Source: an uncultured Gammaproteobacteria bacterium
GTDB taxonomy: Bacteria; Patescibacteriota; Microgenomatia; Daviesbacterales; UBA10151
DNA: 57,853 bases
Assembly: GCA_964406775.1 (NCBI GenBank)
Contig: CAYOSW010000006.1
Span: 1 to 57,853, forward strand
Direction of reading: 5' to 3'
In this document: positions 1 through 57,853 of the stretch, in pieces
Layout of the letters: each line of letters begins with the position of its first letter
How positions within the stretch are numbered: the stretch's first letter is position 1
Position numbers and translations under genes: made by a program
The notes under the pieces: generated by a model
Database searches by the model: none
Seen by the model: only the letters and a program-made list of their open reading frames with translations
What the model was told of the DNA's origin: nothing

Positions 1-353
1 CCCATCAGCAGGCTGGAGATCCGTGAGAATCCTCATAGTCCCGCCAGGGCAAATCCGGCAGCTGATGAGATAATAACCTGAGCCAGCGAACCGATAACAA
101 TCGGTTTCCCCAAAAGCCTGATTTCCCGGAGATCAAGCTCCATTCCGATCAGAAACAACACAAATGCGATTCCTAAATCAGGCAGAACTTTAAATATGCC
201 CAGGGTTTTGGCATCAAACTGCCCCACCATTGCCAGAGTAACACCGCTAATAAGATATGCCGTAATCAGGGGTAACCGGAATTTATGAACAAAGAAACCG
301 AAAAAACACGACAAAGATAGGACTAGGGCAAGTTGCAAGAATATATTATCCAT
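1..353 (-). pseudogene. Cation:proton antiporter (CPA2/Kef-type), N-terminal part; in-frame TGA at 33-35, frame continues to window edge
   Basis: CPA2-like TM segments (LPLITAYLISG; LGIAFVLFLIGMELD). After TGA the same frame reads GFSRISSLLMG, the expected continuation. Confidence 0.75.
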
Positions 354-358
354 TAATC

Positions 359-1123
359 TTAAGTTTCTCTCTCGAGCATCTCCAGGGACTTTTTCAGATC
401 TTCAGACAGCGGACTTTCAAAAACCATCCTCTTCCCTGTTGCGGGATGATTTATTTCCAACTTGAAAGCGTGCAAAAACTGCCTAGGACACCAGCGGTGG
501 TCCAACCGGACGGTTTTCCTCCCTCCGTACTTTTCATCTCCGACAATCGGAAAACCGGTATGTTTTAAATGTACCCTAATTTGATGTGTCCGTCCAGTTA
601 AAGGAAAACAATTCAGCAAAGTAAAAAATGAATATTTCGAAGAGTTCAGTTTCCTGTACTGAATCTTAGAAAAGTCAGGAAAAATTTCAGCTAAACGCTC
701 CTGACTGAGCTCTAAATGCCTAGCGGGTACAAATTTTGTTTCAGCCTCCTTCCCATCCTCATCCCAGACTATAAATTTCTCGCGGTTAGCTGGGTTTCTG
801 GCGATTGCTCCGGAAACTGTTTTTTCTTCTTTAAAATCCCCGTGTACTAAAGCTATATATTGTTTTTTTACGTCCCTTTCTTTAAATTGGGATTGTAAGT
901 TCTCAAGAGATTCCTGGGTTTTTGCCACCACTAAAACCCCGGAGGTGTCTTTATCCAGCCTATGCACCACCCCTCCCCTGTCCAGGGTAATCTTAAATTT
1001 TTCGGTTAGAATATCGGAAAGAGTATCATCGCGGATGGTATCGGCGGGGGTTACGACAAGACCAGCCGGCTTATCAACGACTAAAATATCGGAATCTTCG
1101 TGAATTATTTTCAGATCCGGCAT
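359..1123 (-). CDS. rluD: RluA/RluD-family pseudouridine synthase
   Basis: VVDKPAGL, HRLDKDTSG (catalytic Asp), TGRTHQIRVH, QFLHA motifs. Confidence 0.9.
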   Translation of the reverse strand: MPDLKIIHEDSDILVVDKPAGLVVTPADTIRDDTLSDILTEKFKITLDRGGVVHRLDKDTSGVLVVAKTQESLENLQSQFKERDVKKQYIALVHGDFKEEKTVSGAIARNPANREKFIVWDEDGKEAETKFVPARHLELSQERLAEIFPDFSKIQYRKLNSSKYSFFTLLNCFPLTGRTHQIRVHLKHTGFPIVGDEKYGGRKTVRLDHRWCPRQFLHAFKLEINHPATGKRMVFESPLSEDLKKSLEMLERET

Positions 1124-1127
1124 CAGC

Positions 1128-1523
1128 TCAGGTTATCAGATTGGAGATTTGAAGATAATTATGGATTTCCTGTAAAACCTGATCCGGATTAAGCGCCGAT
1201 TTAATCATATAACCCGCTGCACCCGCATCAAAACAATTTTTAATTATGGCATCCTGGCCGATATTAGTTAATACAACTATCGGACCGTTCGGTTTTACCG
1301 GAGGACTGATTTTTGTTTCGCGCAGGATAGACAAGCCATCTTTTTTAGGAAGCATTATATCGAGTAAAACCAGGTCATATCCTCCTTCGTGGATTTTTGC
1401 AACCGCAGTTTCGCCTTCAGCCGCCGTATCAACGGCCATACCCTCCGATTCCAAAAGCTCCTGATAAAACTCCCTTAAGAATTGATCGTCTTCTACAATT
1501 AGCACCCTTTTATTTTTGTCCAT
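1128..1523 (-). CDS. Single-domain response regulator (receiver)
   Basis: VLIVEDD, DLVLLDIMLP (phospho-Asp), YMIK motifs. Confidence 0.93.
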   Translation of the reverse strand: MDKNKRVLIVEDDQFLREFYQELLESEGMAVDTAAEGETAVAKIHEGGYDLVLLDIMLPKKDGLSILRETKISPPVKPNGPIVVLTNIGQDAIIKNCFDAGAAGYMIKSALNPDQVLQEIHNYLQISNLIT

Positions 1524-1564
1524 ATACTTTGAATTATCTTAACTATTTTAACCCCTTATGTAAA

Positions 1565-2956
1565 CTAGCTCTTAAAAATAGTCTCTGCCGGTTCGTTCGG
1601 AAAAGCCTGAATTGCAACCGGCTCCAAGAGCTTCGCTCCGCCCTCAGGTTTATAATGATATTTTTCAGCCTCTTGTAACACCTCGGGAGTTGCCACCGGT
1701 AGGGTGAATGAGAAAGTTGCCCCCTTATTTTCCCCGTCGGATTTAACCCAAATTTTCCCCTTCATAAGCTCAACCAGGCTTTTACAAATATAAAGCCCGA
1801 GCCCCGTTCCTCCGGTTGATGAAGCAGCTATATATGAATTATCCAGCCGGGAGAACTTCCTGAACAATCTCGGAACATCGGTAGCGGAAATCCCCACCCC
1901 ATTATCCTGAATGGAAATTTCTACAAAATTTCCGTCATTGAAATAAGTAAGGCTTATTGCTCCGTTTTGAGGCACAAATTTAAGCGAATTACCCAAAAGA
2001 TTCAGCAAAATCTGGTTAAATTTATTTGGATCTGCAAACACTTTCGGCATGCTTACCGCTGTATTTGTAATATGCAAAGCTTTTTATTTCGATTTAGCAT
2101 CAATCTCGACTAAAACTTCACCGACTAAATTTTGGAGATCAAACGCCTGCGGAGTAATTTCAATCCTGCCGGATTCAATTCTTGAAACGTTTAACATATC
2201 GTTAACTAAGTTAATAAGCCGTTCGGTTGAAACCAGGGTCCTTTGTAGATATTTCTTTAGCTTATCCGATAAGGGAACATCGGCCCGGTTTAACGCCATC
2301 CAGGCATATGAGCGGATGGCAGTCATCGGTGTACGCAGTTCGTGAGAAGCAATCGATACAAAATCATCCTTTAGTTTATCCAACTGATGTAGCTTGGAGT
2401 TCATCTTGTATACTTCCTCAGTCACTTTGGATAACGTAATTTCTGTATCGTGGATCTTAAATGCAAAGTTGATCAGACTTGTAATAAGCATCGCCAATTC
2501 TTTTTCCTCCTCAGTCAAAGCTAAAGCCTCTCTTTTTGTACCCATTGTTAGTACACCGATCAGATTATTTGCCCGCATAACCGGACACAAAACAAGTGAC
2601 TTAATCTGGGGCATCGGTTTAACCAGAAGACTCATATCCTCGGTTACAAAAATCCTTCCCCAAAGAAGTTCTTTTTCCCAGTCATTATGGTTGTCCAGAA
2701 GCAAATCTATTCTTATAACGGTCGGAGGCAAATCAACTTGGGTGGTTAAATAACTTGAATCGGCAAAATAAGATTGGCTTATTTTCGCACCACCCTCAAC
2801 AAAAACCACATCAACAAATTCGTAAGTTATTCCAATCGAGAGAAGCTGAAGTAAAATTTGCGGGAGTATATAATTGAAGACTGATTTTGAATCTTCGGAC
2901 GCCATCAAAATCTGCTGAAGCCTTTGATATGCATTAACAGACGCGGATGAGAGCAT
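1565..2956 (-). pseudogene. GAF-like + HisKA + HATPase_c sensor histidine kinase split by an in-frame TAA at 2084-2086
   Basis: H-box ASHELRTPMT lies in 2084..2956; N/G boxes (NLLGNSLKF, DNGVG, GGTGLGL) lie in 1565..2077. Same frame: DAKSK-TAA-KALHIT. Confidence 0.88.
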
Positions 2957-2962
2957 AGGCTT

Positions 2963-2968
2963 ATGATA
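2963..2968 (-). promoter_or_regulatory. Extended -10 (TG-c-TATCAT) 6 nt upstream of the kinase ATG
   Basis: Minus strand TTAAAC-17-TATCAT-6-ATG. Confidence 0.45.
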
Positions 2969-2980
2969 GCACTTTCGCGT

Positions 2981-3256
2981 CTAGTGTTTAAGAATATCCG
3001 GGATATCAGTTTGTGGAATTTTTTCAGAGAACTGATCGAAAGCATCCCTGCAAACCTGAATCGAGGCTTGACCGAAAAGCTTCTCAAACTGCCTAACTAA
3101 ATTCTCAAGAACCTGCCTTTTATTTCCGGTTATTTTTACGCTATCCCCTGCTATTGCGAGCCCGCTTACCTTTTTTGCTTGGTCGAGAGCAATCGGTCCG
3201 ATGATCGCTTGCTGTTCCTTAATTATTTTGCTGGCTGCCTGGGCAACAGGGTCCAT
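2981..3256 (-). CDS. Small conserved-looking helical protein (91 aa) in the two-component operon
   Basis: Clean ORF 2 nt after the 7TM gene stop; IIKEQ..IIGP.A...AKKV..LFGQAS..VC pattern. Confidence 0.8.
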   Translation of the reverse strand: MDPVAQAASKIIKEQQAIIGPIALDQAKKVSGLAIAGDSVKITGNKRQVLENLVRQFEKLFGQASIQVCRDAFDQFSEKIPQTDIPDILKH

Positions 3257-3258
3257 TT

Positions 3259-4086
3259 TTAATTATCTTTTAGCTGCTCGTACACCGCATTGAAATTTAT
3301 CAATGCAAATGTCATAACAAAGTAAGAGATTAGATAAATGAGATCGTTAACTCCGCTATCAGACCACGTCCCCCTAGATGTCTGATAAAGAAAAGTATAA
3401 TCAGCTAAGAACTGTACAAGAAGCGCAAATATTACAAATAATATTTTGCTTTTCATAATTCCGCCTAAAACACCCTTGGATAATATGTAAGTACTTATGC
3501 CTAAAGATATATAAATTGCGGCTCCCAATGGATATCCGAAATCTAAAAATACCTTGACCGGATTCGACCAATCAAAAGTATATTCCTGTAAAAATAGATA
3601 GTACCCTAGCCCAAGCAAAGCAAAAGTCACAATAGAAGCAGGCACTATTCGCTTTATCGATTTTATGTACAATCCAACCCCCGAAGCTTTGGCTAAGAAA
3701 AGAATCCCTAGACAATAAAACGGAATCGTCCCGAAAAATCCGACATCACCAAGTGAAGGATAGTCCGCTGTTTGAAGATTTTTCACAATGTAATAGTAAG
3801 AATACGTCAGCTGACCAAATTCCTGTAGCAATAGACCGATCGAAAACATAACAAGCGACTTACCAAGGACACTTTTTATACCACCCCACTTCTGAGCCAC
3901 CAATATCCCACAATACGCACCCCATAAAGCCGTCAGCCCATACAATGTGCTGAATGTGTAGATCTGATGGTGATGATTATCCTGTCCCGCAAAAAAATTT
4001 TGAAATACTATCCAATAAACCACAAAAAATGCAAAGATAAAAATCGCCCCGAATTTCAATAGATTAGAATTAATTTTTTTAATCAT
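3259..4086 (-). CDS. Stand-alone 7-TM membrane sensor-like protein
   Basis: About 7 hydrophobic segments; YPSLGDVGFF motif of the type seen in membrane sensor domains N-terminal to kinases/GGDEF proteins; no catalytic domain. Confidence 0.7.
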   Translation of the reverse strand: MIKKINSNLLKFGAIFIFAFFVVYWIVFQNFFAGQDNHHHQIYTFSTLYGLTALWGAYCGILVAQKWGGIKSVLGKSLVMFSIGLLLQEFGQLTYSYYYIVKNLQTADYPSLGDVGFFGTIPFYCLGILFLAKASGVGLYIKSIKRIVPASIVTFALLGLGYYLFLQEYTFDWSNPVKVFLDFGYPLGAAIYISLGISTYILSKGVLGGIMKSKILFVIFALLVQFLADYTFLYQTSRGTWSDSGVNDLIYLISYFVMTFALINFNAVYEQLKDN

Positions 4087-4093
4087 CTATTTA

Positions 4094-4123
4094 AGATTAC
4101 GGCCAAGCCTCACAGAGTGTCAA
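4094..4123 (-). promoter_or_regulatory. Sigma70 promoter for the 7TM/kinase operon
   Basis: TTGACA-18-TAATCT-7-ATG. Confidence 0.7.
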
Positions 4124-4157
4124 GCGTTAAATAGTTATTGTAGAATTAGAGTTATAT

Positions 4158-5075
4158 ATGAGTAATCCTCTTTTTCCAATTTTTAAAAAACTTGAACTTT
4201 CCGATCAAAAAATTATTTCAGAGCATACTGAGAAATTTTTACCTTACTCTGATTTTGATTTTACAAGTCTTTGGAGCTATGATGTTGACGAAAAAGTAGA
4301 GTTTAGCTGGCTCAATACTAACCTTGTTGTAAGGTTTAGCGATTATCTTACCGGAGACCCTATTTACTCCTATCTAGGAAATTCGCAGATTAAAAATACC
4401 CTTGGCTCGCTTTTCGATTTTCTTAATAATCAAGGTCTTGAAGGAGAATTATCCTTAGTACCTGAAGATTCAGTTCAGCCATTATTAAATTCAAAAAACT
4501 CAGAATACAGACTTCAAGAGTTAGCTGATCAGAATGACTATATTATTCCACTCCAAGAATCCTCAGAGTTAAAAAATATTAATGATCATAAGGTTGAAGC
4601 CTACGAAAATTTTGTTAAATCAAATCCCGGATATAAAATTTTGGAGATTGATATCAGTAGCGAGAAAGTAAGAGAGGACATCTTGTCACTTTTCGATACC
4701 TGGGCAAAACAGAGAAATAAGTCCGGAGATGATGTCAGAGTAGAAAGAATGGCGGTTTTCCGCTTACTTAAAAATCATTCTTTGTTTAATTTAACAACAC
4801 TGGGTCTTTATATTGGCAATTCTCTGGTGGGCTATATTATTGATGAGAGAGTAAAAAAACCTTTCGTAATTGGCCATTTTATTAAAGCAAACTTTAATTA
4901 CCCTGGAGTTTATGAGGTTCTAAATAGAGAATCAGCAAAGAAGCATTTACTCGAAGAGTATAAATATATTAATATTGAACAAGATTTAGGCATTAAGGGT
5001 TTAAGAATTTCAAAAATGCAAAGAAGCCCTGTCTTTTTCTTGAAAAAATACTCAGTAATAAAATTAGCTAACTAA
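4158..5075 (+). CDS. DUF2156 / phosphatidylglycerol lysyltransferase C-terminal-like (double GNAT) protein
   Basis: YSDFDFTSLWSY, DYI, GHFIKAN..YPGVY, YINIEQDLGIKGLRISK motifs. Confidence 0.85.
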   Translation: MSNPLFPIFKKLELSDQKIISEHTEKFLPYSDFDFTSLWSYDVDEKVEFSWLNTNLVVRFSDYLTGDPIYSYLGNSQIKNTLGSLFDFLNNQGLEGELSLVPEDSVQPLLNSKNSEYRLQELADQNDYIIPLQESSELKNINDHKVEAYENFVKSNPGYKILEIDISSEKVREDILSLFDTWAKQRNKSGDDVRVERMAVFRLLKNHSLFNLTTLGLYIGNSLVGYIIDERVKKPFVIGHFIKANFNYPGVYEVLNRESAKKHLLEEYKYINIEQDLGIKGLRISKMQRSPVFFLKKYSVIKLAN

Positions 5076-5963
5076 AATAATTCCTACGAAAGCTATAATT
5101 CCAAATACTCCTTTTTTTAGAAAACCTTTAAAAGATATGTCTTCTTTAAATACTCCAGGCACTAGCAGAGATAGAATTATTCCGAGGATTATACCGAAAA
5201 ATATTTGCGTGCTTCCGAGAACGGATACTAAGGCAGCAGGGCCGATAGCAACTGCCAAATAAGTTAAAATCTTTCCTCCTAAAAATAAAGACTCATTAAT
5301 CATCACTAGTCCTAAAACAGACTGCTTAATTTTACTGAGAGTTTTCGTAAAAGCTTTTTTGATTTTCGGAATAAGAAGCAAAAGTATTATGCCTCCGATA
5401 AAAACTCCGAGACTTTCATAAGCGATCAAACTGCGGAATGATATTGAAGAAGAAGCATATTTGATAAAAATATAAGGCAACGCCCAGAGAATATCTGCGA
5501 CGAGCATATAAAAAATAGCATTTGATAGTTTAAATTTATTTTTTTCCTTTTTAAATGAAACAAACACTGAAGATAAGGTTAATAAAATAAATCCCACCAG
5601 CTGTTTGTTCGTTATTGTTTCTCCAAGGAAAAGATAGGAAAGCAAAAGGACAATCACCGGAACGATCTGGATCATTATTATGATCAGACTGGTTTCCTCT
5701 TTAATTAAAGCCTCCAGATATATCGAAAAAGCCCAGATTGTAAATACGCCGCTTAAAATAACTAGTAAAGCATCGGTAAGACCTAAAAACATTCCCCCGC
5801 TTAGGGACAGTACAATAAAAACAGGAAGTGCCAAGATTGCACTAAAGATCGGAAGCGCCCGGTAATCCGGAAACTTTGATTCAATCAGGTATTTATCGAG
5901 GAAAACATTAACCGCATAAACAAAAGGAGCGAGTAAAGCTAAAAAAACCCAATTCATCTCCAA
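5064..5963 (-). CDS. EamA/DMT-family transporter
   Basis: 10 TM in two EamA-like halves; ALVSVLGSTQ. Confidence 0.85.
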   Translation of the reverse strand: MEMNWVFLALLAPFVYAVNVFLDKYLIESKFPDYRALPIFSAILALPVFIVLSLSGGMFLGLTDALLVILSGVFTIWAFSIYLEALIKEETSLIIIMIQIVPVIVLLLSYLFLGETITNKQLVGFILLTLSSVFVSFKKEKNKFKLSNAIFYMLVADILWALPYIFIKYASSSISFRSLIAYESLGVFIGGIILLLLIPKIKKAFTKTLSKIKQSVLGLVMINESLFLGGKILTYLAVAIGPAALVSVLGSTQIFFGIILGIILSLLVPGVFKEDISFKGFLKKGVFGIIAFVGIILVS

Positions 5964-6448
5964 CCTTCAGATTGATAAACAGCCATCACTAAAACACTTG
6001 CCGGGTGCCCTTTTACCTGGTCTATGGAGACCTCCAGTTTCATTCTTTCTTCCTCAAAATTAATGCCCCTGAAAGTACACAAATCTTTAAGAGAATTTTT
6101 AATTCTAAAATGAAGCTCGGACTCAACAGCAACCCGCGTATCCCCTATTAAGTGGTGTTCGACAAACAATCCCCTGCCATCATCAAGCTGATACCAACCT
6201 ACCCCGGCTGCTATAAATTTACCTGCCTCATTGCTCCTCTCCTCTGCCATAACGCAATAAAGTCTGTGTCCCCACTCATTTTCGGGTGTTTCAAAACGCT
6301 CGGATTTATGAACTCTGGAGGCCGGAGGAATTACGGAAGATAATGTAATTAAGTTGTAGTTATATACACCTGCGTCTTTTAGTGCCGCATCGAATGCTGA
6401 AAGCGGTGTCGAAGCCTGACCCACACCTTTAACTATTTTTATATCCAC
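5954..6448 (-). CDS. pdaD: Pyruvoyl-dependent arginine decarboxylase
   Basis: LSAFDAALKDAGVYNYNLITLSSVIP with the Ser-Ser self-cleavage site; IAAGVGW; ASVLVMAVY. Confidence 0.88.
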   Translation of the reverse strand: MDIKIVKGVGQASTPLSAFDAALKDAGVYNYNLITLSSVIPPASRVHKSERFETPENEWGHRLYCVMAEERSNEAGKFIAAGVGWYQLDDGRGLFVEHHLIGDTRVAVESELHFRIKNSLKDLCTFRGINFEEERMKLEVSIDQVKGHPASVLVMAVYQSEGWR

Positions 6449-6454
6449 AGATAG

Positions 6455-6483
6455 ATATTACCTAAAGGCTCAATCAAAATCAA
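6455..6483 (-). promoter_or_regulatory. Sigma70 promoter, leaderless, for pdaD-EamA
   Basis: TTGATT-17-TAATAT-6-GTG. Confidence 0.6.
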
Positions 6484-6612
6484 TTTTGCTTTATGTCTAT
6501 TGATTCACTAGTATGGAAATGTCCCTTGCATTCGGTATAGGGATTTATAAGCGGATTGCGAAGATTTGATGTCCCACCTTGTCCTTAATTTATAAAGACC
6601 ACCAGGTAGTTT

Positions 6613-6906
6613 TTAGCCTCTTAAGTTCGGATAATGGGTCTGGATATAAGTCTCGGTCTCCAACCCTGAGCCAAGCCTTTCCCACTGACCAAAGGATGGA
6701 CAATAGTTCAGAGGATCCGGGTTTATACTACTCGGGGCATTATTTCCATCAATATTACAGACCAAGGGTCCATCTACCATAGGACTCGCGTATGAGATTG
6801 ACGCCATCGTGTATAAAGCTAGCAGTGCAGCTAATAAGGCTCTAGAACCAATCTTGGCTCTGCTACCGCTTTCTATAGAAAATCTTCTAGTCTCAACACG
6901 ATGCAT
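6613..6906 (-). CDS. Hypothetical secreted protein
   Basis: Hydrophobic signal-like stretch (ALLAALLALYTMASISYA); promoter TTGACA-16-TATACT-8-ATG upstream. Confidence 0.55.
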   Translation of the reverse strand: MHRVETRRFSIESGSRAKIGSRALLAALLALYTMASISYASPMVDGPLVCNIDGNNAPSSINPDPLNYCPSFGQWERLGSGLETETYIQTHYPNLRG

Positions 6907-6938
6907 ATGACGTTAGTATAGTGACTATAAGCTATTTG

Positions 6939-7388
6939 TCAAATTTTCCCTTTATTCGGATTTGATGGTTTAGCAATTGATGAAGGAGGTAATGAGGGAG
7001 GCGGATTAATATACTGGAGCGATACGATTTCATATCTATCTCCAACCATCTCAAGCTGTATCAGCACCTCTCTCCCCGCTTGAAGTTTTAAAAAATTATT
7101 TTCTGATTCAACGCCTCTCAGGCCGCTTACAACTAATTTTTCCGAAACAGTAAATTCAGCTTCAGTTTGGAATTTTAAGTTGCGGACAATGGCAGTTTTA
7201 TCCCCCACCTTCACTATCTGCCCGGTTATTGATGCACTTTGAGATGTATAGAAATCGGAAGGCATTTTTTTGATAGCAGTAGAGGTCAATTCGGGTGAGA
7301 CATTGTTTCTCACCAGGAAAAATCCTGCGAATATCCCGATAATAAGCAATATTCCTGAAGCTATATAAATTTTGATATCAGCCGTCAT
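6939..7388 (-). CDS. Membrane-anchored hypothetical protein with beta-rich ectodomain and Pro-rich tail
   Basis: One N-terminal TM; 7 nt downstream of the surface-protein stop. Confidence 0.75.
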   Translation of the reverse strand: MTADIKIYIASGILLIIGIFAGFFLVRNNVSPELTSTAIKKMPSDFYTSQSASITGQIVKVGDKTAIVRNLKFQTEAEFTVSEKLVVSGLRGVESENNFLKLQAGREVLIQLEMVGDRYEIVSLQYINPPPSLPPSSIAKPSNPNKGKI

Positions 7389-7395
7389 TGTTAGT

Positions 7396-9195
7396 CTATT
7401 CTGTTTTTAAATTTATCGATTCATTCGTATGAAAATCTCCCTGGAATTCGATATATGGGTTTCTTAATTGCTGAACAGTTAAGCCGACACTGGCGCTTGC
7501 GGATATGGCGCTGTTTACCGGGTTAGTGCAGGTTAACGTAAAGTCATAGGTGCCTTTGGAAATTATCGTATTAACTCCGAAACTGTGTGTACCTGAAACA
7601 GGCTTGGGGTTTACGAGCCAGGCACCGCTGACTGCAGGAGTCAGAGTTTCGCTTCCCGGTGCAGCTGTCATAGTGGCAGTACAGGATGAAGTATTTGTTA
7701 CGTTCCATCCCATATCAAAAGCTTCTGCCTGTTTAATAGTTAACGGAGCATTCCCGGGGGACGTGCTTCTGCCTCCGCTGGATATGGTGAAAGTGGTGAA
7801 AGTCGGAGGTGCACAGTTGGGGATTGTTACCGAACCTACCCAATTACCGTTAGCATAGGTTTTGTATGGATTTACATTTCTGTTTGCTTCAACGAGGAAT
7901 ACATACGGATCTCCTGTGGTAAGACCGGGTATATTGTATGTTCTTGCTCCTCCCACATTAGCCTGTCCTTGTGCACCTGTCCGCTGATTTGCCCAGGTGA
8001 CTATATAATAATCAGCCAATGCTGAAGGATCCCAGCTCAGTTCTACCTGTGAATTTCCTGCACTGGGACAAGTTGCTCTGGGTGTACCTGAGTTCATATT
8101 AAATGCGCCGGGAGGGGCGCAGTCGGGGAAAGTAGTAAAACTGCCAAATTTAATATGGCTCCATACACCATTATCAGAGATCGCCTCGGGAAGCTTCTTC
8201 CCCGCAGCATAAACTATAAAACCGTATTGATTGCCCATCTGCAAATCAGAAAATATGTCAAGATAACTCCTCCCGCCAGAGGACCATCCGCCGTTTAACC
8301 CACCCGCCGGAGTGGTGTAATACACCCTATAATCAGAAGCCCCAGCTGAATCCGTCCACGAAACCCTTAAATGAGGACTGTTTTGAGAAGCACAGCTTAC
8401 AACGAGAGAATTTTGATAGAAAGGCCCTGGAGGAGGCGGATCCTGTACCATACCGAACCTAACATACTGACTGGTACTCATTGTTACTGATGCTTCACGG
8501 GGGCTTGTCCTTACCCAATATTGCCATAAAGGCTCTCTCCAGTGTCTGACAATGAAAGTACCGTTATATGGCAGGTTATTAACAACATAAAATCCGGTTG
8601 AATCGGTCTGCGCTGATGTATAAATGCTTTCAGGTGTATACACCTCCGGATGATAAACAGCAGGATAATCAGCCCAACCAGTCGGATTTCCATTATCATC
8701 AGTACTTGTAACTTCCTGCCGAGCTGGATCAGTCCAAGCAGGGGTATATGAGGCCGGACGGACCACCTCAATCAACTCGGAAGCTATCCCGGTATCGCCG
8801 GAGTTGAAACTCCCACTTCTGTCCAGATCGTTATAAACAAACCCGGAAAGAGTTTTAGGTCCTGTTCCTCCTCCTCCGATAGAACCACTATTGTCCTGAT
8901 TGCCGCTTGAATTATTCCCTTCATCCCCAGAATCGTTCTGGTTAGAACCGCCGCCGGAACCTCCATCTGTAGCATTGCCTTGACTAACTGAGGTATCCGT
9001 CCCATTCCCGCTGTTATTGTCTCCGCCTGAGTTTCCCGATGAATCACCCCCTCCTGTTGACCCTGAATCACCATTGGCAGGTGATGCATTAACTCTTAAA
9101 ATATCCCCTGCCAGGAATGATGTTCCGAGAAGAAAAACTCCAAAAAAAAGGAGCAGAACTAATGATATGAGAGGATCAGACAACCGCTTAAACAC
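7396..9195 (-). CDS. Secreted surface protein: G/S/N/D low-complexity linker, SdrD-B-like domain, two FN3-like repeats, Ig-like C-terminal domain
   Basis: Signal peptide; TLSGFVYNDLDRSG..GDTG SdrD_B-like motif; repeated VSW/LSW..SA.A.DY.V...T..G..YGF.V.A pattern. Confidence 0.75.
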   Translation of the reverse strand: MFKRLSDPLISLVLLLFFGVFLLGTSFLAGDILRVNASPANGDSGSTGGGDSSGNSGGDNNSGNGTDTSVSQGNATDGGSGGGSNQNDSGDEGNNSSGNQDNSGSIGGGGTGPKTLSGFVYNDLDRSGSFNSGDTGIASELIEVVRPASYTPAWTDPARQEVTSTDDNGNPTGWADYPAVYHPEVYTPESIYTSAQTDSTGFYVVNNLPYNGTFIVRHWREPLWQYWVRTSPREASVTMSTSQYVRFGMVQDPPPPGPFYQNSLVVSCASQNSPHLRVSWTDSAGASDYRVYYTTPAGGLNGGWSSGGRSYLDIFSDLQMGNQYGFIVYAAGKKLPEAISDNGVWSHIKFGSFTTFPDCAPPGAFNMNSGTPRATCPSAGNSQVELSWDPSALADYYIVTWANQRTGAQGQANVGGARTYNIPGLTTGDPYVFLVEANRNVNPYKTYANGNWVGSVTIPNCAPPTFTTFTISSGGRSTSPGNAPLTIKQAEAFDMGWNVTNTSSCTATMTAAPGSETLTPAVSGAWLVNPKPVSGTHSFGVNTIISKGTYDFTLTCTNPVNSAISASASVGLTVQQLRNPYIEFQGDFHTNESINLKTE

Positions 9196-9266
9196 GTCTT
9201 ATTAAATATTCCTTATCGACTACTATTGGACCTGAATAAAACGTATCGCAAAAATTTATCTGCAGA

Positions 9267-9282
9267 TGTGATACATATCACA
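9267..9282. promoter_or_regulatory. Perfect CRP-type box TGTGA-tacata-TCACA at -41.5 of the surface-protein promoter
   Basis: Exact palindrome; minus-strand -10 TACGTT at 9245..9240 gives class II geometry. Confidence 0.8.
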
Positions 9283-9297
9283 TTATCTTTGGGTATC

Positions 9298-9630
9298 TTA
9301 CTTTTTAGAACAGGAGATGCACAGAGTTGCAGTCGGCACAGCTTCAAGCCGTTCCGGTTCTATTTTCTTCCCGCAGTTTTCGCATTTGCCATAGCTTCCC
9401 GAGGATACTGACTGGAGAGAGTGCTTTATTTTAGCAAGCATATCGGTAAGGGTCTTTTTAACGGCAACTGTTCTTGTGTGGGTATCGGCAACCCAGGAGT
9501 CGGTTCCGGGCTCGGAGCTTTCCGCAATGTCCGAATTAACCGGATCATCCTGATCCAAAAGCTCTATTTCTTCCTCAACTTTTTTCTGTTGTTTAATCAG
9601 CTTATCTTTTATTTTTGTTAGAGTTGTCAT
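9298..9630 (-). CDS. dksA: DksA/TraR C4-type zinc finger protein
   Basis: SYGKCENCGKKI.PERLEAVPTATLCISC; DTDSW-like acidic tip. Confidence 0.88.
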   Translation of the reverse strand: MTTLTKIKDKLIKQQKKVEEEIELLDQDDPVNSDIAESSEPGTDSWVADTHTRTVAVKKTLTDMLAKIKHSLQSVSSGSYGKCENCGKKIEPERLEAVPTATLCISCSKK

Positions 9631-9631
9631 G

Positions 9632-10555
9632 TTAAAACTTTTCAGGATTTGAGCGGATATTCAATAATTTAAAAATCCGCTTTTTAGCCTTTATCAGGCT
9701 TATCCTTAAATTAACCCAGTGATTATACCACCCCTTTGAGATTTTTGTCACGGCTTGACTTCGGGCTTTAGAATCCGAGAAAAGTTTGCCGAATGAGGCT
9801 AAATCCTTAAGAGGAGTCTTCTTATTCACCCTGTAATACATCCAGATCCCCGCAAACAAAACAACCAGCGGGAAGACCAGATCCAGGTTTAAATTAAATC
9901 CCGATACCCTCAAAACCGTATTCGGGGATTTGAAAAAAGCCGCAATCAGTTTAATACCCGATAAGATTATTATGCCCTTGGCGAATAAATCTCCCTGGAC
10001 GTGGAATCTTAAAATCGCTTTCCAGAAAACGAGAAAGCTTAGCAGAAAAGCCGCTGACTCAAATAGCTGTACAGGGATTCTTTTTCCGATCACCCCCACC
10101 TGATCAACTCCAAAAAACAGATTCGTCTCCGCACCGATTCCGCAACCGCCCAAAAGACACCCGATCTCGGCAACAAATGCACCAATGAAGAATCCCGTTA
10201 CCGCAAAATCACCCGATTGAAGGAAGGAAATTTTAAATCTTTTCGCAAGCCAGGATAAGACGAGTATTGCACCGATTAAACCTCCCCAAAATGAAAAACC
10301 CGGATAACGGTTCAGAAAAACTATTTTCGTTATGCTGTCAAAAACGTTTATGTTTATGAGCACGAAAAAAAGTCTGGAGAAAATAAAACCGGCTCCGACG
10401 GTAAGAAAGATAACATCCAGGATTTTTTCGGCATCAAGGTCGTATCCCCGGCCGATCCGCCAGACGGTAAATCCCCCCAAAAAAATCCCCAGAGCGAGTA
10501 ATAAACCGAAAGACGAAACCGGGAAACTGCCGATACTCAATAAAACCGGATACAT
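9632..10555 (-). CDS. lgt: Prolipoprotein diacylglyceryl transferase-like membrane protein (start moved to MYPVLL)
   Basis: MYPVL N-terminus, GFSFWGGLIG, IPVQLFES; TG-g-TATATT-8-ATG supports the 10555 start. Confidence 0.75.
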   Translation of the reverse strand: MYPVLLSIGSFPVSSFGLLLALGIFLGGFTVWRIGRGYDLDAEKILDVIFLTVGAGFIFSRLFFVLININVFDSITKIVFLNRYPGFSFWGGLIGAILVLSWLAKRFKISFLQSGDFAVTGFFIGAFVAEIGCLLGGCGIGAETNLFFGVDQVGVIGKRIPVQLFESAAFLLSFLVFWKAILRFHVQGDLFAKGIIILSGIKLIAAFFKSPNTVLRVSGFNLNLDLVFPLVVLFAGIWMYYRVNKKTPLKDLASFGKLFSDSKARSQAVTKISKGWYNHWVNLRISLIKAKKRIFKLLNIRSNPEKF

Positions 10556-10632
10556 TTGCAGATAATATACCATTTCAGGAGGTCTGTTTGCTAATTATTG
10601 ACACCTGTTGCTATACTGGGGAGACTAACTAT

Positions 10633-11079
10633 ATGACTGCTACCGCACACGCATTAGTAGGAGGCGCCATCGCCTACTCTGTTCACGATCCGGTTTTAGG
10701 CATCAGCCTATCTCTTCTTTCCCACCCCATACTTGATTTCATCCCTCATTGGGATTTCGGCTGGGGCTGGAGAAAAAAAACTAAACTTAAGCTTTTTTGT
10801 GAGGCAAGCCTTGATTTAAGTCTGGGCGTTCTTCTTTCTTATGCAATGTTCGGGCAATATATGAACCTAACTTATTTTCTGGCTTGTGTCGGTGCATCTC
10901 TGCTTTGGGATTTTATGGAAATACCTTATTGGTTTTTCAACTGGAGGTTTTTCCCCTTCTCTACTCTTCATTCCATCCAGCACCATATTCAGGGAAAAGC
11001 CCGTTTGCCTTGGGGAGTTTTAACTCAGGTTGCAACAGTCGGAGTGGTACTTATTATCCTGAACAGCTTCAGTTTCTAA
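10633..11079 (+). CDS. Conserved membrane protein with His/Asp motifs (YdjM/metal-dependent hydrolase-like)
   Basis: MTATAHAL..SHPILDFIPHWD; GGGGAG RBS before the ATG at 10633. Confidence 0.7.
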   Translation: MTATAHALVGGAIAYSVHDPVLGISLSLLSHPILDFIPHWDFGWGWRKKTKLKLFCEASLDLSLGVLLSYAMFGQYMNLTYFLACVGASLLWDFMEIPYWFFNWRFFPFSTLHSIQHHIQGKARLPWGVLTQVATVGVVLIILNSFSF

Positions 11080-11088
11080 TTAAGAGGA

Positions 11089-11988
11089 CTAATTCTTCTG
11101 ATCCATTACCAGATTTTCGAGGTAATTTTTAAAATCGTCGCCGATGTCTTCGTGCTTTAATCCGTACTCAACTATTGTCTTCAGATATTCCAATTTATTT
11201 CCGGTATCGCGGTAAATGGCATTTTTAATTTCAACTGCGTGCACTGGTATCCCCTGATCGATTAAATCCTGAACCCCGAAGGTATAGACAAGTTCCTGTC
11301 CGTCTTCCAAAGTTTTTTCCGCCCGCTCCAGAGGTTCGTAAATATCGGGTGTAAAAATATACCCTGACATAACCGCATTGTCAGACGGCGAGGCAGCCGA
11401 ACTTCCGGGTTTTTCAACAATACTTTTAACGCGGATTACACCATTTTCAACTTCGTCTCCGCCTACAAATCCGTATTTTTTATAGTCGCCTTCGGATTTA
11501 GCTTTACCGGCGGCCAGTATTGTTGAACCGTATTTTTCGTAAGCTTCAATAAGCTGTTTTGCCCGGCTGGGTTCGGCATCAATAAAATCATCGCCGAAGA
11601 AAAGCATAAACGGATCATTCCCCATAATATGCTTGACGTTTAAGATCGGTGTCGCATTTCCCTGGGGTCCTTTTTGGCGGATATAAACAAATTCCGCGAG
11701 GTCGGAAATTTTTCTTACCATTTCGAGGGCCTCGGTTTTTCCTCCGCTTAACAGTTTTTCTTCAAGTTCAAAATTATTATCAAAATGATCCTCAATCGAG
11801 CGCTTATTCCAACCCGTTACGATCACGATTGTTTCTATTCCTGCATCGACCAACTCTTCAACAACTCTTTGGATAATCGGTTTATCAACCAAAGGCATCA
11901 TCTCTTTCGGCATTGCCTTGGTTTGAGGTAAGAATCTGGTTCCGAACCCTGCTGCAGGAATTAATGCTTTAGTAATCTTTTTGCCCAT
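11089..11988 (-). CDS. galU: UTP-glucose-1-phosphate uridylyltransferase
   Basis: KALIPAAGFGTRFLPQTKAMPKEM; VEKP; RDTGNKLEY. Confidence 0.93.
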   Translation of the reverse strand: MGKKITKALIPAAGFGTRFLPQTKAMPKEMMPLVDKPIIQRVVEELVDAGIETIVIVTGWNKRSIEDHFDNNFELEEKLLSGGKTEALEMVRKISDLAEFVYIRQKGPQGNATPILNVKHIMGNDPFMLFFGDDFIDAEPSRAKQLIEAYEKYGSTILAAGKAKSEGDYKKYGFVGGDEVENGVIRVKSIVEKPGSSAASPSDNAVMSGYIFTPDIYEPLERAEKTLEDGQELVYTFGVQDLIDQGIPVHAVEIKNAIYRDTGNKLEYLKTIVEYGLKHEDIGDDFKNYLENLVMDQKN

Positions 11989-11996
11989 ATCTTATT

Positions 11997-12203
11997 TTAA
12001 AACCTTACGGAATTCCTTTCAATTCCTCTCGGGTTTCTGAATGCTCCGTCTATAGACTGAAGTCTTGTTGTTAATATGCGATGAGTTCTTTCCGGATCAT
12101 CTGAGTGCAGGGGTACCATATATGCCAAAGCTCTTTTTATAAAACCCGGGAGCATCCTGCTTCCATTTCTTTTTTGGGGTTCGCTTCTTATCGGTTCTAT
12201 CAT
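11997..12203 (-). CDS. Small hypothetical protein
   Basis: ORF fits the gap between efp and galU; TTGATT-17-TAATCT upstream. Confidence 0.5.
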   Translation of the reverse strand: MIEPIRSEPQKRNGSRMLPGFIKRALAYMVPLHSDDPERTHRILTTRLQSIDGAFRNPRGIERNSVRF

Positions 12204-12251
12204 TTGCAGTTCTTTTACAAGATTACTTTATAGAAATTCTTTAATCAAGAT

Positions 12252-12818
12252 CTATTTCACACGTTCAACGTAAGCACCTGTTCTTGTATCAACTTTTACT
12301 TTATCACCGTTATGCATAAACATCGGGACTTTAACGACCAGTCCGTTTGCGAGCGTTGCTTCTTTATAGACATTGGACACGGTATTTCCCTTTTCCTCAG
12401 GTCCGGTGTCGGTAATTTCGTAGATCAGATTATTCGGAAGCTCTATCCCTAATGCTTCGTCTCCCGAAACAAGCAGAGAAACTTCCAGTCCTTCGTATAA
12501 AAATTTGGCGTTATCCCCTAAAACTTTTTCGGAAATCGTAAATTGCTCAAAGGATACAGGATCCATAAAATTATACGTATCCCCCTCTATATATAAGAAT
12601 TGGGTTTTCTTCTTTTCAACGTCCCCTTCTTCAACCCTTGCACCGGTGATGAAGGCCTTCTCCGTTATCGCACCTGAGCGGAGATTTTTAGCTTTTACTT
12701 TTATAGTGCCCGAACCCCGGCCCATTTTGATGTGTTCGTAGGTTATAACCTGCCAAAGATTCCCGTCTTCAACAAAGACAATTCCTGCGCGTAATTCTGA
12801 TGCGTTAAGTTGTGCCAT
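12252..12818 (-). CDS. efp: Translation elongation factor P
   Basis: ELRAG, HIKMGRG tip loop, DTRTGAYVERV. Confidence 0.96.
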   Translation of the reverse strand: MAQLNASELRAGIVFVEDGNLWQVITYEHIKMGRGSGTIKVKAKNLRSGAITEKAFITGARVEEGDVEKKKTQFLYIEGDTYNFMDPVSFEQFTISEKVLGDNAKFLYEGLEVSLLVSGDEALGIELPNNLIYEITDTGPEEKGNTVSNVYKEATLANGLVVKVPMFMHNGDKVKVDTRTGAYVERVK

Positions 12819-12819
12819 A

Positions 12820-14274
12820 TTAGGAAACTAATTCTACTAAAGTTTTAACTCCAACTCCAGTAGCTCCTCCTCCGCGGTATGGTTTCGGCTTCATATCCCA
12901 GGCTGTTCCTGCAATATCCAGATGAACCCAATCCGTTCCTTCTTCAATACCGGCTTCAATAAATTTCGCGCCTGTTGTCGACCCTGCCGCGCTTCTGTGC
13001 GATCCTCCGTGACCTAAATTGGCAATATCGGCCATATCGGATTTAATCATTTCGTTAAACTCCTCGTGCATCGGCATCTCCCACATCTTATCCCCGAATT
13101 TTTCTGCTGTATCAATTAATTTCCTACTGAATTCCCGGTTATTTCCGAAAACTCCCGTTATGTGATCACCTAAAGCTACGATGATTGCACCCGTAAGGGT
13201 CGCCAGATCGATAATTTTTTTGGCTTTGAAATCTTTTTGGGCGTAAGAGACCGCATCAATCAAAACGAGTCTGCCTTCTGCATCGGTGTCCAAAATTTCT
13301 GCAAATTTACCGCTGTAAGTTTTAACGATATCTCCGGGCCTTTGGGCTTTTCCGCCGGGAAAATTCTCCGTAACCGCCATAACAGCAACGACGTTAGCTT
13401 TCAGGTTAAGTTTTGAGACAACGGCAATTGCATTCATAACCGCCGCCGCGCCCGACATATCGTATTTCATCTCGTGCATCGAAGAAGAGGGCTTAATCGA
13501 AAGTCCTCCGGTGTCAAAAGTGATGCCTTTTCCGACAAATCCCCATTTTTCTTTATTTTTAATATCGCCCGTATATTCCAATGCGATCATAAAAGAGGGC
13601 TCTTCGGATCCCTGGGCGACGCCCGTAAAAGCTCCCATCCCTTTTCTTTTAGCCTGTTTTTCATCAAGAATGGTAATTTTTAATTTGTTCTCTTTTGCGA
13701 TCCTTTTTGCTTCGTTCAGGAAGTAAGTAGGCGTCATAATATTGGCGGGTAAATCCCCGAGTTTGCGGGTTAAATTAACGCTTTCTGCAACAATTTGTCC
13801 TTTTTTCAAACCTTCCTGCAACCCCCTTTCGGTTCTGTCTACCAGAAGCTCGACCGTTCCGAGAGTTACGGGCTCGTGTTTGGATTTAAATTCTTTTGTC
13901 GGATCATAGGAGGCAATTTCAATTCCTAGGCTCGCTGCGTAGGTTTTATCCTGCTCATCGAGTTTTATATCTTTAGGTAAAACAAAACTCAAAGATTTAG
14001 CCTTCCGTAACAATTTCCTGACAACACTTCCTGCTAAATTCTGCAAAGTAATAAATTCAAATTTTTCCTTTTTACCGGCACCGACGAGTAATATTTTTGT
14101 GCCTGCAGAATACAGAAGCTGGGATTCAAATAATTTGCCGAATTTAGGATTATCCGCTAAAAAGTTTTTAACCAGCGCAACCCCGTAATCTTCAGACGAA
14201 TTTTCAAAAACCGGGAGGACAAGAAAGCCTTCTTTTATCTCCGATAAGGGCTTTATGGCGATCTGAATTTTCAT
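12820..14274 (-). CDS. pepA: Leucyl aminopeptidase (M17)
   Basis: GKGITFDTGG, MKYDMSGAA, TDAEGRL, DLATLTGA, HLDIAG. Confidence 0.96.
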   Translation of the reverse strand: MKIQIAIKPLSEIKEGFLVLPVFENSSEDYGVALVKNFLADNPKFGKLFESQLLYSAGTKILLVGAGKKEKFEFITLQNLAGSVVRKLLRKAKSLSFVLPKDIKLDEQDKTYAASLGIEIASYDPTKEFKSKHEPVTLGTVELLVDRTERGLQEGLKKGQIVAESVNLTRKLGDLPANIMTPTYFLNEAKRIAKENKLKITILDEKQAKRKGMGAFTGVAQGSEEPSFMIALEYTGDIKNKEKWGFVGKGITFDTGGLSIKPSSSMHEMKYDMSGAAAVMNAIAVVSKLNLKANVVAVMAVTENFPGGKAQRPGDIVKTYSGKFAEILDTDAEGRLVLIDAVSYAQKDFKAKKIIDLATLTGAIIVALGDHITGVFGNNREFSRKLIDTAEKFGDKMWEMPMHEEFNEMIKSDMADIANLGHGGSHRSAAGSTTGAKFIEAGIEEGTDWVHLDIAGTAWDMKPKPYRGGGATGVGVKTLVELVS

Positions 14275-14282
14275 AACAAGTA

Positions 14283-14311
14283 AATATAGCCTGAGCCTCT
14301 ATGTTTGTCAA
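14283..14311 (-). promoter_or_regulatory. Sigma70 promoter for pepA-efp
   Basis: TTGACA-17-TATATT-8-ATG. Confidence 0.75.
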
Positions 14312-14340
14312 TGGATCCTACCTTTAAGCAAGAGATTCCT

Positions 14341-14547
14341 GAAATTGCGCAGCAATTTCAAAAGGAGGAGTAGCGACGAGTTTGATTTGCAAAGCAAACA
14401 AACTCTAAACCAGTCTCTAACGCGTGGCGAAGGAGAGACAACACACCCTTTGCTCCGCAAAGGCGAACTAAATCGGAGATTTTGATCGATTCTTATTCCT
14501 GTGACAAAACTTTTCAAAATCGGCTGAAGCCAATCCCGAAAAGTTTG
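14341..14547. repeat. Cluster of palindromic hairpins downstream of tRNA-Leu, three with a TTGC-NNN-GCAA core
   Basis: 14341-14359, 14378-14405 and 14447-14463 share the core; further stems at 14413-14439 and 14505-14547. Confidence 0.7.
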
Positions 14548-14630
14548 TGCCGAAGGAGAGACTCGAACTCTCAAGGCCTTGCGACCAATAGTTTTTGAGA
14601 CTATCGCGTATACCATTCCGCCACTTCGGC
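14548..14630 (-). tRNA. tRNA-Leu (CAA), CCA not encoded
   Basis: GCCGAAG acceptor, GGAATGGTATAC D arm, ATAGT-CTCAAAA-ACTAT anticodon arm, long variable arm, GTTCGAGTC T loop; TG-g-TATAAT promoter at 14645-14650. Confidence 0.97.
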
Positions 14631-14809
14631 AAAAGACTTTTTGAATTATACCAAGCTTATTTTATCTTTGCGAGCGTCACAAAACTTCCGTTTGACTCTC
14701 CCCCCTTTTTTCTGCTACGTTTTTCCTGAAAGGAAAAAGGCAAGCTTCTTCGAGCGCGAAGTATAATTTCTTTATTGAAGCGCGAGAAGGTGCTTACAAA
14801 TTCTTACAT

Positions 14810-15364
14810 ATGATTTTAATCGGACTTGTCGGAGAAAAAGGCTCGGGTAAAGATACCTTCACAAAATTCCTTCAGGCAATATCCAACAAAAAAATCGAAC
14901 ACATTCGTTTCTCCGATTTGCTTAAAGAGACATTGGAAATCTGGAATCTTCCCTTAACGCGTGCCAATCTGCAAAAATTAGCTCAGATTCTGGAGGAAGG
15001 ATTTGGACCGGGTACTGTGGCTCACGGTTTAGAGCAAAAAATTAAAGCTACAAGCGCCGAAATAATTATTCTGGACGGGATCCGCTGGAAGCCAGATGAA
15101 GAACTTCTGGAAAAATTCCCCGATCATCTCCTTGTTTACATAACAGCAAACCCCGAGCTCAGGTTTAAAAGGTTAAAATCACGCGGGGAAAAAGACGGCG
15201 AATCGGAAATGACATATGAACAATTCGCGGAGGAAGAAAAAGCCCCTAACGAATTGCTTATAGGTAAAATCGGAGCCAAAGCCGGAGTAAAAATAACCAA
15301 TGACGGAACGATTGAGGATTTTGAGAAAAAGATAAAAGAATTTTTTGATTCTAAACTTTTATAG
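14810..15364 (+). CDS. P-loop nucleotide kinase (dephospho-CoA/adenylate kinase-like)
   Basis: GEKGSGKDT Walker A, IILDGIR, RFKRLKSR, ITNDG. Confidence 0.85.
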   Translation: MILIGLVGEKGSGKDTFTKFLQAISNKKIEHIRFSDLLKETLEIWNLPLTRANLQKLAQILEEGFGPGTVAHGLEQKIKATSAEIIILDGIRWKPDEELLEKFPDHLLVYITANPELRFKRLKSRGEKDGESEMTYEQFAEEEKAPNELLIGKIGAKAGVKITNDGTIEDFEKKIKEFFDSKLL

Positions 15365-16277
15365 AACCCATCGCTTTTTTACTTTTTAAGAAGAAGAATC
15401 CGACCGTCCCTACAGTTACAATCGGCGACACCCATTCCGGAATTTCATAGTGAAAAGCGTGGAGAATCATAATAAGACCGAGGAAAAAGACCGAATACAT
15501 TGCGCCGTTTTTTAAATATGCGTATTGTTTAATTCTGTCAATATTCCTTATCGTAAGTTCGCGCACGACGAATGCGCCGATTCCGTTACCTACTAATATA
15601 AGCGGAACGGATAAGGTAAATGCGAAAGCTCCCAAAACTCCGTCTATCGAGAATGTTCCGTCTATCGCTTCTAGATATAAAATCTTGCTCCAATCGGAAG
15701 CTGAGGTTTTGCTTTTTAATAGTTCCTGCTCCGCTTTGGCAGCATTTTCTTTAAATCCGTGAGTAATAAAAAACACCGTAGAACCGATCACCGCGCCGAA
15801 GGCCATTAAGGGATTTTCCTGCAGTCCGAACCAGACCACAGCCGCCAGTATTATCGAAACAACAGCATAAAACCATACGCCCTGACTATAGATAAACCTT
15901 TCGCCCCGCAGACCGAAGTTTTTAGGCTCGAGAAAAAGCCAGTGGAAGAAAATAAACACCATAAAAATTCCTCCTCCGGCCAAAAGAATCGGTGTCGTAC
16001 TTTTGATGGCCTCAAGTACGTGAGGGTCATTTGAAAAAGTTGCAGTTATCGCACCGACCGGACCTAAAGAGGGATTAACTCCCCAAACAATAAGAAAAGG
16101 CAATAAGCCGCGGAGAGCGAACACCGCCACCAAAAGTCCCCAGGTTAAAAACCATTTCTTGGCCTTCTCGCTCATTGTGGTGAGCACTTCGGCGTTGATG
16201 ATGGCGTTATCTATCGATGTAATTGTTTCAAAAAGTGCGAGCCCCGCGACGATGAGAATAATTGAGACTAAATCCAT
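15351..16277 (-). CDS. DUF475 / TerC-like membrane protein
   Basis: FETITSIDNAIINA, LYLEAIDGTFSIDGVLGAFA, YLKNGAMYS. Confidence 0.88.
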   Translation of the reverse strand: MDLVSIILIVAGLALFETITSIDNAIINAEVLTTMSEKAKKWFLTWGLLVAVFALRGLLPFLIVWGVNPSLGPVGAITATFSNDPHVLEAIKSTTPILLAGGGIFMVFIFFHWLFLEPKNFGLRGERFIYSQGVWFYAVVSIILAAVVWFGLQENPLMAFGAVIGSTVFFITHGFKENAAKAEQELLKSKTSASDWSKILYLEAIDGTFSIDGVLGAFAFTLSVPLILVGNGIGAFVVRELTIRNIDRIKQYAYLKNGAMYSVFFLGLIMILHAFHYEIPEWVSPIVTVGTVGFFFLKSKKAMGSIKV

Positions 16278-16867
16278 TAAAGCTTACTGATTACCTCCTT
16301 CCAAGATTTTACCCTAACCACATTGTCCGGTAAACTGCCGGTTTGGTTCCAGGGCGCATCCATCAGAAAAACTTTAATTCCGTTTTCCGCACAATCCAAA
16401 GCATTTTCAATATAATCATCAATTAATATTTCAGCTCCAATCGACTTACAAATTTCCGATTTTTTAAGAGAGGGCATACCTGCATCCCTGTGGGTAAAAT
16501 ATACCGGAAATTCCAAATCTTTAAAATATTTCTTAAGCCAATCCCTGGTTTCCTTTTCGAGTGTTTCCGGCCTGGCAGTTACAAAATGCGGGAAGTATCC
16601 CATTTCCAATAACTTTTTTATTCCTTCGACTGCTCCTTCTGCAGGCTCAACTCTCTCAAGAAGTTTCAAAGACCGGAATTCGGCAAGCCTTATCCCCATT
16701 TCTTTTTTATCGATATCAAAAGCTTCATAAAGATAGTAGCTTGAGACTTCATCTTTTTTCATCTCGGTTTTATACATCAGATTATGAAAATAAAGGAAAT
16801 AAGAAATAAAATCCGCAGTTACCTCATCAAAATCCACAGCGATAACTTTCCCTGAAGGTTTTTTCAT
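16277..16867 (-). CDS. 5'(3')-deoxyribonucleotidase-like HAD hydrolase
   Basis: IAVDFDEV, FVTAR, LIDDYIENA, DAPWN. Confidence 0.85.
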   Translation of the reverse strand: MKKPSGKVIAVDFDEVTADFISYFLYFHNLMYKTEMKKDEVSSYYLYEAFDIDKKEMGIRLAEFRSLKLLERVEPAEGAVEGIKKLLEMGYFPHFVTARPETLEKETRDWLKKYFKDLEFPVYFTHRDAGMPSLKKSEICKSIGAEILIDDYIENALDCAENGIKVFLMDAPWNQTGSLPDNVVRVKSWKEVISKL

Positions 16868-16885
16868 ACACGAAGTATATCAAAA

Positions 16886-18304
16886 CTAGGCGGCGGCGGG
16901 TGCGGATTTGGCAGGTACTTCTTTAGGAGGCTGGGAGACCCGCCGGGTTTTCTCCATACCGTAAAATTTAAGACGGTCTCCCCTAAAAATTAAATCAATC
17001 TCCCCCGTTGAACCGTTACGGTGTTTTTGGATGTCCAGTTTTACCGCCTCAAAATTATCCGCTTCCTCGCGGTAAATAAACATAACCACGTCCGCATCCT
17101 GCTCTATCGCTCCAGATTCACGCAAATCCGCAAGCTGAGGTTTTTTTACACCTCTTGATTCAACGGCCCTCGATAACTGGGAGAGTGCAAATACCGGAAT
17201 TTTAAGTTCACGGGCCAGGTTTTTTAAGCTTTGTGAGATTTCCGAAACTTCCTGGACACGGTTTTCCAGATTTCTTCCTTTAATAAGCTGAAGATAATCA
17301 ACTATTAGCAGCCTCAATCCGTGCTCCGCCTGAAGACGCCTGGCCTTGGTCCTCATCTCGGACATTGAGAGTCCGGGCGTATCGTCTATAAAAATCGGGG
17401 CTTCCGCAAGCTGTCCCATCGCGTGAGATAACCTATCAAAATCCTTATCATCAAGCCTGCCGGTTTTTAATTTCCAGGCGTCAATATCGGCCTGAGCTAC
17501 AAGCAATCTATCCACCAATTCCTCCTGACTCATTTCAAGGGAAAAAATTCCGACCGGAAGCCCCGCAACTACTGCCGCGTGCTGGGCAATATTTAAAGCA
17601 AAAGAAGTTTTACCCATACCCGGGCGCGCGGCGAAAATAATCAAGTTAGAATCCTGCATTCCGGCGAGTTTACTGTCCAGATCACGGAAACCCGTCGGAA
17701 CTCCGCGCAATTTTCCCGAAGTTTTTTGAAGCTCATCAAGTCTGTCAAAGCTTTGCGCCAGCGCGTCTTTTAAGTGGATAAAATCCCTTTTAACGTGCTG
17801 TTGGGAAATTGCAAAAACCGACTGTTCGGCCTCTTCTAAAACATTGGACACTTCGATCCCCTCGTCGTACGCCATATCGATAAATCTGGTTGAATTTGAA
17901 ATGAGCCTTCTTCTTACCGAATGCTCACGAATAATCCGGGCGTACGACTCAACGTGAGCGGCGGTCGGGACTTTATTAACCAGTTCCGCAAGATAAGCCG
18001 AACCCCCGGCTTTATCCAGACTCCCCGCCTGTCGGAGTTTTTCTGTAACTGTAACCAGATCAATCGGCTCCCGTTTTTCAAAAAGCTCGAGAATCGCCAT
18101 ATATATTGAGCCGTGCTGTTCCGATTTATAAAAGTCGTCAATATGCAAAAGTTCGGCAACCGCCACTATTGCATCTTTGTCTATCAGAAGCGCTCCGAGC
18201 AATGATTGTTCGGCATCGATATTTTGAGGCGGTAGTTTATTTATGACACTCGAAGTTTTCTTGTAAACTTGTGCCTCACGCGATGATTTGGAAGAAAAAG
18301 CCAT
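16886..18304 (-). CDS. dnaB: Replicative DNA helicase
   Basis: PPQNIDAEQSLLG, AARPGMGKT, VDYLQL, LSQLSR, DLRESGAIEQDAD; no intein. Confidence 0.97.
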   Translation of the reverse strand: MAFSSKSSREAQVYKKTSSVINKLPPQNIDAEQSLLGALLIDKDAIVAVAELLHIDDFYKSEQHGSIYMAILELFEKREPIDLVTVTEKLRQAGSLDKAGGSAYLAELVNKVPTAAHVESYARIIREHSVRRRLISNSTRFIDMAYDEGIEVSNVLEEAEQSVFAISQQHVKRDFIHLKDALAQSFDRLDELQKTSGKLRGVPTGFRDLDSKLAGMQDSNLIIFAARPGMGKTSFALNIAQHAAVVAGLPVGIFSLEMSQEELVDRLLVAQADIDAWKLKTGRLDDKDFDRLSHAMGQLAEAPIFIDDTPGLSMSEMRTKARRLQAEHGLRLLIVDYLQLIKGRNLENRVQEVSEISQSLKNLARELKIPVFALSQLSRAVESRGVKKPQLADLRESGAIEQDADVVMFIYREEADNFEAVKLDIQKHRNGSTGEIDLIFRGDRLKFYGMEKTRRVSQPPKEVPAKSAPAAA

Positions 18305-18336
18305 AAATAAATCCTGTGCTTGCTCGGTGTTGAGTA

Positions 18337-18978
18337 TTACACCTTATTTAATACCACAACCTGCAGTTCGTCTGGAAGCTTGTCGCGGGTTACGGACAAT
18401 TTAGGCAGGGGCTCGGTTGATTCAAAGCCCATCTCTTTTAAGAAATTTTCGAGGGGGTCAAGCTCAAATTTCAACCCGGGCAATTGATAGTGCATAGGAA
18501 TTACGATCTTCGGCTCAAGTTGGGAAACAATATCTGAGGCAGTCTTACTGTCGATTGTATAAATCCCTCCAACCGGTACCAGTAAAATATCCGTTGATCC
18601 GATTTCATCAACCTGCTCTTCAGTCAACTTATCACCTAAATCACCGAGATGAACAATGTTTAATCCGTCAACTGAAATGTTATATACCGTATTTTTCCCC
18701 CTCTGCTCGCCTTTTTCTTTATCGTGGTAAGTAGAGACTCCGGTTATACTCACTCCCCCGACCTCATATTCACCGGGTCCCGTTACCAAAAGTTCGGCTC
18801 CCGTAATAACTCCCAGATTATTGTGGTCGTCGTGATTGTGGGTTGAAATTCCGACTATTGCCGATAAGTCTTTCGGTAATTTAAGCCCGGTAAAATCTTC
18901 CTTGTACGGATCAATTACAACCGAAGCGGTCTTGCCTTTTAATTTAAAACAAGCTTGTCCGTAGAAATAAATATCCAT
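18337..18978 (-). CDS. MBL-fold hydrolase (Lactamase_B_3 type); start moved to MDIYF
   Basis: GQACF, STHNHDDH, HLGDLG, IPMHY. Confidence 0.88.
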   Translation of the reverse strand: MDIYFYGQACFKLKGKTASVVIDPYKEDFTGLKLPKDLSAIVGISTHNHDDHNNLGVITGAELLVTGPGEYEVGGVSITGVSTYHDKEKGEQRGKNTVYNISVDGLNIVHLGDLGDKLTEEQVDEIGSTDILLVPVGGIYTIDSKTASDIVSQLEPKIVIPMHYQLPGLKFELDPLENFLKEMGFESTEPLPKLSVTRDKLPDELQVVVLNKV

Positions 18979-19040
18979 TGAGGCATTAATATAGCACAAG
19001 ACTTGAAAGAGCATCAAGTAATGCTAATATATACGGACTG

Positions 19041-19478
19041 ATGAAATTGCCCAAAGACGTCGTTCTCTCCACCAAGACTTTTGTCATTTCCCACATAGTA
19101 ATTCTGACACTCGGACTTATTTTTTTCGGGGGCCTTTACTATATTTTGTATCAGGATAAATTCCAACCCGCTTTTTTAAAATATAATCCGGTTACAAGAG
19201 AGCCTGTAAGCCTATTTTTAGAAGTTTCAGCACCGGAAGACGAAATTTTGGTGGCTGATGACAGCTTATTGATATCAGGAAAAACCGGTCCTGATTTTAC
19301 CGTGATAATTTCGGATAACGACACAGATGCCGGACTTCAGTCCGGAAAAGACGGCGGATTCAGTAAAGTAATCACCCTGGATGAAGGCGCAAACATTATT
19401 GAAATCACCGCCTTCGATACGGAAGGAAACCGTAAAACCGTAACGCGCTCGGTTTATTACTCAAAGGAGAAACTATGA
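19041..19478 (+). CDS. Membrane-anchored protein with an Ig-like (glucodextranase-B type) domain
   Basis: One TM; ISGKT..G.FS..ITL.EG.N.I.ITAFD..GN. Confidence 0.75.
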   Translation: MKLPKDVVLSTKTFVISHIVILTLGLIFFGGLYYILYQDKFQPAFLKYNPVTREPVSLFLEVSAPEDEILVADDSLLISGKTGPDFTVIISDNDTDAGLQSGKDGGFSKVITLDEGANIIEITAFDTEGNRKTVTRSVYYSKEKL

Positions 19479-20221
19479 AGAAAAGTAAAAAGTACGAGAC
19501 TCGAAGTATGAAAAAATATTTAGTTGTTATATCCCTAATTCTTACTTCATACTTCATACTTCATACTTCCACATCTGCCCAAACTGCAACACCCTCAGGA
19601 TCATTAATTGAAAAGCTGGATGCATTAAAGAAAGAAATTGCCTCAAAAGCCGCTGAAATTAAAACTGAGATAAATAAAAAGGTTCAGGACAAGGCAATAA
19701 TGGGAACTATTTTAAAGATTGAAGATTCGCAAATTGTGATTGAATCATTAAACGGCAATAAAAACGTTAAGTACGATGAATTTACGGAAGTTATCGGACT
19801 AGGTAATAAAAAAATAAAGATTCAGACTCTTGAGGAAAAAGACGGTATTGCTGCCCTCGGAGATGTTGATGATAAAAACACTCTTGTCGCAAAAAGGCTG
19901 GTTTTCCTTCCTGATTTCGCGACTGGTTCCGCTGAATTGGTTTGGGGACAGATTCAAAAATCTTCCGGAGGCACTATTACAGTAAAGACAAAATCCGGCC
20001 AAACCGATACGGTTTTAACTAACGGACAAACGGAATTTTTCCTCGGAAATAATGAATCCTCTTTTGCTGATGCCAAACCGGAAAAATTTATGACCGCCCG
20101 GGGAATCAGACTCAAGGACGGGAGTCTCCGGGCAAGATTTATTTATTTCATACCGTCTGTAGGATTTGTTAAACCTGATAAAAACAAAACGGCAACCAAA
20201 AGTTCTGAGGCTAAAAATTAA
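19475..20221 (+). CDS. Secreted protein: coiled coil plus two DUF5666-like OB-type repeats
   Basis: Signal peptide ending TSAQ; repeated G.I.K..G..I.V...... motif; likely start at the second ATG (19508). Confidence 0.7.
   Translation: MKKSKKYETRSMKKYLVVISLILTSYFILHTSTSAQTATPSGSLIEKLDALKKEIASKAAEIKTEINKKVQDKAIMGTILKIEDSQIVIESLNGNKNVKYDEFTEVIGLGNKKIKIQTLEEKDGIAALGDVDDKNTLVAKRLVFLPDFATGSAELVWGQIQKSSGGTITVKTKSGQTDTVLTNGQTEFFLGNNESSFADAKPEKFMTARGIRLKDGSLRARFIYFIPSVGFVKPDKNKTATKSSEAKN
19543..19569 (+). repeat. Heptamer tandem repeat (TACTTCA) x about 4 inside signal-peptide coding sequence
   Basis: tacttca tacttca tacttca tacttc. Confidence 0.9.
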
Positions 20222-21330
20222 AGATATTTATCTTTTTGTTCTTCCTTCAATTTTTCAACAACTTTTTTAACATCCTGAGTCGCATTATTCTTGGCAATGA
20301 GAAGGGTGTCGCCGGTATCGATAATAATCAAATCCTCGACACCTACCGCCGCTACCAGTTTTTTACCGGCATCGATAAGTAAGTTTTTACTTCCGATATT
20401 CACAACCTCAGTCTCGCCGTTAACGGCCAGTCCGTGCATATTTTTTTCCCGTAGATCAAATACAACTTTCCAATCCCCTACGTCCGACCAACCGAAATCG
20501 CCGGGAATGACAACCAGATTCTTAACTTTTTCCGAAACTTCGTAATCGATCGAATCCGGACTGCCTAATTTTCCATAGACTTCTTCAAGAAGTTTATCCA
20601 GATTTTCTTTCCCGGCTTTTTCGGATATTTCCTTAACGCCTTTATACACTTCCTGTGAATACTCCTCGAACGCTTTCATAATCGAATTAGTCGACCAGCA
20701 GTATAAATTGGCGTTCCAGAGGTACTGACCCGAGGCAACAAAAGATTGAGCGGTGACCAGATTCGGTTTCTCTTTAAATTCAACCCCTTTAAAAACAAAT
20801 CCTTTTTCGGCAACTCCAGAAAGTTCTTCTAGCTCCTTTCCTATTTTTATATAACCCAAACCGGTATGGGGAAATTCAGGCTTAATCCCGACCGCCACAA
20901 TATAGTCACCCGAGGAAGCAACACGTAAAGCCGCGAGAGCATTCATCCGGAAGCGTTCTTCGTTCTTAATCACGTGATCCGCGGCAAGATAAATTACAGA
21001 AGCATTCGGATTTCTGGAATGGATAACCGCGGCTGCAGTACCCATAGCCATCGCAGTATTTTTAGCAACCGGCTCCCCTATGATATTTTTTTCAGGGATT
21101 TTAGGAAGCTGCTCAGCCACTTCCTTAGCGTGTGCCTTATTAGTAATAACGTAGATGTTTTCTGCAGGAACAAGACCGTCAACCCGCTCGTAAGTAGTCT
21201 GAACTAAAGTTTTATCTCCCAAAAGTTTTAATAAATGTTTCGGATGTGCTTTGCGGGATGCAGGCCAAAGGCGTGTTCCTCCTCCTCCGGCCAAAATTAC
21301 AGCATAATAATTTTCGGTATTTTCACTCAC
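20218..21330 (-). CDS. manC: Mannose-1-phosphate guanylyltransferase
   Basis: ILAGGGGTRLWPASR..PK, FKEKP, WNANLY, SIDYEVSE, WSDVGDW. Confidence 0.92.
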   Translation of the reverse strand: MSENTENYYAVILAGGGGTRLWPASRKAHPKHLLKLLGDKTLVQTTYERVDGLVPAENIYVITNKAHAKEVAEQLPKIPEKNIIGEPVAKNTAMAMGTAAAVIHSRNPNASVIYLAADHVIKNEERFRMNALAALRVASSGDYIVAVGIKPEFPHTGLGYIKIGKELEELSGVAEKGFVFKGVEFKEKPNLVTAQSFVASGQYLWNANLYCWSTNSIMKAFEEYSQEVYKGVKEISEKAGKENLDKLLEEVYGKLGSPDSIDYEVSEKVKNLVVIPGDFGWSDVGDWKVVFDLREKNMHGLAVNGETEVVNIGSKNLLIDAGKKLVAAVGVEDLIIIDTGDTLLIAKNNATQDVKKVVEKLKEEQKDKYL

Positions 21331-21396
21331 AACATAAAATACTGTATAACTTTAGATATCAAAATACAAGAATCGCCTGATAACTTATAGTAAATA

Positions 21397-21425
21397 TTGA
21401 CAAATTAAATCCTGTTTGCTAAACT
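21397..21425 (+). promoter_or_regulatory. Sigma70 promoter of the hisG leader
   Basis: TTGACA-17-TAAACT. Confidence 0.85.
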
Positions 21426-21448
21426 TTATTTCTTAACATTTAAATACA

Positions 21449-21635
21449 AGCGCTATTACCGGAGTCACGATCCGGGAGCTGAGGGCCAAATACCCTACGG
21501 AAGTGAAACCGTAAAATATCACAGACGATGTCACAGTAAACTGCGGAGTCGCCACTAAGAGTCTTAAGAAAGAAATTTTTTAGGAAACAAGGATGGGACC
21601 GCGGGAGCGGTCTTTTTTTGACCCTTCCGTTCCTT
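21449..21635 (+). ncRNA. T-box riboswitch, histidine-specific (predicted)
   Basis: Stem III CTTAAGAAA-gaaa-TTTTTTAGG, then AAACAAGGA-TGGGACC-GCG. Antiterminator: AAGGA/TCCTT and GCGGGAG/CTTCCGT around a 7-nt bulge at 21594-21600. CAC codons at 21466-68, 21520-22 and 21532-34. Confidence 0.88.
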
Positions 21636-21680
21636 GATCACTACTTTATTTGTAGTGGCCAAAGAACGGGAGGTTTTTTT
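21623..21680 (+). terminator. Intrinsic terminator mutually exclusive with the T-box antiterminator
   Basis: CCTTCCGTTC...GAACGGGAGG stem followed by a T run; shares CTTCCGTTCCTT with the antiterminator. Confidence 0.9.
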
Positions 21681-21707
21681 ATCTTTAAGAATTAGACAAA
21701 TTTTATT

Positions 21708-22628
21708 ATGTTAGATCAGGAACAACGACTAAGATTATCTATACAGAAAGGCAGCAGACTTGGAGAAAAATCCGAGGCGATTCTTCGTGCTGGTGGGTTA
21801 AAATTTCAGGGATTTGACGGAAGTGCAAGGCTTTTTAGCCCCGTATCGGGATTTCCGCTTGATATTTATTTTGACAGACACAACGATATTGCGGAAAACG
21901 TCGAAGCTGGCGTAACCCATTTAGGAATAGTCGGGCAAAACATAGTTACGGAATCGAGAGTGAGAGTTACGCAGCTTATGACTTTAGGATTTGGAAGGTG
22001 CCGCTTAGTAGTTGCAGCTCCCAAAGGAATCACATCAGTCGAACAATTAAGCGGAGGCACGATAGTCACTAGTTATCCAAATTCTGCAGACGACCACTTC
22101 GGTTTGCGAGGAGTCAAAGTAAGCGTGGTAGAGAGGTCAGGATCTATAGAATCATATGTCGGACGCGGATATGACGGGATTGTGGATTTAGTAGATACAG
22201 GGCGAACCCTTAGGGAACAAGGATTGTTCGAGGTAGAAGAAATATACAAATCAGAGGCTGTTTTAGTAGCCGATCCAAATATTAAGAATATAAAGGGCGC
22301 GGAGCGGGTTGTTTTGAGCGTAGTAAGAAGAATATTATCCGCGCAACGAGCTGAGGGCAAAACTTACATAGCCTTGAACGCGCCAACGAAGGCAATCCCA
22401 CAGATTGCTGAGAGAATCCCCGGGGAAACATCCCCAACAGTGAGCCGTTTAAAAAAGAGGGGCTGGTCAGCAGTGTCCGTAGTGGTTCCGAAAGATCAGC
22501 TTGATGAGATCGTTGATGATATTCAAGAATGTGGAGCAGAAAAAATAGTAGAACTTGCAATGCCCAGAATGTTTCCTGATAGAAATGATCCAGAAGTTTT
22601 GGCAATCATGAGTAAGCTTAATAAATAA
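21708..22628 (+). CDS. hisG: ATP phosphoribosyltransferase, long form with C-terminal regulatory domain
   Basis: LSIQKGSRL, LGIVGQN..E, LGFGRCRL, TSYPN, GSIE, IVDLVDTGRTL; HisG_C (LNAP..PTVS.L..W.AV). Confidence 0.93.
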   Translation: MLDQEQRLRLSIQKGSRLGEKSEAILRAGGLKFQGFDGSARLFSPVSGFPLDIYFDRHNDIAENVEAGVTHLGIVGQNIVTESRVRVTQLMTLGFGRCRLVVAAPKGITSVEQLSGGTIVTSYPNSADDHFGLRGVKVSVVERSGSIESYVGRGYDGIVDLVDTGRTLREQGLFEVEEIYKSEAVLVADPNIKNIKGAERVVLSVVRRILSAQRAEGKTYIALNAPTKAIPQIAERIPGETSPTVSRLKKRGWSAVSVVVPKDQLDEIVDDIQECGAEKIVELAMPRMFPDRNDPEVLAIMSKLNK

Positions 22629-22638
22629 TCCGGATTTG

Positions 22639-22667
22639 TTTACTAAAAAAATTAAACTTGTTAAGAT
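22639..22667 (+). promoter_or_regulatory. Internal promoter for hisS
   Basis: TTTACT-17-TAAGAT, then GAGG RBS and ATG. Confidence 0.55.
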
Positions 22668-22678
22668 TGAGGTAATTT

Positions 22679-23896
22679 ATGAAACTGCAAACACCAAAAG
22701 GATTCAGGGATTTTTTGCCGGTAGACGCGCTGAAGCGCGAGGCTATTCTTGAGAAAATCATAGCGGTCTATAAAAAATTCGGTTTTGAACCTCTGGAAAC
22801 GCCTACTCTCGAGTTTGAAGAAACTCTGATGGGTAAATACGGTGAAGAAGAAAAACTTATTTACAGCTTTGAATCCAAGGGCGGTGATAAATTAGCGCTA
22901 AGATACGACCAGACAATTCCTCTTGTGAGAGTCATAGCCCAATGGGGTCCGGTGGGCGCTCAAAAAATAATTCTGCCATTTAAACGCTACCAGGTTCAGA
23001 GCGCTTTCCGCGGAGAAAATACCCAAAAAGGCCGGTACAGGGAATTCCTGCAGTGTGATGCGGACATAGTCGGAGTCTCAACTCCTCTTTGTGATGCGGA
23101 AATTCTGGCGCTGGTTTATGAAATTTATAAAGCTTTAAATATCGAAGTTGTAATAAAGGTCAACGACAGATCATTAATTTCCGAATTTGAACCAAAATAT
23201 TTATCAGCTATCGACAAACTTAACAAAATCGGCACCGAAGGGGTTATTGCCGAACTTTCCGCAAAGGGAATGACCGGGACCGAGGCTGCCCAGACTATGG
23301 AGAAAATTAAACAGCTTAAGCCGTCGGATAATTTACAGGAATCAATTACCACTTTTGAAAAAATGGGTTATCCTGCCGAGGCATTAGAGTTCTCCCCCAC
23401 TTTAGTACGCGGACTGGATTATTACACCGGGATAATACTCGAAGTTGTATTAAAAAACGATCCGAACGGTTCATCCATCGCCGGAGGCGGACGGTACGAT
23501 AAGATTATCGGACAATTCACAGGAATTGATATTCCGGCTGTCGGTTTCTCTATCGGTTTTGACCGGACTTTGGAAATTCTCGAGCAGTACAACCTAATGC
23601 CGAAAGTGCAAACCCCGACTCAGGTTATGGTCGTCTTCAATTCGGCAGATTTTGAGACAAAAGCATTATCGATTCTTGCAAATTTAAGAAATTCAGGGAT
23701 AAACGCCGAGATTTGGCTTGATCCGGCTACAAAACTTGAGAAGCAGCTAAAATACGCCGATGCAAAAGGCATAGGATTTATGGTTATTGTCGGACTTTTG
23801 GAGAACGAACCGGAGAATCAGGTTATATTAAAGAATTTGAGCGAAAGATCCCAGGAAACTGTTGAAATTCCGCAACTGATCGAAAAATTGAAGTGA
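22679..23896 (+). CDS. hisS: Histidine--tRNA ligase
   Basis: PKGFRD, LRYDQT, FRGENTQKGRYREFLQCDAD, RGLDYYTG, GGGRYD, GFDR; C-terminal anticodon-binding domain. Confidence 0.95.
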   Translation: MKLQTPKGFRDFLPVDALKREAILEKIIAVYKKFGFEPLETPTLEFEETLMGKYGEEEKLIYSFESKGGDKLALRYDQTIPLVRVIAQWGPVGAQKIILPFKRYQVQSAFRGENTQKGRYREFLQCDADIVGVSTPLCDAEILALVYEIYKALNIEVVIKVNDRSLISEFEPKYLSAIDKLNKIGTEGVIAELSAKGMTGTEAAQTMEKIKQLKPSDNLQESITTFEKMGYPAEALEFSPTLVRGLDYYTGIILEVVLKNDPNGSSIAGGGRYDKIIGQFTGIDIPAVGFSIGFDRTLEILEQYNLMPKVQTPTQVMVVFNSADFETKALSILANLRNSGINAEIWLDPATKLEKQLKYADAKGIGFMVIVGLLENEPENQVILKNLSERSQETVEIPQLIEKLK

Positions 23897-24837
23897 ATTC
23901 GGAAATTCTAAAAAAACCGGTCTTTTACTTAGCTATAATTGCTGCCCACGCTATTTGGGGCGGGAATTATGTTTTTGCCAAAATTACCCTTGAGGAAATC
24001 CCCGTAATGTCACTCGGTTTTTTGCGTTACGGACTTGCCAGCCTTCTCATAATCCCCTTTCTCTTAAGTCTTGAGGGGAAGGATAAAAAAATCAGAATTG
24101 ATCATCTTCCGAAACTGGTTTTCGGAGCATTGCTTATTGCCTGTATAAACATCGCGTTTTTCTATATGGGTTTAAAACGCACTACGGCTATCGACGCATC
24201 AGTCCTCGAATTATCAATTCCTGTTATCTCGGTAATCGCCGGATGGTGGTTTTTAAAGGAAAAAATCTACTCCGCTAATTTAGTCGGAATTATCATCAGT
24301 CTTCTCGGAGCTTTATCGGTTATCGGAATCCCTCTTTTATTTTTCGGCAACTTCTCAAGCAAGCAACTTTCGGGCAATTTATTAATACTTGCCTCCTCAG
24401 TCTCTTTTGTAATCGGATCGATGATTTTTAAGTCTATGCTTAAAACTTATAAACCCGTCGTTCTTACGGCAGTAACTTTTCTTATTGCCACAGTTGCCTT
24501 TGCACTTCCGGCTTTTATGGAATATCTGCAAAACCCCGGTTGGATTTTAAAGGTTAGTATATTGGGGATTTTCGGTTTGATTTATATTACGGTCCTCTCT
24601 TCAATTTGCGCGTATTTCCTGCTTCTTTGGGGTCTTAATAGGATTCCGTTGTCCCACGCCAATATGATTCAATATCTGGAACCGGCTGTTGCCGCAACCC
24701 TCGCTGTCCCACTTTTGGGCGAGCGTATTTCTTTTTCTTTTATTATCGGCACCTGCCTGATAATTTTAGGCGTATATTGGGGTACGCTAGGTAAAGACGA
24801 ACACCACCATATCCGCCACAAACACCATAGAAGCTAG
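23893..24837 (+). CDS. EamA/DMT-family transporter with His-rich C-terminal tail
   Basis: 10 [19 protein letters not shown]; GTGA overlap with the hisS stop; ends [12 protein letters not shown]. Confidence 0.88.
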
Positions 24838-24889
24838 TCTAAACAGACACTTTGTTTTTACGCTCGTTTTCTGTTATACTAACAGCCGT

Positions 24890-25216
24890 ATGAAACAGAA
24901 TATTCATCCTGGCTGGAATAGCAACGCTGTTGTCACCTGCGCTTGCGGTGCGACTTTTACGACCGGTTCGACTATGGATTCTATTCGCGTTGATATTTGC
25001 TCCAAATGTCACCCACTTTTTACAGGCCAGCAGAAATTGGTTGATACTTTAGGTCAGGTTGATAAGTTCAAGAAATTTACCGAAAAAGCTCAGGTTAAAG
25101 GCGAGGAAAGACGCAAGATTCAGGAAGCCAGAGCTCAAAAGAGAGCAGTTGAGAAAACAGATAAACCTTCGCTTAAAGATTTACTAATGCAGGCCCGCAA
25201 AAACCTCCGCAGTTAG
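24890..25216 (+). CDS. rpmE: 50S ribosomal protein L31 (Zn-binding type, C-terminal extension)
   Basis: [19 protein letters not shown]. Confidence 0.95.
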
Positions 25217-25269
25217 ATACTCCCAAAAATTGTACAATAATTACAGGGTTTTAGCGCCCGGTTAAAAGT

Positions 25270-26211
25270 ATGGACGATTATTTAAAACAGCAAATTACCG
25301 ATATTGATACCAGAATTGAAGAAATTAAGCCTCTGCTTGATGATCCGGAGATGGCGGCTCTCGCTAAAGCTGAGATTGAAGATCTGGAAAAACAAAAACA
25401 GGAATTAACCGATTCCGCCTCAACTCCGATGTCCGATTCCGACTCTGAAGAATATGAGGATGATGATATAAATCCGAATATTGCCATATTGGAAATCCGT
25501 TCGGCAGCCGGAGGCGATGAGGCCGGCCTTTTTGCCGGAGATTTACTCAGGATGTATTTAAGATACGGCGAGGGGAAAAACTGGAAATCAACCGAGCTTG
25601 ACCGCTCAGAAGGAAATTTAGGACAAATCAAATCGGTTACTGTTGAGATAAAAGGTAAAAATGCTTATACCGATTTACAATACGAATCTGGAGTGCATCG
25701 GGTCCAAAGAGTCCCTAAAACTGAATCGGGAGGAAGAATTCATACTTCCACTGCTACTGTTGCAGTTCTGCCTGAAGTTAAAGAATCCGAGATTTATATT
25801 AACCCCGCAGATATTTCTTTTGAGAGCTTTAGATCAGGAGGCGCCGGAGGCCAAAACGTTAATAAAGTTTCAACTGCAGTCCGCTTGATTCATAAACCGA
25901 CTGGCATCGTTGTAACCTGCCAAACAGAACGTTCCCAGCTTCAAAACCGGGAAAACGCTATGAATTTGCTGCGTGCTAGAATTTGGGAAGCCGAGCAGAA
26001 AGAAAAGTTCGCTGAAGTTGATTCGGCCAGATCTTTAATGGTCGGTGCCGGAGATAGAAGCGAGAAAATTCGTACCTATAATTTTCCACAAAACAGAATT
26101 ACCGATCATAGGATCAATAAATCCTGGTATAATCTCGAACAAATTATGGAAGGCGGACTAGATCCCGTTGTCAAAGCGCTTCGGGACGCAGCGTCAGAAG
26201 GAGCTGAATAA
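25270..26211 (+). CDS. prfA: Peptide chain release factor 1 (short N-domain)
   Basis: PKT anticodon-mimic in [19 protein letters not shown]; GGQ motif; [15 protein letters not shown]. Confidence 0.93.
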
Positions 26212-26212
26212 T

Positions 26213-26911
26213 TTGAAAAAAGGAGAGAAAATTAAGGCTGTTAAACCTAAACAATACGAGCAGGGATGGACAGAATTTTATAAATTAAAGTTTTTCCTGA
26301 CACCCGATGCACTTATCCCCCGTCCCGAAACCGAACTTTTAGTGGATGAGGTTTTAAAACTTTCAAAAGAGATTAAAGCGGGTGGAAAAGTCCCGACTAT
26401 TATTGATATGGGAACAGGATCGGGAAATGTCGCGATTGCTATAGCCAAAAATTTAGATGAAGTCGGAATAGTTGCAACGGAAATTTCACCTGAAGCCTTG
26501 GAGATTGCAAAAAAGAACGCGAAATTTCACAACGTAGACACAAATAAAATTGTTTTTATAGTCAACGATTTATATGAAAAATTTACGGTTGCACCCGATA
26601 TAATAGTAACGAATCTTCCTTATATTCCGACAGCCCGGCTTATGTATATTGATCCGATGGTAACCGATTGGGAACCGAAAGTAGCTCTCGACGGAGGGGA
26701 AGACGGATTCGGACTCTACAGGAAACTGTTCGCCCAAATCGCAGAAAAGAAGTTATTCCCGAAGTATATTATCGGCGAGATTGATTATACCCACGCTGAA
26801 ATAGTAATGCAGGAATCAAGAAGGTTTTTCCCTCAGGCAAATGCGGACGTCAGGCACGATCTTGCAAAAAAACAGCGCTATTTTGTTATCAGTTTTCCGG
26901 AATCTCTTTAA
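26213..26911 (+). CDS. prmC: Release factor glutamine methyltransferase, N-terminally truncated (likely TTG start at 26213)
   Basis: LIPRPETE, DMGTGSG, NLPY (NPPY variant), ALDGGEDG. Confidence 0.85.
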   Translation: MKKGEKIKAVKPKQYEQGWTEFYKLKFFLTPDALIPRPETELLVDEVLKLSKEIKAGGKVPTIIDMGTGSGNVAIAIAKNLDEVGIVATEISPEALEIAKKNAKFHNVDTNKIVFIVNDLYEKFTVAPDIIVTNLPYIPTARLMYIDPMVTDWEPKVALDGGEDGFGLYRKLFAQIAEKKLFPKYIIGEIDYTHAEIVMQESRRFFPQANADVRHDLAKKQRYFVISFPESL

Positions 26912-27020
26912 TAATTCTTAGATAATACTATATCCGCTGACTAAGTTTTAATTTTTCCCGCCCGGATCAGGGCTGTTGTTTCAACAACTTTATTAACATC
27001 ATCTGGAAATTATAATGAAA

Positions 27021-27272
27021 TTAAGAACCGTTTGCAGCTAATTTTCTTTTTTCGCGTATAGTCTTTTCAGACATACCCCCGCCGATAACTCTTCCTCCGA
27101 CAGTCTTTATCGGGCTTGGAGAGACTTCAGTATAAGGACCCACGATTCTCGCGGCCTCAGGATTCGTTACCGGAATAAGAGACAGACCGGGTCTATCGGG
27201 GCGGTTACTGACAGGCCCACGATTCTCTTTTGTTGAGGGAATAACCCTCATATGCACTCTATCAACTCCCAT
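27021..27272 (-). CDS. Small hypothetical protein
   Basis: ORF with TTGAAA-17-TATATT upstream; no recognisable domain. Confidence 0.45.
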   Translation of the reverse strand: MGVDRVHMRVIPSTKENRGPVSNRPDRPGLSLIPVTNPEAARIVGPYTEVSPSPIKTVGGRVIGGGMSEKTIREKRKLAANGS

Positions 27273-27385
27273 ACTTCATAAAATATAGAATAACTACCGG
27301 AAGTTTTCAAGACGGTATTTATTATTCAAACGAAATACTCCTGGCATTAAGTCAGGAGATGAAGTTTTTGCGAGTAAAGCGAGCA

Positions 27386-27400
27386 CACTGCGAAGCAGTG
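27386..27400. repeat. Short palindrome CACTGC-GAA-GCAGTG (same TGC-NNN-GCA core as the tRNA-adjacent hairpins)
   Basis: Intergenic, downstream of htrA. Confidence 0.5.
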
Positions 27401-27438
27401 GAATAAGAAGATACCATATGCGTAAGCTTATGGGAGAT

Positions 27439-28566
27439 TCATTCTTTATTGGCTTCCTCGAGTGTAGCCTCAATAGCCTTAGTTTCACCCTTGCCCGTTC
27501 CCCCGTCTTTCCAAACTTCAATCTGAATTTTATCCCCGGGTTTTTTACCTCTTATAAATTCAGAAATAAAATTTTGAGTATCAACATTTTTGCCCTCAAT
27601 TTTAGTAATAATATCGCCGGTTTCGATTCCCGCCTTTTGAGCGGGACTGTCTTTCACAACCTCCTGAACATAGGCCCCCTGAGGAACATCGTTAAGCAAT
27701 GCCAAATCCCGAGTAATAACTTTATAACCTACTCCCAGAAACGCCCTGGAAATTTTACCGGTTGAAACGAATTCGTCGATAACCGCTTTTACCGAATTGA
27801 TCGGAATTGCAAAACCGATATTTTGAGCGGAGTCAGAAACGGCAACATTTACTCCGATTACCTCACCGGCGGAGTTTAAGAGCGGCCCTCCGGAATTACC
27901 GGGATTGATTGCCGCATCAGTCTGGATTAAATCATCAAGAAGCTCAACTTGTCTTCCGAACGGATCGCCCGCGCCGATTGAACGCCCGAGTCCCGAAACG
28001 ACCCCAGTGGTTACCGTATTTGAAAACTTCCCTAATGCATTACCGATCGCAATTACTGTTTGGCCTACCTTTAATTTTGACGAATCCCCCATTTTTAAGC
28101 CTTTTAGGCCATCTTGTTTTGTTTTAACTAAAGCCAAATCGAGTGTCGGGTCAAGGTAAATTTTTTCGACTTCCAGCTTTTTGCCGTCTTTTGTAACAAC
28201 AGTATAGTTGGCACCCGTATCTGAAACAACGTGACGGTTTGTGACAATAACACCATTTTCCGAAGCTACAAATCCGGTTCCAATAGTTTCCTGACGGCTC
28301 CGGGGCAAAGCCTCCGGATCGAAAGGGTTAATCACCCTTTGAGTAACACCTATGGCAACCACGGAAGGAGAGGAATCTTCAACGGTCTTAATAACCGCAT
28401 TTTCTTCCTTAACCAACGTCCTTGTTTCCTGGGTCGTATTGCCAGCCTGAGGCAAAGGATTAAGATCGATCTTTAATCTCCCGCTTTTAATCATTCCGGC
28501 GACACCGATGCCGAACAATGTAACTATAAGAAGAGCTATGAGTATTTTTTTTATATTTCGGTCCAT
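27439..28566 (-). CDS. htrA: HtrA/DegP-family serine protease with one PDZ domain
   Basis: TNRHV, TDAAINPGNSGGPL, PDZ (VKDSPAQKAG..GD.I); N-terminal TM. Confidence 0.93.
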   Translation of the reverse strand: MDRNIKKILIALLIVTLFGIGVAGMIKSGRLKIDLNPLPQAGNTTQETRTLVKEENAVIKTVEDSSPSVVAIGVTQRVINPFDPEALPRSRQETIGTGFVASENGVIVTNRHVVSDTGANYTVVTKDGKKLEVEKIYLDPTLDLALVKTKQDGLKGLKMGDSSKLKVGQTVIAIGNALGKFSNTVTTGVVSGLGRSIGAGDPFGRQVELLDDLIQTDAAINPGNSGGPLLNSAGEVIGVNVAVSDSAQNIGFAIPINSVKAVIDEFVSTGKISRAFLGVGYKVITRDLALLNDVPQGAYVQEVVKDSPAQKAGIETGDIITKIEGKNVDTQNFISEFIRGKKPGDKIQIEVWKDGGTGKGETKAIEATLEEANKE

Positions 28567-28617
28567 AAACGTATAAGAGATTAATTATTGATCCTGAGAT
28601 ATTGCTGAGAGACCGGA

Positions 28618-29859
28618 TTAAAGTTTATCTACCTCTTCCAGTGCTCTCTCAAGCTGGAAATCCTTAAGGGTTGCAATTTCTTCTTTAATCTGGTCATCGG
28701 TCAACTTCACAACTATATCCGGGGTTAGACCGGTCTTGTGGATCCAACGGCCTAAGGGAGTCAGCCATTTAGACGTTGTTATATGAATTCCGGTCTTCTC
28801 AGGCAGATCCTGGGATTCCTGAACGGTTCCCTTACCGAAGGATGTTTCCCCGATTATTTTGCCGCGCTTATCATCCTGAATTGCACCGGCAACTATTTCC
28901 GAAGCTGAAGCAGAACCTTTATTAATTAAGACAATCAGCGGGAGATTTAAAAGTTTGCCCTCGCGATTTACTTTAAAAGGAATTTTTTCGCCTTTTGCAT
29001 CTTCCTGAATTACGATATCCCCCGATTTAATAAATTCAGAACCTATAAATACGGCCCCGTCCAAAAATCCTCCCGGATTATTCCGTAAATCTAAAATAAT
29101 CGCCTGAGGTGCTATAGCTAAAGCACTGGAAACGGCCTCGGTCCATTCCCCATTCGATCTTTCTCCGAATTTAGCGAGTTTGATCAGCGCTACCCGTTTA
29201 CCTGAAGGGGATTTTTTTTCCGCAAACTCAACGCTTTTTACTATAACCGTGTCTCTTTTCAGCTCGATAGTTTTAGTTTTACTGTCACCTTCGTGATAAA
29301 TCTCAAGAGCAACAGTCGTACCTTTCGGTCCGCGGATCAAATTAGCAGCCTCCGGAAGAGACATACTCATAGAATCCTTATTATCGATCTTTACAATCAC
29401 ATCACCGGGCATAATTCCCGCTTTGTCTGCCGGCGCTCCCTTAACCGGAGCGATCGCTGCAAGCCTGTTTTCCTTATCGTATCCGATCTGAAGTCCTACA
29501 CCCTCAAAACTACCGTTCAAATCTTCGGTTGTCGCCTTCTGCTCTTGAGGAGGGAGAAAAACTGTGTATGGGTCACCCAAGGAAGCCACCATTCCCTGAA
29601 TCGCACCATAAAACATTTTTTGAGGATCAACAGCTTTTTTATCAACATAATTAGAAGAAACAAGATCCCAAACCTGCCAGAAAAGTTTAAAATCAACATT
29701 TTTATCTTTGGGGATTTCCTGGTTCTCAAAATTAACTTTTGGAGTGAGTCCGCTGAGTTGCACCTGGAAATTCTGCTGTCCCAATCTCCATCCTACAATG
29801 AAGGTCAAAATAGCAATAACCAAAGTCACTGCGTTTATTTTGTTAAAAATATTTTTCAT
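28618..29859 (-). CDS. ctpA: C-terminal processing protease (S41)
   Basis: LGDPYT, PDZ, DLRNNPGG, SASASEI, SFGKGTVQ. Confidence 0.94.
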   Translation of the reverse strand: MKNIFNKINAVTLVIAILTFIVGWRLGQQNFQVQLSGLTPKVNFENQEIPKDKNVDFKLFWQVWDLVSSNYVDKKAVDPQKMFYGAIQGMVASLGDPYTVFLPPQEQKATTEDLNGSFEGVGLQIGYDKENRLAAIAPVKGAPADKAGIMPGDVIVKIDNKDSMSMSLPEAANLIRGPKGTTVALEIYHEGDSKTKTIELKRDTVIVKSVEFAEKKSPSGKRVALIKLAKFGERSNGEWTEAVSSALAIAPQAIILDLRNNPGGFLDGAVFIGSEFIKSGDIVIQEDAKGEKIPFKVNREGKLLNLPLIVLINKGSASASEIVAGAIQDDKRGKIIGETSFGKGTVQESQDLPEKTGIHITTSKWLTPLGRWIHKTGLTPDIVVKLTDDQIKEEIATLKDFQLERALEEVDKL

Positions 29860-30998
29860 TAATTAAAAATTATCTCGATATTACTTGAGGGGACCCTGAT
29901 TTTCCTAGCCTTGGTATCCACAGTCAAGAGATATGTTGATATTCCGGACTTTAAGGTAGTCGGCGTTTCATCAACCGCACTGACAATCCCTTGAGCCCCA
30001 AAAAAAGGAGGCCAGATTAACCTGACCTTCGCTCCGGTCTTTATTTCCCCGATCGTGATTTCAGGTTTCACACCTTGGGCACCGCCTTCGGGCAATCCGA
30101 CTTTCCTGCAAGACAGTATACTATTTGGGTCATCCGATGGCAATAAAATTCTACCCAAATTTCCACTAATCATAGCAAATCTCCCGTTATGTTTATTCAG
30201 CACATCCTGAAAATCCTCACCTATAGGTACAAGTCCGAATCCTTCCGAAGCGACAATCGAGATGCCTATTTCCGTACCAACTCTTCTGCTGGGCACAAGC
30301 GATGTTGCCATAGACAAGTAATCATCCAGATTAAGCCCTCCGCAAATTATTCCATTAACATTGCAGGTCAAAGCCTTTTTTATTGTCTCCTGCAAAACTA
30401 GCGAGCCTGCAACCAGAATCTGTCCCCGGTGTTCAGGAGTAACTTTATAAGCATTAACTAAATCGCCAGGTCCCGAAATGACATTTAAAAAACCTTCCTT
30501 CTCGCTTCCGGTACCGATCACTCCATATACTTCCGTACACATACACCTAACTGTGACTTCACCCTGCTGCTGATTTACATTCTCAATGACTCCGAACACA
30601 CCGGAAGTTAGAGATACATCTTTAGGAATTAACTTAAAAGTCGCCTCACCGGTATTTTTATCCAAGGTTTCAAAAATTGAATCAGTAGGCGCAATTATTT
30701 GGCTGGTTCCGAAAAACCCCTTTTTGAATGCTAAAAGCTCACCTTTAAAAACAGTTTGGCCAACATCTTTTTTCATATATTTAGAGATTTCCCCCGGGGA
30801 TACATTCAGTTCTTTAGAAATATTTACCTTAGTAAAACCTGCTGTAATTTTATAATGGCCTAAAATATCGTGAGGAGAAACTTCCGTATTTTTCTGGACA
30901 GAAATCTGCCCCGGGCCTTTTAAAGTTCTTTTTATTAAGCGGCATATACCGGGTCTGATCCTTATCCTTTGATTTGCGAACAATGCCTGTCTATTCAT
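29859..30998 (-). CDS. Conserved hypothetical with barrel-sandwich-hybrid-like repeats and KOW-like C-terminus
   Basis: V.KGELLA..KG.FG...APTD, GVFGVI, EGFG motifs; resembles the uncharacterised partner of GlmL/MutL-like genes (recall, not searched). Confidence 0.7.
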   Translation of the reverse strand: MNRQALFANQRIRIRPGICRLIKRTLKGPGQISVQKNTEVSPHDILGHYKITAGFTKVNISKELNVSPGEISKYMKKDVGQTVFKGELLAFKKGFFGTSQIIAPTDSIFETLDKNTGEATFKLIPKDVSLTSGVFGVIENVNQQQGEVTVRCMCTEVYGVIGTGSEKEGFLNVISGPGDLVNAYKVTPEHRGQILVAGSLVLQETIKKALTCNVNGIICGGLNLDDYLSMATSLVPSRRVGTEIGISIVASEGFGLVPIGEDFQDVLNKHNGRFAMISGNLGRILLPSDDPNSILSCRKVGLPEGGAQGVKPEITIGEIKTGAKVRLIWPPFFGAQGIVSAVDETPTTLKSGISTYLLTVDTKARKIRVPSSNIEIIFN

Positions 30999-31587
30999 CT
31001 GAAGATAATCTGAGATCAATTATTACGCCAAGTTCGCCGCCGAAAACTTTATACTCTGTGTCTTCAATTTTGATTTTCACCTCAGGTGATGCTATCGGCG
31101 ATATCGAAATCGTATCCACATTCAGCCTACTCTCTACTCCGTCAACAAGAACTTTTACAATCTTTTTGTCTTTTAAGATTTTTGATAGATCCGAAGGACT
31201 GACTAAAGTTCCTACAAGCTTCACCTGATTGCGGTCTTTAATATAAATTTGGCTTATGCCTTTTGGAGAAAGCGCTTCAATTAAAACGCCAGCCAATCTT
31301 GAAAGAGGCGGAAAACGTGTAACCATATTTTCAGGTATAAAGAGTTTATTTTTTTGAGGCTCAGAAACTATGGCGGGCTTTTGCTTAATTGCCTCCCTTA
31401 AAATAGCCAGATCAATTTCCAAATCCAACTCGTTTACCGCAACAGTTTGGGGATATAGAAGTCTGTTTCCGAAGAAATTGGAAAGCGTGTGATTCTCAGG
31501 CTTATTCGTAAGCCAGGAAGCGATTTGAGCTATGGTAACTTTATCAAGTTCTGGGAACTCCTCAAAAACACCTGTCAGGTGGGGCAT
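30991..31587 (-). CDS. Truncated GlmL/MutL (glutamate mutase L)-like protein, C-terminal part only
   Basis: N..LYPQTV....L.I..A..RE.. and GGELGVIIDLR patterns; own TG-t-TATACT-6-ATG promoter. Confidence 0.55.
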   Translation of the reverse strand: MPHLTGVFEEFPELDKVTIAQIASWLTNKPENHTLSNFFGNRLLYPQTVAVNELDLEIDLAILREAIKQKPAIVSEPQKNKLFIPENMVTRFPPLSRLAGVLIEALSPKGISQIYIKDRNQVKLVGTLVSPSDLSKILKDKKIVKVLVDGVESRLNVDTISISPIASPEVKIKIEDTEYKVFGGELGVIIDLRLSSDE

Positions 31588-31605
31588 AAGGGAAGTATAA
31601 CAAAT

Positions 31606-31824
31606 TTAGACTCGGGTAATGAAGGGAAGCATCGCCAAGTGTCTGGCGTATTTAATCTGAGAAGTTAGCTCTCTCTGGTGCTTACTACAAACTCCCGAAC
31701 GCATTTTAGCTATAATTCTTGAGCGGTCGGAGATAAACTTACGTAAAGCGGACGCATCGGTAAAATGCGGTTCTTTTCCGTTCTCACAGAAGAAACAAAC
31801 TTTTTTCTTAATTACATCAGCCAT
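31606..31824 (-). CDS. rpsR: 30S ribosomal protein S18 (Zn-binding type)
   Basis: KKVCFFC, LRKFISDRSRI, GVCSKHQR, ARHLAMLPF; own promoter TTGATT-18-TATAAT-7-ATG. Confidence 0.95.
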   Translation of the reverse strand: MADVIKKKVCFFCENGKEPHFTDASALRKFISDRSRIIAKMRSGVCSKHQRELTSQIKYARHLAMLPFITRV

Positions 31825-31870
31825 AACGGGTATTATATAACTTACAGGCTCAAACAATCAACAGATAAGA

Positions 31871-32647
31871 TTATACGGGTATATTTTCCGAAGAATCCAT
31901 TACCGACTCCATTTCCCTATGAAAAACTGCCTGCCCGTCGGGATATAAAGTAAGCGTATTTTGAGAAATGGCATAATAAACATTCTGGTCAGGGTGTTTA
32001 TAAACAATCGGGGGAGCCGGAATATCTGCAATTAAAATTGTATTTCCCTCATTCCCTCCGCTTCCGGGTAAAACAGGAGTACGGGCTTGCATTGTTTGAA
32101 TAAAAGGTTCTTCATCTTCCTCAGGTTCTGCCAGCATATCCGTAAATTCAACATCTTTAGCTCTCAGCCAGGTTTTAATACCTTCCGCATATTGATCCAT
32201 CGTCCGCGTTCCTCTATCCGCAAATATTGTTGCTTCTCTAATTAAACCCTTGGGCCGGTTTACAAAAAAGCCAAGAGTATACGGTAAACCATCTGAGCCC
32301 CGTACTTCAAAAGTTGTCGCCGTACCGCCACCTCTTAGATCCCTATTCCTGACTTTTATATAATCTTCCGGCAGTAATCCTTGATTACCAAACATCTCCA
32401 GTGCCTTAGGCGTAACAAATTCCCCTAAAAATCCCTTGAGTTGCTTAATCCTAAACTCGCGTTCTTTACCCTCAATAACATCGGGATCCTTATCTTTTTG
32501 CTGTGTTTCTGCCGCTTGGGCTGTAGGTATTAATGGAGCGAAAGGCTTTAGGGCCTCGTTTGCAATAACCAGACCTGCGCCAATACCGGCATCACGCAGT
32601 AAACGTCTTCTGGAAATCTTTCGGGGAGGGGCAGACTTGTTCTCCAT
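31871..32647 (-). CDS. Hypothetical exported protein with twin-arginine-like signal peptide
   Basis: ISRRRLL..G.GAG..; AQA cleavage site; inserted between ssb and rpsR. Confidence 0.7.
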   Translation of the reverse strand: MENKSAPPRKISRRRLLRDAGIGAGLVIANEALKPFAPLIPTAQAAETQQKDKDPDVIEGKEREFRIKQLKGFLGEFVTPKALEMFGNQGLLPEDYIKVRNRDLRGGGTATTFEVRGSDGLPYTLGFFVNRPKGLIREATIFADRGTRTMDQYAEGIKTWLRAKDVEFTDMLAEPEEDEEPFIQTMQARTPVLPGSGGNEGNTILIADIPAPPIVYKHPDQNVYYAISQNTLTLYPDGQAVFHREMESVMDSSENIPV

Positions 32648-32655
32648 CTATCGGG

Positions 32656-33171
32656 TTAAAAAGGTAAATCGTCTAAATTCTCTACTTCTTCTTTTTCCGG
32701 CCTGGGTTTTTTCTCTTCTTCGCTTGCTTCTGATTTCTGACTTTTACTTTCCGTCTTCTTTGCGGGCATCTCGTCTGCGCTTCTTGACGGTACTCCGGCA
32801 GGTTCCGCATCGTGGGAGAACTCACCGAATTCACCGTTCTTGTTGGTCAGAAGAATCATATCTTCTATTACAATCTCGGTAATATAACGGGTCTGCCCTT
32901 CGGGGGTTTCCCAGTTGCGGTTTTGGAGTCTTCCGGAAACAAACACCCTGTTGCCTTTCTTTAAAAGCTGGTTGCAAAGTTCGGCGAGTTTATTCCAAGC
33001 CACACAGCGGTGAAAATCTGCCTCTTCTTTTTTCTCTCCGTCTGAAACAAATGTGCGGTTGGTTGCGATTGTGAAAGTAACTACTGCAGCGCCACTCGGC
33101 GTATAACGCATTTCAGGATCACGGGTCAAATTACCTATTAACTCTACTCTATTCCAAGAACGACTTGCCAT
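32656..33171 (-). CDS. ssb: Single-stranded DNA-binding protein
   Basis: NRVELIGNLTRDPE, FHRCVAW, C-terminal DDLPF. Confidence 0.97.
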   Translation of the reverse strand: MASRSWNRVELIGNLTRDPEMRYTPSGAAVVTFTIATNRTFVSDGEKKEEADFHRCVAWNKLAELCNQLLKKGNRVFVSGRLQNRNWETPEGQTRYITEIVIEDMILLTNKNGEFGEFSHDAEPAGVPSRSADEMPAKKTESKSQKSEASEEEKKPRPEKEEVENLDDLPF

Positions 33172-33187
33172 TTTTTAATTACACTGC

Positions 33188-33568
33188 TTATTTTTTCTTA
33201 GCCTTGCCTTTAGTTTTATCTTCTTCTTTTATTTCCTCTTTTTCAATAACTTCAACTTTCTCTTCCTTTTTAGCCGGCTTTACTTTTTTTCTCTTCTCTT
33301 CGATTCGGACGATTAAATACCTGATAATATCCTCAGTTAATCTGATATTTTTGTCAAGAGTGATGATTACTGCAGGTTCTGCTTCGAATTCAAAATGAGC
33401 AAAAAATGCCCGGTCAGCGTGCTTTATAGGATATGCAAGAGATCTCATTCCCCAGAGCTCTTCTTTAATTAAATTGCCGAAATGTTTTTTCAGTCCGTCA
33501 AGAACACCGACTCTATCGGTTTCCGAAACCTTCTCGTTAATTAATACGGTCAGCGAATATTTTTGCAT
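33188..33568 (-). CDS. rpsF: 30S ribosomal protein S6
   Basis: WGMRSLAYPIK, IIRYLI; upstream of ssb. Confidence 0.92.
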   Translation of the reverse strand: MQKYSLTVLINEKVSETDRVGVLDGLKKHFGNLIKEELWGMRSLAYPIKHADRAFFAHFEFEAEPAVIITLDKNIRLTEDIIRYLIVRIEEKRKKVKPAKKEEKVEVIEKEEIKEEDKTKGKAKKK

Positions 33569-33574
33569 TGGGTA

Positions 33575-33603
33575 ATTTTAACCGTTTATGGGGTAGAATT
33601 CAA
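33575..33603 (-). promoter_or_regulatory. Leaderless sigma70 promoter of rpsF-ssb
   Basis: TTGAAT-17-TAAAAT-6-ATG. Confidence 0.75.
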
Positions 33604-33620
33604 CACCCGCTTGAGATTGC

Positions 33621-33998
33621 TTATTTTTTGTTAACTGAGGCGGCGTTATTAGCGGAAAAGTCTCCGGGCCTGGTTGTATCTATTGTATTTTGTCCTTTAC
33701 CTAAAACTGTATCCGCCATTCCTGAATTCTGATCAACCCCAACTCCGCTTAAACCGGGTTTGGGATTTCTTTTTTTGTTATCAAGCAGCCTGCGGAGAGG
33801 GAAAGGGTCTCTCGGCTCTTTTTTATTTAGATCCACCATTTTCGGCCCCTCGTCACCTTTTTCACCTTTGTCGGGGACGGTAGTCCGCACAAAACTACTG
33901 CCCTCAGTTCCGGCTCTTTTAGCCTTTAAAACTTCTTCTTCTGCCTCTCCGGGGGCTGAAATTGTACCTATTTGAACTTCCGATGATTCACCTGCCAT
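33621..33998 (-). CDS. Hypothetical, probably disordered protein (start moved to MAGES)
   Basis: TTGACG-17-TAGTGT-8-ATG supports the 33998 start. Confidence 0.6.
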   Translation of the reverse strand: MAGESSEVQIGTISAPGEAEEEVLKAKRAGTEGSSFVRTTVPDKGEKGDEGPKMVDLNKKEPRDPFPLRRLLDNKKRNPKPGLSGVGVDQNSGMADTVLGKGQNTIDTTRPGDFSANNAASVNKK

Positions 33999-34085
33999 AT
34001 AAAAGTACACTATCAGAATAAAATTAGAGCGTCAAGGCACGGATATTTTACTTCAGATTAAGTTTATTATATACTATAGGACTCT

Positions 34086-34763
34086 ATGATGTATTCGCCC
34101 GAGGTTATTAATTTACTTACAGCCGGTGAAAAACAGTTAAATGTTTTCGAGTCAAAAGTCCGGGAGCGCGGAGGGAAAATTTCTGTTCTGGTCCATCCGT
34201 TTTTCCAGGAAGATAATCCTGAACTTTGGTACTCCCGCAGACCGGAAACATTCGGTAAAGACAGGGAGCAGTTTTTAAGATCAAGCCTCGTAAACGGTAA
34301 TCCGCTGGTAATTTTTGAAGAAAGAGGGTTTGCCTGGCAGGCTTTACCTAAAAGACTGGGCGCAATTTACCCTGGAGGAACTGTTTATGCGGTAAGAACC
34401 GAACTGGTTACCCCTACCCCTTACAGACCTTATGATATGAATGATGTTACGCGTCTCTTCCGCAGAACGGGCGTCAGATCTATAAAGGTCGGCGGAATAA
34501 TTATGGAACTAATGCCGCTAGACGGCCGGGACGCGGACGAGCATCCGTTTATCGATATGTTTGACCAGCAGCTTTATGACCGCGGAGAATCCGCCAATGA
34601 ATTCTTAAAGCACGGGCTTTTACCTGACGGCTGTGCCGGAATTGCTGCCTGCGAATTTATTCAGGCAGGATTTGAAGTCACACTTCATCCGGTTAGTTCA
34701 CCCTCAAATAAATTGGAAGCGCTGAATTTAAGAAAGAATGCTCGGAAAAATTTAAAGGCTTAA
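34086..34763 (+). CDS. Hypothetical soluble alpha/beta protein
   Basis: Long ORF with TTTACT-17-TATACT promoter and AGGA; ISVLVHPFF motif. Confidence 0.7.
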   Translation: MMYSPEVINLLTAGEKQLNVFESKVRERGGKISVLVHPFFQEDNPELWYSRRPETFGKDREQFLRSSLVNGNPLVIFEERGFAWQALPKRLGAIYPGGTVYAVRTELVTPTPYRPYDMNDVTRLFRRTGVRSIKVGGIIMELMPLDGRDADEHPFIDMFDQQLYDRGESANEFLKHGLLPDGCAGIAACEFIQAGFEVTLHPVSSPSNKLEALNLRKNARKNLKA

Positions 34764-35254
34764 CCTTCATTATAGTAACTGTAGATTTTCTGCTGAGCCC
34801 TGTACCGTAAATATGCACCCTGAACCGCAAAGGCAAACCCCAGAGCCATTCCTACTGCGTCTCCCAGTAAGCGGTTCTTAGGCTTGGTCAAATCGCCGTC
34901 ATAACTTCTAACACCGGCTTCAACCTCTTTTTGATATCTGACATCATTAAAAAATCCCTGAACAGCCATCAGTCGTTTATCTGCCGCATCTGAAGGCAGG
35001 TTATTTCTTCTGGCGATATATAAATCGATCAGGGCTGATTCTCTCTCAATGCTTGCGGCAATTATCTGAGTTTGGGTAGCGCGTACTGGAAGTACCCTGT
35101 TAAGTTCTTTTTGGATATCATATTCACCCCAAAGCGCATCAACCGCACCCATCACAAAAAGACCGGCGCCTATGGCCATTCCCCATCTGCTATGTTCTTC
35201 AAGCTCAAAAGCTCTATCAAGTTCTTTCTCGGGATCACTTTCCTTTTTCGGCAT
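34760..35254 (-). CDS. Hypothetical protein with two hydrophobic segments
   Basis: ORF fills the gap downstream of ychF. Confidence 0.6.
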   Translation of the reverse strand: MPKKESDPEKELDRAFELEEHSRWGMAIGAGLFVMGAVDALWGEYDIQKELNRVLPVRATQTQIIAASIERESALIDLYIARRNNLPSDAADKRLMAVQGFFNDVRYQKEVEAGVRSYDGDLTKPKNRLLGDAVGMALGFAFAVQGAYLRYRAQQKIYSYYNEG

Positions 35255-35293
35255 TTGAATATTATAGGATATTTGATGCGGATATACAAATCT

Positions 35294-36391
35294 TCAGGAG
35301 CCAATTAAAAACTCAACTACATCACCGTCTTTCATCTCATAATCTTTTCCCTCTGTCCTGACCCATCCTTTTGCTTTAGCGGAAGCCATACTACCGGCCT
35401 CAATTAATTGATCATAAGAAACAACCTGCGCCCTGATGAATTTTTTAATAAAATCTGTATGAATTACGCCTGCAGTATCGGGAGCCTTCATACCCGTTTT
35501 AAAAGTCCAGGCCTTCACTTCTTTTTTGCCTGCGGTTAAAAACGAAGCGAGTCCCAACAGCGAGTAAGCTTTTTTAATTAGTCTTTCTAACCCGGGCTCC
35601 TTAATCCCGAGCTCCGCTAAATATTCTTTTTTCTCCTCATCCGAAAGTTCGGATAACTCCTCTTCTATTTTTGCCGAAACCACCATCTCGTTACCGTTTG
35701 CCGTTTCGTGCTCCATCCTATGCGCGTAAGAACCCTCATCAACGTTAAAAACGTAAAGGATTGGTTTTATTGTTAAAAGAGGTAAGGTCGAAAACCATAG
35801 TTTTAAACGCTCATCCCCTACTTCGTATTTACCCAACATCCTCCCCTGCTCAAGCTCCCCTTTTATTAAATTTAAAATTTCCAGTTTCTGGGTTTCAAGC
35901 GGATCTTTTGAGCCACGCATTGTTTTTTCCTGACCTGTAATTAATTTTTCCAAAACCTGAAGATCTGCTAAAGCCAGTTCGGTTTCTATTGTCTCCCTGT
36001 CATTTTTCGGATCGGTGCTCCCCTCGCGGACGATATTTGCGTCGGTAAAATCCCTTAAGACGTGGATTATTGCGTCGACTTCGCGGATGTGCGAGAGGAA
36101 TTGGTTTCCGAGCCCCGCGCCCGTTGAGGCGCCCTTAACAAGCCCGGCGATATCCACAAACTCGATCGTCGCATTGATAACCGGAGGAAGCGAATCCATC
36201 TTCTCCTCGGTTTTAGTAATTTCCGCCAGCTTCAAAAGCCGTTCGTCAGGAACAGCCACAATCCCGGTATTCGGTTCAATAGTTGCAAATGGATAATTCG
36301 CACTAAGTGCCACCCGCTTCTTCAAAAGCGAGTTAAACAAAGTACTTTTACCAACATTCGGGAGACCCACAATCCCAACTTTTAAACTCAT
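35294..36391 (-). CDS. ychF: Redox-regulated ATPase YchF
   Basis: GIVGLPNVGKST, NYPFATIEPN, DIAGLVKGA, GVIHTDF, GKDYEMKDGDVV. Confidence 0.97.
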   Translation of the reverse strand: MSLKVGIVGLPNVGKSTLFNSLLKKRVALSANYPFATIEPNTGIVAVPDERLLKLAEITKTEEKMDSLPPVINATIEFVDIAGLVKGASTGAGLGNQFLSHIREVDAIIHVLRDFTDANIVREGSTDPKNDRETIETELALADLQVLEKLITGQEKTMRGSKDPLETQKLEILNLIKGELEQGRMLGKYEVGDERLKLWFSTLPLLTIKPILYVFNVDEGSYAHRMEHETANGNEMVVSAKIEEELSELSDEEKKEYLAELGIKEPGLERLIKKAYSLLGLASFLTAGKKEVKAWTFKTGMKAPDTAGVIHTDFIKKFIRAQVVSYDQLIEAGSMASAKAKGWVRTEGKDYEMKDGDVVEFLIGS

Positions 36392-36460
36392 TCGTGAATT
36401 TTAACAGGAATAATAAGAAAACAGAACTCATCTGATATACTTATTTTCTGCCTATGATCA

Positions 36461-37324
36461 ATGAGATTTATTTATCTTCTGGCAATTATTATAGCCTTCG
36501 CTCAATTTGCCATTGTAGTTTTATTGGTTAATGTTCTCCACAGCTTTTCTACTCAATCATTCAACATCACATCAGGATTTGTCAGCGAATGGTTAACTGC
36601 ACTGGCAACATTATTTGCTGCAGGTGTTGCTCTTTTTGGTATTTTTTATACTAACTCAGCAGAAAGTAAACGCAGACGCGAAGAGAAACGCACTGATAAA
36701 TTCTACGATCATCGAAATACGATCGTCCAACTCGAACACGAAATTATTCCCATTCGCGTCAGAATGTTTCGGAATCTAAGTGTTTTAAAAGATGCCCTTG
36801 ATAACACCAATCCTTCTCGTACGCGATTGATTCTGAGATTCGATAAACTTAATATAAGCGCTGGCTTAAGTTTAAAACTACTTAGCTTAGATCTTATAAA
36901 TAAGTATTCTGAATTATATTCATTGCTTGAAACTATAAATTCAGATTTTGATTATATCGAACGAATGGTTACATCACTTCAAAACAGGAAGGAGTTGACT
37001 ATAGAACAAACATTAAGTTTAGAGCAAGCATATATAACTATGCTCCCGTATATTCTTGATCAATGCGAAAGAGCTGACAGTAAGTCTCTTAAGCTGCTTA
37101 CCATATGTAAACTAGCTTTAGCAAAAGATACTGAAACTCAGCTTAAAAATTATCAAAAGAAAGGGGGTGAGATTATTTACAGCATAAGAGAGGAGGAGCT
37201 TAAGTTGAAAAATGCTGAAATTGAAGAAGAGGAACAACTTCCTGAAAAAGACGGCGAGCCGCGTCCTAAGTTTGTCTCTCTTTACTTAGATATAGTAAAA
37301 GTCCCCTTACCTAACCCTGTCTAA
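36461..37324 (+). CDS. Hypothetical protein, two N-terminal TMs plus helical cytoplasmic domain
   Basis: 287-aa ORF, visibly AT-richer than its neighbours. Confidence 0.7.
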   Translation: MRFIYLLAIIIAFAQFAIVVLLVNVLHSFSTQSFNITSGFVSEWLTALATLFAAGVALFGIFYTNSAESKRRREEKRTDKFYDHRNTIVQLEHEIIPIRVRMFRNLSVLKDALDNTNPSRTRLILRFDKLNISAGLSLKLLSLDLINKYSELYSLLETINSDFDYIERMVTSLQNRKELTIEQTLSLEQAYITMLPYILDQCERADSKSLKLLTICKLALAKDTETQLKNYQKKGGEIIYSIREEELKLKNAEIEEEEQLPEKDGEPRPKFVSLYLDIVKVPLPNPV

Positions 37325-37334
37325 TATTTCATAG

Positions 37335-38938
37335 CTATTTACAAACGCGAATCGTCTGGCCAATTTGAAGAACCGAAACCCCGGGATTTAAACTAACCAG
37401 CTCCCCAAACCTGCTCCCCCTGCCTAGCTCCTTCTCCGCAATCCTCCAAAATGAATCCCCTTCCTGTACAACATAAGAGCAACTCTCCGGAGTCTTAGAA
37501 ACCCCCGCAACCGCTTGCCCCGAAGACTTAGAAGTAATCAAGGACGGATTAGAACTAAACGGATTTAAATTAGCAAAAAACTGCGTAATATTAGCCTCTC
37601 TTCCTTTAGTTTTAATAGACTTCACACTGCTCCAACCCCCGGCATTACAACCATTAACCGCCTGAACTTTAAAGTAGTACGTCGTATTAGGCGAAAGGCC
37701 GGAAACAGTCCTTCCTATAGTCCAAAGGTTACCGGAATATCCAAACAAATCCCCATATTGATTTGCATTAGAATCCAGTCCATAACTTACGTTATATCCT
37801 GAACTTCCGCTGACTGTTGAAAAATACAAATTTGCATAAGTTCCTGCCGTATCAATTTTAAAAAGGTCCGGCACCCCGGCGGGAGTGGAAGCATTACAAT
37901 TCGGAGGATCAGTTGTAGACGGAGGATGGTAAACGGGTTGGGATGGAGGATATGGATTAGAGCCTAAATACGCCCTACCGTCGCAGACAACTGCAACCAG
38001 CACCTGACCATCTCTGGAAATAGCACCTCCATTCCAAGTTTGATCCGTATCACCCAAAGGCTGAGTCTCAGTCCAGGTGCCCCCTGTGTCTGTTGATATA
38101 TAAAGCCTTAGGCTGTTTGAAACAAACATAGTTCTTCCGTCTGAGGAAATGGACGCGATACTCCAAGTTGCATCATTATCTCCTGCAGGCTGAAGCTCTT
38201 CCCAGGTATCTCCACCGGTTAGTGACCGGTAAAGCCTGCCGTTAAGAGCGCCTGCCAAAACTGTCTGGCCGGTAAGCCCAAGCGAATTCCATTGAACATC
38301 AATATCTCCTGCAGGCCTGACCTCAGCCCAATTATCCCCACCATCAGTTGATCTATATAATCTGGAACTATCTATTCCTGCAAACATTGTCTGTCCATCG
38401 GAAGACACAATACTAGTCCTCCATTCCTGGTTGGTATTTCCAACCGGCCGTACTTCTGCCCAATCACTACCGGCATTAATCGATCTGTACAATCTACCAT
38501 TATTAACACCCGCCAAAAGAATTTGGCCATCAGAAGACATACTTGTGGTATACCACCTCAGATCACTATCCCCTCCCGGCCGGGTCTCAGTCCAACTATC
38601 TCCACCGTTAGTTGTTATATAAAGCCTATTATTTAGTACGCCGGCTAATATAATTTGACCGTTTGAAGACATACTTACGGGAAGCCAATTCCAATCAAAA
38701 TCACCGTCAGGCTGAGTTTCTGCCCAAGTATCCCCGCCATCTTCTGACAAGTAGAGACCTCCGTTTTGGGAACCAACAATTATTATCTGGCCGTCTGAGG
38801 ACATAGCTACCGGAGTCCAGGGATTATCGGTATTTCCGGCCGGTTGTTTTCGAACCAAGTTACGGCAGCCTGAACAGAAGTAGTAAAAAAGATTGAGATT
38901 AATATAAAGGCTAAGGAGAGTAAAACAATTTTCCTCAC
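37335..38938 (-). pseudogene. Secreted 7-bladed BNR/Asp-box beta-propeller + FN3 + LysM protein; frameshift near 38850 separates the signal peptide
   Basis: GTG 38938 (TATACT-6-GTG) reads MRKIVLLSLAFILISIFFTTSVQAAVTWFE; the repeat frame continues KQPAGNTDNPW. Adding one A to the A4 run restores WFEKQP. Seven S.DGG.TW-type repeats; YVVQEGDSFWRIA LysM. Confidence 0.85.
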
Positions 38939-39098
38939 AATTTCAGTATATAAAACGGCCTTCAGGTAATACAACAGTATCAAACCGGAACGTATTCCAT
39001 TCGCACAGAATTTAAACAAATATAAGGTTAAATTCTAAGGTTGGGACTGCCTAGTATTATTTTGGAGATACAGGACATAAAAGGTATAATTAAAATTT

Positions 39099-41324
39099 AT
39101 GAAGCAAATTATTGCCGCCGTGCTAATAATTGTCGCTATCATAAGCCTGATTGTTATCGCCTTTACAGTTAACCAAGTCAGTTATGAGCAGCAAAGACTT
39201 CAATCCGATCTTCAATACCGTTCTACCCTTCTGGCTGACAGTTTAAAAGAAACGATTGAGCCTAACTTCATCAATAAATCCGATGACTATCTTCAAAGTG
39301 TTGTTGAACGGTTTACAAGTAAGGAGCGATTTGCAGGGCTAGGTATTTATGATAATAAAAACCAGATAATAGCTCTCTCTTCAACCCTTCCCGAATCGAC
39401 GTCTGCAGCTTCTGAAATAGTAGCTAATGCAATGGATGAAGATAAGCCAAGTGGAGATTTCGCCTCACTAGATAATAAAAAAATTTATCTCCTTGCAGTT
39501 CCTTTACATAATAACAAAAGTGTTGTCGGGGCTATGCTTATTGCCCAAAATGCAAATTACATTGATGACCGACTGTTTGAAATTTGGCGAAATAATCTGA
39601 TCCGTCTTTTGATCCAGGCATCACTTTTATCTTTGGCTACGATATTACTAATCAGGTGGATTATTTATGAGCCTATTAAAGGACTTGTAGATAACATCAA
39701 GTTAGCCCGTATGGGTCAAGCCGGTAAAAATCCTAAAAATCTAGCCGGATCATTTTTCTTCCGTCCGTTGATTAAAGAAATTTCCAATATGCGCGATAGT
39801 CTTATGGAAGCAAGGGGGTCTGCCAGCGAGGAAGCCAGGTTGAGACTCGAGAAACTAGATTCTCCTTGGACCTCGCAAAGATTGAAGGAATTTATTAAAG
39901 ATATCTTAAAAGGCAGGCAAATATTTATGGTCTCCAACCGAGAGCCATATATTCATACAAAGAACGGGGGTAAAATTACTTACTATTTTCCCGCCAGTGG
40001 AATGGCAACTGCGATCGAGCCTGTTATGCAGGCCTGCGGCGGTACTTGGATAGCTCACGGTAGCGGAGATGCTGATAAATTAGTCGTTGATAAGAATGAC
40101 CGGATAAGCGTTCCGCCTGATGAGCCTAAATATACTTTAAAACGGGTCTGGCTTACACCGGAGGAAGAAAATGGTTATTATTACGGATTCTCCAATGAAG
40201 GTTTATGGCCGTTATGCCACATAGCCCACAACAGGCCGATCTTTAAAAAAGAGGATTGGGTTGAGTATCAAAGAGTAAACCGCAAATTTGCCGAGGCTGT
40301 ATTAGCTGAAACAAAAAATCAGGACAGGCCAATTGTTTTGATTCAGGATTTCCATCTTAGCTTAGTTCCGAGGATGGTTAAGGAGAAAAAACCCGGCGCA
40401 GTTGTTGGAATATTTTGGCATATCCCCTGGCCTAATCCCGAATCATTCAGCATTTGCCCCTGGAAAAAAGAGATTTTAGACGGAATTCTCGGTGCTGACC
40501 TCATAGGGTTCCATACTCAACTCCACTGTAATAATTTTATAGAAACAGTAGGCCGCGAATTAGAATCCTTGATTGATTTTGAACGATTTACCATAACCCG
40601 TAACAATCATAGCTCTTATATCAAGCCCTTCCCTATTAGTATTTCCTTCCCAAACGGCAATAAAAACTCTCCTGAACCTAATGAGAAAGCCGATCTGATG
40701 AAGGATTTGGGTATTAAAAGCAAATATATCGGCTTAGGTGTTGAGCGGCTTGATTATACGAAAGGAATTTTAGAACGTTTTAAATCAATTGAGATATTCT
40801 TAACAAAATATCCAACCTACCGCGAAAACTTCACCTTCGTCCAGATTGCTGCGCCTAGCCGAACTAAAGTTAAAAAATACCGTGATTTTGCGGTTGAAGT
40901 CAGGGATGAGGCAAAGAGAATTAATCAATTATTTGAAACTGATAAATGGAAACCAATCTTACTTCTGGAAAAACATCACAATCATGAAGAAATCCAGAAG
41001 TTCTTCAGGTCAGCCGATTTCTGTATGGTTTCGTCACTCCACGATGGAATGAATTTAGTAGCTAAGGAATTTGCTGCCGCCCGGGATGATGAAAAAGGGG
41101 TTCTAATTTTAAGCCAATTCACTGGTGCCTCAAGAGACCTAAAAAGCGCTTTAATTGTCAACCCTTATAACGGTGAACAATCGGCTGATGCCATTAAAGA
41201 AGCTCTAGAGATGCCGCTTAGAGAGCAAACTAAAAGGATGCACGAGATGAGAGAAAATATTAAAAACTACAATGTATATAGGTGGTCTGCCGAACTTCTT
41301 AAAACAATAGTTGGTTTGGGTTAG
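39099..41324 (+). CDS. otsA: Trehalose-6-phosphate synthase (GT20) fused to an N-terminal TM-periplasmic sensor-TM-HAMP-like module
   Basis: [49 protein letters not shown]; first ~250 aa have two TMs flanking a ~140-aa loop. Confidence 0.9.
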
Positions 41325-41339
41325 TATGAAAGATTCCCT

Positions 41340-42554
41340 ATGACAAATGACCTAAAAAAAACAATAAGTAACTTAATGCTTTCCAACAGAAGACACAAGG
41401 AAAGGTATTTTTACACTGTTCCTTCTCCTGAATCGTACCCATATCAGTGGCTCTGGGATTCCTGTTTTCATTCGATAATTCTTTCCCACTTTGATATGAG
41501 TTCCGCGAAGCGAGAACTTCTATCCTTATTTGTCAGGCAATTTGAAAACGGTATGATCCCGCATATGATTTATTGGCAGAAAAAAACCGCAAGCGATTTT
41601 CCTGTCATCGAGTGGGGCAAGGAAGATACAAGTTCTATCACTCAACCACCTATGCTTGCCTACTCTGTTTGGCAAATTTACCAAAAAGATAAGAGTAAAA
41701 AATTTTTAGATCAACTTTATCCGAATTTAACTAAATTTTACCGATATTTTTTAGAATACCGCGATTTTAGAGGAAACAATCTAATCAGTATTATTAATCC
41801 CGATGAATCAGGTGAGGACAACTCCCCTAGGTTCGATGTTGTTCTTGGACTTCCCCCAAAACACAATTTAAAGGAGAATTTTAAGAAGCGTCTTGAGTTA
41901 ATTCAGAGAAACCGCGAGTGCAAATTTAATGCCCGAACTTGTATGAAAAACTTCTTTTGGGTTAAGGATGTTCCGTTTAACTCTATCTTAGTAGAGAACC
42001 TAAAATGCCTCTCGGATATAGCATCCGCCTTGGGTAAACACGAAGATGCAGATTTATTTTTTGATCAAAGTAAATTAATTTCTGCAGCAATGAGAAAACA
42101 TATGTTAGAGGACGGGGTATTCTGGTCACTTCATTCCAAAATGGATATTGTTGGAGAAAAAATCAACTACAAAAAAATTAAAACAAAAACCTGGGCAATT
42201 TTTGCTCCTCTTTTTGCTAAACTCTATACTAAATCCGAAGCTAATAAGATTATAAAAAAGTATTTACAAAATGAAAAAGAATTTAACGCGCCGTTTTTAG
42301 TCCCGACAGTATCACGCTCGGAAGAATCCTTTAACCCTGACGGTTTTTGGCGGGGGCCCGTTTGGATGGCAACAAACTGGTTTATCTATAAAGGATTACA
42401 AAAGTACGGATATGAAACATTGGCCGAAAAAATTAAGCGGTCAAGTCTTAATCTAGTAATAAAAAGCGGTTTTCGGGAACAGTACAATCCTTTAACCGGA
42501 GAGGGATACGGGGCAAAAAATTTTACTTGGGGTGGTTTGGTAATTGATATGTAG
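41340..42554 (+). CDS. GH63-like (alpha/alpha)6 glycoside hydrolase (MGH1 / trehalase-like)
   Basis: YPYQWLWDS, GMIPH, ITQPP, ESGEDNSPRFD, FWRGPVW, FREQYNP..G.G. Confidence 0.85.
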   Translation: MTNDLKKTISNLMLSNRRHKERYFYTVPSPESYPYQWLWDSCFHSIILSHFDMSSAKRELLSLFVRQFENGMIPHMIYWQKKTASDFPVIEWGKEDTSSITQPPMLAYSVWQIYQKDKSKKFLDQLYPNLTKFYRYFLEYRDFRGNNLISIINPDESGEDNSPRFDVVLGLPPKHNLKENFKKRLELIQRNRECKFNARTCMKNFFWVKDVPFNSILVENLKCLSDIASALGKHEDADLFFDQSKLISAAMRKHMLEDGVFWSLHSKMDIVGEKINYKKIKTKTWAIFAPLFAKLYTKSEANKIIKKYLQNEKEFNAPFLVPTVSRSEESFNPDGFWRGPVWMATNWFIYKGLQKYGYETLAEKIKRSSLNLVIKSGFREQYNPLTGEGYGAKNFTWGGLVIDM

Positions 42555-42558
42555 AATT

Positions 42559-43389
42559 ATGCTTAATTTTTGGGGAAATAAAGAAAATTTAGAAGGTCTT
42601 CTTAAAAAAAATAAAACAACTCTTTTGTTTCTGGATTTTGATGGCACTTTAGCGCCGTTTGCACCCATACCGACAAGTGCCAGTCTGCCGAGAAAAACGG
42701 GATTAGTGTTAGAAAAGCTGGTAAAAATCAGGTCATTATCAATTATCATAATTAGCGGCAGAACCCTGAACGACTTAAAAGACAAAATTAATCTAACCGG
42801 ACTTAATTATTCTGGAAGCCACGGGTCGGAATGGGTTATCAACAAAGAAAGTTTTAGTGCAGAAATATCATCAGAAACAACCCAAATTCTTCAAGATATC
42901 AAGCGGGATATGGAATTAATCTGTACTGAGTTTGAAGGTGCTTTAGTTGAAAGGAAAATTTTTTCTGTTGTAGCCCATTATAGACGAGTTAGACAAGACA
43001 GAAAAAAAGACTTAAAGTGGGCGTTGCAAAATACAATGGCAAAATATTTGGATACCGGTCTTGTTTCTTTAATTTGGGATAAAGAGGCATATGAATTACG
43101 CACAGAAACCGGCTGGACAAAAGGTGTGCTTGCTAAGAAATTACTACCAAACGGGGAGGAATGTATTTTTATAGGAGATAGCGAAACCGACGAGGAAGCT
43201 TTTAGACAACTGCCTGATTCTCTAACCATCAGAGTCGGCTTTTCAGAAAACTCTTCGGCAAAATACTTTTTAAGGGATGTTCAGGATGTCCATAAATTTT
43301 TAATCTGGCTACTGAGCGCCTATCAGTCAAAAAAACTTTTAAAAGGATCCGGCAGCAATAATAATCAGAAATATCCCAATAGTATTTAG
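42559..43389 (+). CDS. otsB: Trehalose-6-phosphate phosphatase (HAD IIB)
   Basis: LFLDFDGTLAP, ISGR, GSHG.E, KG, IGDSETDEEAF. Confidence 0.9.
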   Translation: MLNFWGNKENLEGLLKKNKTTLLFLDFDGTLAPFAPIPTSASLPRKTGLVLEKLVKIRSLSIIIISGRTLNDLKDKINLTGLNYSGSHGSEWVINKESFSAEISSETTQILQDIKRDMELICTEFEGALVERKIFSVVAHYRRVRQDRKKDLKWALQNTMAKYLDTGLVSLIWDKEAYELRTETGWTKGVLAKKLLPNGEECIFIGDSETDEEAFRQLPDSLTIRVGFSENSSAKYFLRDVQDVHKFLIWLLSAYQSKKLLKGSGSNNNQKYPNSI

Positions 43390-43914
43390 AAGGAAGGTCA
43401 AGCTTAAAAACTGCCAATTTTTCAATTTTGAAGCTCCTAATAGACCTATGCCAACTTCATCCGGAAATGGTGAAGCAATAATAAATGCCCCAAATAAAGG
43501 CAAAAACCAGGCAAAATAGGGAGTCTTAAATAACTTGACCAAAACACTCCCTCCGTTACTTAAGAATAACGGTTTAAGCTCATCGAAGACTCTGTCCCGT
43601 AAAAACCTAAATATTAAGTAATCTCCTATAACTGCTCCCGCACCTGCGCATATTGCAACTAATAATGGGTTTAAAGTTTCTGCCAAAAAGAAGAGAACTA
43701 CTGCCGCCGGAGCAACCGTAAAAATGGAAACAAACAGGATACCAGAAATAAATGCTCCAATATAACCAAAACCATTTATCAAAGAAATTGTATTTTTAAC
43801 AATGGGATGTTCTGCAAACCAAAAGAAAAGAGCCAAACTTAAAATTAGCAGTGCTGTGTTTTTGTAATTCCAATGCCTCCACTTCTTAGTAATTTGTTTA
43901 GCCAACTCATCCAT
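43339..43914 (-). CDS. DedA/VTT-like membrane protein
   Basis: FTVAPA, GAVIGDYLIFRF, IIASPFPDE. Confidence 0.7.
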   Translation of the reverse strand: MDELAKQITKKWRHWNYKNTALLILSLALFFWFAEHPIVKNTISLINGFGYIGAFISGILFVSIFTVAPAAVVLFFLAETLNPLLVAICAGAGAVIGDYLIFRFLRDRVFDELKPLFLSNGGSVLVKLFKTPYFAWFLPLFGAFIIASPFPDEVGIGLLGASKLKNWQFLSLTFLLNTIGIFLIIIAAGSF

Positions 43915-44034
43915 TATTTAATGCTAACATACTATGAAAGCCATTTCAGATTATTACAGACTTTATGTACTTATGGTTTTAAATATGCGATTTTCAGCAA
44001 TAAACTACAGATGAAAATCAAGTAAGATTAAAAT

Positions 44035-45516
44035 ATGCTTAACCGAAAATATTTAGTCATACTTTTTCTAATCGGGATTGTTTTAATTTCTTCACTTTTT
44101 TGGAGATTTGTAAACTACGGTGAGCGTTGGACTTTAAGCCAGGATCAGGCAAGAGACGGAATAATCGGGCTTTACTCAATAAGTCACGGAGTTTTGCCCC
44201 TGGTCGGACCACCTTCTTCAGCCGGACTATTTTCTTTCGGACCCTTCTATTACTGGCTGATTATTTTGTTTACATTAATAATCCCGGCAGTTAACGGACC
44301 TTGGGTCGGTTTTACTCTTCTTTCCGTCTCGACCGCCTTAATCTTTTTTTATCTCGGATACTTAAACGGCGGAAAATCATCCGGATTTATTTACGGAATA
44401 CTGGCCGCTTTTTCAAGCGGTTTGATTTTCCATTCCCCGGATATGCTAAATCCGGTTCCGGTTTCATTTTTGACTTCCCTGTCATTTTTGTTTATCTATT
44501 TACTGAGCAGAAAAAAGAAAATCATTTATGCTTTCTGGACGGGACTAATTTTAGGAATTGCCGTTAATTTCCACTATCAGGCTCTGGGGCTTCTTATTTT
44601 AATTCCGCTTGTTTCAATAACTAATAACTCCGATTACCTCAAAAAGTTATATGTTTTTATTTTAAGTATTCTCGGGCTTCTGGCTTCGTTTTTACCTCTG
44701 ATTTATTTTAACTTTACTCACCAGAGTGTTTTATTTAATAACTTTCTTCAGTTTTTAATGAATGGCCCGGACGGCGCGGGAAACAGCAGTAATTTAATGA
44801 GCGATTTGTTTATTTTTTGGCCTCAATTTTGGGGAGAAACTTTAATTAATATTCCCTTTTCTGGATACTTGTTTTTATTACTTTTCCTTACAGCTTTGTT
44901 TTTGAGAATTGGAAACAATAAAAGTTTTGATAAGCCGTTTTACACAATTTCATCAGCTGCTTTATTTCAAGTAATCTTCCTATTTACATATAGCGGAGTA
45001 AGGCTTCCTGTGTATTTAATTGTTTTTCAACCGTTTTTAATTTTTCTTACCGGCTGGTCTGTATCGGTTTTATTTAAAACAAATAAATATCTAGGTTTAG
45101 GAATTTTAATCCTCATAATTCTTGTTTCTATTCCCGGAAATTGGCAGATTGTAAATAACAATAAAAGCCAGGTGGCGGATATACTCTCTATGAAAAATTC
45201 ACTCGATTCAAAAATAACCGGACCAGTACGGATCTACAGCGATGAAAAATCCAGTATGGTCGCCCTCCCTCTTTATTATTTATATCTCAAGGAAAACCGC
45301 ATTTCGGATTCCGGACAGGAAATAGTAACCTGCGAAAACCGGATAATTTACGGAGGAGATGCATCGGAGTCGAGATGGAGCTGTCCTGAAAATATTCCGG
45401 TCATTACTGAACTAAAAAACTTTAAAATTTACAGGAAAAACGAAATTGGTCTGATTTCGGAAAAAGAGGTTACTGAGGAAAATATATATGCCTGGTTGTA
45501 TAGCTCTTACAAATAG
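44035..45516 (+). CDS. GT-C membrane glycosyltransferase (PMT/ArnT-like, GT39-type)
   Basis: DQARD, LVGPP, GPFYYW, multiple TMs. Confidence 0.8.
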   Translation: MLNRKYLVILFLIGIVLISSLFWRFVNYGERWTLSQDQARDGIIGLYSISHGVLPLVGPPSSAGLFSFGPFYYWLIILFTLIIPAVNGPWVGFTLLSVSTALIFFYLGYLNGGKSSGFIYGILAAFSSGLIFHSPDMLNPVPVSFLTSLSFLFIYLLSRKKKIIYAFWTGLILGIAVNFHYQALGLLILIPLVSITNNSDYLKKLYVFILSILGLLASFLPLIYFNFTHQSVLFNNFLQFLMNGPDGAGNSSNLMSDLFIFWPQFWGETLINIPFSGYLFLLLFLTALFLRIGNNKSFDKPFYTISSAALFQVIFLFTYSGVRLPVYLIVFQPFLIFLTGWSVSVLFKTNKYLGLGILILIILVSIPGNWQIVNNNKSQVADILSMKNSLDSKITGPVRIYSDEKSSMVALPLYYLYLKENRISDSGQEIVTCENRIIYGGDASESRWSCPENIPVITELKNFKIYRKNEIGLISEKEVTEENIYAWLYSSYK

Positions 45517-45518
45517 AC

Positions 45519-47009
45519 TTAATTTTTTATCGGAGCTGCGGAATGATCCATCATCATCCCGCCCATACCTTCTCGGGCAGGTAGTCCATTATGCGGGGTT
45601 GTCGAGGCACCGGGCTTAACTACTTCGACAACCTGCATCATACCGTGATCTTCGTGAAATAAAATATGACAATGGAGAACATATTTTCCGTCAAAGTCGG
45701 TGTATTTAGTGCGGATAATAACCGTACTCATAGCCGGAACGGGAAAGGTATCATCATAGCCTTTCCTGTCGACATCGATTCCATTGACGGAAATAACCTG
45801 AAAAGGATTAATGTGAATATGGAAAGGGTGCGTTTCTTTACTTTTATTAACTAGATGCCACTCTTCGGTTGAACCGAGCTCCATAACCTGACTGATAACA
45901 TTAGGGTTAAATTGCTTTCCGTCTAGCAGAAATGTCGTATTTTGAGGAGTTCCTCCTTCGGAGAAAGTTAGCGTTCTTATATTATCAATTTTAGCGTTGC
46001 GGAAGTCATCATAAGGTCTGAGCACTGTCGGGAGCGGTCTTGGCAAAACCGGTATTCCCGCAACCTTTATCTTCATAAAAGTATCCTCGGGGAAAGTGAA
46101 AAATCCCGTGTCATAAACCAATGACTTAACATCAAACTCTCCACTCCATCCGGCTTTAAATAAAATCTGAACCCGATCCCCAGGAGCCATTAATTCGGAG
46201 TCCACATCATCAACTTCGGACATCATATTTCCGTCCCGTGAGATGACGTGGAGCTTTGTTCCAGGAATCGCCAGGTTATAAAAATCATCGGATGCCGCAT
46301 TAAAGATTTCCAGTCTGACGGTCTCAAACGGACGGATATACAATACTGGATTTGACTTATTATTAACCAGTCTGACCACGGCGTCTGAGGTTGTCGGGTC
46401 ATTAGTGGTTAAAACCAGTTGCCTCTCCTCTAAACCTTTTAAAGCGGGTAATTCGTCTGTATCGCCCCGTACAATAATTGCCCCGGCCATACCTCCGTTT
46501 ACCTGATCATCGGTATAGGTGTGCATATGCGGGTGATACCAATAAAGTCCTGGAGGGGGATTTTCAGGCAGATTATATTCATAATCGAAAGATTCTCCTG
46601 GATTTACAGCAAGAAGAACATTATCTGAATTGCCTTTAGGAGAAACGTGCGAGCCGTGGAAGTGAAGATTTGTCGGCTGATCTAAATCGTTTCTCAGATG
46701 CACCTTAATCGTATCCCCGCCTTTAACAACCCAGGTATCTCCTAAATATTGACCGTTATAAACCATAGACCCTGTTGCCTCATTACCTCCGATACTGACC
46801 GGAGACTTTTTAGCATTCAAGGTAACATCCAATATCCCGTTTTTGCTTACTAATTTCTCGGGCTCAATCCACGAAGGATTGGGTTTTAAGAAACGGCTTA
46901 ACAATAATACGATAATGATTGCAGCGAATGCGATAAAAAAAGAGTTTCTATGAAAAAATACTAACCCTGATTTGTTTGAAGCTTTGTGTGAAGATTTTTT
47001 CTTGGGCAT
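45519..47009 (-). CDS. Three-domain multicopper oxidase with N-terminal membrane anchor
   Basis: TNLHFHG, YWYHPH, HPFHIH, HCHILFHEDHGM (all Cu ligands, axial Met). Confidence 0.93.
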   Translation of the reverse strand: MPKKKSSHKASNKSGLVFFHRNSFFIAFAAIIIVLLLSRFLKPNPSWIEPEKLVSKNGILDVTLNAKKSPVSIGGNEATGSMVYNGQYLGDTWVVKGGDTIKVHLRNDLDQPTNLHFHGSHVSPKGNSDNVLLAVNPGESFDYEYNLPENPPPGLYWYHPHMHTYTDDQVNGGMAGAIIVRGDTDELPALKGLEERQLVLTTNDPTTSDAVVRLVNNKSNPVLYIRPFETVRLEIFNAASDDFYNLAIPGTKLHVISRDGNMMSEVDDVDSELMAPGDRVQILFKAGWSGEFDVKSLVYDTGFFTFPEDTFMKIKVAGIPVLPRPLPTVLRPYDDFRNAKIDNIRTLTFSEGGTPQNTTFLLDGKQFNPNVISQVMELGSTEEWHLVNKSKETHPFHIHINPFQVISVNGIDVDRKGYDDTFPVPAMSTVIIRTKYTDFDGKYVLHCHILFHEDHGMMQVVEVVKPGASTTPHNGLPAREGMGGMMMDHSAAPIKN

Positions 47010-47017
47010 TAAAGAAG

Positions 47018-47206
47018 TTAATGCTTGTGCAGTTTATGGCTAAGCATATTACCGCCCCAAACGACCGCAAATACTATTAGTCCCAAAGCCACTACTCCGG
47101 ACAGGAGATATGCGACTCCTCCGCCTAAGGCTGAAGGTAAAAGGTGGTGTTTGTAGTGGGCGAAATCGGAAGATTTTGAAGAAGTTACCGATCTCTTTTT
47201 GGGCAT
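47018..47206 (-). CDS. Small His-rich membrane protein upstream of the oxidase
   Basis: TTGACA-17-CATATT-6-ATG fixes the start at 47206; HYKHH..2 TM..HKLHKH. Confidence 0.7.
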   Translation of the reverse strand: MPKKRSVTSSKSSDFAHYKHHLLPSALGGGVAYLLSGVVALGLIVFAVVWGGNMLSHKLHKH

Positions 47207-47245
47207 ACAATAAATATGAGGCATTTTAAAATCGGTGTCAATATA

Positions 47246-47623
47246 TCAGTTTTCCTCAATTAAATTGAAGTGATAATAGAGCTTACTACGTACGAATGCG
47301 CTCACTTTTTTCTCTAAATTAGCCTCAGTTATTACTGTTACTGATTCCTTTGCCGACCTTTCAACAAAATCAAACCAATCTTCCCCTTTATTCCGTTTTA
47401 CCTTCCAGGATAAAACACTTTTATCACCGTTTTTGAGCGGAATTACCCCGAAATATTTATCCCCTTCGGCAATCCAGGCTTCCCCGCCTAAAATGGCAAT
47501 ATTGCTTTGCATAAGTTCCTCAAAAAGTTTATCCAAAACCGTTCTTTTAAAAGCATAAATAAACATCGAGGGATTATAAGCCGCAGTCCGGAATCTTTCT
47601 GGAAGTTTTTCTTCAATTTGCAT
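47246..47623 (-). CDS. Hypothetical, Imm40-like immunity protein
   Basis: NIAILGGE.W and W.DFVERS patterns; TG-TATAAT-7-ATG. Confidence 0.45.
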   Translation of the reverse strand: MQIEEKLPERFRTAAYNPSMFIYAFKRTVLDKLFEELMQSNIAILGGEAWIAEGDKYFGVIPLKNGDKSVLSWKVKRNKGEDWFDFVERSAKESVTVITEANLEKKVSAFVRSKLYYHFNLIEEN

Positions 47624-47680
47624 ATGCAAAATTATACAGTTAAATTGATTATTTAGCCTTACTATAATATACTATGGGTT

Positions 47681-48256
47681 ATGAGAATTATCGAAACAGG
47701 TGCGCGATTTCCTTGGGAACCGAGTTCGTTTCCCCCAGCTTTTGAGGCAACATCGCTTGGAGATGTAAAAAACTTTACCGGCAGTGCGGTTGAGGCAATC
47801 CTGGAAGCCCGCAAACAGGCTTTAGGCAGAATGCCTGCAGCTTTACGGATGTTTTACCCGAATACTCAATCCGGCAATATTTATACCTGTTATTTTGAAG
47901 TGCCAAGCGTAAACCACCGCCCCGGACTCTCGAATACCCGCGACGAAGAAGCGATTTTGTTAAGAGATTCCCGACTTAACGGCCTCGAAGTTGGTCCGAG
48001 TACTCCCACCGAAAGACTATTATCCCCTTTTCCGGTAGACGGCATTGCTTTCCGCTGGGACAAGGCGAGACGGGAGCCTTGGAATGCGGATGTGGTCGGC
48101 TTACAGGCGGCTTATTCGGAAATAAACGGGCTTACAGAAGCAAGATATACGCTTGTTTACCTGCTTAACGATGACCTGCTATTCTTAAAATTGCCTTCTC
48201 CGGGAATTCATTTTCCCGGCCAGTCCCCGCAGCTGCACATCGGTCACCGTGCGTGA
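47681..48256 (+). CDS. Hypothetical protein
   Basis: 191-aa ORF with TTGATT-17-TATACT-7-ATG. Confidence 0.65.
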   Translation: MRIIETGARFPWEPSSFPPAFEATSLGDVKNFTGSAVEAILEARKQALGRMPAALRMFYPNTQSGNIYTCYFEVPSVNHRPGLSNTRDEEAILLRDSRLNGLEVGPSTPTERLLSPFPVDGIAFRWDKARREPWNADVVGLQAAYSEINGLTEARYTLVYLLNDDLLFLKLPSPGIHFPGQSPQLHIGHRA

Positions 48257-48267
48257 TGTAAAACACA
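48252..48267. promoter_or_regulatory. CRP-like box CGTGA-N6-ACACA at -40.5 of the EamA-cupin promoter
   Basis: TG-c-TAAAAT at 48288-93, 6 nt before the ATG; left half overlaps the upstream TGA stop. Confidence 0.45.
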
Positions 48268-48299
48268 ATTTCTTCCTTGATATTTGCTAAAATAAATCT

Positions 48300-48722
48300 A
48301 TGAGTTGGCTCACATTCGCTCTACTTTCCGCGTTTTTTGCATCACTTACAGCGATTTTGGCTAAAGTCGGAATCAAGGATATTAATTCCAATCTGGCAAC
48401 TGCAATAAGAACCATAGTCATTTTAATATTTGCCTGGGGAATCGTTTTCTTTCAAGGAACACACAAGCAACTGAGTTCAATTTCCAATTTTTCTTTGACT
48501 TTTCTTGTCTTATCGGGAATCGCGACCGGACTGTCCTGGCTTTTTTATTTCCGGGCACTTCAGCTCGGCCAAGCTTCGCAAGTTGCTCCGATTGATAAGC
48601 TTTCGTTGGCTCTAACGGTCATACTCGCCGTCATTTTTCTGGGTGAGAAAGTAAATACTTCTCTCGTTATCGGAGTTATTTTTATGACGATCGGCACTTT
48701 TTTAATTGCCTTCGGGAAATGA
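48300..48722 (+). CDS. Single-repeat EamA-family membrane protein
   Basis: SAFFASLTAILAKVG, SQVAPIDKLS. Confidence 0.9.
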   Translation: MSWLTFALLSAFFASLTAILAKVGIKDINSNLATAIRTIVILIFAWGIVFFQGTHKQLSSISNFSLTFLVLSGIATGLSWLFYFRALQLGQASQVAPIDKLSLALTVILAVIFLGEKVNTSLVIGVIFMTIGTFLIAFGK

Positions 48723-48732
48723 GGTGATTTAA

Positions 48733-49116
48733 TTGACAGGATTTATCGGAAATATCGAAAAGTTAACGGCAGAGAATAATAATTTCAGACAGGTGCTTTA
48801 TACAAGCCAGCATACTCAGCTGGTTGTTATGAGTATTGAACCCGGGGGAGAAATCGGAACGGAGATTCACGAAATCGTTGATCAGTTTTTAAGAATCGAA
48901 TCGGGAGAAGGTAAAGTCATTATGAACGGCGAAGAGACTTCCATAAAGGACGGAGACGCTATTGTTGTGCCGGCAGGTGTTCAGCATAACTTTATCAATA
49001 CTTCCCAAACCGAACCTTTAAAACTTTACACGCTTTACAGTCCACCTCATCACAAGGACGGAACGGTTCATAAAACCAAAGCGGAAGCCGAAGCTGACAC
49101 GGAAGACCATATATAA
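48733..49116 (+). CDS. Cupin domain protein (mannose-6-P isomerase-like)
   Basis: IGTEIH..DQFLRIESG.G, VPAGVQHN, PPHH. Confidence 0.9.
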   Translation: MTGFIGNIEKLTAENNNFRQVLYTSQHTQLVVMSIEPGGEIGTEIHEIVDQFLRIESGEGKVIMNGEETSIKDGDAIVVPAGVQHNFINTSQTEPLKLYTLYSPPHHKDGTVHKTKAEAEADTEDHI

Positions 49117-49131
49117 AGAAGTTATCTCCGG

Positions 49132-49599
49132 TTACCACACTTCAACCCTAGTCCCCAGAGGCGCCCAATCGTAAAGCCACTTAGCGGCAACGAGAGGTGT
49201 ATTTACGCAACCGTGTGAGGCAACACGCCCGAAGTTATTATGCCAATAAGCTCCGTGGATCGCGTAACCCTGATAAAAATACATAGTATCTGGAACATCC
49301 TCTACCAGATATTTGCCCGAGGGGTAAATATCCTTATAGGGCGAAGGACCGCGCATATCGGTTAGTGGGGTTTTAAAATAAATCTTAAAGCTCCCTTTTA
49401 CTGTCGGCGTCAGCTTCATTCCCGTCGAAACTTTTGTTTCATAAACTACCTTCCCCCCGTCCCAGGCGGTTAATTTTTGAGCTCCGGTATCAATGGTTAT
49501 TAACTTATCGGTCGTGAGAATTTGAGCGGAAGCAGGTTTAGGCGGAAAGAATAATACTAAAAGAAAAAACGAAAAAAGCAAAAGAAGTATTTTACCCAT
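49132..49599 (-). CDS. L,D-transpeptidase (YkuD)
   Basis: VSTG..TPT..G, AIHGAYW, SHGCVN; signal peptide. Confidence 0.92.
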   Translation of the reverse strand: MGKILLLLFSFFLLVLFFPPKPASAQILTTDKLITIDTGAQKLTAWDGGKVVYETKVSTGMKLTPTVKGSFKIYFKTPLTDMRGPSPYKDIYPSGKYLVEDVPDTMYFYQGYAIHGAYWHNNFGRVASHGCVNTPLVAAKWLYDWAPLGTRVEVW

Positions 49600-49617
49600 A
49601 CTTCTATTTTACACATA

Positions 49618-50151
49618 TTATTCTTCGGGCGGAGGCGGTAAAAACTCCTCACCTGCAGAACTTACGGGTACCTCGCCGGGTTTGAGCCATTTAATATAAG
49701 TGCATCCCGTCGCTTTTCTCGCTTTAGGATCCCATCCTGCAGTTGAACACTTCTCGGCCTTTTTACCCGAAGAAGTTGTAAAAAGCACCAGTTTATTTCC
49801 ACACTCGGGACAATCGGAATCAAGAGCTTCGGTTTTTGAGCCGTTTATCCATTCAACATAGTCGCATCCTGTCGCTCTCTTTTCTTTAGCGTCCCAACCG
49901 CCTGTTGAACATTTTTTCATCCTTTTCCCGAACCGGGTAGTCTGCATAACTAACGGATTTCCGCATTTCGGACATTTTTCATCTAACTCCTGGGGCTCTT
50001 CCTGAATCCACTTTACATAATCACAACCTTCGTTTTTACGGGTTTCCTTATTCCAAAATCCTGTTGAACATCTTTGGAGTTTTTTACCGGTCGGAGTTTC
50101 CTGAATTTCGCTTAGCGGCGAACCACACTTGGGACAAACTTGTTCATTCAT
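49618..50151 (-). CDS. Stand-alone topoisomerase-type C4 zinc-ribbon repeat protein (3 repeats)
   Basis: Three CPxCG..L..T..GK..C..W..R..GC.Y..W units; start moved to MNEQVCPKC. Confidence 0.8.
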   Translation of the reverse strand: MNEQVCPKCGSPLSEIQETPTGKKLQRCSTGFWNKETRKNEGCDYVKWIQEEPQELDEKCPKCGNPLVMQTTRFGKRMKKCSTGGWDAKEKRATGCDYVEWINGSKTEALDSDCPECGNKLVLFTTSSGKKAEKCSTAGWDPKARKATGCTYIKWLKPGEVPVSSAGEEFLPPPPEE

Positions 50152-50239
50152 ATTTATTACCTTACTATATTGTGCTCGTTGTGACAAGGATGAACTACCT
50201 TGTAACTGAGATTGAACTGGCAATTTCCGGTGTGGCAGA

Positions 50240-50572
50240 AACAGTTATCCGGTTACTTGAAGCGCTTCTGGCAATAGCGTATACAGTCACTTTTCAACTT
50301 GTTTATTAACAAATAGTATCACGCCTCCGAGAACAATTATAAATACCTGTCTTTCGGCGTTTTTTAATATAGAGTTTAATGTCCCACAACGGGGACATTT
50401 AATATCAAACGAAGGATAAAATATGGACTCCTAGAAGTTTGTCGCAATGCTTACAGCGGTGCTGGGCTTTTAAATCAATTTAGTCTTTAGTCCTGACGAT
50501 AATTTCGAGCTGTTTATCTCGGTTATAATCAGATTTCTTGCTCGTAAAACTATTCCTCTTATTGAGTTTCAT
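50240..50572 (-). pseudogene. Decayed Com-type zinc ribbon + PAS-start gene (absent from the ORF track)
   Basis: ATG 50572; TAA 50480-82; RCKHCDKLL; frameshift; DIKCPRCGTLN..VFIIVLGGVILFVNKQVEK; degenerate VT(G)Y. Confidence 0.7.
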
Positions 50573-50632
50573 AAGCTTCTAAAGTTGGCTAAAATTAGTC
50601 TATAAATTTCTTTTAGGTAATACAAGAGATAA

Positions 50633-51016
50633 CTAGTTATATTGTGTAGCTTCCTCGACCTTTTTCGTCAGCTCTTCAAGCGAGGTATCACTTTTCATCA
50701 AATAATAAAGTGGCAGACCCTCGACTACTTTACTTGTCATCTGCTCATCAAGATCTAAGTTAGTTAAAAACATAACTTTGATCGTTTTCCCCAAATCTTC
50801 CTGTCGTAACATTTTCAACATTGTCATTCCGTCAAGATTAGGCATCTTAATATCCAAAATTACTAGATCCGGTTTCTCTCTTTTTATTGCTTCAAAACCT
50901 TCGATTCCATCATGGGCATCAATTATCTGGTAACCCTTTAAGGCTAAATGTTCGTGCAGCGACTTCAAGAGCATCTGTTCATCCTCGACAATAAGGATTT
51001 TCTTTATTCCAATCAC
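50633..51016 (-). CDS. Single-domain response regulator (receiver)
   Basis: ILIVEDE, DLVILDIKMPNLDG, YLMK. Confidence 0.92.
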   Translation of the reverse strand: MIGIKKILIVEDEQMLLKSLHEHLALKGYQIIDAHDGIEGFEAIKREKPDLVILDIKMPNLDGMTMLKMLRQEDLGKTIKVMFLTNLDLDEQMTSKVVEGLPLYYLMKSDTSLEELTKKVEEATQYN

Positions 51017-51040
51017 CTCCTAAACTACCTGATTTTAGTA

Positions 51041-51058
51041 TTGACAAATTATTGACAG
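51041..51058 (-). promoter_or_regulatory. 11-bp-period direct repeat CTGTCAA-taat-TTGTCAA (OmpR/PhoB-box-like)
   Basis: Two TTGACA on the + strand at 51041 and 51052, upstream of the receiver gene. Confidence 0.35.
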
Positions 51059-51084
51059 ATTTCAATTAGGACTATTACTAAAGG

Positions 51085-51450
51085 CTAAATCCCCCGTTTT
51101 TCAAGCTCTTTATCGTTCATTCCAAAATGATGGCCGATTTCGTGGAGAACGGTTTTTTTGATTCTTTCCGTAGCGTCTTCTAAATCTTTTGAAACCATAA
51201 GAATCGGTCCTGCAAAGATAGTTATTTTATCGGGTAAAGCCGAATATAAGGAGGCCCGTTTAGTTTTAGGAATTCCGCGGTAGAGTCCGAATAGCAAGGT
51301 ATTTGAAGGATGCGCTTTAATGGTTTCCATCTCAAAATGATCCGGCCAGGCTTCAACAACAAATCCGACATTGTCCAAATTTGAAGAAAATTCTTCGGGT
51401 AATTCCTTAATAGCCTGTTCTACAATATCTTCCACTTCCTCAAGAGTCAT
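51085..51450 (-). CDS. Zincin-like metallopeptidase (Zincin_1/DUF1025)
   Basis: LLFGLYRGIP, PDKITIF, VLHEIGHHFG. Confidence 0.9.
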   Translation of the reverse strand: MTLEEVEDIVEQAIKELPEEFSSNLDNVGFVVEAWPDHFEMETIKAHPSNTLLFGLYRGIPKTKRASLYSALPDKITIFAGPILMVSKDLEDATERIKKTVLHEIGHHFGMNDKELEKRGI

Positions 51451-51497
51451 CGGAAAATTATATCAAAAATTAGCAGTAAGATAAAGAGATTGCTAAA

Positions 51498-51821
51498 TTA
51501 TTCCAAAGGGAAACCTATTGCTCTCCATCCCAATAATCCATTTTCCATATTGAATATGTTTAAGTACCCAGCCTCAATAAGGCTTTGGGCGGCTACAACA
51601 CTCCTTGAACCGCTTAAACAATAAACAACGATTTTAGTTTTTTTATCGGGAACTAACTCCCCTATATCTCTTGTAATCGTTTCGTATGGAAGATTTACAC
51701 TCTTTTGAATCCTATTTCTTGCATATTCTTCGGGAGACCTGACATCCAGCAATACTAAATCCTGGTTTTGATCTATCATATTCTTAATTTCCTCTGCCTT
51801 TACTTGACTAAACGTATTCAC
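51498..51821 (-). CDS. Rhodanese-like sulfurtransferase
   Basis: LLDVRSPEEY, VYCLSGSRS, GLLGW. Confidence 0.9.
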   Translation of the reverse strand: MNTFSQVKAEEIKNMIDQNQDLVLLDVRSPEEYARNRIQKSVNLPYETITRDIGELVPDKKTKIVVYCLSGSRSVVAAQSLIEAGYLNIFNMENGLLGWRAIGFPLE

Positions 51822-51854
51822 CTGTCCAATCTAGCATCTAATCTTAGGAAATTG

Positions 51855-51870
51855 TGTGATCTAAATTACA
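51855..51870. promoter_or_regulatory. CRP-type box TGTGA-N6-TTACA at -41.5 of the leaderless rhodanese promoter
   Basis: TG-c-TAGATT-6-GTG; box centre 51862.5. Confidence 0.7.
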
Positions 51871-51873
51871 CCC

Positions 51874-54336
51874 CTAACCGAGTTTTTGTTCCTGTTCGTG
51901 GACTTTGATTATGGTTTTAATTACCGTATCGGGATTGAGAGACATACTGTCTATCCCCGCCCGGACTAGGAATTGGGCGAAATCGGGATAATCGGAAGGC
52001 GCCTGTCCGCAAATACCGATATATTTATTCCGCTTTTTGCAGACTTTAATAACCTCGCTGATCAACTCTTTTACGGATTTATCGTTCTCGTTGGCAATCG
52101 ATCTGATCCTCTCATTGCCGTCGCGGTCTATACCGAGCGTTAGCTGGGTTAAATCATTGGAACCTATACTCATTCCGTCAAAGATATCCAGGAATTCATC
52201 AGCCAAAATAACGTTTGAGGGAATCTCACACATTACATAAAACTTGAGACTTTTATCTTTTTTCCTGGACAATCCGTTCTTCTCCATTATTTCGATGACT
52301 TTTCTGCCTTCTTCCGCCGTCCGGCAAAACGGCACCATCACCATACAATTTAAAAGCCCGAATTCTTCCCTTACTTTTCTCAAGGCCCTTATTTCCAGCT
52401 TAAATGCCTCGATAAATTCCGGAGAATAATATCTTGATGCACCTCTCCAGCCGATCATCGGATTTTCCTCTTTCGGCTCGTATAAATCCCCTCCCAAAAG
52501 CGAACGGTATTCATTAGTTTTAAAATCCGAAAGTCTCACCAAAACCTGGTGCGGTGCAAATGCTGCGCATATTTTAGCTACACCTGAGGCGAGTTTATCA
52601 ACATAAAACTGCAATTTATCATCATAGCCTTCCGTCTCTTTATCAATTTTTTCCTTTAAATCTAAGGGGAGTTTCCCGTAATTAATTAAAGCGTTAGGGT
52701 GAATTCCGATATCGGAAGCGATAATGAATTCTTCCCGAGCCAGTCCGACTCCTGAATTGGGTAGAAAAGATTTTTCAAAAGCCGTGTCTGGAGTTGCAAT
52801 ATTGACCATTATTTTTGTTTTGGTTTCAGGAAGTTTTTTAATATCGATTTCGTCAATTTTAAATTTTAATTCCCCCTCAAAAACTATTCCGGCCGAACCT
52901 GTGGTATCGACAGTAATTATATCCCCCGTTTTAATTTTTTTGGTGGCATCGTCGGCCCCGACAATACAGGGAATCCCCAGTTCACGGGAAACAATTGCCG
53001 CGTGTGAGGTTCTTCCCCCTTTATCGGTAACGATACCCGAGGCAATCTTCATAACGGGTTCCCAATTCGGATCGGTAATTTCGGTAACAAGTATTTCGCC
53101 CTTTTCAAATTTATTAATATCCTTAACGTCCAGTATCACCCGTGCTTTACCCGCTGCAATTTTATTTCCGACAGAGGAACCCTTAACAATCTCCTTACCC
53201 TCCTGAGTCCTGACATATTCGTGAATTTTTGTTAAATCCCTTTCGGCGTGAATTGTTTCGGGTCTGGCCTGAACGATAAACAACTCCCCTGTTTCGCCGT
53301 CTTTTGCCCACTCCATATCCATCGGCGTCCATTTTCCCGCTTTCGCTGTGTAGTGCTTTTCTATTTCTACAGCCCAGGAAGCGAGTTTCAAAATTTCTTT
53401 GTCCGTTAATACAAAGTTCTTAAATTCCTTTCCTGTGGTTTCAATAATTTTAGTGGGTGTATCCTTTCCGTAAATCATTTTCCTGTTTTTACGTCCCAAA
53501 GTTTTACTGATAATAGGCGCATAGATTTTTCTGTTCAGAAGATGTTTTATCGGGTGCTGTTTAACAGTTTGCCCTAAAGTCGGCTTATAAATTACAAATT
53601 CGTCCGGGGTAACAGCTCCCTGAACAACCATCTCACCCAAACCCCACGATCCGTTGATGATTACAACATCCTTGAATCCCGACTCCGTATCCAACGAAAA
53701 CATAATCCCGGAGCAGGCCAAATCCGAACGGACCATTTTTTGAACCCCGACCGATAAAGCCACCTTAAAATGATCAAATCCCTTATCTACGCGGTATGAG
53801 ATTGCCCTATCATTAAATAGAGAAGCCATCGCTTTTTTAATGGCAATAAGTGTGTTCTCCAGACCCCTCACGTTCAGATATGTTTCGTGTTCACCGGCAA
53901 AAGAAGCCCCGGGGAGGTCTTCAGCAGTTGCAGAAGAGCGGACTGCAAAATCGGCATTTTTCCCATATTCCCCCTCCGCCTCCTTATGGGCTTTTTCAAT
54001 AGCTTGTTTTAAGTCTTCGGGAAACCCGGTTGCGACAATTTTTTCCCTAATTTTTTTACCCTTTTCTTCTAAATCCTGAATATTTTTGGTATTTAAATTC
54101 TTAAGTGTTTCTTTGATGAAGATATCCAAACCGCTTTCTTTTAAGAAATGGCGGTAAGCTGTGGCCGTGACTACATATCCTCCCGGAACGGGAATTCCTT
54201 TTTTCTTAGTTAATTCCCTGATCATCTCGCCTAAAGACGCATTTTTTCCTCCGACTTCAGGCACGTCTTTAATTGAAACTTCGGAAAGTTTCTTTATGAA
54301 CATAGATTGCCTGTTTACCCCATTAAAACCGTTCAT
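51874..54336 (-). CDS. ppsA: Phosphoenolpyruvate synthase
   Basis: VGGKNASLGEM, VRSSATAEDLP.ASFAG, IVQARPET, GGRTSHAAIVSRE, GSNDLTQL. Confidence 0.97.
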   Translation of the reverse strand: MNGFNGVNRQSMFIKKLSEVSIKDVPEVGGKNASLGEMIRELTKKKGIPVPGGYVVTATAYRHFLKESGLDIFIKETLKNLNTKNIQDLEEKGKKIREKIVATGFPEDLKQAIEKAHKEAEGEYGKNADFAVRSSATAEDLPGASFAGEHETYLNVRGLENTLIAIKKAMASLFNDRAISYRVDKGFDHFKVALSVGVQKMVRSDLACSGIMFSLDTESGFKDVVIINGSWGLGEMVVQGAVTPDEFVIYKPTLGQTVKQHPIKHLLNRKIYAPIISKTLGRKNRKMIYGKDTPTKIIETTGKEFKNFVLTDKEILKLASWAVEIEKHYTAKAGKWTPMDMEWAKDGETGELFIVQARPETIHAERDLTKIHEYVRTQEGKEIVKGSSVGNKIAAGKARVILDVKDINKFEKGEILVTEITDPNWEPVMKIASGIVTDKGGRTSHAAIVSRELGIPCIVGADDATKKIKTGDIITVDTTGSAGIVFEGELKFKIDEIDIKKLPETKTKIMVNIATPDTAFEKSFLPNSGVGLAREEFIIASDIGIHPNALINYGKLPLDLKEKIDKETEGYDDKLQFYVDKLASGVAKICAAFAPHQVLVRLSDFKTNEYRSLLGGDLYEPKEENPMIGWRGASRYYSPEFIEAFKLEIRALRKVREEFGLLNCMVMVPFCRTAEEGRKVIEIMEKNGLSRKKDKSLKFYVMCEIPSNVILADEFLDIFDGMSIGSNDLTQLTLGIDRDGNERIRSIANENDKSVKELISEVIKVCKKRNKYIGICGQAPSDYPDFAQFLVRAGIDSMSLNPDTVIKTIIKVHEQEQKLG

Positions 54337-54375
54337 AAATCTAGTTTACCTCTTAATTGGTCTTTTGTCATTTGC

Positions 54376-54792
54376 TTACTTGTTCAGCTTTGCCAAAACC
54401 CAACCCGCAACTACTGCCTCTATAAATCCACTGAGCGTCCAGCTCATAACCAGCACCAAAGAGACTTGAAAACTTGAGTAGGTTATGAACATACCCGGCA
54501 TTGTGGTTGCCATAAAATAGATCAAACCGAAATTCAAACCTCTGGAAGTTATAGTTTTACCTGCTACCGAATTTTTTACCTTATCCCAAACAAAAGCTAA
54601 GATAATACCCAGCACAAACGGGTAGGCGAAAAACATCTGCATCAGCGGATCCGACCACGGCCTGAATATAGCCTCATTTACATACTCGGCAGTTAAGGAA
54701 GGGAAAATGAATCCCGCCGAAAAACTGAAAACCAAACTTACAAGAAGCATCGCAACTCCTGTAATTAAACCTTGGACCAGAATTTTATTCAT
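54376..54792 (-). CDS. Four-TM hypothetical membrane protein
   Basis: Hydrophobic; last gene of the hpf-led run. Confidence 0.75.
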   Translation of the reverse strand: MNKILVQGLITGVAMLLVSLVFSFSAGFIFPSLTAEYVNEAIFRPWSDPLMQMFFAYPFVLGIILAFVWDKVKNSVAGKTITSRGLNFGLIYFMATTMPGMFITYSSFQVSLVLVMSWTLSGFIEAVVAGWVLAKLNK

Positions 54793-54801
54793 TTAATTCA
54801 C

Positions 54802-54954
54802 CTACTTTCTCTCTAAAATAATTTGTTTTAATTTATCGGGCATAGCACGGCATTTACAATTCTCTTCGTGACTTTTGTGCCAAATTATCCTCTGGTCAAT
54901 TGTCGGATTTTTTGGCATTTTATTTGCTTGATGCCATATCACATTAATCTTCAT
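54802..54954 (-). CDS. Small protein (50 aa) with a His/Cys cluster; absent from the ORF track
   Basis: MKINVIWHQANKMPKNPTIDQRIIWHKSHEENCKCRAMPDKLKQIILERK; ATGA overlap with the upstream stop. Confidence 0.75.
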   Translation of the reverse strand: MKINVIWHQANKMPKNPTIDQRIIWHKSHEENCKCRAMPDKLKQIILERK

Positions 54955-55145
54955 CGCTTCTTCCTATAAATCAACAAATAAATGATTGGCAATATTCCGA
55001 TTGTATTGAGAGTCAATAGTCCAACAAACCAGTATTTTTGTCCCCGCCTGGCAGAAAACCAAAGTGCTATCCCCTTCCAAGTAACTTCCCAAACTATTAT
55101 CAGTATTAGTACTGCTGAATTTTGTTGTAAAAAATTTATATCCAA
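54951..55145 (-). CDS. DUF5652-like small membrane protein
   Basis: WKGIALWFSAR..QK.WF..LL..NT.GILPIIY. Confidence 0.8.
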   Translation of the reverse strand: MDINFLQQNSAVLILIIVWEVTWKGIALWFSARRGQKYWFVGLLTLNTIGILPIIYLLIYRKKR

Positions 55146-55147
55146 GG

Positions 55148-55495
55148 CTATCTCCTTTCTTTAGGGAAGAAATGCCCCTTTATGATAAACAAAGCTCCAA
55201 TCAAAAACAGCGGACCAAACAAAGCAAGGTTTACCCAAAAAGGATTATTAAAAAATGCCGACATCAAAAGCGAAAGTAGTATAAAAATTAACCCTCCCAG
55301 TTTTTCAATTTTATAAGCCAAAATTAAAACAATTATTAATATGAAATTAGGCATCAGGTGAATTAAAAGTCCTGTTAAAATTTCCAATAGCGACCTCCCG
55401 GGCTCAAATATATCAAGGGCAAAAACTCCTAGAAATATAATGTAACCAATAGCCAAAATTCTAGGCAGCCAGTAGAAAATTTTATACTTGTTCAT
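55148..55495 (-). CDS. Conserved hypothetical membrane protein
   Basis: YWLPRILAI..FLGVFALD.F pattern; 4 TM. Confidence 0.75.
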   Translation of the reverse strand: MNKYKIFYWLPRILAIGYIIFLGVFALDIFEPGRSLLEILTGLLIHLMPNFILIIVLILAYKIEKLGGLIFILLSLLMSAFFNNPFWVNLALFGPLFLIGALFIIKGHFFPKERR

Positions 55496-55859
55496 TGATA
55501 CCTTCCTTTCTTATTGTGTCTTGATTCGGGTATTGGCTTTGGGATTTAAAATGAAGATCCTTATATTTCTTGATTTCCCTGTTTAAATGTTTCATACCGC
55601 CGTGAATGCACTCACTAACCGTCACTCCCTTAAAGTGGGTATAGAGTGCTTTTTTGGGCAAAATCAATCTCATCCATCCTTCGTAATTAGCCTGAATTGT
55701 TTTAGTTTTTGAAATATTCCGTTTGATAAAAAAATTAAGGGAAGTCAGATCAGGGTTGAGGTGAGGCAATAACCTGCTTATCTTTTCCAGATTTTTGTTA
55801 AGAATTTCAAGAGCCTCTCCGTCAACTTTCACTCCTTTATCGGCAACATTTACTCTCAT
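55482..55859 (-). CDS. HPF/RaiA-like ribosome-associated protein (start moved to MRVNV)
   Basis: Beta-alpha-beta-beta-beta-alpha pattern ending L.REIKKYK. Confidence 0.65.
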   Translation of the reverse strand: MRVNVADKGVKVDGEALEILNKNLEKISRLLPHLNPDLTSLNFFIKRNISKTKTIQANYEGWMRLILPKKALYTHFKGVTVSECIHGGMKHLNREIKKYKDLHFKSQSQYPNQDTIRKEGINEQV

Positions 55860-55892
55860 AACCCTTTTTAGCACTCCCGGGGATTACTTTTC

Positions 55893-55908
55893 GTTGACTT
55901 GGGTCACA
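55893..55908. promoter_or_regulatory. CRP-type box (minus strand TGTGA-N6-TCAAC) 41.5 bp upstream of the hpf-like ATG
   Basis: Centre 55900.5; TG-c-TAAAAA at 55870..55865. Confidence 0.6.
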
Positions 55909-55909
55909 A

Positions 55910-56557
55910 TCAGGGATTCAGTTCTTTTTCCAGATTTTCAAGATTATTTATGACAACGGTGTTATTCTCGAATGTAATCAGGTTATTTTCCTTTAACTTA
56001 CTTATGAGTCTGCTGACTGTTTCCCTCGCGATACCGCTGTGAGAAGCCAAATCCTTTTCAAATATTTTAAAATCTATCGTCACTTTTCCGTTTTCGTTTT
56101 TACCGAAGCGTTTGGCAAAAATTAATAATTCGGTAATAAATTTCCCGTATGCGCTTCCGGACATCGAATACTCGAGCCTCTGCCACATCCCTTCCATCCC
56201 CCGGTAAATTCGCCTGAGCAAGTCGAGTAATATCTCGGGCTCGTTTTTTAAGAAATTGAGAAATTCATCAGCCGGAGCTTTAAAATACTTACCGTCAGCC
56301 ATTCCTTCAAAATAATGAGGAATCGTTTTCTTATTTAAGACCCAGGGCATAGGGAAAAAAGCATCGGGTTTAAAAAGGTTTAAAACTACTTCAACTCCCT
56401 CGGCATTTACGGAATATTCCTTTACAACGCCTTCGGTTAAATAATAGACACCGCCGGGATCCTGATCGGCCTCAATCAACGGTTCTCCTTTGGAGAAATA
56501 CGAAGATTTATATTTACCGAAAAAAATGTCCAGTTTTTCCTTCACAGCGGGTTCCAT
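55910..56557 (-). CDS. Crp/Fnr-family transcriptional regulator (start moved to MEPAV)
   Basis: cNMP-like domain (GVYYLTEGVVKEY); HTH with RETVSR; TTGAGC-17-CATAAT-7-ATG. Confidence 0.92.
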   Translation of the reverse strand: MEPAVKEKLDIFFGKYKSSYFSKGEPLIEADQDPGGVYYLTEGVVKEYSVNAEGVEVVLNLFKPDAFFPMPWVLNKKTIPHYFEGMADGKYFKAPADEFLNFLKNEPEILLDLLRRIYRGMEGMWQRLEYSMSGSAYGKFITELLIFAKRFGKNENGKVTIDFKIFEKDLASHSGIARETVSRLISKLKENNLITFENNTVVINNLENLEKELNP

Positions 56558-56596
56558 CTGTCCAATTATGCCACGCCTTGCATTTAAGCTCAAGCT

Positions 56597-56612
56597 AGTG
56601 ACCTGCGTCATT
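56597..56612. promoter_or_regulatory. CRP-like box AGTGA-N6-TCATT in the crp/DUF4342 divergent region
   Basis: At -41.5 relative to TATATC at 56634-39 on +; abuts the crp -35 on -. Confidence 0.5.
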
Positions 56613-56665
56613 GATATTTCCATTCTTCTGCTTTATATCAAGGTTGAAAAGTGAGGTGAGGCAAA

Positions 56666-56965
56666 ATGACAAAAAGAACTGAGGAATTCAAAGTTTCGGG
56701 AAACGATGTTGTTAATAAAATTAAGGAATTGATTAAGGCGGGCAATATCCGAAAGATAACAATCAAAGATAAAAAAGGTAAGGCTTTTGCCGAATTTCCT
56801 TTAACTATTGGCGTTGTAGGGACGGTAATCCTCCCCGTGGCCGCGGCGATAAGTACCATTATTGCTCTGGTCGCAGAATGCACCATTTCCGTTGAAAAAG
56901 AAGCTGTGGATAAAGAAGTTGTTGAGACTGAGGAAGCGGAAGGAAAAGATAAGTCTGACTCTTAA
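56666..56965 (+). CDS. DUF4342 domain protein
   Basis: TEEFKVSG.DVV.KIKELIK.GNIR.I.IK, EFPLT.GVVG, AEC.I.VEK. Confidence 0.9.
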   Translation: MTKRTEEFKVSGNDVVNKIKELIKAGNIRKITIKDKKGKAFAEFPLTIGVVGTVILPVAAAISTIIALVAECTISVEKEAVDKEVVETEEAEGKDKSDS

Positions 56966-56980
56966 TAGAGTTTTAAGGGG

Positions 56981-57310
56981 GTGATAATAATGTATTGGTT
57001 AACAGCAGTTTTAGGGTTGTCGTCGCTTATTGCTCCGTTTGTTTTAGGATATAACGCAGATGCTTCAGCCCTTTGGACAAGTTTAACAATCGGACTGGTT
57101 TTAATGGGCGCATCTGGGTTTGAGTGGGCAGCTAAAGACCGGGAAGCCTGGGAATACTGGGTTGCGGGTATTGCCGGGGTAACTGCAGTACTTGCCCCGT
57201 TTGCTTTAGGTTTTACCGGAGTTACTATGGCTGTTTGGACACTAGTCACAATCGGACTCATAACAGTTATAGCCGCAGGAATAAAACTTTTTCCTGGACA
57301 TCAACTCTAG
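56981..57310 (+). CDS. SPW-repeat membrane protein
   Basis: Two repeats ending IAPFVLGY and LAPFALGF. Confidence 0.85.
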   Translation: MIIMYWLTAVLGLSSLIAPFVLGYNADASALWTSLTIGLVLMGASGFEWAAKDREAWEYWVAGIAGVTAVLAPFALGFTGVTMAVWTLVTIGLITVIAAGIKLFPGHQL

Positions 57311-57330
57311 AGTCTTTCGGGTAAATTAAA

Positions 57331-57362
57331 TCCCGGCATCTGCGGGTTTACGGGTGCCGGGA
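57331..57362. terminator. GC-rich hairpin between convergent genes
   Basis: TCCCGGCA...TGCCGGGA stem. Confidence 0.5.
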
Positions 57363-57371
57363 AAGGACTGA

Positions 57372-57542
57372 CTACATTTTGAACATCTCAAGAACTTTAT
57401 AAACAAATACTCCCGGCCAGAATATTGCCAGAAATACTCCGATGAGCCCGTCTGTAAATGAGGACGCGTGCTGGATAAAGTAGACTAGTGCTCCGAGCAT
57501 TCCTAACCCGTATATCGCACTAGTTCCGGCATTATTCTTCAT
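57372..57542 (-). CDS. Small 2-TM membrane protein (56 aa); absent from the ORF track
   Basis: MKNNAGTSAIYGLGMLGALVYFIQHASSFTDGLIGVFLAIFWPGVFVYKVLEMFKM; TATAAT-6-ATG. Confidence 0.8.
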   Translation of the reverse strand: MKNNAGTSAIYGLGMLGALVYFIQHASSFTDGLIGVFLAIFWPGVFVYKVLEMFKM

Positions 57543-57574
57543 ATATGCATTATACTCCTAACCGTTTTTATGAA

Positions 57575-57590
57575 CTTGATAAAAATCACA
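57575..57590. promoter_or_regulatory. CRP-type box (minus strand TGTGA-N6-TCAAG) at -40.5 of the 57542 leaderless promoter
   Basis: Centre 57582.5; -10 TATAAT at 57554..57549. Confidence 0.65.
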
Positions 57591-57761
57591 GACCTAATAT
57601 AACTTATGTTTTATATTCTATGGGCAATCAAGGAAGGAGGCAGGGATTTCGGTTTCTGCTCTTTAGGACGGGATTTGTTAGAGTTTTTGTCTTAGAGAAA
57701 AAGTTCTTCCCTGGTTGCAACCTCCTTGACAACCGCTCCCCTTAAAATATTTAATTAGTTA

Positions 57762-57853
57762 ATGCTCGGATTATCTCAGCGCGGAGCAAGCACAATAATG
57801 CTTGCCTTTATATTAGTAATCGTTGTTCTTTCGGGATTTGTGTTTTTTAAGCT
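57762..57853 (+). CDS. Partial ORF with a prepilin-like N-terminus, truncated by the window edge
   Basis: MLGLSQRG|ASTIMLAFILVIVVLSGFVFFK. Confidence 0.5.
   Translation, partial: MLGLSQRGASTIMLAFILVIVVLSGFVFFK

Follow-up and report, generated by a model that had tools for sequence, protein, structure and literature searches.

In this study, we showed that the stand-alone DUF2156 acyltransferase gene of the window (the whole analysed stretch of 57,853 nucleotides) lies together with the genes of a pyruvoyl-dependent arginine decarboxylase (pdaD), an EamA carrier and a split sensor histidine kinase, in an arrangement that recurs in genomes of the same genus, in genomes of other families and in several CPR lineages far more often than expected by chance. 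The gene identities, the intact catalytic set of PdaD, the fold of the DUF2156 protein, the split architecture of the kinase, the conserved linkage, the swaps of the decarboxylase and the common history of DUF2156 and sensor are established. The module may act by N-acylation of agmatine, with EamA as the transporter and the kinase as the receptor, and we give this reading a probability of about 0.45. The earlier note had proposed that pdaD, EamA and DUF2156 form an undescribed amine or aminoacyl modification module. An amine module is still the best reading, but the trio is part of a larger unit with the sensor kinase, and pdaD is swappable within it. Among the literature on DUF2156 or 2HQY/BT_3689 no paper was found that describes such a module, and no paper was found that joins a pyruvoyl arginine decarboxylase with Patescibacteria or with EamA.

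Organization of the locus and the split sensor kinase

The pdaD gene (5954-6448, minus strand, GTG start) encodes a predicted pyruvoyl-dependent arginine decarboxylase proenzyme of 164 aa, which scored 104 bits with PF01862 (E 8e-30; cut-off 22.7), its residues 3-158 aligning with positions 5-160 of the 161 profile positions. By profile alignment, D20, N32, S37/S38 and E97 correspond to D35, N47, S52/S53 and E109 of the M. jannaschii enzyme (1N2M), and they were invariant or at least 90% conserved among 28 homologues. In the M. jannaschii enzyme the pyruvoyl group arises by self-cleavage at the serine pair S52/S53, and Asn47, Glu109 and Asp35 belong to the catalytic set; in PdaD this set is intact. 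The protein scored below the NCBIfam equivalog cut-offs (TIGR00286, 70.6 vs 106.95; NF009064, 60.5 vs 207), the alignments to both covering the N-terminal two-thirds only. Since PdaD represents a divergent CPR branch, we infer its arginine specificity, and agmatine is its most likely predicted product.

The eamA gene (minus strand, 5064-5957 with an ATG start and 297 aa, or 5064-5963 with a TTG start and 299 aa) encodes a predicted membrane carrier of the EamA/DMT family, which matched PF00892 (E 1.2e-16; 61.7 bits, cut-off 28.2), the first repeat alone passing in Pfam. A simple hydrophobicity scan revealed nine hydrophobic stretches, some probably double, corresponding to about 9-10 segments. 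EamA was the only family matched above cut-off (TIGR00950 and TIGR03340 scored below theirs), with no match to the APC superfamily; a role as arginine or agmatine carrier is plausible for such a protein. The stop codon of pdaD (TGA, 5954-5956) overlaps the ATG of eamA (5955-5957) as ATGA, which makes translational coupling plausible. While this overlap agrees with the earlier description of the two genes, the single promoter claimed along with it was not borne out, as a sigma-70 consensus scan of 2900-6700 found 10 sites, while shuffled sequences led us to expect 11.6. The operon-like overlap is the only indication that pdaD and eamA may be co-transcribed. The DUF2156 gene (4158-5075, plus strand) converges on eamA, and the stop codons at 5073-5075 and 5064-5066 confirmed the 12-bp overlap reported before. 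Between the DUF2156 gene and the divergent sensor operon, the ORF coordinates leave an intergenic region of 71 bp (4087-4157), where the same scan placed one promoter-like site (4117-4146, plus strand), at chance level.

The sensor operon lies on the minus strand. Its first gene (3259-4086) encodes an 8-helix membrane protein of 275 aa, which had no match in Pfam or NCBIfam and belongs to a family with 2892 representatives. The gene of a 91-aa linker protein, s92 (2981-3256), begins 2 nt past the end of the sensor gene and is followed by a GAF-HisKA-HATPase histidine kinase gene (1565-2956), whose product has no TM segment, and by the gene of a receiver-only response regulator of 131 aa (1128-1523). 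The kinase gene is interrupted by an in-frame TAA (2084-2086); HisKA and a weak GAF were detected in 2084-2956, the TAA was confirmed by direct reading, both parts share one frame, and the related kinases are 450-470 aa long and carry HATPase_c. The regulator clusters with receiver-domain proteins, is 89% identical to genes of the loci L040 and L042 carrying PF00072 only, and has no output domain. Natural fusions of sensor and linker were found in many proteins of about 375 aa, and the 796-aa protein P0260 contains sensor, linker, GAF, HisKA and HATPase_c in one chain. These fusions show the 8-helix protein to be the transmembrane input domain of a two-component sensor kinase that is distributed here over three genes, for the sensor, the linker and the GAF kinase, with the receiver gene following. 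Further fusions of the sensor family involve NB-ARC STAND NTPases and a TrmB regulator.

The AF2 model of the sensor (pLDDT 94.6) is almost wholly membrane-embedded. The matches listed by VIA-align were 7TM receptors and rhodopsins with Z up to 12.2, a value usual for helical bundles, and Foldseek gave a best E of at least 0.013, with none below 0.001; the membrane/flippase domain of MprF was absent among the matches listed by both programs. A split-off HisKA_7TM domain (PF16927) was rejected as a sequence homologue of the sensor: in an hhalign comparison with the 7TM stretch of the pdaD-adjacent long kinases of another family (f28), the probability was 0.4%. The ESM feature search returned weak leads only (0.79).

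Subtype of the DUF2156 protein

The 305-aa DUF2156 protein matched PF09924 (E 5.5e-15; 55.7 bits, cut-off 27.5) and is a predicted double-GNAT acyltransferase of the BT_3689/2HQY subtype; with its degenerate inter-GNAT helix it belongs to what is here called type A. When its family profile was compared with the PDB, 2HQY was reached over the full length (E 1.1e-42, positions 8-296 on 4-292), and no MprF chain was among the matches up to E 1. With the AF2 model (pLDDT 96), Foldseek gave TM 0.84 and rmsd 2.9 for 2HQY, and TM of about 0.6 for the MprF C-domains and FemX. BT_3689 and its H. pylori homologue HPB8_1270 resemble the window's protein in length (about 305 aa), two-GNAT fold and absence of a membrane domain, although the identity to 2HQY is only 25%. 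BT_3689 was crystallised with acetyl-CoA, and HPB8_1270 behaves as an acetyltransferase and was implicated in lysine acetylation of RNase J (PMC10700544). No report was found in which a decarboxylase, EamA or a sensor kinase is linked with either of these two proteins.

In MprF and ErdS, a basic helix between the GNAT halves binds aminoacyl-tRNA (PMC7334510). The inter-GNAT helix of the window's protein contains three K/R and four D/E residues and a 3-residue deletion, and the clade of proteins about 50% identical to it, itself included, has 2-4 K/R, 1-4 D/E and a 3-residue deletion. In most relatives (type B) the helix is still basic, with 5-8 K/R, as it is in 2HQY. Transfer from tRNA is therefore doubtful for this copy, and the use of aminoacyl-tRNA by DUF2156, on which the earlier note had built, became a weak premise for a protein of the acetyl-CoA-binding 2HQY subtype without the basic helix. 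MprF/aaPGS, LysX and the fungal ErdS/ErgS, lipid aminoacyl transferases that depend on aminoacyl-tRNA, belong to PF09924 as well and have the double-GNAT fold and the conserved DLG..GLR..K motif of the C-terminal region in common with the window's protein, while it differs from them in its degenerate helix, a TM of only about 0.6 and the absence of a flippase/TM domain and of an aaRS fusion. No N-terminal multi-pass membrane domain and no hydrophobic segment were found in the protein. Among longer DUF2156 forms, searched for aaRS or TM fusions, a single GNAT fusion was found, which is weak evidence of absence.

These features bear on an alternative in which the locus would remodel envelope charge as a split MprF-like system, DUF2156 aminoacylating or acylating a membrane lipid, EamA flipping this lipid (as a lipid-linked sugar is flipped by the DMT-type ArnE/ArnF), the sensor kinase monitoring the membrane and the decarboxylase relieving acid or cation stress. 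The lipid aminoacyl transferases MprF and ErdS have DUF2156 as their catalytic domain (PMC7334510, PMC5898192), and the match to the MprF C-domain fold, the almost wholly membrane-embedded sensor and the basic helix kept by type B relatives are in line with such a role. However, the family profile reaches 2HQY and, up to E 1, no MprF chain, the window's DUF2156 has neither a TM segment nor the basic helix, and the repeated swaps of decarboxylase family and the methyltransferases in the slot are left without a reason. Envelope remodelling is thus considered unlikely.

Linkage across CPR genomes and the decarboxylase slot

Linkage was analysed in 401 genomes of the window's class, evenly drawn and unbiased, and in 75 loci centred on the sensor, which came from Microgenomatia, Saccharibacteria, Paceibacteria and Peribacteria. 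A 2HQY-like DUF2156 was present in 16 of the 401 genomes, and the 8-helix sensor adjoined it in 16/16, which makes the sensor its tightest partner. A pyruvoyl decarboxylase lay within about 1.2 kb of DUF2156 in 11 of the 16 loci (7 PvlArgDC and 4 AdoMetDC-like) and EamA was within the module in 14; none of the seven MprF-like DUF2156 genes in the same sample had a pyruvoyl decarboxylase nearby. The lack of DUF2156-pdaD linkage in other genomes had been set beforehand as a refuting result, and the linkage turned out to be clear. No decarboxylase was adjacent in the remaining 5/16 loci and none was detected anywhere in three of those genomes, so the role of agmatine as a local substrate cannot be obligate.

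The 75 loci, selected for resembling a sensor profile whose member sensors were for the most part linked to DUF2156, contained DUF2156 in 71, the linker in 60, EamA in 50, pdaD in 35 and an AdoMetDC-like gene in 17 cases. In 66 of them, 45 divergent and 21 co-directional, the gene immediately upstream of the sensor was DUF2156. Gene order and strand varied between loci with closeness retained, and EamA was sometimes on the opposite strand or inside a DUF2156-sensor operon without pdaD. In the loci without DUF2156, which have their own separate sensor clade, the slot was occupied by other amine modifiers, among them a methyltransferase of the NNMT/PNMT type, further methyltransferases and GNATs, or by an MFS carrier.

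The place of pdaD is taken by an AdoMetDC-like decarboxylase in some loci and is vacant in others. The AdoMetDC-like enzymes (about 134 aa, PF02675) and PvlArgDC are unrelated pyruvoyl decarboxylases occupying one slot, and both were present together in only one of the 75 loci. Parsimony on the DUF2156 and sensor trees gave at least 11 replacements of one by the other, including replacements between sister loci, and this repeated swap speaks for a common requirement for what the two enzymes produce. A sensor or DUF2156 clade tracking the decarboxylase type was looked for and rejected, as the labels were interspersed on the trees, which we read as interchangeability. According to Pfam, the loci with neither gene had no other decarboxylase, their neighbours being HD, CYTH, GNAT, DUF2238 or nothing. 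AdoMetDC homologues of CPR bacteria are documented arginine or ornithine decarboxylases (PMC10407285). Among them, SpeDA and SpeDC, which are neofunctionalised in CPR, are of the same family as the slot proteins and cluster with speE, hss, speY and casdh/casdc (PMC10407285), whereas the slot proteins occur with EamA, DUF2156 and the sensor kinase. No spermidine synthase was found in the genomes G270 and G365.

The organism had been described as having little metabolism, which needs a qualifier, since the window's genome contains an arginase/agmatinase-family gene (G000:C5:52683-53579) and ordinary putrescine synthesis is possible. With this gene present, pdaD could simply feed putrescine synthesis. 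In the corresponding alternative, a normal polyamine supply would lie next to a signalling unit unrelated to it, DUF2156 would work with the sensor kinase alone, and the decarboxylase would be just a frequent neighbour or a regulatory target. In accordance with this alternative, the arginase-family gene tracks pdaD within the genus (4/4 pdaD-bearing genomes, the window's and three congeners, vs 0/2 others), and 5 of the 16 unbiased loci do without a decarboxylase. Against it, the gene was found in 0/6 pdaD-bearing relatives outside the genus, and a search of the window's genome revealed no spermidine synthase, agmatine deiminase or AdoMetDC. Moreover, 11 of 16 adjacencies of 1.2 kb or less in genomes of about 1 Mb, and two analogous, mutually exclusive enzymes in one slot, would be difficult to account for if no pathway were shared. 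We therefore judge mere polyamine supply to be quite unlikely.

Shared history of enzyme and sensor and the proposed module

DUF2156 and the sensor share a history unlike that of the flanking genes. Their trees were mutually congruent and in conflict with those of the kinase, pdaD and EamA; AU tests gave p of 8e-8 and 2e-4 one way and 6e-54 and 2.5e-6 the other way, and the partial Mantel r between DUF2156 and sensor was 0.55 (p about 5e-4). Between loci of the same genus, identity was 77-82% for the kinase, 71-80% for the linker and 66-79% for pdaD, and fell to 37-41% for the sensor and 33-36% for DUF2156, the change being sharp where sensor and linker meet. Locus L043, with a distant backbone (kinase 42%), had a sensor 63% and a DUF2156 48% identical. 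In close pairs with unsaturated dS, dN/dS of DUF2156 was 0.03-0.15, which indicates purifying selection overall and contradicts positive selection; the big jumps in identity look like replacement and not fast drift. The shared history may reflect only the joint replacement of neighbours in one recombination event, and EamA and the decarboxylase were also swapped, independently.

A direct contact between DUF2156 and the sensor would explain their shared history as well, if DUF2156 acetylated or aminoacylated the sensor, the linker, the kinase or the regulator as a means of adaptation or tuning. The adjacency in 16/16 loci, the correlated histories, the acetyl-CoA in 2HQY and the RNase J acetylation implicating HPB8_1270 (PMC10700544) fit a protein acyltransferase, but the decarboxylase and EamA are left unexplained and we consider this role very unlikely. 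Least probable of all is acid resistance, in which EamA would swap arginine for agmatine, PdaD would consume protons and DUF2156 would be incidental: in Chlamydia the pyruvoyl enzyme AaxB works with the antiporter AaxC, and pdaD and eamA are plausibly coupled in the window, but EamA is a DMT carrier and no APC antiporter, is absent from one third of the sensor-centred loci, is sometimes found on the opposite strand or in a DUF2156-sensor operon that has no pdaD, and is less tightly conserved than DUF2156.

In the reading we prefer, N-acylation of agmatine, the pyruvoyl decarboxylase (here PvlArgDC) would produce an amine, most likely agmatine, and the BT_3689-type DUF2156 would N-acylate it with acetyl- or acyl-CoA as donor or, less likely for this copy, with aminoacyl-tRNA. 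EamA would carry the product out, or the precursor in, and the sensor kinase, formed by the 8-helix sensor, the 91-aa linker, the GAF kinase and the receiver-only regulator, would perceive the product or a related cue. We infer the acceptor, the donor, the chemistry, the direction of transport and the ligand of the sensor. The regulator without an output domain and the in-frame stop of the window's kinase count against the model. The production of N-acetylagmatine with acetyl-CoA is established for Drosophila AgmNAT (PMC5647378). AgmNAT, SpeG and PaiA share with the proposed step the GNAT chemistry on agmatine or polyamines, and PaiA was a weak hit of the DUF2156 family profile; they differ from DUF2156 in being single-GNAT proteins, related at superfamily level only, and in having no decarboxylase-carrier-sensor linkage.

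The module resembles AaxB/AaxC (Chlamydia) and AdiA/AdiC (E. coli), which each unite an arginine decarboxylase and an Arg/agmatine antiporter, in the operon-like pairing of a pyruvoyl arginine decarboxylase (AaxB family) with a membrane carrier, but its carrier is of the EamA/DMT type and not APC, an acyltransferase and a sensor kinase are added, and the decarboxylase is swappable. As in ComQXP of Bacillus, staphylococcal agr and LuxI/LuxR, an enzyme that would make or modify a signal stands beside the membrane input of a kinase, and the enzyme varies in step with the sensor, with a conserved kinase core and regulator. Unlike in these three systems there is no peptide precursor, all protein families differ, the presumed signal would be an amine derivative, EamA and the decarboxylase are swapped too, and export, autoinduction and density dependence are hypothetical. 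An extension to small-molecule signalling from cell to cell or from epibiont to host is tentative and somewhat unlikely; here the decarboxylase and the double-GNAT enzyme would make an acylated agmatine-type signal, EamA would export it, and the 7TM-like split sensor would receive it, with exchangeable, pherotype-like enzyme-sensor types.

CPR bacteria (Patescibacteria) make up a large share of bacterial diversity and are attached to other cells or depend on them for living, and to our knowledge almost nothing is known about their sensing and signalling. The compact module of five to seven genes, found from Microgenomatia to Saccharibacteria and Paceibacteria, brings the production of an amine together with an acyltransferase of an orphan subtype, a carrier and a membrane sensor domain of a new type (about 2900 representatives), so that three families of unknown function gain a concrete, testable hypothesis. 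The stand-alone DUF2156 proteins of the BT_3689 type gain a genomic context, which calls for caution in annotating them as lysyl-phosphatidylglycerol synthases, and the AdoMetDC-derived decarboxylases gain a second genomic setting. Should the product prove to be sensed as a signal, we know of no earlier proposal for CPR bacteria of signalling by a small molecule of their own making.

Linkage of pdaD, EamA and DUF2156

The window genome (G000) is a CPR/Patescibacteria assembly of 1.34 Mb in 65 contigs with a completeness score of 100%. ORF and Pfam analysis confirmed the gene positions of the earlier note, with DUF2156 at 4158-5075 (+; 305 aa; PF09924, E 5.5e-15), EamA at 5064-5963 (-; PF00892, E 1.2e-16; start TTG at 5963 or ATG at 5957) and pdaD at 5954-6448 (-; 164 aa; PF01862, E 8e-30). 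The 12-bp convergent overlap of DUF2156 and EamA and the overlap of pdaD and EamA, in which the stop codon of pdaD and the ATG start of EamA share the sequence ATGA, were also found. The single promoter claimed for pdaD and EamA was not borne out, the consensus scan being at chance level (10 sites, 11.6 expected). The GC content was lower in sensor (0.37), DUF2156 (0.32) and EamA (0.35), at 3259-5957, and higher in pdaD (0.43), linker (0.45) and kinase (0.40-0.43), which fits a replaced middle of the locus comprising sensor, DUF2156 and EamA.

Residues D20, N32, S37/S38 and E97 of PdaD align to D35, N47, S52/S53 and E109 of the M. jannaschii enzyme, the residues known to be important there, so that all of these are kept; they are invariant or nearly so among 28 relatives. 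PdaD forms a divergent branch and scores under the NCBIfam equivalog cut-offs. EamA is an ordinary DMT carrier, for which NCBIfam profile comparison found no closer informative family. In G001, a sister species of the same genus, the pdaD orthologue (L003 / L013:5470-5961) contains an in-frame TAA and the decarboxylase may be broken, while the locus still keeps EamA, DUF2156 and the sensor operon.

The linkage of DUF2156 with pdaD, proposed earlier, is present beyond the window genome. Among 60 relatives, pdaD was detected in nine genomes other than that of the window, and the full trio recurred in two same-genus genomes and one of another genus. Of 401 class genomes sampled evenly, 21 contained pdaD, 25 PF09924 and 8 both; in seven of these 8, from five taxonomic families, the two lie within 1.2 kb, with proximity kept and order and strand variable. 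Metagenomic DUF2156 homologues of ~50% identity have the same arrangement as the window. In this unbiased sample, stand-alone BT_3689-type (2HQY-like) DUF2156 occurred in 16 genomes, with the sensor gene beside it in 16/16, EamA in 14/16 and a pyruvoyl decarboxylase within ~1.2 kb in 11/16; the arrangement was found in 0/7 genomes with the MprF-like PF09924 subtype.

Sensor and split kinase

Upstream of DUF2156 lies a 275-aa, 8-helix membrane protein without Pfam family, named sensor (3259-4086, -), tightly followed by a 91-aa linker protein (2981-3256, -), a TM-less GAF-HisKA-HATPase kinase (1565-2956, -) and a receiver-only regulator (1128-1523, -). With the sensor profile, 2892 cluster representatives were retrieved (E up to 0.001). 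Many proteins of ~375 aa are fused forms of sensor and linker, and one 796-aa polypeptide (P0260) unites sensor, linker and GAF kinase. Because such fused forms exist, the 8-helix protein is the input domain of a sensor kinase, split over three genes in the window. The structure predicted for this protein (pLDDT 94.6) is no closer to 7TM receptors than is common for helical bundles, and no profile similarity to HisKA_7TM was found. The window kinase carries an in-frame TAA at 2084-2086, between HisKA and HATPase_c, while its relatives are single ORFs of 450-470 aa; the stop is due either to an assembly error or to a signalling arm that is decaying in G000.

A sensor-profile search of species-representative genomes gave 80 loci, 75 with a stand-alone sensor, a set biased towards query-like sensors, from Davies-, Levy-, Roizman-, Woese-, Gottesman-, Uhr-, Nomura-, Andersen- and Staskawiczbacteria, Saccharibacteria and Peribacteria. 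DUF2156 was at most two genes away in 71 of the 75 and directly adjacent in 66 (45 divergent, 21 co-directional); EamA was present in 50, the linker in 60 and the kinase in 60.

Further sensor fusions are to NB-ARC STAND NTPases and, once, to a TrmB regulator. L013:2985-5318 and L014:3638-5956 encode an N-terminal NB-ARC/STAND NTPase with a C-terminal sensor-like 8-helix domain, and 676-684-aa ORFs of this type also occur in L050, L051, L056 and L080; these proteins directly adjoin pdaD or DUF2156 and may give sensors of this kind a second output that does not involve a kinase. P0198, a metagenomic protein of 806 aa, joins a TrmB-type winged-helix regulator to two sensor-domain copies and, with the same input domain, would act as a one-component transcription factor in the membrane. 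In 7-14 loci, for example L095:2992-4050, L103:1304-3001 and L116:4148-4648, genes of a type IV pilus (PilB-like T2SSE ATPase, PilC-like T2SSF, N_methyl-motif pilin) are found upstream of the sensor at a distance of 4-6 genes; their recurrence, together with the receiver-only regulators, suggests pili as a possible output.

Decarboxylase replacement and shared history of DUF2156 and sensor

Where pdaD is missing, its slot often holds a ~134-aa AdoMetDC-family protein (PF02675), a pyruvoyl enzyme of no sequence relation to PvlArgDC. Beside the module, pdaD was found in 35 of the 75 sensor loci and the AdoMetDC-like gene in 17, with either in 51 and both in 1; one or the other was present in 47 of 59 loci with sufficient upstream sequence. 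On both the DUF2156 tree and the sensor tree, loci with pdaD and loci with the AdoMetDC-like gene are intermixed, some sister loci differ, and parsimony requires at least 11 changes. Published work established that CPR AdoMetDC homologues decarboxylate arginine or ornithine (PMC10407285), and spermidine synthase was absent in 2 of 4 genomes checked. Since an analogous enzyme repeatedly replaces pdaD, the module would appear to need a decarboxylase product, and this is the strongest argument for such a need.

In loci lacking DUF2156, the gap between pdaD and sensor holds one or more of an NNMT/PNMT-type amine methyltransferase, GNATs, other methyltransferases, or an MFS carrier accompanied by small uncharacterized proteins. 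In three of these loci the sensors group together in a separate clade (100% SH-aLRT), and one of the three belongs to a same-genus genome with a kinase 82% identical to that of the window. In family f28 (L028-L038), pdaD is followed downstream by an MFS carrier, small uncharacterized proteins (~180-255 aa) and a long kinase whose own input is HisKA_7TM-GAF; this decarboxylase-carrier-kinase neighbourhood is of different build and lacks DUF2156.

Identities to the window copies were compared between same-genus loci (L012, L013, L016; L012 lacks EamA and DUF2156, for which the ranges are from L013 and L016) and L043, a distant backbone. They were 78-82% and 42% for the kinase, 71-78% and 50% for the linker, 66-79% and 52% for PdaD and 58-62% and 23% for EamA, while the sensor gave 40-41% and 63% and DUF2156 33-36% and 48%, respectively; the drop stops sharply at the sensor/linker junction. 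Sensor and DUF2156 trees recovered the same two clades, while kinase, pdaD and EamA trees grouped the loci otherwise, and AU tests rejected each grouping on the other gene set (p 8e-8 and 2e-4; p 6e-54 and 2.5e-6). Across 49 loci, the DUF2156-sensor distance correlation was 0.62, and 0.55 as partial correlation given kinase and linker (Mantel p ~5e-4); correlations with kinase or linker were 0.35-0.44. These comparisons indicate that DUF2156 and the sensor have a common history, with three caveats: as the genes adjoin, one replacement event would carry both; EamA and the decarboxylase were replaced independently at other loci; and related loci are not independent observations. In L079 and L085, each compared with L090, EamA lies on the opposite strand; because its identity falls to 31-32% in loci otherwise 86-97% identical, the carrier gene is also swapped alone.

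Candidate acyl donors and proposed function

DUF2156 is confidently predicted to fold as a tandem GNAT (pLDDT 96) and evolves under purifying selection (dN/dS 0.03-0.15). Among relatives of solved structure, the stand-alone Bacteroides protein BT_3689 (PDB 2HQY; profile E 1e-42, TM 0.84) is by far the nearest, while MprF C-domains and FemX reach a TM of only ~0.6 and the family profile retrieved no MprF chain from the PDB at E up to 1. Acetyl-CoA is present in 2HQY, and the H. pylori homologue HPB8_1270 participates in lysine acetylation (PMC10700544); protein acylation is a rival reading of the locus. In MprF and ErdS the helix between the GNAT halves is basic and required for aminoacyl-tRNA (PMC7334510). 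This helix is basic in most DUF2156 relatives (5-8 K/R), while the window protein and its ~50%-identical clade have 2-4 K/R, 1-4 D/E and a 3-residue deletion. The earlier premise that DUF2156 uses aminoacyl-tRNA is therefore weak for the window copy, although aminoacyl-tRNA may be a donor, especially in the basic-helix type. For the window copy, its kinship with 2HQY and the loss of the basic helix favour acetyl- or acyl-CoA as the probable donor. P0348 (612 aa), the only longer relative found, fuses a 2HQY-like DUF2156 to a canonical acetyl-CoA-type GNAT. In Uhrbacteria and relatives (L063, L073, L083, L089, L110, L119), DUF2156-sensor is directly followed by genes for arginyl- and valyl-tRNA synthetases, which may reflect synteny within the lineage or hint at an Arg-tRNA donor in basic-helix types.

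Ordinary polyamine supply next to a signalling unit is another rival. G000 has four canonical GNATs and one arginase/agmatinase-family gene (C5:52683-53579, 298 aa); agmatine deiminase, spermidine synthase, arginine deiminase, AdoMetDC and acetate kinase were searched for in this genome and not found. Putrescine synthesis is possible in G000 but does not generally accompany pdaD in its group, because the arginase-family gene tracks pdaD within the genus only: there it occurs only in the same four genomes that have pdaD, and outside the genus in 0 of 6 pdaD-bearing relatives.

Other rivals would assign the locus to lipid remodelling or to Aax-like acid resistance. A reading as amine acylation, transport and sensing would account for every part, and we infer its functional steps from comparative genomics. 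The decarboxylase would provide an amine, in the window agmatine, which the double-GNAT DUF2156 would N-acylate; EamA would transport the product or a precursor, and the adjoining sensor kinase would perceive the product or a related cue.

A literature search found no paper describing a decarboxylase-DUF2156-EamA-sensor kinase module; its parts are of known superfamilies, with a sensor domain without Pfam model, and it is their combination that was not found described. The nearest analogies of the module, with other chemistry and other protein families, are ComQXP and agr, as polymorphic synthase-receptor loci.

What the first reader, a model, noticed from the sequence alone, without database searches (positions are those of the whole stretch)
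9267..57590. Candidate Crp/Fnr regulon readable from sequence: six boxes at class II position
Seen: TGTGA-N6-TCACA-like sites at 9267, 48252, 51855, 55893, 56597 and 57575. Each is centred 40.5-41.5 bp upstream of an inferred TSS or leaderless start codon, and none of these promoters shows a clear -35. Known: CRP class II sites centre at -41.5 and the R-E-x-x-x-R helix reads TGTGA; the regulator at 55910..56557 has RETVSR. It lacks the G-E...R-S/T cAMP pocket and FNR cysteines, so the effector is unknown. Targets: surface protein, EamA-cupin, rhodanese, HPF-led operon, DUF4342-SPW and a small membrane protein. Inference: a stress or dormancy regulon in a reduced genome.
Basis: partly seen in the sequence, partly recalled or inferred. 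Interest (0 to 1): 0.78.

Follow-up and report, generated by a model that had tools for sequence, protein, structure and literature searches.

The report
CRP-type regulon in a CPR bacterium
A small-genome (Patescibacteria/CPR) bacterium carries a CRP/FNR-type regulator whose 16-bp binding boxes sit exactly 41 bp upstream of leaderless start codons. The same boxes recur beside the same regulator in dozens of related genomes, so this is a real but conventional regulon with an unknown signal.

Summary
All six boxes are at the stated coordinates, with 0, 2, 1, 2, 3 and 2 mismatches to TGTGA-N6-TCACA. A crude consensus count is not above chance (20 vs 15.9). A matrix trained only on 80 related loci ranks five of the six as window hits 1, 2, 3, 5 and 6 (6 hits at or above 11.5 bits vs 1.2 expected).

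Four boxes lie 40.5 or 41.5 bp from a start codon that follows a -10 element by 5-6 nt, which implies leaderless mRNAs. Across relatives the box-to-start distance peaks sharply at 41.5 bp. Boxes cluster within 500 bp of the regulator gene (about 20-fold).

Alignments with close relatives conserve the boxes at 51855, 55893, 56597 and 57575, with their spacing. The box at 9267 recurs in one of three relatives. The box at 48252 is weak, and 74 EamA orthologues lack one.

The regulator has the CRP fold and the R-E-x-x-x-R base-contact triad. It lacks the cAMP pocket and has no cysteine.

Best reading: a class II CRP/FNR-type activator, probably ligand-gated, controlling an HPF-like/PpsA operon, rhodanese, DUF4342-SPW and a small membrane protein. 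It is a new member of a known kind, in a lineage recently reported to lack such regulators. The 'dormancy' theme remains inference.

The parts
55910..56557 (-). Crp/Fnr-family regulator, 215 aa. The true start is ATG 56557, not the 237-aa ORF start at 56623.
   Evidence: Pfam cNMP_binding 1.4e-10 and HTH_Crp_2 1e-11. All 27 homologues start at the aligned M1, and R178-E179-T-V-S-R183 is invariant. AF2 pLDDT is 87. Foldseek top hits are Mtb CRP, GlxR and NtcA with TM 0.65-0.71.
56565..56573 (-). Extended -10 (TGgCATAAT) of the regulator's own leaderless promoter, 7 nt before ATG 56557.
   Evidence: Conserved as GTGG(C/G)ATAATT in four relatives.
56597..56612 (.). Box AGTGACCTGCGTCATT in the divergent regulator/DUF4342 region. 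It lies about -41.5 from the inferred DUF4342 start site and -47.5 from the regulator's start codon.
   Evidence: 12.5 bits. The core GTGA(C/T)-N4-(G/A)GTCAC is conserved in L081, L083, L085, L086 and L087 while the flanks diverge. The -10 T-A-T is conserved 34.5 bp from the centre.
56666..57310 (+). DUF4342 (56666..56965) and SPW-repeat (56981..57310) membrane-protein pair. It has a leader and a GAGGTGAGG Shine-Dalgarno sequence.
   Evidence: Pfam PF14242 3.4e-24 and PF03779 4.8e-14. Synteny and box are kept in L081, L083, L085, L086 and L087.
55893..55908 (.). Box (gene orientation TGTGACCCAAGTCAAC), 41.5 bp upstream of ATG 55859.
   Evidence: 11.9 bits. Both arms are conserved in L081, L083, L084 and L085, and the 22-bp box sequence is identical in L086 and L087. 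The N4 centre varies. ATG 55859 is conserved, whereas GTG 55874 is not.
55865..55873 (-). Extended -10 (TGcTAAAAA), 5 nt before the leaderless ATG of the HPF-like gene.
   Evidence: Read directly from the sequence.
51874..55859 (-). Operon: HPF-like (55482..55859), DUF7670 (55148..55495), three small membrane ORFs (54951..55145, 54802..54954, 54376..54792) and PEP synthase-like PpsA (51874..54336).
   Evidence: HPF-like: PF02482 E=0.11 in the window, 7 of 11 homologues at or below 0.1, profile vs PDB HPF 9e-4. DUF7670 1.5e-28; PpsA with PPDK_N 2e-112. PpsA is box-controlled directly in L001, L013, L033 and L040, and follows the HPF-like gene directly in L086.
51855..51870 (.). Box (gene orientation TGTAATTTAGATCACA), 41.5 bp upstream of the leaderless GTG 51821 of rhodanese.
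   Evidence: 14.4 bits. It is identical in L087. In L086 the arms (TGTAAC..ATCACA), the TGnTAnATT -10 and the GTG keep exact spacing while the spacer DNA diverges.
51828..51836 (-). Extended -10 (TGcTAGATT), 6 nt before GTG 51821.
51498..51821 (-). Single-domain rhodanese, 107 aa.
   Evidence: PF00581 6.3e-20. Homologues are 107-113 aa, which supports the GTG start. A rhodanese-domain gene is also box-linked in the distant locus L071.
57575..57590 (.). Box (gene orientation TGTGATTTTTATCAAG), 40.5 bp upstream of ATG 57542.
   Evidence: 16.2 bits. The box, TATAAT and ATG are conserved without indels in L081, L082 and L083. Also present in L087 (20.5 bits) and L036.
57372..57554 (-). 56-aa membrane protein (57372..57542) with its TATAAT -10 (57549..57554), 6 nt before the start codon.
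   Evidence: The protein is 94-96% identical in relatives whose regulator is 81-86% identical.
9267..9282 (.). Perfect palindrome TGTGATACATATCACA between dksA-like (9298..9630) and the fn3 surface protein (7396..9195).
   Evidence: Best matrix hit in the window, 18.6 bits. L089 (DksA 89% identical) has AGTGATAAAAATCACA (19.5 bits) at the same place, before surface-protein genes. L088 and L090 have none. Only a weak -10 (TACGTT) lies at the class II distance. The box is 79.5 bp from the GTG.
7396..9195 (-). 599-aa secreted fn3-domain protein, the candidate target of box 9267.
   Evidence: PF00041 4e-10 and an N-terminal hydrophobic signal.
48252..48267 (.). Doubtful box CGTGATGTAAAACACA, 40.5 bp upstream of the leaderless EamA ATG 48300.
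   Evidence: Only 6.4 bits. The right core is ACA, not TCA. The left arm contains the stop codon of the upstream ORF. The right arm is weaker still in L087. None of 74 EamA orthologues scanned has a class II box. In its favour: the exact position, and the downstream cupin is box-linked in 12 of 19 relatives.
48300..49116 (+). EamA (48300..48722) and cupin (48733..49116) pair. The extended -10 TGcTAAAAT lies at 48285..48293.
   Evidence: PF00892 6.8e-22 and PF07883 4.6e-17.
3289..3304 (.). Possible seventh box ATTGAAATTTATCAAT, 40.5 bp upstream of ATG 3256 (a 91-aa ORF followed by a histidine kinase).
   Evidence: 10.1 bits. Histidine kinases are box-linked in L009, L012 and L019. Conservation of this site was not tested.

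Best explanation
The 215-aa protein encoded at 55910..56557 is a dimeric CRP/FNR-family transcription factor.

Inferred mechanism:
- Its recognition helix (R-E-T-V-S-R, the same base-contact triad as CRP R180/E181/R185) reads a 16-bp palindrome, (T/A)(G/T)TGA(T/C)-N4-(A/G)TCA(C/A)(A/T).
- In this organism many mRNAs are leaderless, so the first base of the start codon is also the transcription start.
- At the rhodanese, HPF-like/PpsA and 56-aa-membrane-protein promoters, the box centre therefore lies at -40.5/-41.5. It takes the place of a -35 element upstream of a (often TG-extended) -10.
- At the DUF4342-SPW promoter it sits at the same distance from a conserved -10, but the mRNA has a leader.
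- The bound dimer most likely recruits RNA polymerase as a class II activator.
- The same DUF4342 box lies at -47.5 on the regulator's own divergent promoter. That is off-phase for activation, so it probably feeds back on the regulator's synthesis.
- Box 9267 is very probably a real site near a surface-protein gene. Box 48252 is at best a weak site.
- The sensor domain is strongly conserved but has no cAMP, 2-oxoglutarate or Fe-S determinants. Activity is therefore probably gated by an unidentified small ligand.

Shown here (computationally): family membership, motif, conservation, co-localisation with the regulator gene, and geometry.

Inferred only: binding, activation rather than repression, ligand gating, and the physiological theme.
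For: Family:
- Pfam domains.
- Profile hits to NtcA (5e-25) and CRP (3e-20).
- AF2 pLDDT 87, with CRP/GlxR/NtcA as structural neighbours.
- R-E-x-x-x-R invariant. These residues are listed as the CRP specific base contacts in PMC12531629.

Motif, found without prior:
- TGTGA-N6-TCACA is the top palindrome among all 5-N(0-12)-5 words in 80 loci carrying the orthologous regulator (21 vs 0.43 expected).
- 70 sites with up to 1 mismatch, against 8-17 for scrambled controls.

Cognate pairing:
- 62 of 80 loci have a strong box within 1 kb of the regulator gene.
- Density is 0.88 per kb within 500 bp and 0.04 per kb beyond 1.5 kb.

Geometry:
- Box-to-start distances in relatives peak at 41.5 (25 cases) and 42.5 (10 cases) over a background of about 4.
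- In the window, 5 of 9 upstream hits fall at 40.5/41.5.

Leaderless architecture:
- TANNNT lies exactly 6 nt before the start codon in 16 of 75 genes, against a background of about 3.
- The same TGnTAnAAT-6/7-ATG pattern is seen upstream of most CPR EamA orthologues.
- Box promoters have poor -35 matches.

Footprints:
- Arms and spacing are conserved, and spacers vary, for boxes 55893, 56597, 57575 and 51855.

Shared targets in relatives: HPF-like, PpsA, cupin, the 56-aa protein, DUF4342/SPW and rhodanese.
Against: - There are no binding data, no mapped transcription start sites and no expression data.
- Leaderless starts are inferred from sequence alone.
- The matrix was refined on the same loci used for the density and distance tests. 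This is partly circular, although the seeds and the palindrome enumeration were unbiased.
- A crude consensus count in the window is not above chance.
- Box 48252 fails conservation.
- Box 9267 has no convincing -10 at the class II distance and is absent from 2 of 3 relatives.
- Boxes upstream of the regulator gene itself sit at varied distances in relatives (33.5 to 106.5), so autoregulation is not uniform.
- Only 58 kb of the genome is visible, so a paralogous regulator cannot be excluded.
- The ligand is unknown, and the protein could be ligand-independent.
Confidence: 0.75

Rival explanations
1. The same regulator and the same boxes, but the protein acts mainly as a repressor or dual regulator. 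Sitting over the -35 region of promoters with strong TG-extended -10 elements, which need no -35, it would block or hold RNA polymerase instead of recruiting it.
For: Three of the four leaderless box promoters have an extended -10 (TGn), and the fourth has a perfect TATAAT. Such promoters can fire without an activator. Boxes at 33.5 bp before the regulator's own start in several relatives, and at -47.5 in the window, are positions typical of repression.
Against: The sharp single-base peak at 41.5 across distant lineages is the signature of class II activation in the CRP, FNR and NtcA families. Repression would tolerate a range of overlapping positions. The box promoters are the ones with the poorest -35 elements. 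A second box recurs 23 bp upstream, at about -64.5, which resembles tandem activator sites.
Confidence: 0.15
2. A class II activator that needs no ligand, like Thermus thermophilus SdrP (TTHA1359; background knowledge). The regulon would then be switched by how much regulator is made, through its autoregulated promoter, and not by an effector.
For: The residues that bind cAMP in CRP are replaced, there is no cysteine, and the positions aligned to the NtcA 2-oxoglutarate arginines are not arginine (NtcA residue numbers are from memory). A box in the regulator's own promoter region is conserved. SdrP (2zcw) is among the sequence and structure hits.
Against: The sensor domain holds most of the invariant residues of the family: G43, V45, G54, E56, N60, F67-F68-P69, plus near-invariant W72 and N75. 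They cluster where other family members hold their ligand, which suggests a conserved pocket. SdrP is not the closest relative (NtcA and CRP score better).
Confidence: 0.2
3. The boxes are bound by a different protein, for example a paralogous Crp/Fnr regulator elsewhere in the genome. The regulator at 55910..56557 would then have another specificity.
For: Only 58 kb of the genome is visible. CRP/FNR paralogues often share TGTGA-like or TTGAT-like sites.
Against: Boxes cluster tightly around this regulator's orthologues in 62 of 80 genomes spanning Microgenomates-type and Saccharibacteria genomes. Its recognition helix carries the TGTGA-reading triad and is invariant.
Confidence: 0.05
4. The palindromes are chance matches or RNA hairpins or terminators with no regulatory role.
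For: The crude count in the window is not above chance. Box 48252 and the strong-looking 48299 match are explained by coding sequence.
Against: Matrix hits are 5-fold over expectation. The positions are non-random. Arms are conserved in sequence and do not co-vary, half-sites are often not self-complementary, and no T-run follows. Rfam has no match at these sites.
Confidence: 0.03

Closest known systems
Escherichia coli CRP (CAP) at class II promoters
   Same: Two-domain fold. Identical base-contact triad (R180/E181/R185 in CRP, R178/E179/R183 here). TGTGA-N6-TCACA palindrome. Site centred at -41.5, replacing the -35 element.
   Different: About 19-20% identity. The NCBIfam CRP score is 33.5 against a cut-off of 266. 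The cAMP-binding residues G71/E72/R82/S83 are replaced by P/M/I/P. The promoters are leaderless. The information in the site is concentrated in TGA/TCA, with TTGAT-like variants allowed.
Cyanobacterial NtcA (2-oxoglutarate-responsive, class II activator)
   Same: Best sequence match among solved structures (E=5e-25). Also works from -41.5 at promoters without a -35 element (background knowledge).
   Different: The NtcA helix is R-V-T-V-T-R and its site is GTA-N8-TAC (background knowledge). The score is 42.6 against a cut-off of 245. The aligned positions of the NtcA 2-oxoglutarate arginines are not arginine here (alignment; residue numbers from memory).
Thermus thermophilus SdrP (TTHA1359, PDB 2zcw) and TAP (TTHB099)
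   Same: CRP/FNR-family class II activators (PMC12531629, for the Thermus regulator). From background knowledge: Thermus has many leaderless mRNAs; SdrP needs no known effector, is induced in stationary phase and controls stress, redox and nutrient genes. That resembles the target list here.
   Different: More distant in sequence and structure (E=1.9e-12, TM about 0.5). Whether the CPR protein needs a ligand is unknown.
E. coli FNR and FixK-type regulators
   Same: Class II activation at -41.5. TTGAT-N4-ATCAA-like variants of the box occur here, for example at 57575 and 3289.
   Different: The N-terminal cysteine cluster is missing, and the protein has no cysteine at all. The helix is R-E-T-V-S-R rather than the FNR E-x-x-S-R type (background knowledge).
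Mycobacterium tuberculosis CRP (Rv3676) and Corynebacterium GlxR
   Same: Closest structural neighbours of the predicted model (TM 0.65-0.71). They are global regulators, and their hosts have many leaderless genes (background knowledge).
   Different: Those proteins bind cAMP. About 20% identity.

Membership tests
CRP/FNR superfamily of transcription factors | N-terminal cNMP-binding-type beta-roll domain followed by a long dimerisation helix | tested here: met
   PF00027 1.4e-10, above the gathering score. The AF2 model (pLDDT 87) shows eight strands followed by helix 107-131.
CRP/FNR superfamily of transcription factors | C-terminal Crp-type winged helix-turn-helix domain | tested here: met
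   PF13545 1e-11 and PF00325 2.9e-5, both above cut-off. Foldseek full-length matches to Mtb CRP, GlxR and NtcA, E about 1e-15 to 1e-14.
CRP/FNR superfamily of transcription factors | Recognition-helix base-contact residues matching a TGTGA-type half-site (R-E-x-x-x-R) | tested here: met
   R178, E179 and R183 are invariant in 27 homologues and align to CRP R-E-T-V-G-R. These are the contact residues listed in PMC12531629 Table 1.
CRP/FNR superfamily of transcription factors | Binds a 5-N6-5 inverted repeat as a dimer | not testable with these tools
   Only indirect evidence is available: the motif is the top palindrome near orthologous regulators and is conserved in footprints.
Class II CRP/FNR-dependent promoter | Site centred near -41.5 from the transcription start, overlapping or replacing the -35 element | tested here: inconclusive
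   The feature is met if start codon equals start site: 40.5/41.5 at four window genes, a peak at 41.5 in relatives, and poor -35 elements. No start site has been mapped.
cAMP receptor protein (CRP equivalog) | cAMP pocket residues (G71, E72, R82, S83 in E. coli numbering) and a score above the NCBIfam cut-off | tested here: not met
   The aligned residues are P69, M70, I79 and P80. NF008732 scores 33.5 against a cut-off of 266.
FNR (oxygen-sensing) | Cysteine ligands for a [4Fe-4S] cluster | tested here: not met
   The 215-aa protein contains no cysteine. NF008365 scores 24.4 against 228.
NtcA | Equivalog score | tested here: not met
   TIGR03697 scores 42.6 against a cut-off of 244.95.
NtcA | R-V-T-V-T-R recognition helix | tested here: not met
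   The helix here is R-E-T-V-S-R.
NtcA | GTA-N8-TAC binding site | tested here: not met
   The motif found here is TGTGA-N6-TCACA.
HPF/RaiA ribosome hibernation factor (first gene of the target operon) | Match to PF02482 (Ribosomal_S30AE) above the gathering score, or a beta-alpha-beta-beta-beta-alpha fold | tested here: inconclusive
   Window protein E=0.11 (13.6 bits against a cut-off of 23.7). Seven of 11 homologues match at or below 0.1 (best 1e-3), all spanning the whole model. The family profile hits PDB HPF chains first (9e-4), co-linear at both ends. The single-sequence AF2 model is unusable (pLDDT 45).

The most novel reading that the evidence does not exclude
This is a CPR-wide master regulator, present from Microgenomates-type to Saccharibacteria genomes, whose conserved but unrecognised pocket (invariant F-F-P, W, N) senses a signal that none of the characterised CRP/FNR sensors is known to detect. 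The signal could be host-derived or an energy-state metabolite. It would switch these episymbionts between growth and a hibernating or stress-protected state (HPF-like, PpsA, VKOR, release-factor-like, PNPOx-like and membrane proteins). Because the mRNAs are leaderless, the full regulon could be read from any CPR genome simply as boxes 41.5 bp before start codons.
Probability: 0.25. Interest if true: 0.7.

Novelty: new member of a known kind. Interest (0 to 1): 0.5.

Why it matters
Almost nothing is known about gene regulation in Patescibacteria/CPR, which have very few transcription factors and mostly cannot be grown alone.

A 2025 survey of the CRP/FNR family reported a 'notable absence' of full-length members in CPR (PMC12531629). 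Here a full-length subfamily was found: 151 tblastn-confirmed matches in a one-genome-per-species collection. The labelled records among the 80 loci kept are overwhelmingly CPR. The subfamily has a conserved site, a conserved position and a partly conserved target set.

That gives three things. First, a simple sequence rule for predicting a regulon in uncultured organisms: a box 41.5 bp before a start codon. Second, a correction for systematic start-codon miscalls in these leaderless genomes. Third, a concrete protein, DNA sites and candidate ligand pocket for biochemical study of how these reduced cells respond to their environment.

The mechanism itself (class II CRP/FNR activation) is textbook. 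The value therefore lies in the lineage and the unknown signal, not in a new principle.

Tried and rejected
- **Crude consensus count.** TGTGA-N6-TCACA with up to 2 mismatches gives 20 matches against 15.9 expected. This is uninformative, so I replaced it with a matrix trained on relatives.
- **Site 48299** (TATGAGTTGGCTCACA, 14.0 bits, on the EamA start codon). I considered it as a second or repressor site and rejected it. It is coding sequence (M-S-W-L-T-F), and its TGA core is lost in L087.
- **EamA as a conserved target.** None of the 74 metagenomic EamA orthologues scanned has a class II box. The three weak hits (at or above 6 bits) lie 62.5-124.5 bp upstream.
- **The 237-aa ORF of the regulator and the 130-aa ORF of the HPF-like gene.** Both rejected in favour of ATG 56557 and ATG 55859, from homologue alignments.
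- **Hairpin, terminator or known RNA.** No T-run follows the palindromes, the arms are conserved and do not co-vary, and Rfam has no hit there.
- **Structure of the HPF-like protein.** Predicted from a single sequence, it failed (pLDDT 45), so no fold search was run on it.
- **Exact look-up of the 237-aa regulator ORF.** It found nothing.
- **Literature.** Searches for Crp/Fnr in Patescibacteria or Saccharibacteria, and for leaderless transcription in CPR, found no prior description.
- **cAMP, Fe-S and 2-oxoglutarate as effectors.** All disfavoured from aligned residues.

Full report
**1. What is in the window**

The window (about 41% GC) comes from a Patescibacteria/CPR bacterium. Homologues of its regulator are labelled Daviesbacteria, Levybacteria, Roizmanbacteria, Woesebacteria and Saccharibacteria. 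Two Logan contigs (L086, L087) are syntenic with window 47-57 kb.

The ORF at 55910..56557 (minus strand) is a Crp/Fnr-family protein:
- It matches cNMP_binding and HTH_Crp_2.
- All 27 aligned homologues begin at the methionine encoded at 56557, so the protein has 215 aa, not 237.
- The predicted structure is confident (pLDDT 87). Its nearest solved neighbours are Mtb CRP, GlxR and NtcA.
- By sequence the nearest solved proteins are NtcA (5e-25) and CRP (3e-20).
- R-E-T-V-S-R is invariant. It carries the three CRP base-contact residues listed in PMC12531629.
- The protein has no cysteine.

**2. The boxes and chance**

The crude count of matches with up to 2 mismatches is not above chance (20 vs 15.9). 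The observation therefore had to be tested in another way.

I fetched 80 genomic loci that encode relatives of the regulator.
- An unbiased enumeration of all 5-N(0-12)-5 palindromes there puts TGTGA-N6-TCACA first (21 exact copies vs 0.43 expected).
- Scrambled controls give 8-17 sites against 70 for the real motif.
- A weight matrix built from these loci alone has consensus TGTGAT-N4-ATCACA, with the information concentrated in TGA/TCA.
- Hits at or above 11.5 bits number 6 against 1.19 in simulations, reached in 0 of 200.
- The sixth box, 48252, scores only 6.4 bits. About a dozen such hits are expected by chance.
- Rank 4 (48299) is coding sequence at the EamA start and is not conserved.

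**3. Geometry**

Leaderless promoters are common here. A TANNNT hexamer ends exactly 6 nt before the start codon in 16 of 75 genes, against a background of about 3. It is often preceded by TGn. The same pattern precedes most CPR EamA orthologues.

Four box genes have this architecture:

| Gene | -10 element, gap, start codon | Box centre to start codon (bp) |
|---|---|---|
| EamA | TGcTAAAAT-6-ATG | 40.5 |
| rhodanese | TGcTAGATT-6-GTG | 41.5 |
| HPF-like | TGcTAAAAA-5-ATG | 41.5 |
| 56-aa protein | TATAAT-6-ATG | 40.5 |

- Of nine matrix hits at or above 6 bits in the 160 bp upstream of the 75 genes, five lie at 40.5/41.5. My binomial estimate is about 8e-8, or about 3e-5 using only the strong sites.
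- These promoters have the poorest -35 matches.
- In the relatives the distance from box centre to the start of an ORF of at least 60 aa shows a single sharp peak at 41.5 (25 cases) and 42.5 (10) over about 4 per bin. A secondary hump appears near 64.5.
- The secondary hump reflects tandem boxes exactly 23 bp apart (27 pairs).

The remaining two boxes depend on an inferred -10. Box 56597 lies 34.5 bp from a conserved T-A-T -10 of the DUF4342 promoter, the same distance as in the leaderless cases, and that mRNA has a Shine-Dalgarno leader. The same box is at -47.5 on the regulator's own leaderless promoter (TGgCATAAT-7-ATG). Box 9267 is 79.5 bp from the GTG of the fn3 protein. Only a weak TACGTT hexamer sits at the class II distance.

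**4.

- In relatives whose regulator is 64-86% identical, the arms of boxes 55893, 56597 and 57575 are conserved, together with the -10 elements, start codons and spacing. The central N4 and the flanks vary.
- For rhodanese, L086 has diverged through the spacer. It keeps TGTAAC..ATCACA, TGtTAAATT and GTG at identical spacing, including the imperfect TGTAA arm.
- For 9267, L089 has AGTGATAAAAATCACA (19.5 bits) just after dksA and ahead of surface-protein genes. L088 and L090, with different downstream genes, have none.
- For 48252, the left arm overlaps the upstream ORF's stop codon and the right arm is weaker in L087. None of 74 EamA orthologues has a class II box.
- The downstream cupin, however, is box-linked in 12 of 19 relatives. 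A weak site therefore cannot be excluded.

**5. Is the box this regulator's site?**

- Strong boxes occur within 1 kb of the regulator gene in 62 of 80 loci. Density is 0.88 per kb within 500 bp and about 0.04 per kb beyond 1.5 kb.
- Together with the invariant TGTGA-reading helix, this makes the pairing very likely.
- Recurrent targets in relatives are an unknown 117-aa protein (the commonest, absent from this window), the regulator itself, cupin, a PNPOx-like protein, VKOR, bPH, PpsA, the 56-aa membrane protein, a release-factor-like baeRF10 protein, the HPF-like protein, histidine kinases and a rhodanese.
- The 'HPF' label is only weakly supported. PF02482 is sub-threshold, but seven of 11 homologues match at or below 0.1 (best 1e-3), each over the whole model. 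The family profile hits solved HPF chains first.

**6. Mechanism and rivals**

The best reading is a class II CRP/FNR-type activator working at leaderless promoters. It is probably ligand-gated, because most invariant residues lie in the sensor domain. The ligand is unknown.

The rivals are:
- a repressor or dual role (strong extended -10 elements; off-phase boxes at its own promoter);
- a ligand-independent, SdrP-like regulator;
- a paralogue as the true binder;
- chance (a live option only for 48252).

**7. Novelty**

The mechanism is standard. The lineage is not. A 2025 survey states that full-length CRP/FNR proteins are notably absent from CPR (PMC12531629). Here 151 relatives were confirmed in species-representative genomes, and the labelled records among the 80 loci kept are overwhelmingly CPR. 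No paper describing this regulon was found. I rate it a new member of a known kind, of moderate interest.

**Limits**

- Everything here is computational.
- Gene starts in the loci come from ORF heuristics.
- The matrix was refined on the loci later used for the density and distance tests.
- Only 58 kb of the genome was seen.

Noticed in passing
window 3289..3304: Possible seventh box, ATTGAAATTTATCAAT (10.1 bits). It lies 40.5 bp upstream of ATG 3256 of a 91-aa ORF with no Pfam match, preceded by GATAAT 5 nt before the ATG. The next gene is a histidine kinase, and histidine kinases are box-linked in L009, L012 and L019.
   Followed up: partly
window 1565..2956 (minus strand): A histidine kinase appears split into two ORFs: GAF+HisKA (2084..2956) and HATPase_c (1565..2077), separated by a stop. 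This could be a frameshift or pseudogene, a sequencing error, or a genuinely split kinase.
   Followed up: no
L001-L080 (e.g. L006 5147/5170, L022 7035, L025 7041): In relatives the boxes often come in tandem, with a very sharp centre-to-centre spacing of 23 bp (27 pairs, plus 5 at 22 bp). This places a second dimer at about -64.5. No tandem pair occurs in the window.
   Followed up: partly
whole window; also L091-L136: The promoter architecture is pervasively leaderless: (TGn)TAnnnT followed by 6 nt and then the start codon, in at least 16 of 75 window genes and upstream of most CPR EamA orthologues. Gene callers mis-set starts as a result. The regulator is called at 233-237 aa instead of 215, the rhodanese at 84-93 aa instead of 107, and the HPF-like gene at 130-145 aa.
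   Followed up: partly
L001 6608..7000, L002, L019 and about 25 other loci: The most frequent box-linked gene in relatives is an uncharacterised protein of about 117 aa (MIK...GDY.L.ET...YAW...GEILV...GKYRLYEV...WQGYLLPTGLP) with no Pfam family. It usually lies convergent with the regulator and is leaderless at 41.5 bp. It is absent from this window.
   Followed up: partly
window 54337..54372, upstream of PpsA ATG 54336: PpsA, inside the HPF-led operon, has its own sigma-70-like leaderless promoter (ATGACA-17-TAAACT-6-ATG). It may therefore also be transcribed independently of the box.
   Followed up: no
window 51822..51830 and 56558..56566: The rhodanese and regulator promoters share an identical 9-mer, ATTGGACAG, running from the last bases of the -10 element to just before the start codon. 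It is not conserved in L086, so it may be coincidence or a recent duplication.
   Followed up: no
record titles (e.g. L003-L006, L009, L011): About 30 of the MAG records that carry this CPR-type regulator and its typical neighbours are titled 'uncultured Gammaproteobacteria bacterium', and one is titled 'Pristimantibacillus'. These look like placeholder or wrong taxonomic labels.
   Followed up: no
literature: PMC12531629: A 2025 family-wide study states that CRP/FNR proteins with both domains are notably absent from the CPR clade. The 151 relatives found here contradict that statement.
   Followed up: partly
window 14547..14630 (minus strand): tRNA-Leu (CAA). The overlapping 102-aa ORF 14308..14616 is therefore probably not a gene.
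   Followed up: no

Follow-up and report, generated by a model that had tools for sequence, protein, structure and literature searches.

A candidate minimal histidine T-box leader upstream of hisG-hisS-eamA in a Daviesbacteria-like genome

The hisG locus and its leader

The window (the whole stretch of DNA that was analysed, 57,853 nucleotides) carries a promoter and a leader of ~275 nt, which together span positions 21397-21707 on the plus strand and precede three genes. The features are listed below in window coordinates.

21397-21402 (TTGACA) and 21420-21425 (TAAACT), plus strand: sigma-70-type promoter with a 17-nt spacer and a TG-extended -10 box; 10 of 12 matches, TG before the -10 box
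21449-21480, plus strand: ultrashort Stem I, supported by covariation in relatives; basal helix AGC 21449-51 / GCU 21478-80
21482-21496, plus strand: mini Stem II, AGGG / CCCU with the A-rich loop CCAAAUA; 99.7% of cells paired, compensatory changes at all 4 pairs
21497-21522, plus strand: Stem IIA (ACGG 21497-500 / CCGU 21509-12) and the IIB pseudoknot, supported by covariation
21524-21553, plus strand: extra hairpin between the pseudoknot and Stem III; 10 pairs, 82.8% paired, 8 with compensatory changes
21557-21587, plus strand: 5' half of the discriminator, with AAGAG 21557-61, Stem III 21562-71 / 21576-85 (loop GAAA) and AA 21586-87
21588-21636, plus strand: antiterminator, with helix A1 CAAGGA 21588-93 / UCCUUG 21631-36; Rfam alignment
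21595-21614, plus strand, with a U-run to 21619: T1, an early terminator-like hairpin, GGGACCGC-GGGA-GCGGUCUU; terminator-like in the sequence scan
21622-21673, plus strand, then U7 at 21674-80: T2, the main intrinsic terminator; -27.8 kcal/mol
21708-22628, plus strand: hisG, long-form ATP phosphoribosyltransferase, 306 aa, first regulated gene; Pfam HisG 2e-39, HisG_C 1e-19
22679-23896, plus strand: hisS, histidyl-tRNA synthetase with anticodon-binding domain, 405 aa; Pfam tRNA-synt_His 5e-37, HGTP_anticodon 1.5e-12
23893-24837, plus strand: eamA-family transporter gene, last of the unit, 4-nt overlap with hisS; Pfam EamA 1e-44

A TTGACA/-10 pair is found at the equivalent place in four related loci (L018, L101, L108 and L246), and transcription from the window promoter would start near 21432, ~7 nt past the -10 box. 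The ManC-like gene upstream lies on the minus strand, ends at 21330 and diverges from the leader, so T1 and T2 cannot belong to it and were ruled out as its terminators.

The regulated unit comprises hisG-hisS-eamA, because a full-length hisS begins 50 nt past hisG and eamA overlaps hisS. When the 50-nt gap between hisG and hisS was scanned, no promoter-like and no terminator-like site was found, and hisS is probably co-transcribed with hisG. The same hisG-hisS order occurs in L001, L246 and L004, and the hisS-EamA pair recurs behind related leaders and also in L246, L247 and L248. Only five close homologs of the window HisG were obtained (L001-L005); the contigs that carry them end before Stem I, and L002 has no leader upstream of its hisG. 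The preliminary description of this DNA had presented hisG as a lone gene. No second his biosynthetic gene lies within the 57.8-kb window, but hisG is the first gene of an operon with hisS and eamA. The window HisRS is closest to that of Candidatus Daviesbacteria (72% identity), and the CPR sources of related leaders are Microgenomates, Gottesmanbacteria and Saccharimonadales, in agreement with the CPR-like host suggested earlier.

The T-box sequence, AGGAUGGGACCGCG at 21590-21603, has 13 of 14 matches to the 14-nt T-box consensus AGGGUGGNACCGCG (PMC11297988) and is the sole such core within the window. It contributes the 7-nt bulge UGGGACC (21594-600) of the antiterminator, which continues into helix A2 (GCGGGAG 21601-07 / CUUCCGU 21624-30) and a short extension of A2 (GGUC 21609-12 / GACC 21620-23) capped by U7. 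The calculated energy of the antiterminator is -13.1 kcal/mol, or -22.3 kcal/mol with the extension. Through its 5' strand T2 shares sequence with the 3' strands of both A1 and A2, and terminator and antiterminator are mutually exclusive. The preliminary description had already recognised the promoter, Stem III, a textbook antiterminator with a UGGGACC bulge and an overlapping intrinsic terminator, and each of these was recovered here. As a separate observation, the expression platform holds a second terminator-like hairpin, T1, beyond the single terminator described earlier.

Related leaders, covariation and specificity

The whole of the Rfam T-box model RF00230 (positions 1-219) could be aligned to 21446-21637 with 38.1 bits and E = 5e-7 in a 501-nt search, far below the gathering score of 93. 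A search with Rfam T-box models had been proposed in the preliminary description, and the outcome is thus a complete but sub-threshold alignment. The gathering-threshold Rfam scan of the window gave no T-box and a tRNA-Leu alone, none of 19 loci with related leaders yielded a T-box at threshold, and a relaxed Rfam search of L246 (E <= 1) gave no T-box match. The leader folds with z = -4.1 relative to dinucleotide shuffles.

Metagenomes and genomes of CPR bacteria contributed more than 120 related leaders among the matches listed. A pattern that demanded AGTCACG and GGATGGGACCGCGG supplied the larger part of the comparison set, so that both blocks are invariant by construction; the loop is tested independently by only five leaders, four found by the T-box core alone (L002 site 2, L018, L101 and L108) and one by protein (L246). 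In every one of these the loop reads AGUCACG(A/C). A scan of genome contigs with the 14-mer GGATGGGACCGCGG gave at least 120 matches, nearly all of them chance matches in G+C-rich genomes, and the T-box leaders among the matches listed were L018, L101, L108 and L102 only. L102, labelled Gammaproteobacteria, has the same core with a different and longer 5' domain and was left out, and L180 and L203 from the metagenome scan were dropped as apparent chance matches. A regular-expression search for the non-His cores UGG[A/C/U]ACC over 0.89 Mb of related loci and the window found none.

Covariation was assessed in 78 non-redundant leaders over 36 pairs in 8 helices. Paired cells amounted to 87.7%, compared with 64.4% in shuffles and 29-41% in slid controls, and double-change cells numbered 669 compared with 194 in shuffles. 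The observed covariation score was reached by none of 500 shuffles, all eight helices covary, and RNAalifold reported compensatory changes in 18 of 22 pairs. Conservation in homologous leaders, on which the preliminary description had made its reading depend, is seen for the antiterminator and for all eight helices.

Stem I consists of a basal helix (95% paired in relatives, with AU/UA and GC/CG swaps), an asymmetric internal loop (GCUAUUA / GA) and a 5-bp apical helix, CCGGA 21459-63 / UCCGG 21471-75, which is 92% paired in relatives with 19-44 double changes per pair. The apical helix measures 5 bp in 78 of 78 leaders, and CG, GC, UA and AU were each found at four of its five pairs; in L246, which is the nearest of the relatives, the helix is compensated to UUGGA/UCCAA. 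The long Stem I with K-turn, specifier internal loop (S-turn) and distal elbow platform is absent. A canonical GA/GA K-turn is found in only 14 of the 78 leaders, and the window has UA/GA. In the Rfam alignment the 75-nt Stem I interior is deleted, its 75 model positions being replaced by 6 nt. The ultrashort Stem I proposed earlier is borne out both by this deletion and by the covarying 5-bp helix.

Across the leaders Stem II has 4 bp closed by an A-rich loop of 6-8 nt and lacks the two-stranded S-turn, the loop being CCAAAUA or CCAAAAUG in 55 of 78. In the IIB pseudoknot the loop GUGA (21503-06) pairs with UCAC (21519-22), and the pairs are 82-87% paired with 5-33 double changes each (GUGA/UCAC, GUUA/UAAC, GUUG/CAAC and GGC/GCC). 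In the discriminator, AAGAG is invariant or nearly so in the alignment of relatives, compensatory changes were found at 6 of 6 counted pairs of Stem III, and the conserved purines flanking Stem III (RRRxG ... AA) are present. The basal pair of A2 is G.U in 77 of 77 leaders. The fourth A2 pair in the same 77 is GC in 63, AU in 8 and GU in 5, with compensatory G:C to A:U changes, and the sixth pair of A1 is UA in 22, CG in 10 and UG in 7.

The 7-nt Stem I loop, GUCACGA (21464-70), holds the specifier CAC at 21466-68, in agreement with the regulated hisG and hisS. Two further CAC triplets, at 21520 and 21532, had been flagged in the preliminary description as alternative specifiers, and both proved to be structural: CAC 21520-22 is the 3' strand of the covarying IIA/B pseudoknot, and CAC 21532-34 sits in the extra hairpin, where most relatives show GUCGC in place of the GUCAC of the window. 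Among the matches listed, a tRNA gene comes next on the same strand in 27 of 121 leaders. All 27 are tRNA-His(GUG) genes with C73, and 26 of them encode G-1. The UGGG bulge matches C73, which is also present in a tRNA-His gene of L002. A tRNA-His gene was sought in the 57.8-kb window and none was found, so C73 is known from the relatives only, the window being without a tRNA-His of its own genome. The gene families downstream of related leaders include HisG, HisS, HisE, HisD, HisI, HisC and peptidases. The histidine specificity put forward earlier is upheld by the loop of the independently retrieved relatives, the linked tRNA genes and the downstream his genes and hisS.

Proposed mechanism and alternative readings

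From this architecture the leader is very probably a histidine-specific minimal T-box that regulates hisG-hisS-eamA transcription in a genome of Daviesbacteria type (Microgenomates, CPR); tRNA binding, sensing of aminoacylation, read-through and the role of T1 are what we infer. The decoding module would consist of the 5-bp Stem I with the His codon loop, mini Stem II, the IIA/B pseudoknot and the extra hairpin. The loop G-U-CAC-G-A would present the codon in the fashion of an anticodon loop, with U before and a purine after, and the module would bind the GUG anticodon of tRNA-His without contacting the tRNA elbow. The discriminator (AAGAG-Stem III-AA with A1, bulge and A2) would test the tRNA 3' end, U21594-G-G-G21597 pairing with A76-C75-C74-C73, and an amino acid esterified to that end would be kept out sterically by the conserved basal G.U pair of A2. 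Uncharged tRNA-His would allow the antiterminator (21588-21636) to form and the polymerase to read into hisG. Otherwise the bulge would fold into T1 (21595-21614), the freed 3' strands would form T2, and transcription would stop before hisG. T1 with its U-run might then act as a first, weaker checkpoint (termination or pausing) that is antagonised directly by the tRNA 3' end.

The T-box bulge provides the 5' strand of T1, so that the bulge nucleotides for pairing with the tRNA 3' end are sequestered in this hairpin. Pairing is possible in two registers, GGGACCGC/GCGGUC and GGGACC/GGUCCU, and the hairpin in either register followed by a U-run of at least 4 was found in 74 of 78 non-redundant leaders. 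T1 is transcribed ahead of the 3' strands of A2 and A1. It is also kept in ~9 leaders that have a Shine-Dalgarno sequestrator platform and no T2. T2, on the other hand, belongs to an element ..GAACGGGAGG plus U6-7 found in 65 (+3 weak) of 77 non-redundant leaders, and its strands change together (CCUCUCGUU/AACGGGAGG and CCCUCGUU/AACGAGGG).

We tentatively propose, as a possibility that we regard as rather doubtful, that these leaders form a distinct minimal CPR T-box lineage in which an elbow-free transcriptional decision is taken at two checkpoints. At T1, the first, the tRNA 3' end would itself serve as an antiterminator strand, competing for UGGG before A1 and A2 exist; the second would be the choice between antiterminator and T2. 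In about one fifth of the lineage the switch would also gate a tRNA-His gene, and the riboswitch would therefore control the supply of its own ligand. Termination at an efficient T1 would be beyond downstream rescue, and a terminator role for T1 therefore rests on direct competition by 4 bp of tRNA pairing, a contact that may be too weak to outcompete T1 directly.

The same riboswitch can also be read with T2 as the sole termination point and T1 as an anti-antiterminator, a clamp on the OFF state in which the bulge and the 5' strand of A1 are masked, as a hairpin-dependent pause, or as both, and we consider this reading a serious one that falls just short of being probable. T1 has a stem of just 5-8 bp (-6.6 to -12.7 kcal/mol across leaders, -12.7 kcal/mol in the window), and pairing of the U-run with the purine-rich A1 5' strand lowers the window value to -16.3 kcal/mol. 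In ~13 of 30 leaders with long A2 inserts the antiterminator conformer pairs the U-run to a downstream A-run, which suggests that the T1 U-run is also structural in role. Moreover, elbow docking speeds tRNA capture in transcriptional T-boxes (PMC7583486); a pause would therefore compensate for the missing docking, giving the elbow-less decoding module time to capture tRNA before T2. Against a clamp or pause, a conserved G+C-rich hairpin with U6-7 directly behind it is what marks an intrinsic terminator, and the U-tract is kept in leaders without T2, where neither a pause nor a clamp needs one.

It is improbable that the window leader acts on translation by sequestration of the ribosome-binding site, in the manner of actinobacterial ileS T-boxes. 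To date, ultrashort Stem I has been associated with T-boxes that act on translation (PMC7583486), and ~9 Saccharimonadales-type leaders (L108, L128 and L144 among them) swap T2 for a helix that pairs AAGGAGG, 5-8 nt before the start codon, with the antiterminator 3' strand. In the window, however, the switch strand pairs on its 3' side with GAACGGGAGG; U7 comes next and ends 27 nt before the ATG. The MFE fold leaves the spacer 21681-21707 unpaired, and this spacer has no Shine-Dalgarno sequence of the GGAG type. The same terminator recurs in the large majority of leaders counted above. Control by termination rather than translation, as put forward in the preliminary description, thus fits the window, which has T2 with U7 and no sequestered Shine-Dalgarno sequence.

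A decaying or non-functional T-box, left after deletion of a his operon down to hisG, is very improbable. Such a history would fit the syntenic Daviesbacteria locus L247, where hisC, B, H, A, F, I and E lie upstream of hisS-eamA (the upstream end, the expected place of hisG and hisD, is missing from the recovered sequence), whereas the window and L246 keep hisG alone of the his biosynthesis genes; it would also fit L248, in which hisS has no T-box, and the score far under the Rfam threshold. However, all helices of the window are intact and the changes relative to the 92%-identical L246 are compensatory. hisG is under strong purifying selection (dN/dS = 0.03 relative to L001, the measure being saturated for hisS and for more distant hisG pairs), and low Rfam scores are common to the class as a whole.

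Finally, a T-box for another tRNA has practically nothing to recommend it: the 7-nt loop formally holds four further triplets besides CAC (other frames giving GUC Val, UCA Ser or ACG Thr) and the two structural CACs lie nearby, but CAC is central in the loop with U before and a purine after, the bulge N is G and demands C73, the 27 linked tRNA genes are all for tRNA-His with C73, and the regulated genes are his genes and hisS.

Significance and comparison with known systems

The histidine T-box reading would place T-box regulation in the candidate phyla radiation. No record of a T-box in CPR bacteria was found in a literature search over ~8.3 million full texts or in the TBDB paper and its supplement, and the earlier remark that none is known to have been described in Patescibacteria is consistent with this. 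In the TBDB paper the ancestral T-box hosts are Firmicutes, Actinobacteria, Chloroflexi and Deinococcus-Thermus. As far as sequence comparison can tell, a hidden minimal T-box type is common in CPR bacteria. The class appears abundant (two scans, each with at least 120 matches, those of the 14-mer scan being nearly all chance), and it lies below the Rfam threshold and is therefore missed by current annotation pipelines. It would define a small His regulon of hisG, hisS, an EamA transporter, M15 and M20 peptidases, and SLOG and GNAT proteins, and would mean that bacteria keep watch on the charging of a single tRNA species even when their genomes are reduced.

With ~170 nt up to the T-box sequence, the leader may be smaller than any other natural tRNA sensor working through termination, and its small size would make leaders of this type useful for structural work and engineering. 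The conserved T1 hairpin with its U-tract, together with the arrangement of a T-box ahead of a tRNA-His gene, offers a testable new regulatory logic.

Class I (transcriptional) T-boxes, covered by RF00230, include Bacillus subtilis tyrS and glyQS, and in Firmicutes His T-boxes are found upstream of hisS or the his operon. The window leader shares with them the T-box sequence, the 7-nt UGGN-ACC bulge, A1/A2 with a basal G.U, the purine-flanked Stem III, the IIA/B pseudoknot and a terminator that competes for the antiterminator 3' strands. A specifier ending in C, a bulge N matched to the tRNA discriminator base, and aminoacyl-tRNA synthetase and biosynthesis genes as targets are likewise common to both. 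In contrast to class I, the window class is without the long Stem I, elbow platform and S-turn specifier loop, and mostly without the K-turn; its Stem II is cut down to 4 bp and an A-rich loop, it has an extra hairpin before Stem III, and it adds the early hairpin and U-run of T1 built from the bulge. The leader also differs in its sub-threshold Rfam score and its CPR host. Transcriptional T-boxes are held to need the distal Stem I elbow platform (PMC7583486), and the class would be a natural counter-example to the view that a long Stem I and elbow contact are needed for fast tRNA capture in such T-boxes.

In 2015 Sherwood and co-workers, cited in PMC7583486, reportedly described actinobacterial ileS T-boxes with intermediate or ultrashort Stem I. 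In a comparison that rests on reviews for the ultrashort Stem I, the window class shares with these class II (translational) leaders, which include the Mycobacterium tuberculosis and Nocardia farcinica ileS structures, a truncated Stem I with loss of the elbow contact, reliance on Stem II, IIA/B and the discriminator, common insertions atop A2 and, in the Saccharimonadales-type relatives only, Shine-Dalgarno sequestration. Unlike class II ileS leaders, the window and most of its relatives use an intrinsic terminator and not a sequestrator, and the specifier is His, not Ile. Actinobacterial Stem II keeps the two-stranded S-turn and its K-turn is essential (PMC7583486), whereas both are reduced or absent in the window class.

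Stem Sa of staphylococcal glyS T-boxes (PMC9177973) is reportedly likewise a lineage-conserved extra structure inside the antiterminator/terminator domain. T1, in contrast, is no appended stem but arises when the bulge and the 5' strand of A2 adopt a different pairing, and a U-tract comes after it.

In leader-peptide attenuation of the enterobacterial his operon, charged tRNA-His is sensed via ribosome stalling on His codons, and, as proposed for the window, tRNA-His charging decides between terminator and antiterminator upstream of hisG. In contrast to that system, the window leader has no leader ORF, and its RNA is proposed to bind the tRNA directly.

Gene order and features of the hisG leader

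The leader lies in the 377-nt spacer between a ManC-like gene and hisG, as listed below.

Features of the leader and of the neighbouring genes (window positions)
20218-21330, minus: ManC-like gene, divergent from the leader
21397-21402 and 21420-21425, plus: near-consensus sigma-70-type promoter at the spacer start (TTGACA, 17-nt spacer, TG-extended TAAACT)
21449-21451 / 21478-21480, plus: basal helix
21459-21463 / 21471-21475, plus: Stem I, loop GUCACGA
21482-21485 / 21493-21496, plus: Stem II, loop CCAAAUA
21497-21500 / 21509-21512, plus: Stem IIA
21503-21506 / 21519-21522, plus: pseudoknot (IIB), GUGA with UCAC
21524-21534 / 21543-21553, plus: extra hairpin
21557-21561, plus: AAGAG
21562-21571 / 21576-21585, plus: Stem III
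downstream of Stem III, plus: antiterminator, with helix A1 (CAAGGA/UCCUUG), bulge UGGGACC and helix A2 (GCGGGAG/CUUCCGU)
21622-21673, then U7, plus: main terminator T2, -27.8 kcal/mol
21708-22628, plus: hisG, long form (HisG + HisG_C; Pfam)
50 nt 3' of hisG: hisS, complete, with anticodon-binding domain (Pfam)
4-nt overlap with hisS: EamA transporter gene (Pfam)
3' of the EamA gene: rpmE, then prfB

No promoter-like or terminator-like site was found in the gap between hisG and hisS. In a Pfam sweep of the 49 ORFs of the 57.8-kb window hisG was the sole histidine-biosynthesis gene; the "lone hisG" of the preliminary description holds in this sense, but hisS and the EamA gene follow closely. 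HisG retains the PRPP loop DLVDTGRTL, and hisG exhibits a dN/dS of 0.03 against related locus L001 (strong constraint), and the gene is therefore a working one. A search for tRNA-His genes in the window gave none, the sole tRNA being tRNA-Leu(CAA) at 14547-14630. The window also holds a pyruvoyl-dependent arginine decarboxylase gene (5954-6448) and a trehalose-type cluster (39099-43389) with a 741-aa family 20 glycosyltransferase, an MGH1-like/GH63 glycoside hydrolase and a trehalose-phosphatase.

HisG is part of a very small, divergent clade and is 34-37% identical to HisG behind other CPR leaders. Only five close homologs were found among 5.8 billion proteins, on short contigs (L001-L005) that retain the leader's 3' half and are cut 5' before Stem I. 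The window HisRS shares 72% identity with Candidatus Daviesbacteria proteins, and the nearest relatives of HisRS from another leader subgroup are in Amesbacteria and other Patescibacteria. The syntenic sites form a series: a near-full his operon (hisC, B, H, A, F, I, E) immediately 5' of hisS-eamA-rpmE-prfB in L247 (Daviesbacteria), hisG alone 5' of hisS in the window and L246, and hisS only, without a T-box, in a third genome (L248).

A covarying decoding module, probably specific for histidine

At gathering thresholds no Rfam model matched the leader, nor was there any T-box match at 19 loci with such leaders (0/19), and the leader of L246, the closest relative, stayed without one up to E <= 1. 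With relaxed thresholds RF00230, the T-box model, aligned over its entire length to 21446-21637 with 38.1 bits, below gathering (E = 5e-7 in 501 nt), 6 nt standing in for 75 model positions within the otherwise deleted interior of Stem I. The folding energy of the whole leader was better than that of 200/200 dinucleotide shuffles (z = -4.1).

For comparative analysis 78 leaders, pairwise less than 88% identical, were aligned (alignment A2). RNAalifold predicted both helices of Stem I (basal and apical) as well as Stems II, IIA and III, with compensatory changes in 18 of 22 pairs. When the pseudoknot and the extra hairpin were added (36 pairs, 8 helices), 87.7% of the cells were paired, compared with 64.4% in column shuffles and 29-41% in slid registers; double-change cells numbered 669 against 194 in column shuffles, and the covariation score was 0.625, against 0.19 in column shuffles and at most 0.18 in slid registers; this observed score was reached by none of 500 shuffles. 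L246, whose HisG is 92% identical to that of the window, has UUGGA/UCCAA in place of CCGGA/UCCGG, fully compensated.

The leader is very probably a T-box riboswitch, and the preliminary description, which had read it as one with an ultrashort Stem I and a terminator overlapping the antiterminator, is essentially right. Since all features of the discriminator domain are present, while those of Stem I and a score at the Rfam threshold are lacking, the leader was filed as a variant T-box.

Three CAC triplets had been left open as specifier. The one at 21466 lies in the middle of the loop of Stem I and is supported. CAC at 21520 is ruled out as part of a covarying pseudoknot strand (UCAC, UAAC, CAAC or GCC among leaders), and CAC at 21532 by its replacement with GUCGC in most relatives. 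The specifier ends in C, as do nearly all T-box specifiers (PMC7583486). Loop and T-box core are invariant in the metagenome leaders by construction, both being required by the search pattern, and the loop AGUCACG(A/C) is present in 5/5 leaders retrieved without requiring it (L002 site 2, L018, L101, L108 and L246). The bulge UGGG needs a C73 discriminator to match. In 27 of the 121 unique leaders listed a tRNA gene follows no more than 700 nt further along the same strand; each of the 27 is a tRNA-His(GUG) gene with C73, and G-1 is encoded in 26 of them. Three independent lines, the centred CAC, the UGGG bulge and the linked tRNA-His genes, point to histidine, in line with the earlier reading of bulge, codon and downstream gene.

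Antiterminator and two terminator-like hairpins

The antiterminator has a predicted energy of -13.1 kcal/mol, or -22.3 kcal/mol with a GGUC/GACC extension capped by U7. The basal pair of A2, described as a steric sensor of the aminoacyl group (PMC7583486), is G.U in 77/77 leaders; an internal A2 pair changes from G:C to A:U in eight of 77, and for the outer A1 pair the counts are 22 U:A, 10 C:G and 7 U:G. The strands that close A2 and A1 on their 3' side also serve as the 5' strand of T2, and T2 is found in 65 (plus 3 weak) of 77 leaders with both strands changing together. In about nine Saccharimonadales-type leaders the same strand pairs instead with AAGGAGG right before the start codon, so that both transcriptional and translational versions occur within the lineage.

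A conserved, structured insert of about 85 nt in apical A2 is present in otherwise different leaders, namely L246 2860-2945 (= L001), L189, L225 and L002 1420-1505, and is missing from the window. It has the form GGGUUAAC...GUUAACCC, then GUUUAA-hairpin-UUAAAC; its inner hairpins show compensatory changes, and no Rfam model matched it.

An unexpected element is T1, an early hairpin formed when the bulge, together with the first part of A2, pairs with the few nucleotides that come next, in either of two registers: GGGACCGC-GGGA-GCGGUC (window) or GGGACC-GCGGGA-GGUCCU. The stem (-6.6 to -12.7 kcal/mol) is directly followed by a run of 4-8 U, and the feature occurs in 74/78 non-redundant leaders, those without T2 included. 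In the antiterminator state the U-run forms the A2 loop (majority) or pairs with an A-run further 3', within an extension of A2. T1 is mutually exclusive with A2 and with tRNA pairing at UGGG. It might, tentatively, serve as a first tRNA-sensitive checkpoint by weak termination or pausing; that it merely clamps the OFF state is given roughly equal weight. In L248, a Daviesbacteria genome whose hisS lacks a T-box, a hairpin with U7, GGCCCCAGGAGGGUC UUUUUUU (3960-3990), is located in the 5' UTR immediately ahead of the start codon of hisS.

Related leaders, their genes and known T-boxes

When species genomes were searched for the T-box core by itself, most matches were due to chance; full leaders were found in L018 (Microgenomates-group MAG), L101 (Candidatus Gottesmanbacteria), L108 (Saccharimonadales MAG) and a second site of L002. 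A metagenome scan requiring the loop AGTCACG 100-130 nt 5' of GGATGGGACCGCGG gave at least 120 matches, nearly all real leaders among those listed. In L102 (3750-4090; MAG labelled Gammaproteobacteria) an identical T-box core and antiterminator precede an unannotated 269-aa ORF; the 5' domain there is longer and of another kind, and the T1 hairpin is missing.

Among the first three ORFs after the leaders listed (L126-L245) were HisG (39), HisS (23), HisE (13) and HisD (7), besides HisC-HAD and HisI. Many genes have no obvious histidine link: M15 dipeptidase-like (D-Ala-D-Ala type; 38), SLOG/LDcluster4 (15), EamA (10), GNAT (9) and M20 peptidase (7). The peptidases might free histidine from peptides. 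In L128, L136, L138, L140, L181 and L232 two near-identical leader copies, separated by about 3.5 kb and located on opposite strands, face outward; one points into hisG, the other into a gene for an M15 peptidase or a SLOG protein.

The leader terminator runs directly into a tRNA-His(GUG) gene in L101 (7539-7624), L126, L127, L137, L147, L149, L176, L183, L199, L244 and others, 27 of the 121 leaders in all. In several, G-1 adjoins the U-tract so closely that a separate promoter would not fit, and the next ORF begins 2-25 nt 3' of the tRNA. Judged from this arrangement, the T-box seems to control whether its own ligand's gene is transcribed, for which no description was found in the literature.

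The preliminary description knew of no T-box from Patescibacteria, and searches in the full texts of one library likewise found none for Patescibacteria, candidate phyla radiation, Saccharibacteria or TM7, an absence that is not proof. The ancestral range in the TBDB supplement comprises Firmicutes, Actinobacteria, Chloroflexi and Deinococcus-Thermus, and the TBDB short-Stem-I model was applied solely to Actinobacteria and Rfam-model hits (TBDB paper).

The leader is very probably a minimal, CPR-wide, histidine-specific T-box of a type predicted to act mostly via termination. Compared with known T-boxes its discriminator domain is canonical, whereas the decoding module lacks the distal platform and the specifier internal loop, and all that remains of Stem II is a hairpin whose loop is A-rich. 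Only 14/78 leaders have a GA/GA K-turn, the window having UA/GA. A long Stem I is generally required in transcriptional T-boxes because elbow docking speeds tRNA capture, and an ultrashort Stem I is tied to translational T-boxes of Actinobacteria (PMC7583486); in contrast to the latter, the window and most relatives end in terminator T2.

Follow-up and report, generated by a model that had tools for sequence, protein, structure and literature searches.

A HisG without its pathway, linked to hisS and an EamA-family carrier behind a predicted His-specific T-box in Candidatus Daviesbacteria

Introduction

Long-form ATP phosphoribosyltransferases (HisG_L) have been solved from E. coli (1H3D), C. 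jejuni (4YB5-7), M. tuberculosis (1NH7/1NH8) and M. thermautotrophicus (2VD3). In the HisZ–HisG_S hetero-octamer (L. lactis 1Z7M, T. maritima 1USY, P. arcticus 5M8H) the regulatory subunit of a short HisG is HisZ, a paralogue of histidine–tRNA ligase (HisRS) turned to this use. The T-box(His) regulons of Firmicutes (Rfam RF00230) include hisS, his operons and histidine transporters, and T-boxes with an ultrashort stem I are known in Actinobacteria (ileS). Among the EamA/DMT carriers, YddG, YdeD/EamA, YedA and the SAM importer of Rickettsia handle amino acids or related compounds.

Here we describe a locus of Candidatus Daviesbacteria (CPR), in which a long-form hisG, hisS and an eamA gene follow each other behind a predicted T-box. 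A literature search for orphan hisG or histidine in Daviesbacteria or Patescibacteria found nothing relevant.

Genome and locus organisation

The window, i.e., the whole stretch of 57,853 nucleotides that was analysed, is a 57.8 kb contig (C6) from a genome of 1.34 Mb in 65 contigs (completeness 100%, contamination 1.2%). The CPR origin, on which the first-pass annotation relied, holds: the related loci, gathered by means of the EamA alignment, are those of Candidatus Daviesbacteria. The earlier reading of the gene order, a long HisG with feedback domain, then hisS, then a coupled EamA with a His-rich tail, agrees with both coordinates and profile matches:

21708-22628, + strand: hisG, long-form ATP phosphoribosyltransferase of the orphan-type subfamily, 306 aa
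22572-22625, + strand: codons of the subfamily-specific C-terminal extension of HisG (residues 289-306, FPDRNDPEVLAIMSKLNK)
22679-23896, + strand: hisS, histidine–tRNA ligase with anticodon-binding domain, 405 aa
23893-24837, + strand: eamA, DMT/EamA-family carrier with two EamA repeats
24799-24834, + strand: codons of the His-rich EamA tail

The GTG start of eamA overlaps the stop codon of hisS (GTGA). The hisG–hisS junction sits exactly where relatives hold a his operon, and the identical junction is found on two independent contigs (L027 and L029).

HisS passes the histidine–tRNA ligase model TIGR00442 (354 bits, cut-off 287) and matches PF13393 and PF03129, whereas it does not pass the hisZ equivalog model (153 bits, cut-off 272). 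It possesses the class II core, the HisRS signature and the anticodon-binding domain, and as the single match in the genome search it is the only copy. The combination that defines HisZ–HisG_S, a short HisG with a non-charging HisRS paralogue, is therefore not what the locus encodes. Some relatives have a HisRS devoid of the anticodon-binding domain; compensation for this loss by HisG was considered and rejected, as the short HisRS occurs both with and without hisG.

Missing histidine pathway

The rest of the his pathway, reported earlier as absent from the window, is absent from the whole genome: neither Pfam profiles nor tblastn revealed hisD, hisB, hisA, hisF, hisI or hisE, with zero genome-wide matches to Histidinol_dh, IGPD, PRA-CH and PRA-PH, and the genome-wide search that had been advised located no complete his operon elsewhere. 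The genome's single match to His_biosynth (19 bits, on C16) is TrpA, and not HisA or HisF. With his proteins from another genome of the genus as queries, tblastn returned only a HisH-like fragment on C64, a contig that ends inside the gene. We rejected it as a his gene; it looks like a glycan-pathway paralogue, because an N-acetyl-sugar amidotransferase adjoins it. PRPP synthetase is present. HisG does not, in this genome, stand at the head of a pathway comprising hisE, I, A, F, H, B, C and D.

Among 61 related genomes, 14 have HisG, and nine of these lack hisD, hisA and hisF; other genomes with orphan hisG are likewise without the pathway. At exactly this locus, genomes of the same genus have the complete his operon, whose hisG is of a different type, and various stages of reduction are seen there among relatives: the full operon, hisG with hisI, hisE with hisG, hisI alone, or nothing. 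Histidine biosynthesis is present, absent or cut to its early steps among close Daviesbacteria at one fixed locus. That CPR are without amino-acid biosynthesis, a general premise of the first-pass annotation, therefore needs qualifying. Across the phylum, ordinary HisG occurs in about 5% of a 400-genome sample.

T-box leader and operon structure

The region ahead of hisG contains the following features:

21397-21425, + strand: promoter-like site TTGACA-17 nt-TAAACT with extended -10 TG, 10/12 matches
21446-21680, + strand: His-specific T-box leader (Rfam RF00230, 38.1 bits, below the gathering score of 93; E 6e-6)
21459-21475, + strand: ultrashort stem I, with specifier CAC (21466-21468) in the loop GUCACGA
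21590-21603, + strand: T-box core AGGAUGGGACCGCG
about 21623-21673, + strand: terminator hairpin, followed by U7 at 21674-21680

Stem I of the leader presents a CAC specifier; the UGGN core agrees with the tRNA discriminator, and terminator and antiterminator form alternative structures. The UGGG of the core fits C73 of the genome's tRNA-His(GUG), and the segment UCCUUG is common to the terminator hairpin and the antiterminator. In 28 related loci the core is exactly conserved ahead of the region's first gene. Covariation is seen as compensatory changes in 15 of the 29 leader pairs; pair 13:29 of stem I, for example, occurs as GC (8), CG (7) or UA (5), and the loop AGUCACGA is invariant.

The first-pass annotation gave hisS a promoter of its own. 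This was not borne out by the scan, which called neither a promoter-like nor a terminator-like site in the 50 bases between hisG and hisS (22629-22678); the strong promoter-like site and the T-box lie upstream of hisG, and the former is the only such site called ahead of hisS on the + strand. A weak internal hisS promoter may exist. From hisG through to the end of eamA the scan called no terminator, and the window's single T-box motif is that ahead of hisG, with no second one at the locus. Since neither promoter nor terminator was called between hisG and hisS, the predicted features read as one hisG-hisS-eamA operon with one promoter and one tRNA-His-sensing T-box terminator switch. Four relatives without his genes (L057, L065, L069 and L071) have the same T-box directly before hisS; T-box control of hisS in the window must therefore pass through hisG. 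In another genome of the same genus (L033) two ORFs separate the T-box from hisS; to the eye they resembled a degenerate HisG N-terminus, a reading that was discarded, as Pfam finds nothing in them.

HisG and its orphan-type subfamily

HisG matches PF01634 (135 bits) and the HisG_C domain PF08029 (71 bits), exceeds the cut-offs of TIGR00070 (140 bits against 75.75) and TIGR03455 (70.6 bits against 40), and aligns at full length to solved HisG_L chains. Its predicted structure (pLDDT 93.9, pTM 0.88) resembles HisG of M. thermautotrophicus, C. jejuni and M. tuberculosis (TM 0.84-0.89), with 2VD3 as the best structural match (TM 0.84/0.89). Catalytic domains I and II with the PRPP loop, the regulatory domain and the three-domain fold are all in place. 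Of the 34 positions conserved to 85% or more across 116 ordinary HisG, the window's clade keeps 30, including QK.GRL, R57, D60, C98, TSYP, SGSxE and DLVxTGxTL; from these positions and the model, catalysis is likely kept. In the regulatory domain, N224, S242-P243-T244 and G276 are conserved throughout the orphan-type subfamily, and N224, S242, T244 and G276 presumably correspond to His-site residues of M. tuberculosis HisG.

The HisG phylogeny, carried out as earlier recommended, places the orphan-type proteins in a clade of their own (SH-aLRT 97), and the AU test rejects joining them with the operonic type (p 0.004; the groups were named after inspection of the tree, and long branches are involved). 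All orphan-type members share the tail motif [IFV]P[DN]xxD..[IV]..[MI]M.K[IL]Y, which is absent from operonic and ordinary HisG, and the C-terminal extension is predicted to form a helix at residues 295-305 (pLDDT about 90). One further match reaching into the tail (G255, from the 400-genome sample) proved to be a hisG–hisI pair without the motif. Members down to 47-55% identity have open frames of 306-310 aa, and the subfamily almost always adjoins hisS, also in many genomes devoid of the pathway, in the constant order hisG to hisS and with an 8-base ORF overlap in two contexts (P0121 and P0122). Tree, AU test and tail motif all speak against a direct derivation of orphan hisG from the same-genus operonic hisG. 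By these measures the window's hisG belongs to a separate HisG subfamily, and not debris of the same-genus his operon.

Four members are kept together with hisE and/or hisI (L053, L067, L114 and L028). To our knowledge, PR-ATP and PR-AMP are the only known substrates of the hisE and hisI enzymes, and PR-ATP production is therefore implied for such members. The sister 'B-type' branch differs: only 16 of the 34 conserved positions survive (regulatory-domain 6/8, catalytic 10/26) and the PRPP-loop Asp is often replaced, so the function shared by the orphan-type subfamily may be independent of catalysis.

Selection on hisG

Between the window and L027, hisG shows dN 0.046, dS 1.40 and omega 0.03, and changes less than hisS (dN 0.109), pointing to strong purifying selection, as strong as or stronger than on hisS. 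In the pair L046/L056, hisG has a dS of 0.32 and its neighbours are saturated; a part of the between-genome hisG similarity may reflect recent exchange and not constraint. True hisG relics do occur in relatives, as fragments (G034 and L043).

It had been proposed that HisG is either a remnant or repurposed, e.g., for His sensing. The former is rejected because of purifying selection, the 30 retained positions and the HisG fold (pLDDT 94). The latter fits a genome in which the pathway is missing and hisG is intact and conserved, as a candidate role; most likely, HisG has a job other than making histidine.

EamA carrier

EamA matches PF00892 in two stretches (152 bits), as expected of a two-repeat carrier of the 10-TM type. 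Against NCBIfam it gave weak matches to 2A78, YedA, cysteine-exporter and YddG models, all far below cut-offs, and it falls into no characterised substrate class. The sequence of its tail, G(T/S)LGKxxHHHxxHKHHR, is conserved between genera. eamA follows hisS, with or without his genes, in every one of the ~59 Daviesbacteria loci examined. The earlier suggestion of a histidine carrier is plausible because the gene lies in a T-box(His) operon and is invariably coupled to hisS; the His-rich tail, in contrast, is no evidence of substrate. Histidine or a histidine-related compound is the most likely substrate of EamA, and eamA is a candidate for the histidine uptake route of these organisms.

Discussion

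On balance, the window's HisG is probably a histidine-inhibitable ATP phosphoribosyltransferase in a T-box operon, with a histidine-starvation role outside histidine synthesis. Under this proposal, uncharged tRNA-His would let the switch read through, and HisRS, the carrier and HisG would be made together. HisG, most likely still converting ATP and PRPP to PR-ATP and PPi under inhibition by histidine, would then work precisely under low histidine. As the product would not go into histidine synthesis here, a histidine-starvation function would be left as the selected role; a signal or sink based on PR-ATP/PRPP is one candidate, and the sensing of histidine on behalf of HisRS or the carrier is another. 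We know of no use of PR-ATP without HisE and HisI, and this counts against the proposal. More tentatively, the Daviesbacteria HisG could be a stand-alone histidine-starvation device, which either produces PR-ATP as signal or sink or acts as a sensor docked on HisRS or the carrier. If true, such docking would be the HisZ story reversed.

The constant hisG–hisS order with its occasional ORF overlap, the subfamily's own conserved C-terminal helix and the regulatory positions that outlast the catalytic ones across the subfamily, most visibly in the B-type branch, would also suit a HisG without catalytic role, one that serves HisRS (or the carrier) as histidine sensor or accessory subunit, with the helix as docking element and the whole as a mirror of HisZ. 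We regard this as unlikely, given that catalytic positions are nearly all retained in the window's clade, that hisE and hisI accompany some members, and that 28 of the 47 informative Daviesbacteria loci have hisS-eamA without any hisG; HisRS therefore does not need HisG. Retained catalytic and feedback motifs, together with the predicted induction of hisG by histidine starvation, would also be expected if HisG still served histidine synthesis, the pathway being completed by unrecognised non-homologous enzymes or by exchange with a host or partner, as CPR are thought to be host-attached and to share metabolites. Seven consecutive steps would need replacing, though, and no his-like gene was found by Pfam or with same-genus queries; PR-ATP, a highly charged nucleotide, is an unlikely exchange metabolite, and histidine-making relatives use an ordinary full operon with a different hisG type. 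This makes a completed pathway quite improbable.

Slow decay is suggested by the occurrence of every reduction stage at this locus among relatives and by the survival of the genes at the operon's two ends, as if hisG were a relic held between the T-box promoter and the essential hisS, where only internal deletions are tolerated. A relic would hardly show an omega of 0.03 at a dS of about 1.4, a protein more conserved than HisRS, intact frames down to 47% identity, or a distinct subfamily with a gained and conserved helix; real relics in relatives are short fragments. In many relatives the T-box stands directly before hisS, and hisG is therefore not needed as a spacer. The relic reading is largely refuted, and we give it very little credence. 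As for binning or assembly, the genome is a 65-contig draft and C64 ends inside the HisH-like gene, so other his genes might have stayed unassembled, or C6 might be foreign to the bin. However, hisG abuts hisS within a long contig at the site of the relatives' operon, the junction recurs on independent contigs, nine related genomes have HisG without HisD or HisA/F, and completeness and contamination estimates are favourable; an artefact is scarcely credible.

In reduced genomes, a lone pathway enzyme that stays under strong selection after the loss of its pathway is usually dismissed as annotation noise. A case can be made here, from sequence, for a distinct and long-lived subfamily with its own structural addition and regulation. 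One soluble enzyme, one aminoacyl-tRNA synthetase and one RNA switch make a cheap test system for asking how ultra-small bacteria perceive amino-acid starvation and react to it, and whether HisG can pair with a HisRS-type protein the opposite way round from HisZ.

Comparison with known systems

The EamA of the window has two EamA repeats like YddG, YdeD/EamA and YedA, but scores below every equivalog cut-off, and it differs from known EamA/DMT carriers in its conserved His-rich tail of cytoplasmic type and in the fixed position of its gene downstream of hisS in a T-box(His) unit. The leader shares with the T-boxes of Firmicutes and Actinobacteria a specifier codon, a UGGN core that pairs with the 3' end of the tRNA and a mutually exclusive terminator, and, with the T-box(His) regulons of Firmicutes, the control of an aminoacyl-tRNA synthetase, a biosynthesis-type gene and a carrier. 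It differs in that stem I is a hairpin of 4-5 bp whose terminal loop presents the codon and which is nevertheless found together with a transcription terminator, in its low Rfam score (38 against a gathering score of 93) and in that the 'biosynthesis' gene under the switch has no pathway.

With HisG_L, the window's HisG shares the three-domain fold and the catalytic and regulatory motifs. It is set apart by a genome without hisE, I, A, F, H, B, C and D, by an extra conserved C-terminal helix of 18 residues, by a clade separate from ordinary and operonic HisG, and by the linkage of its gene to hisS and its T-box control. As in the HisZ–HisG_S hetero-octamer, HisG is paired genetically, and possibly functionally, with a HisRS-type protein; here, however, HisG is a long form with its own regulatory domain, any complex is putative, and the partner is not a paralogue but the genome's only complete, anticodon-binding HisRS.

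The hisG-hisS-eamA locus

Three genes lie together in the window, and the reading frames assigned to them by the first-pass annotation were all borne out:

21708-22628, +, hisG, 306 aa
22679-23896, +, hisS, 405 aa
23893-24837, +, eamA, 314 aa, its GTG start overlapping the hisS stop

HisG matches the Pfam models PF01634 (135 bits) and HisG_C (71 bits) and exceeds both the TIGR00070 and TIGR03455 cut-offs, in agreement with its earlier description as an intact long form with a feedback domain. HisS, encoded by a single gene copy in this genome, passes the hisS equivalog cut-off (354 bits vs 287), fails that of hisZ and contains an anticodon-binding domain. EamA has two EamA repeats, ends in a 12-letter His-rich stretch and reaches none of the substrate-specific cut-offs in a scan with NCBIfam-type models.

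The locus in Daviesbacteria

Related loci, in records titled Candidatus Daviesbacteria, were gathered with an EamA alignment. The backbone orf145-orf248-(GMPase)-variable region-hisS-eamA-rpmE-prfA-prmC is common to about 59 loci. Among the 47 with sufficient upstream sequence, the variable region holds a complete operon hisG-D-C-B-H-(A)-F-I-E in nine (three from same-genus genomes), hisG without hisD in eight (solitary or with a LOG/SLOG-like gene, an NYN gene, hisI or hisE), hisI as the only his gene in two and no his gene in 28. In the 61 nearest species genomes HisG occurs in 14, all inside the window's family, and HisD in five; neither HisA nor HisF was found in the nine HisG-only genomes.

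Complete operons are situated between the His T-box and hisS, at 3227-10531 of L015 (same-genus genome G001) and in L032, L034, L040, L047, L055, L059, L063 and L080. Their products include a 620-aa HisC with a fused HAD-type phosphatase, and the Daviesbacteria (CPR) genomes carrying them appear, by gene content, able to make histidine. Many automated co-assembly Daviesbacteria MAGs (L032, L033, L037, L039 and others) bear the title ‘uncultured Gammaproteobacteria bacterium’, apparently a labelling error made at submission.

In many Daviesbacteria, HisRS is only ~300 aa long and is devoid of the anticodon-binding domain (L022 6570-7478, L025 6932-7849, L111 1069-2016, L113 1016-1942). This short form is found both with and without hisG; it is the sole tRNA-synt_His match in genomes G036, G023, G020 and G016. 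LOG/SLOG-cluster-4 and NYN-domain genes (L045 6947-7627, L049 7118-7804, L056 6740-7444, L042 6367-6879, L028 1616-2179; L046 8492-9016, L030 1269-1571) sit inside T-box(His)-controlled units, adjoining orphan hisG or hisS; tblastn found no homologue of either in the window's genome. A third kind of HisG-like protein, short and lacking the C-terminal domain (~255 aa; L019 1449-2372, L020 8070-8840, L021 1628-2395, L026 8919-9689), occurs in four other genera without the his pathway, flanked by an unknown 450-aa protein on one side and by class I LysRS, HD hydrolase and SerRS on the other.

A T-box leader and the proposed operon

Rfam RF00230 matches at 21446-21637, immediately after a strong promoter-like site (21397-21425); its score of 38 bits (E 6e-6) does not reach the gathering threshold. 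The T-box core AGGAUGGGACCGCG recurs without any change in 28 related loci, always ahead of the variable region's first gene and directly before hisS where his genes are absent. Stem I, a hairpin of 4-5 bp, has an invariant loop, AGUCACGA, that bears the His codon CAC; the stem's pair 13:29 covaries (GC 8, CG 7, UA 5), and compensatory changes affect 15 of the 29 predicted leader pairs. The leader UGGG matches C73 of the genome's tRNA-His(GUG), and a long hairpin followed by U7 (about 21623-21680) has UCCUUG in common with the antiterminator.

This T-box, ahead of hisG, is the only one in the window. hisS had been credited with its own promoter; the scan calls neither promoter-like nor terminator-like sites between hisG and hisS, so that T-box control of the essential hisS must pass by way of hisG. 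We read hisG-hisS-eamA as one tRNA-His-controlled operon, presumably co-transcribed.

Some loci have two His T-boxes, before and after hisG, the second fronting hisE-hisI or a LOG-like gene (L114 5 and 1198); L028 (1402) and L039 (7725) have at least one, located 3' of hisG. In L066 (about 6270-6300) a tRNA-His-like sequence (GGTGGCTGTAGTTCAGTGGTAGAAC) comes straight after the T-box terminator, and a tRNA gene may be under T-box control there.

eamA follows hisS in every locus examined, and the tail of its product, G(T/S)LGKxxHHHxxHKHHR, is conserved between genera, his genes present or absent. EamA had been put forward as a candidate histidine carrier. The tail is itself uninformative on substrate; since eamA belongs to the T-box(His) unit, a histidine-related substrate is nevertheless plausible, at about an even chance.

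Absence of other his genes

The genome of which the window is contig C6 (1.34 Mb, 65 contigs, completeness 100%, contamination 1.2%) was searched throughout for the other his genes, as the first-pass annotation had proposed. Pfam models of histidinol dehydrogenase, IGPD, PRA-CH and PRA-PH, each matching 14 of 14 control genomes, gave zero matches in six frames. The single, weak His_biosynth match (19 bits) is tryptophan synthase alpha, not HisA/HisF (C16 about 14441-15181, L001 1429-2169; 229 bits); this CPR genome thus encodes a second amino-acid pathway, if perhaps not all of it. With same-genus his proteins, tblastn found nothing but a fragment of a HisH-like glutamine amidotransferase, lying at the end of the 1.9 kb contig C64 (1-1931). 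It adjoins a 461-aa N-acetyl-sugar amidotransferase, a WbuX/WbuY-like pair, and is therefore taken as a sugar-modification paralogue; the HisF-like partner of this pair is present in same-genus genomes and unassembled here. A PRPP synthetase gene is present.

A separate HisG subfamily

Identity between the window's HisG and the operonic HisG from the same genus is only about 37%, vs 86% for GMPase, 80% for EamA and 70% for HisS. The phylogeny, also proposed earlier, was built from 147 HisG proteins: the clade of the window groups with the remaining orphan HisGs of Daviesbacteria and 12 representative clusters (SH-aLRT 97), and the operonic type falls among ordinary long-form HisG. Grouping both types together is rejected by the AU test (p 0.004; groups named after the tree was seen, long branches present). 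All orphan-type members end in the motif [IFV]P[DN]xxD..[IV]..[MI]M.K[IL]Y (window residues 289-306), with a confidently predicted helix at residues 295-305, whereas ordinary and operonic HisG terminate at ...PIEKM.. without extra tail. The motif occurred in no other genome in a sample of 400 across the phylum. This tail is a shared derived character and independent support for the subfamily.

The closest relatives are five metagenome proteins (92, 73, 64, 63 and 55% identity) and one at 47%, all 306-310 aa long; beyond these six, identity falls to about 39%. Contexts of close relatives are hisG-hisS, hisG-NYN-hisS, hisG overlapping a short hisS with eamA next, and hisG upstream of a second T-box, which precedes a LOG-like gene and hisI.

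In B-type hisG, a sister branch within the subfamily, L046 and L056 (G036 and G023, different genera) differ by dS 0.32 at 86% identity, vs saturated flanking hisS, eamA and prfA (68-71%), which suggests recent exchange of orphan hisG between these lineages.

Function of the orphan HisG

The window's clade retains 30 of the 34 positions conserved at >= 85% in 116 ordinary HisG, including the catalytic PRPP loop DLVxTGxTL, SGSxE, C98, R57 and D60 and the regulatory N224, S242-P243-T244 and G276. The predicted fold (pLDDT 93.9) is that of solved HisG_L (TM 0.84-0.89). Some members of the subfamily, L067 among them, have hisE and/or hisI retained beside them, whose enzymes, to our knowledge, act only on PR-ATP and PR-AMP, which argues that orphan-type HisG makes PR-ATP from ATP and PRPP. 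This is evidence for the window's HisG probably still being an enzyme.

We lean, with caution, towards a starvation response. Uncharged tRNA-His would turn on hisG, hisS and eamA together, and thereby HisRS, a carrier and an ATP phosphoribosyltransferase inhibitable by histidine, whose product would go to a starvation function instead of histidine synthesis. A non-catalytic sensor or HisRS partner is rather unlikely. The B-type branch leaves room for a sensor role, since it keeps 16 of 34 positions, often without the PRPP-loop Asp, and its regulatory positions survive better (6/8 vs 10/26); the window's clade, however, preserves the PRPP loop, and hisE or hisI accompany some of its relatives. 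Cryptic completion of the pathway, from a genome in which no other his gene was recognised, is improbable.

The first-pass annotation left hisG as either a remnant or repurposed. A relic is very improbable: between the window and L027 hisG shows dN 0.046, dS 1.40 and omega 0.03, vs dN 0.109 for the adjacent hisS, and a neutral relic should not evolve more slowly than the neighbouring synthetase gene. Elsewhere, hisF and hisI pieces of 30-50 aa in G034 (C13 11377-11759) and a 90-aa HisG fragment in L043 (8457-8729), which occupy the corresponding site in other genera, are genuine decayed operon remnants, unlike the window's hisG. That the lone hisG is an assembly artefact we consider the least credible explanation. 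Repurposing agrees with the evidence.

Beyond Daviesbacteria, a divergent hisG followed by hisI lies in the closed 1.2 Mb genome G255 of another Patescibacteria family (L125 6022-7512). It was rejected as a tail carrier, its match running into the tail region with the motif absent, and L125 also lacks the Daviesbacteria-type T-box core; from its gene content, the pair is another early-steps-only set, outside Daviesbacteria.
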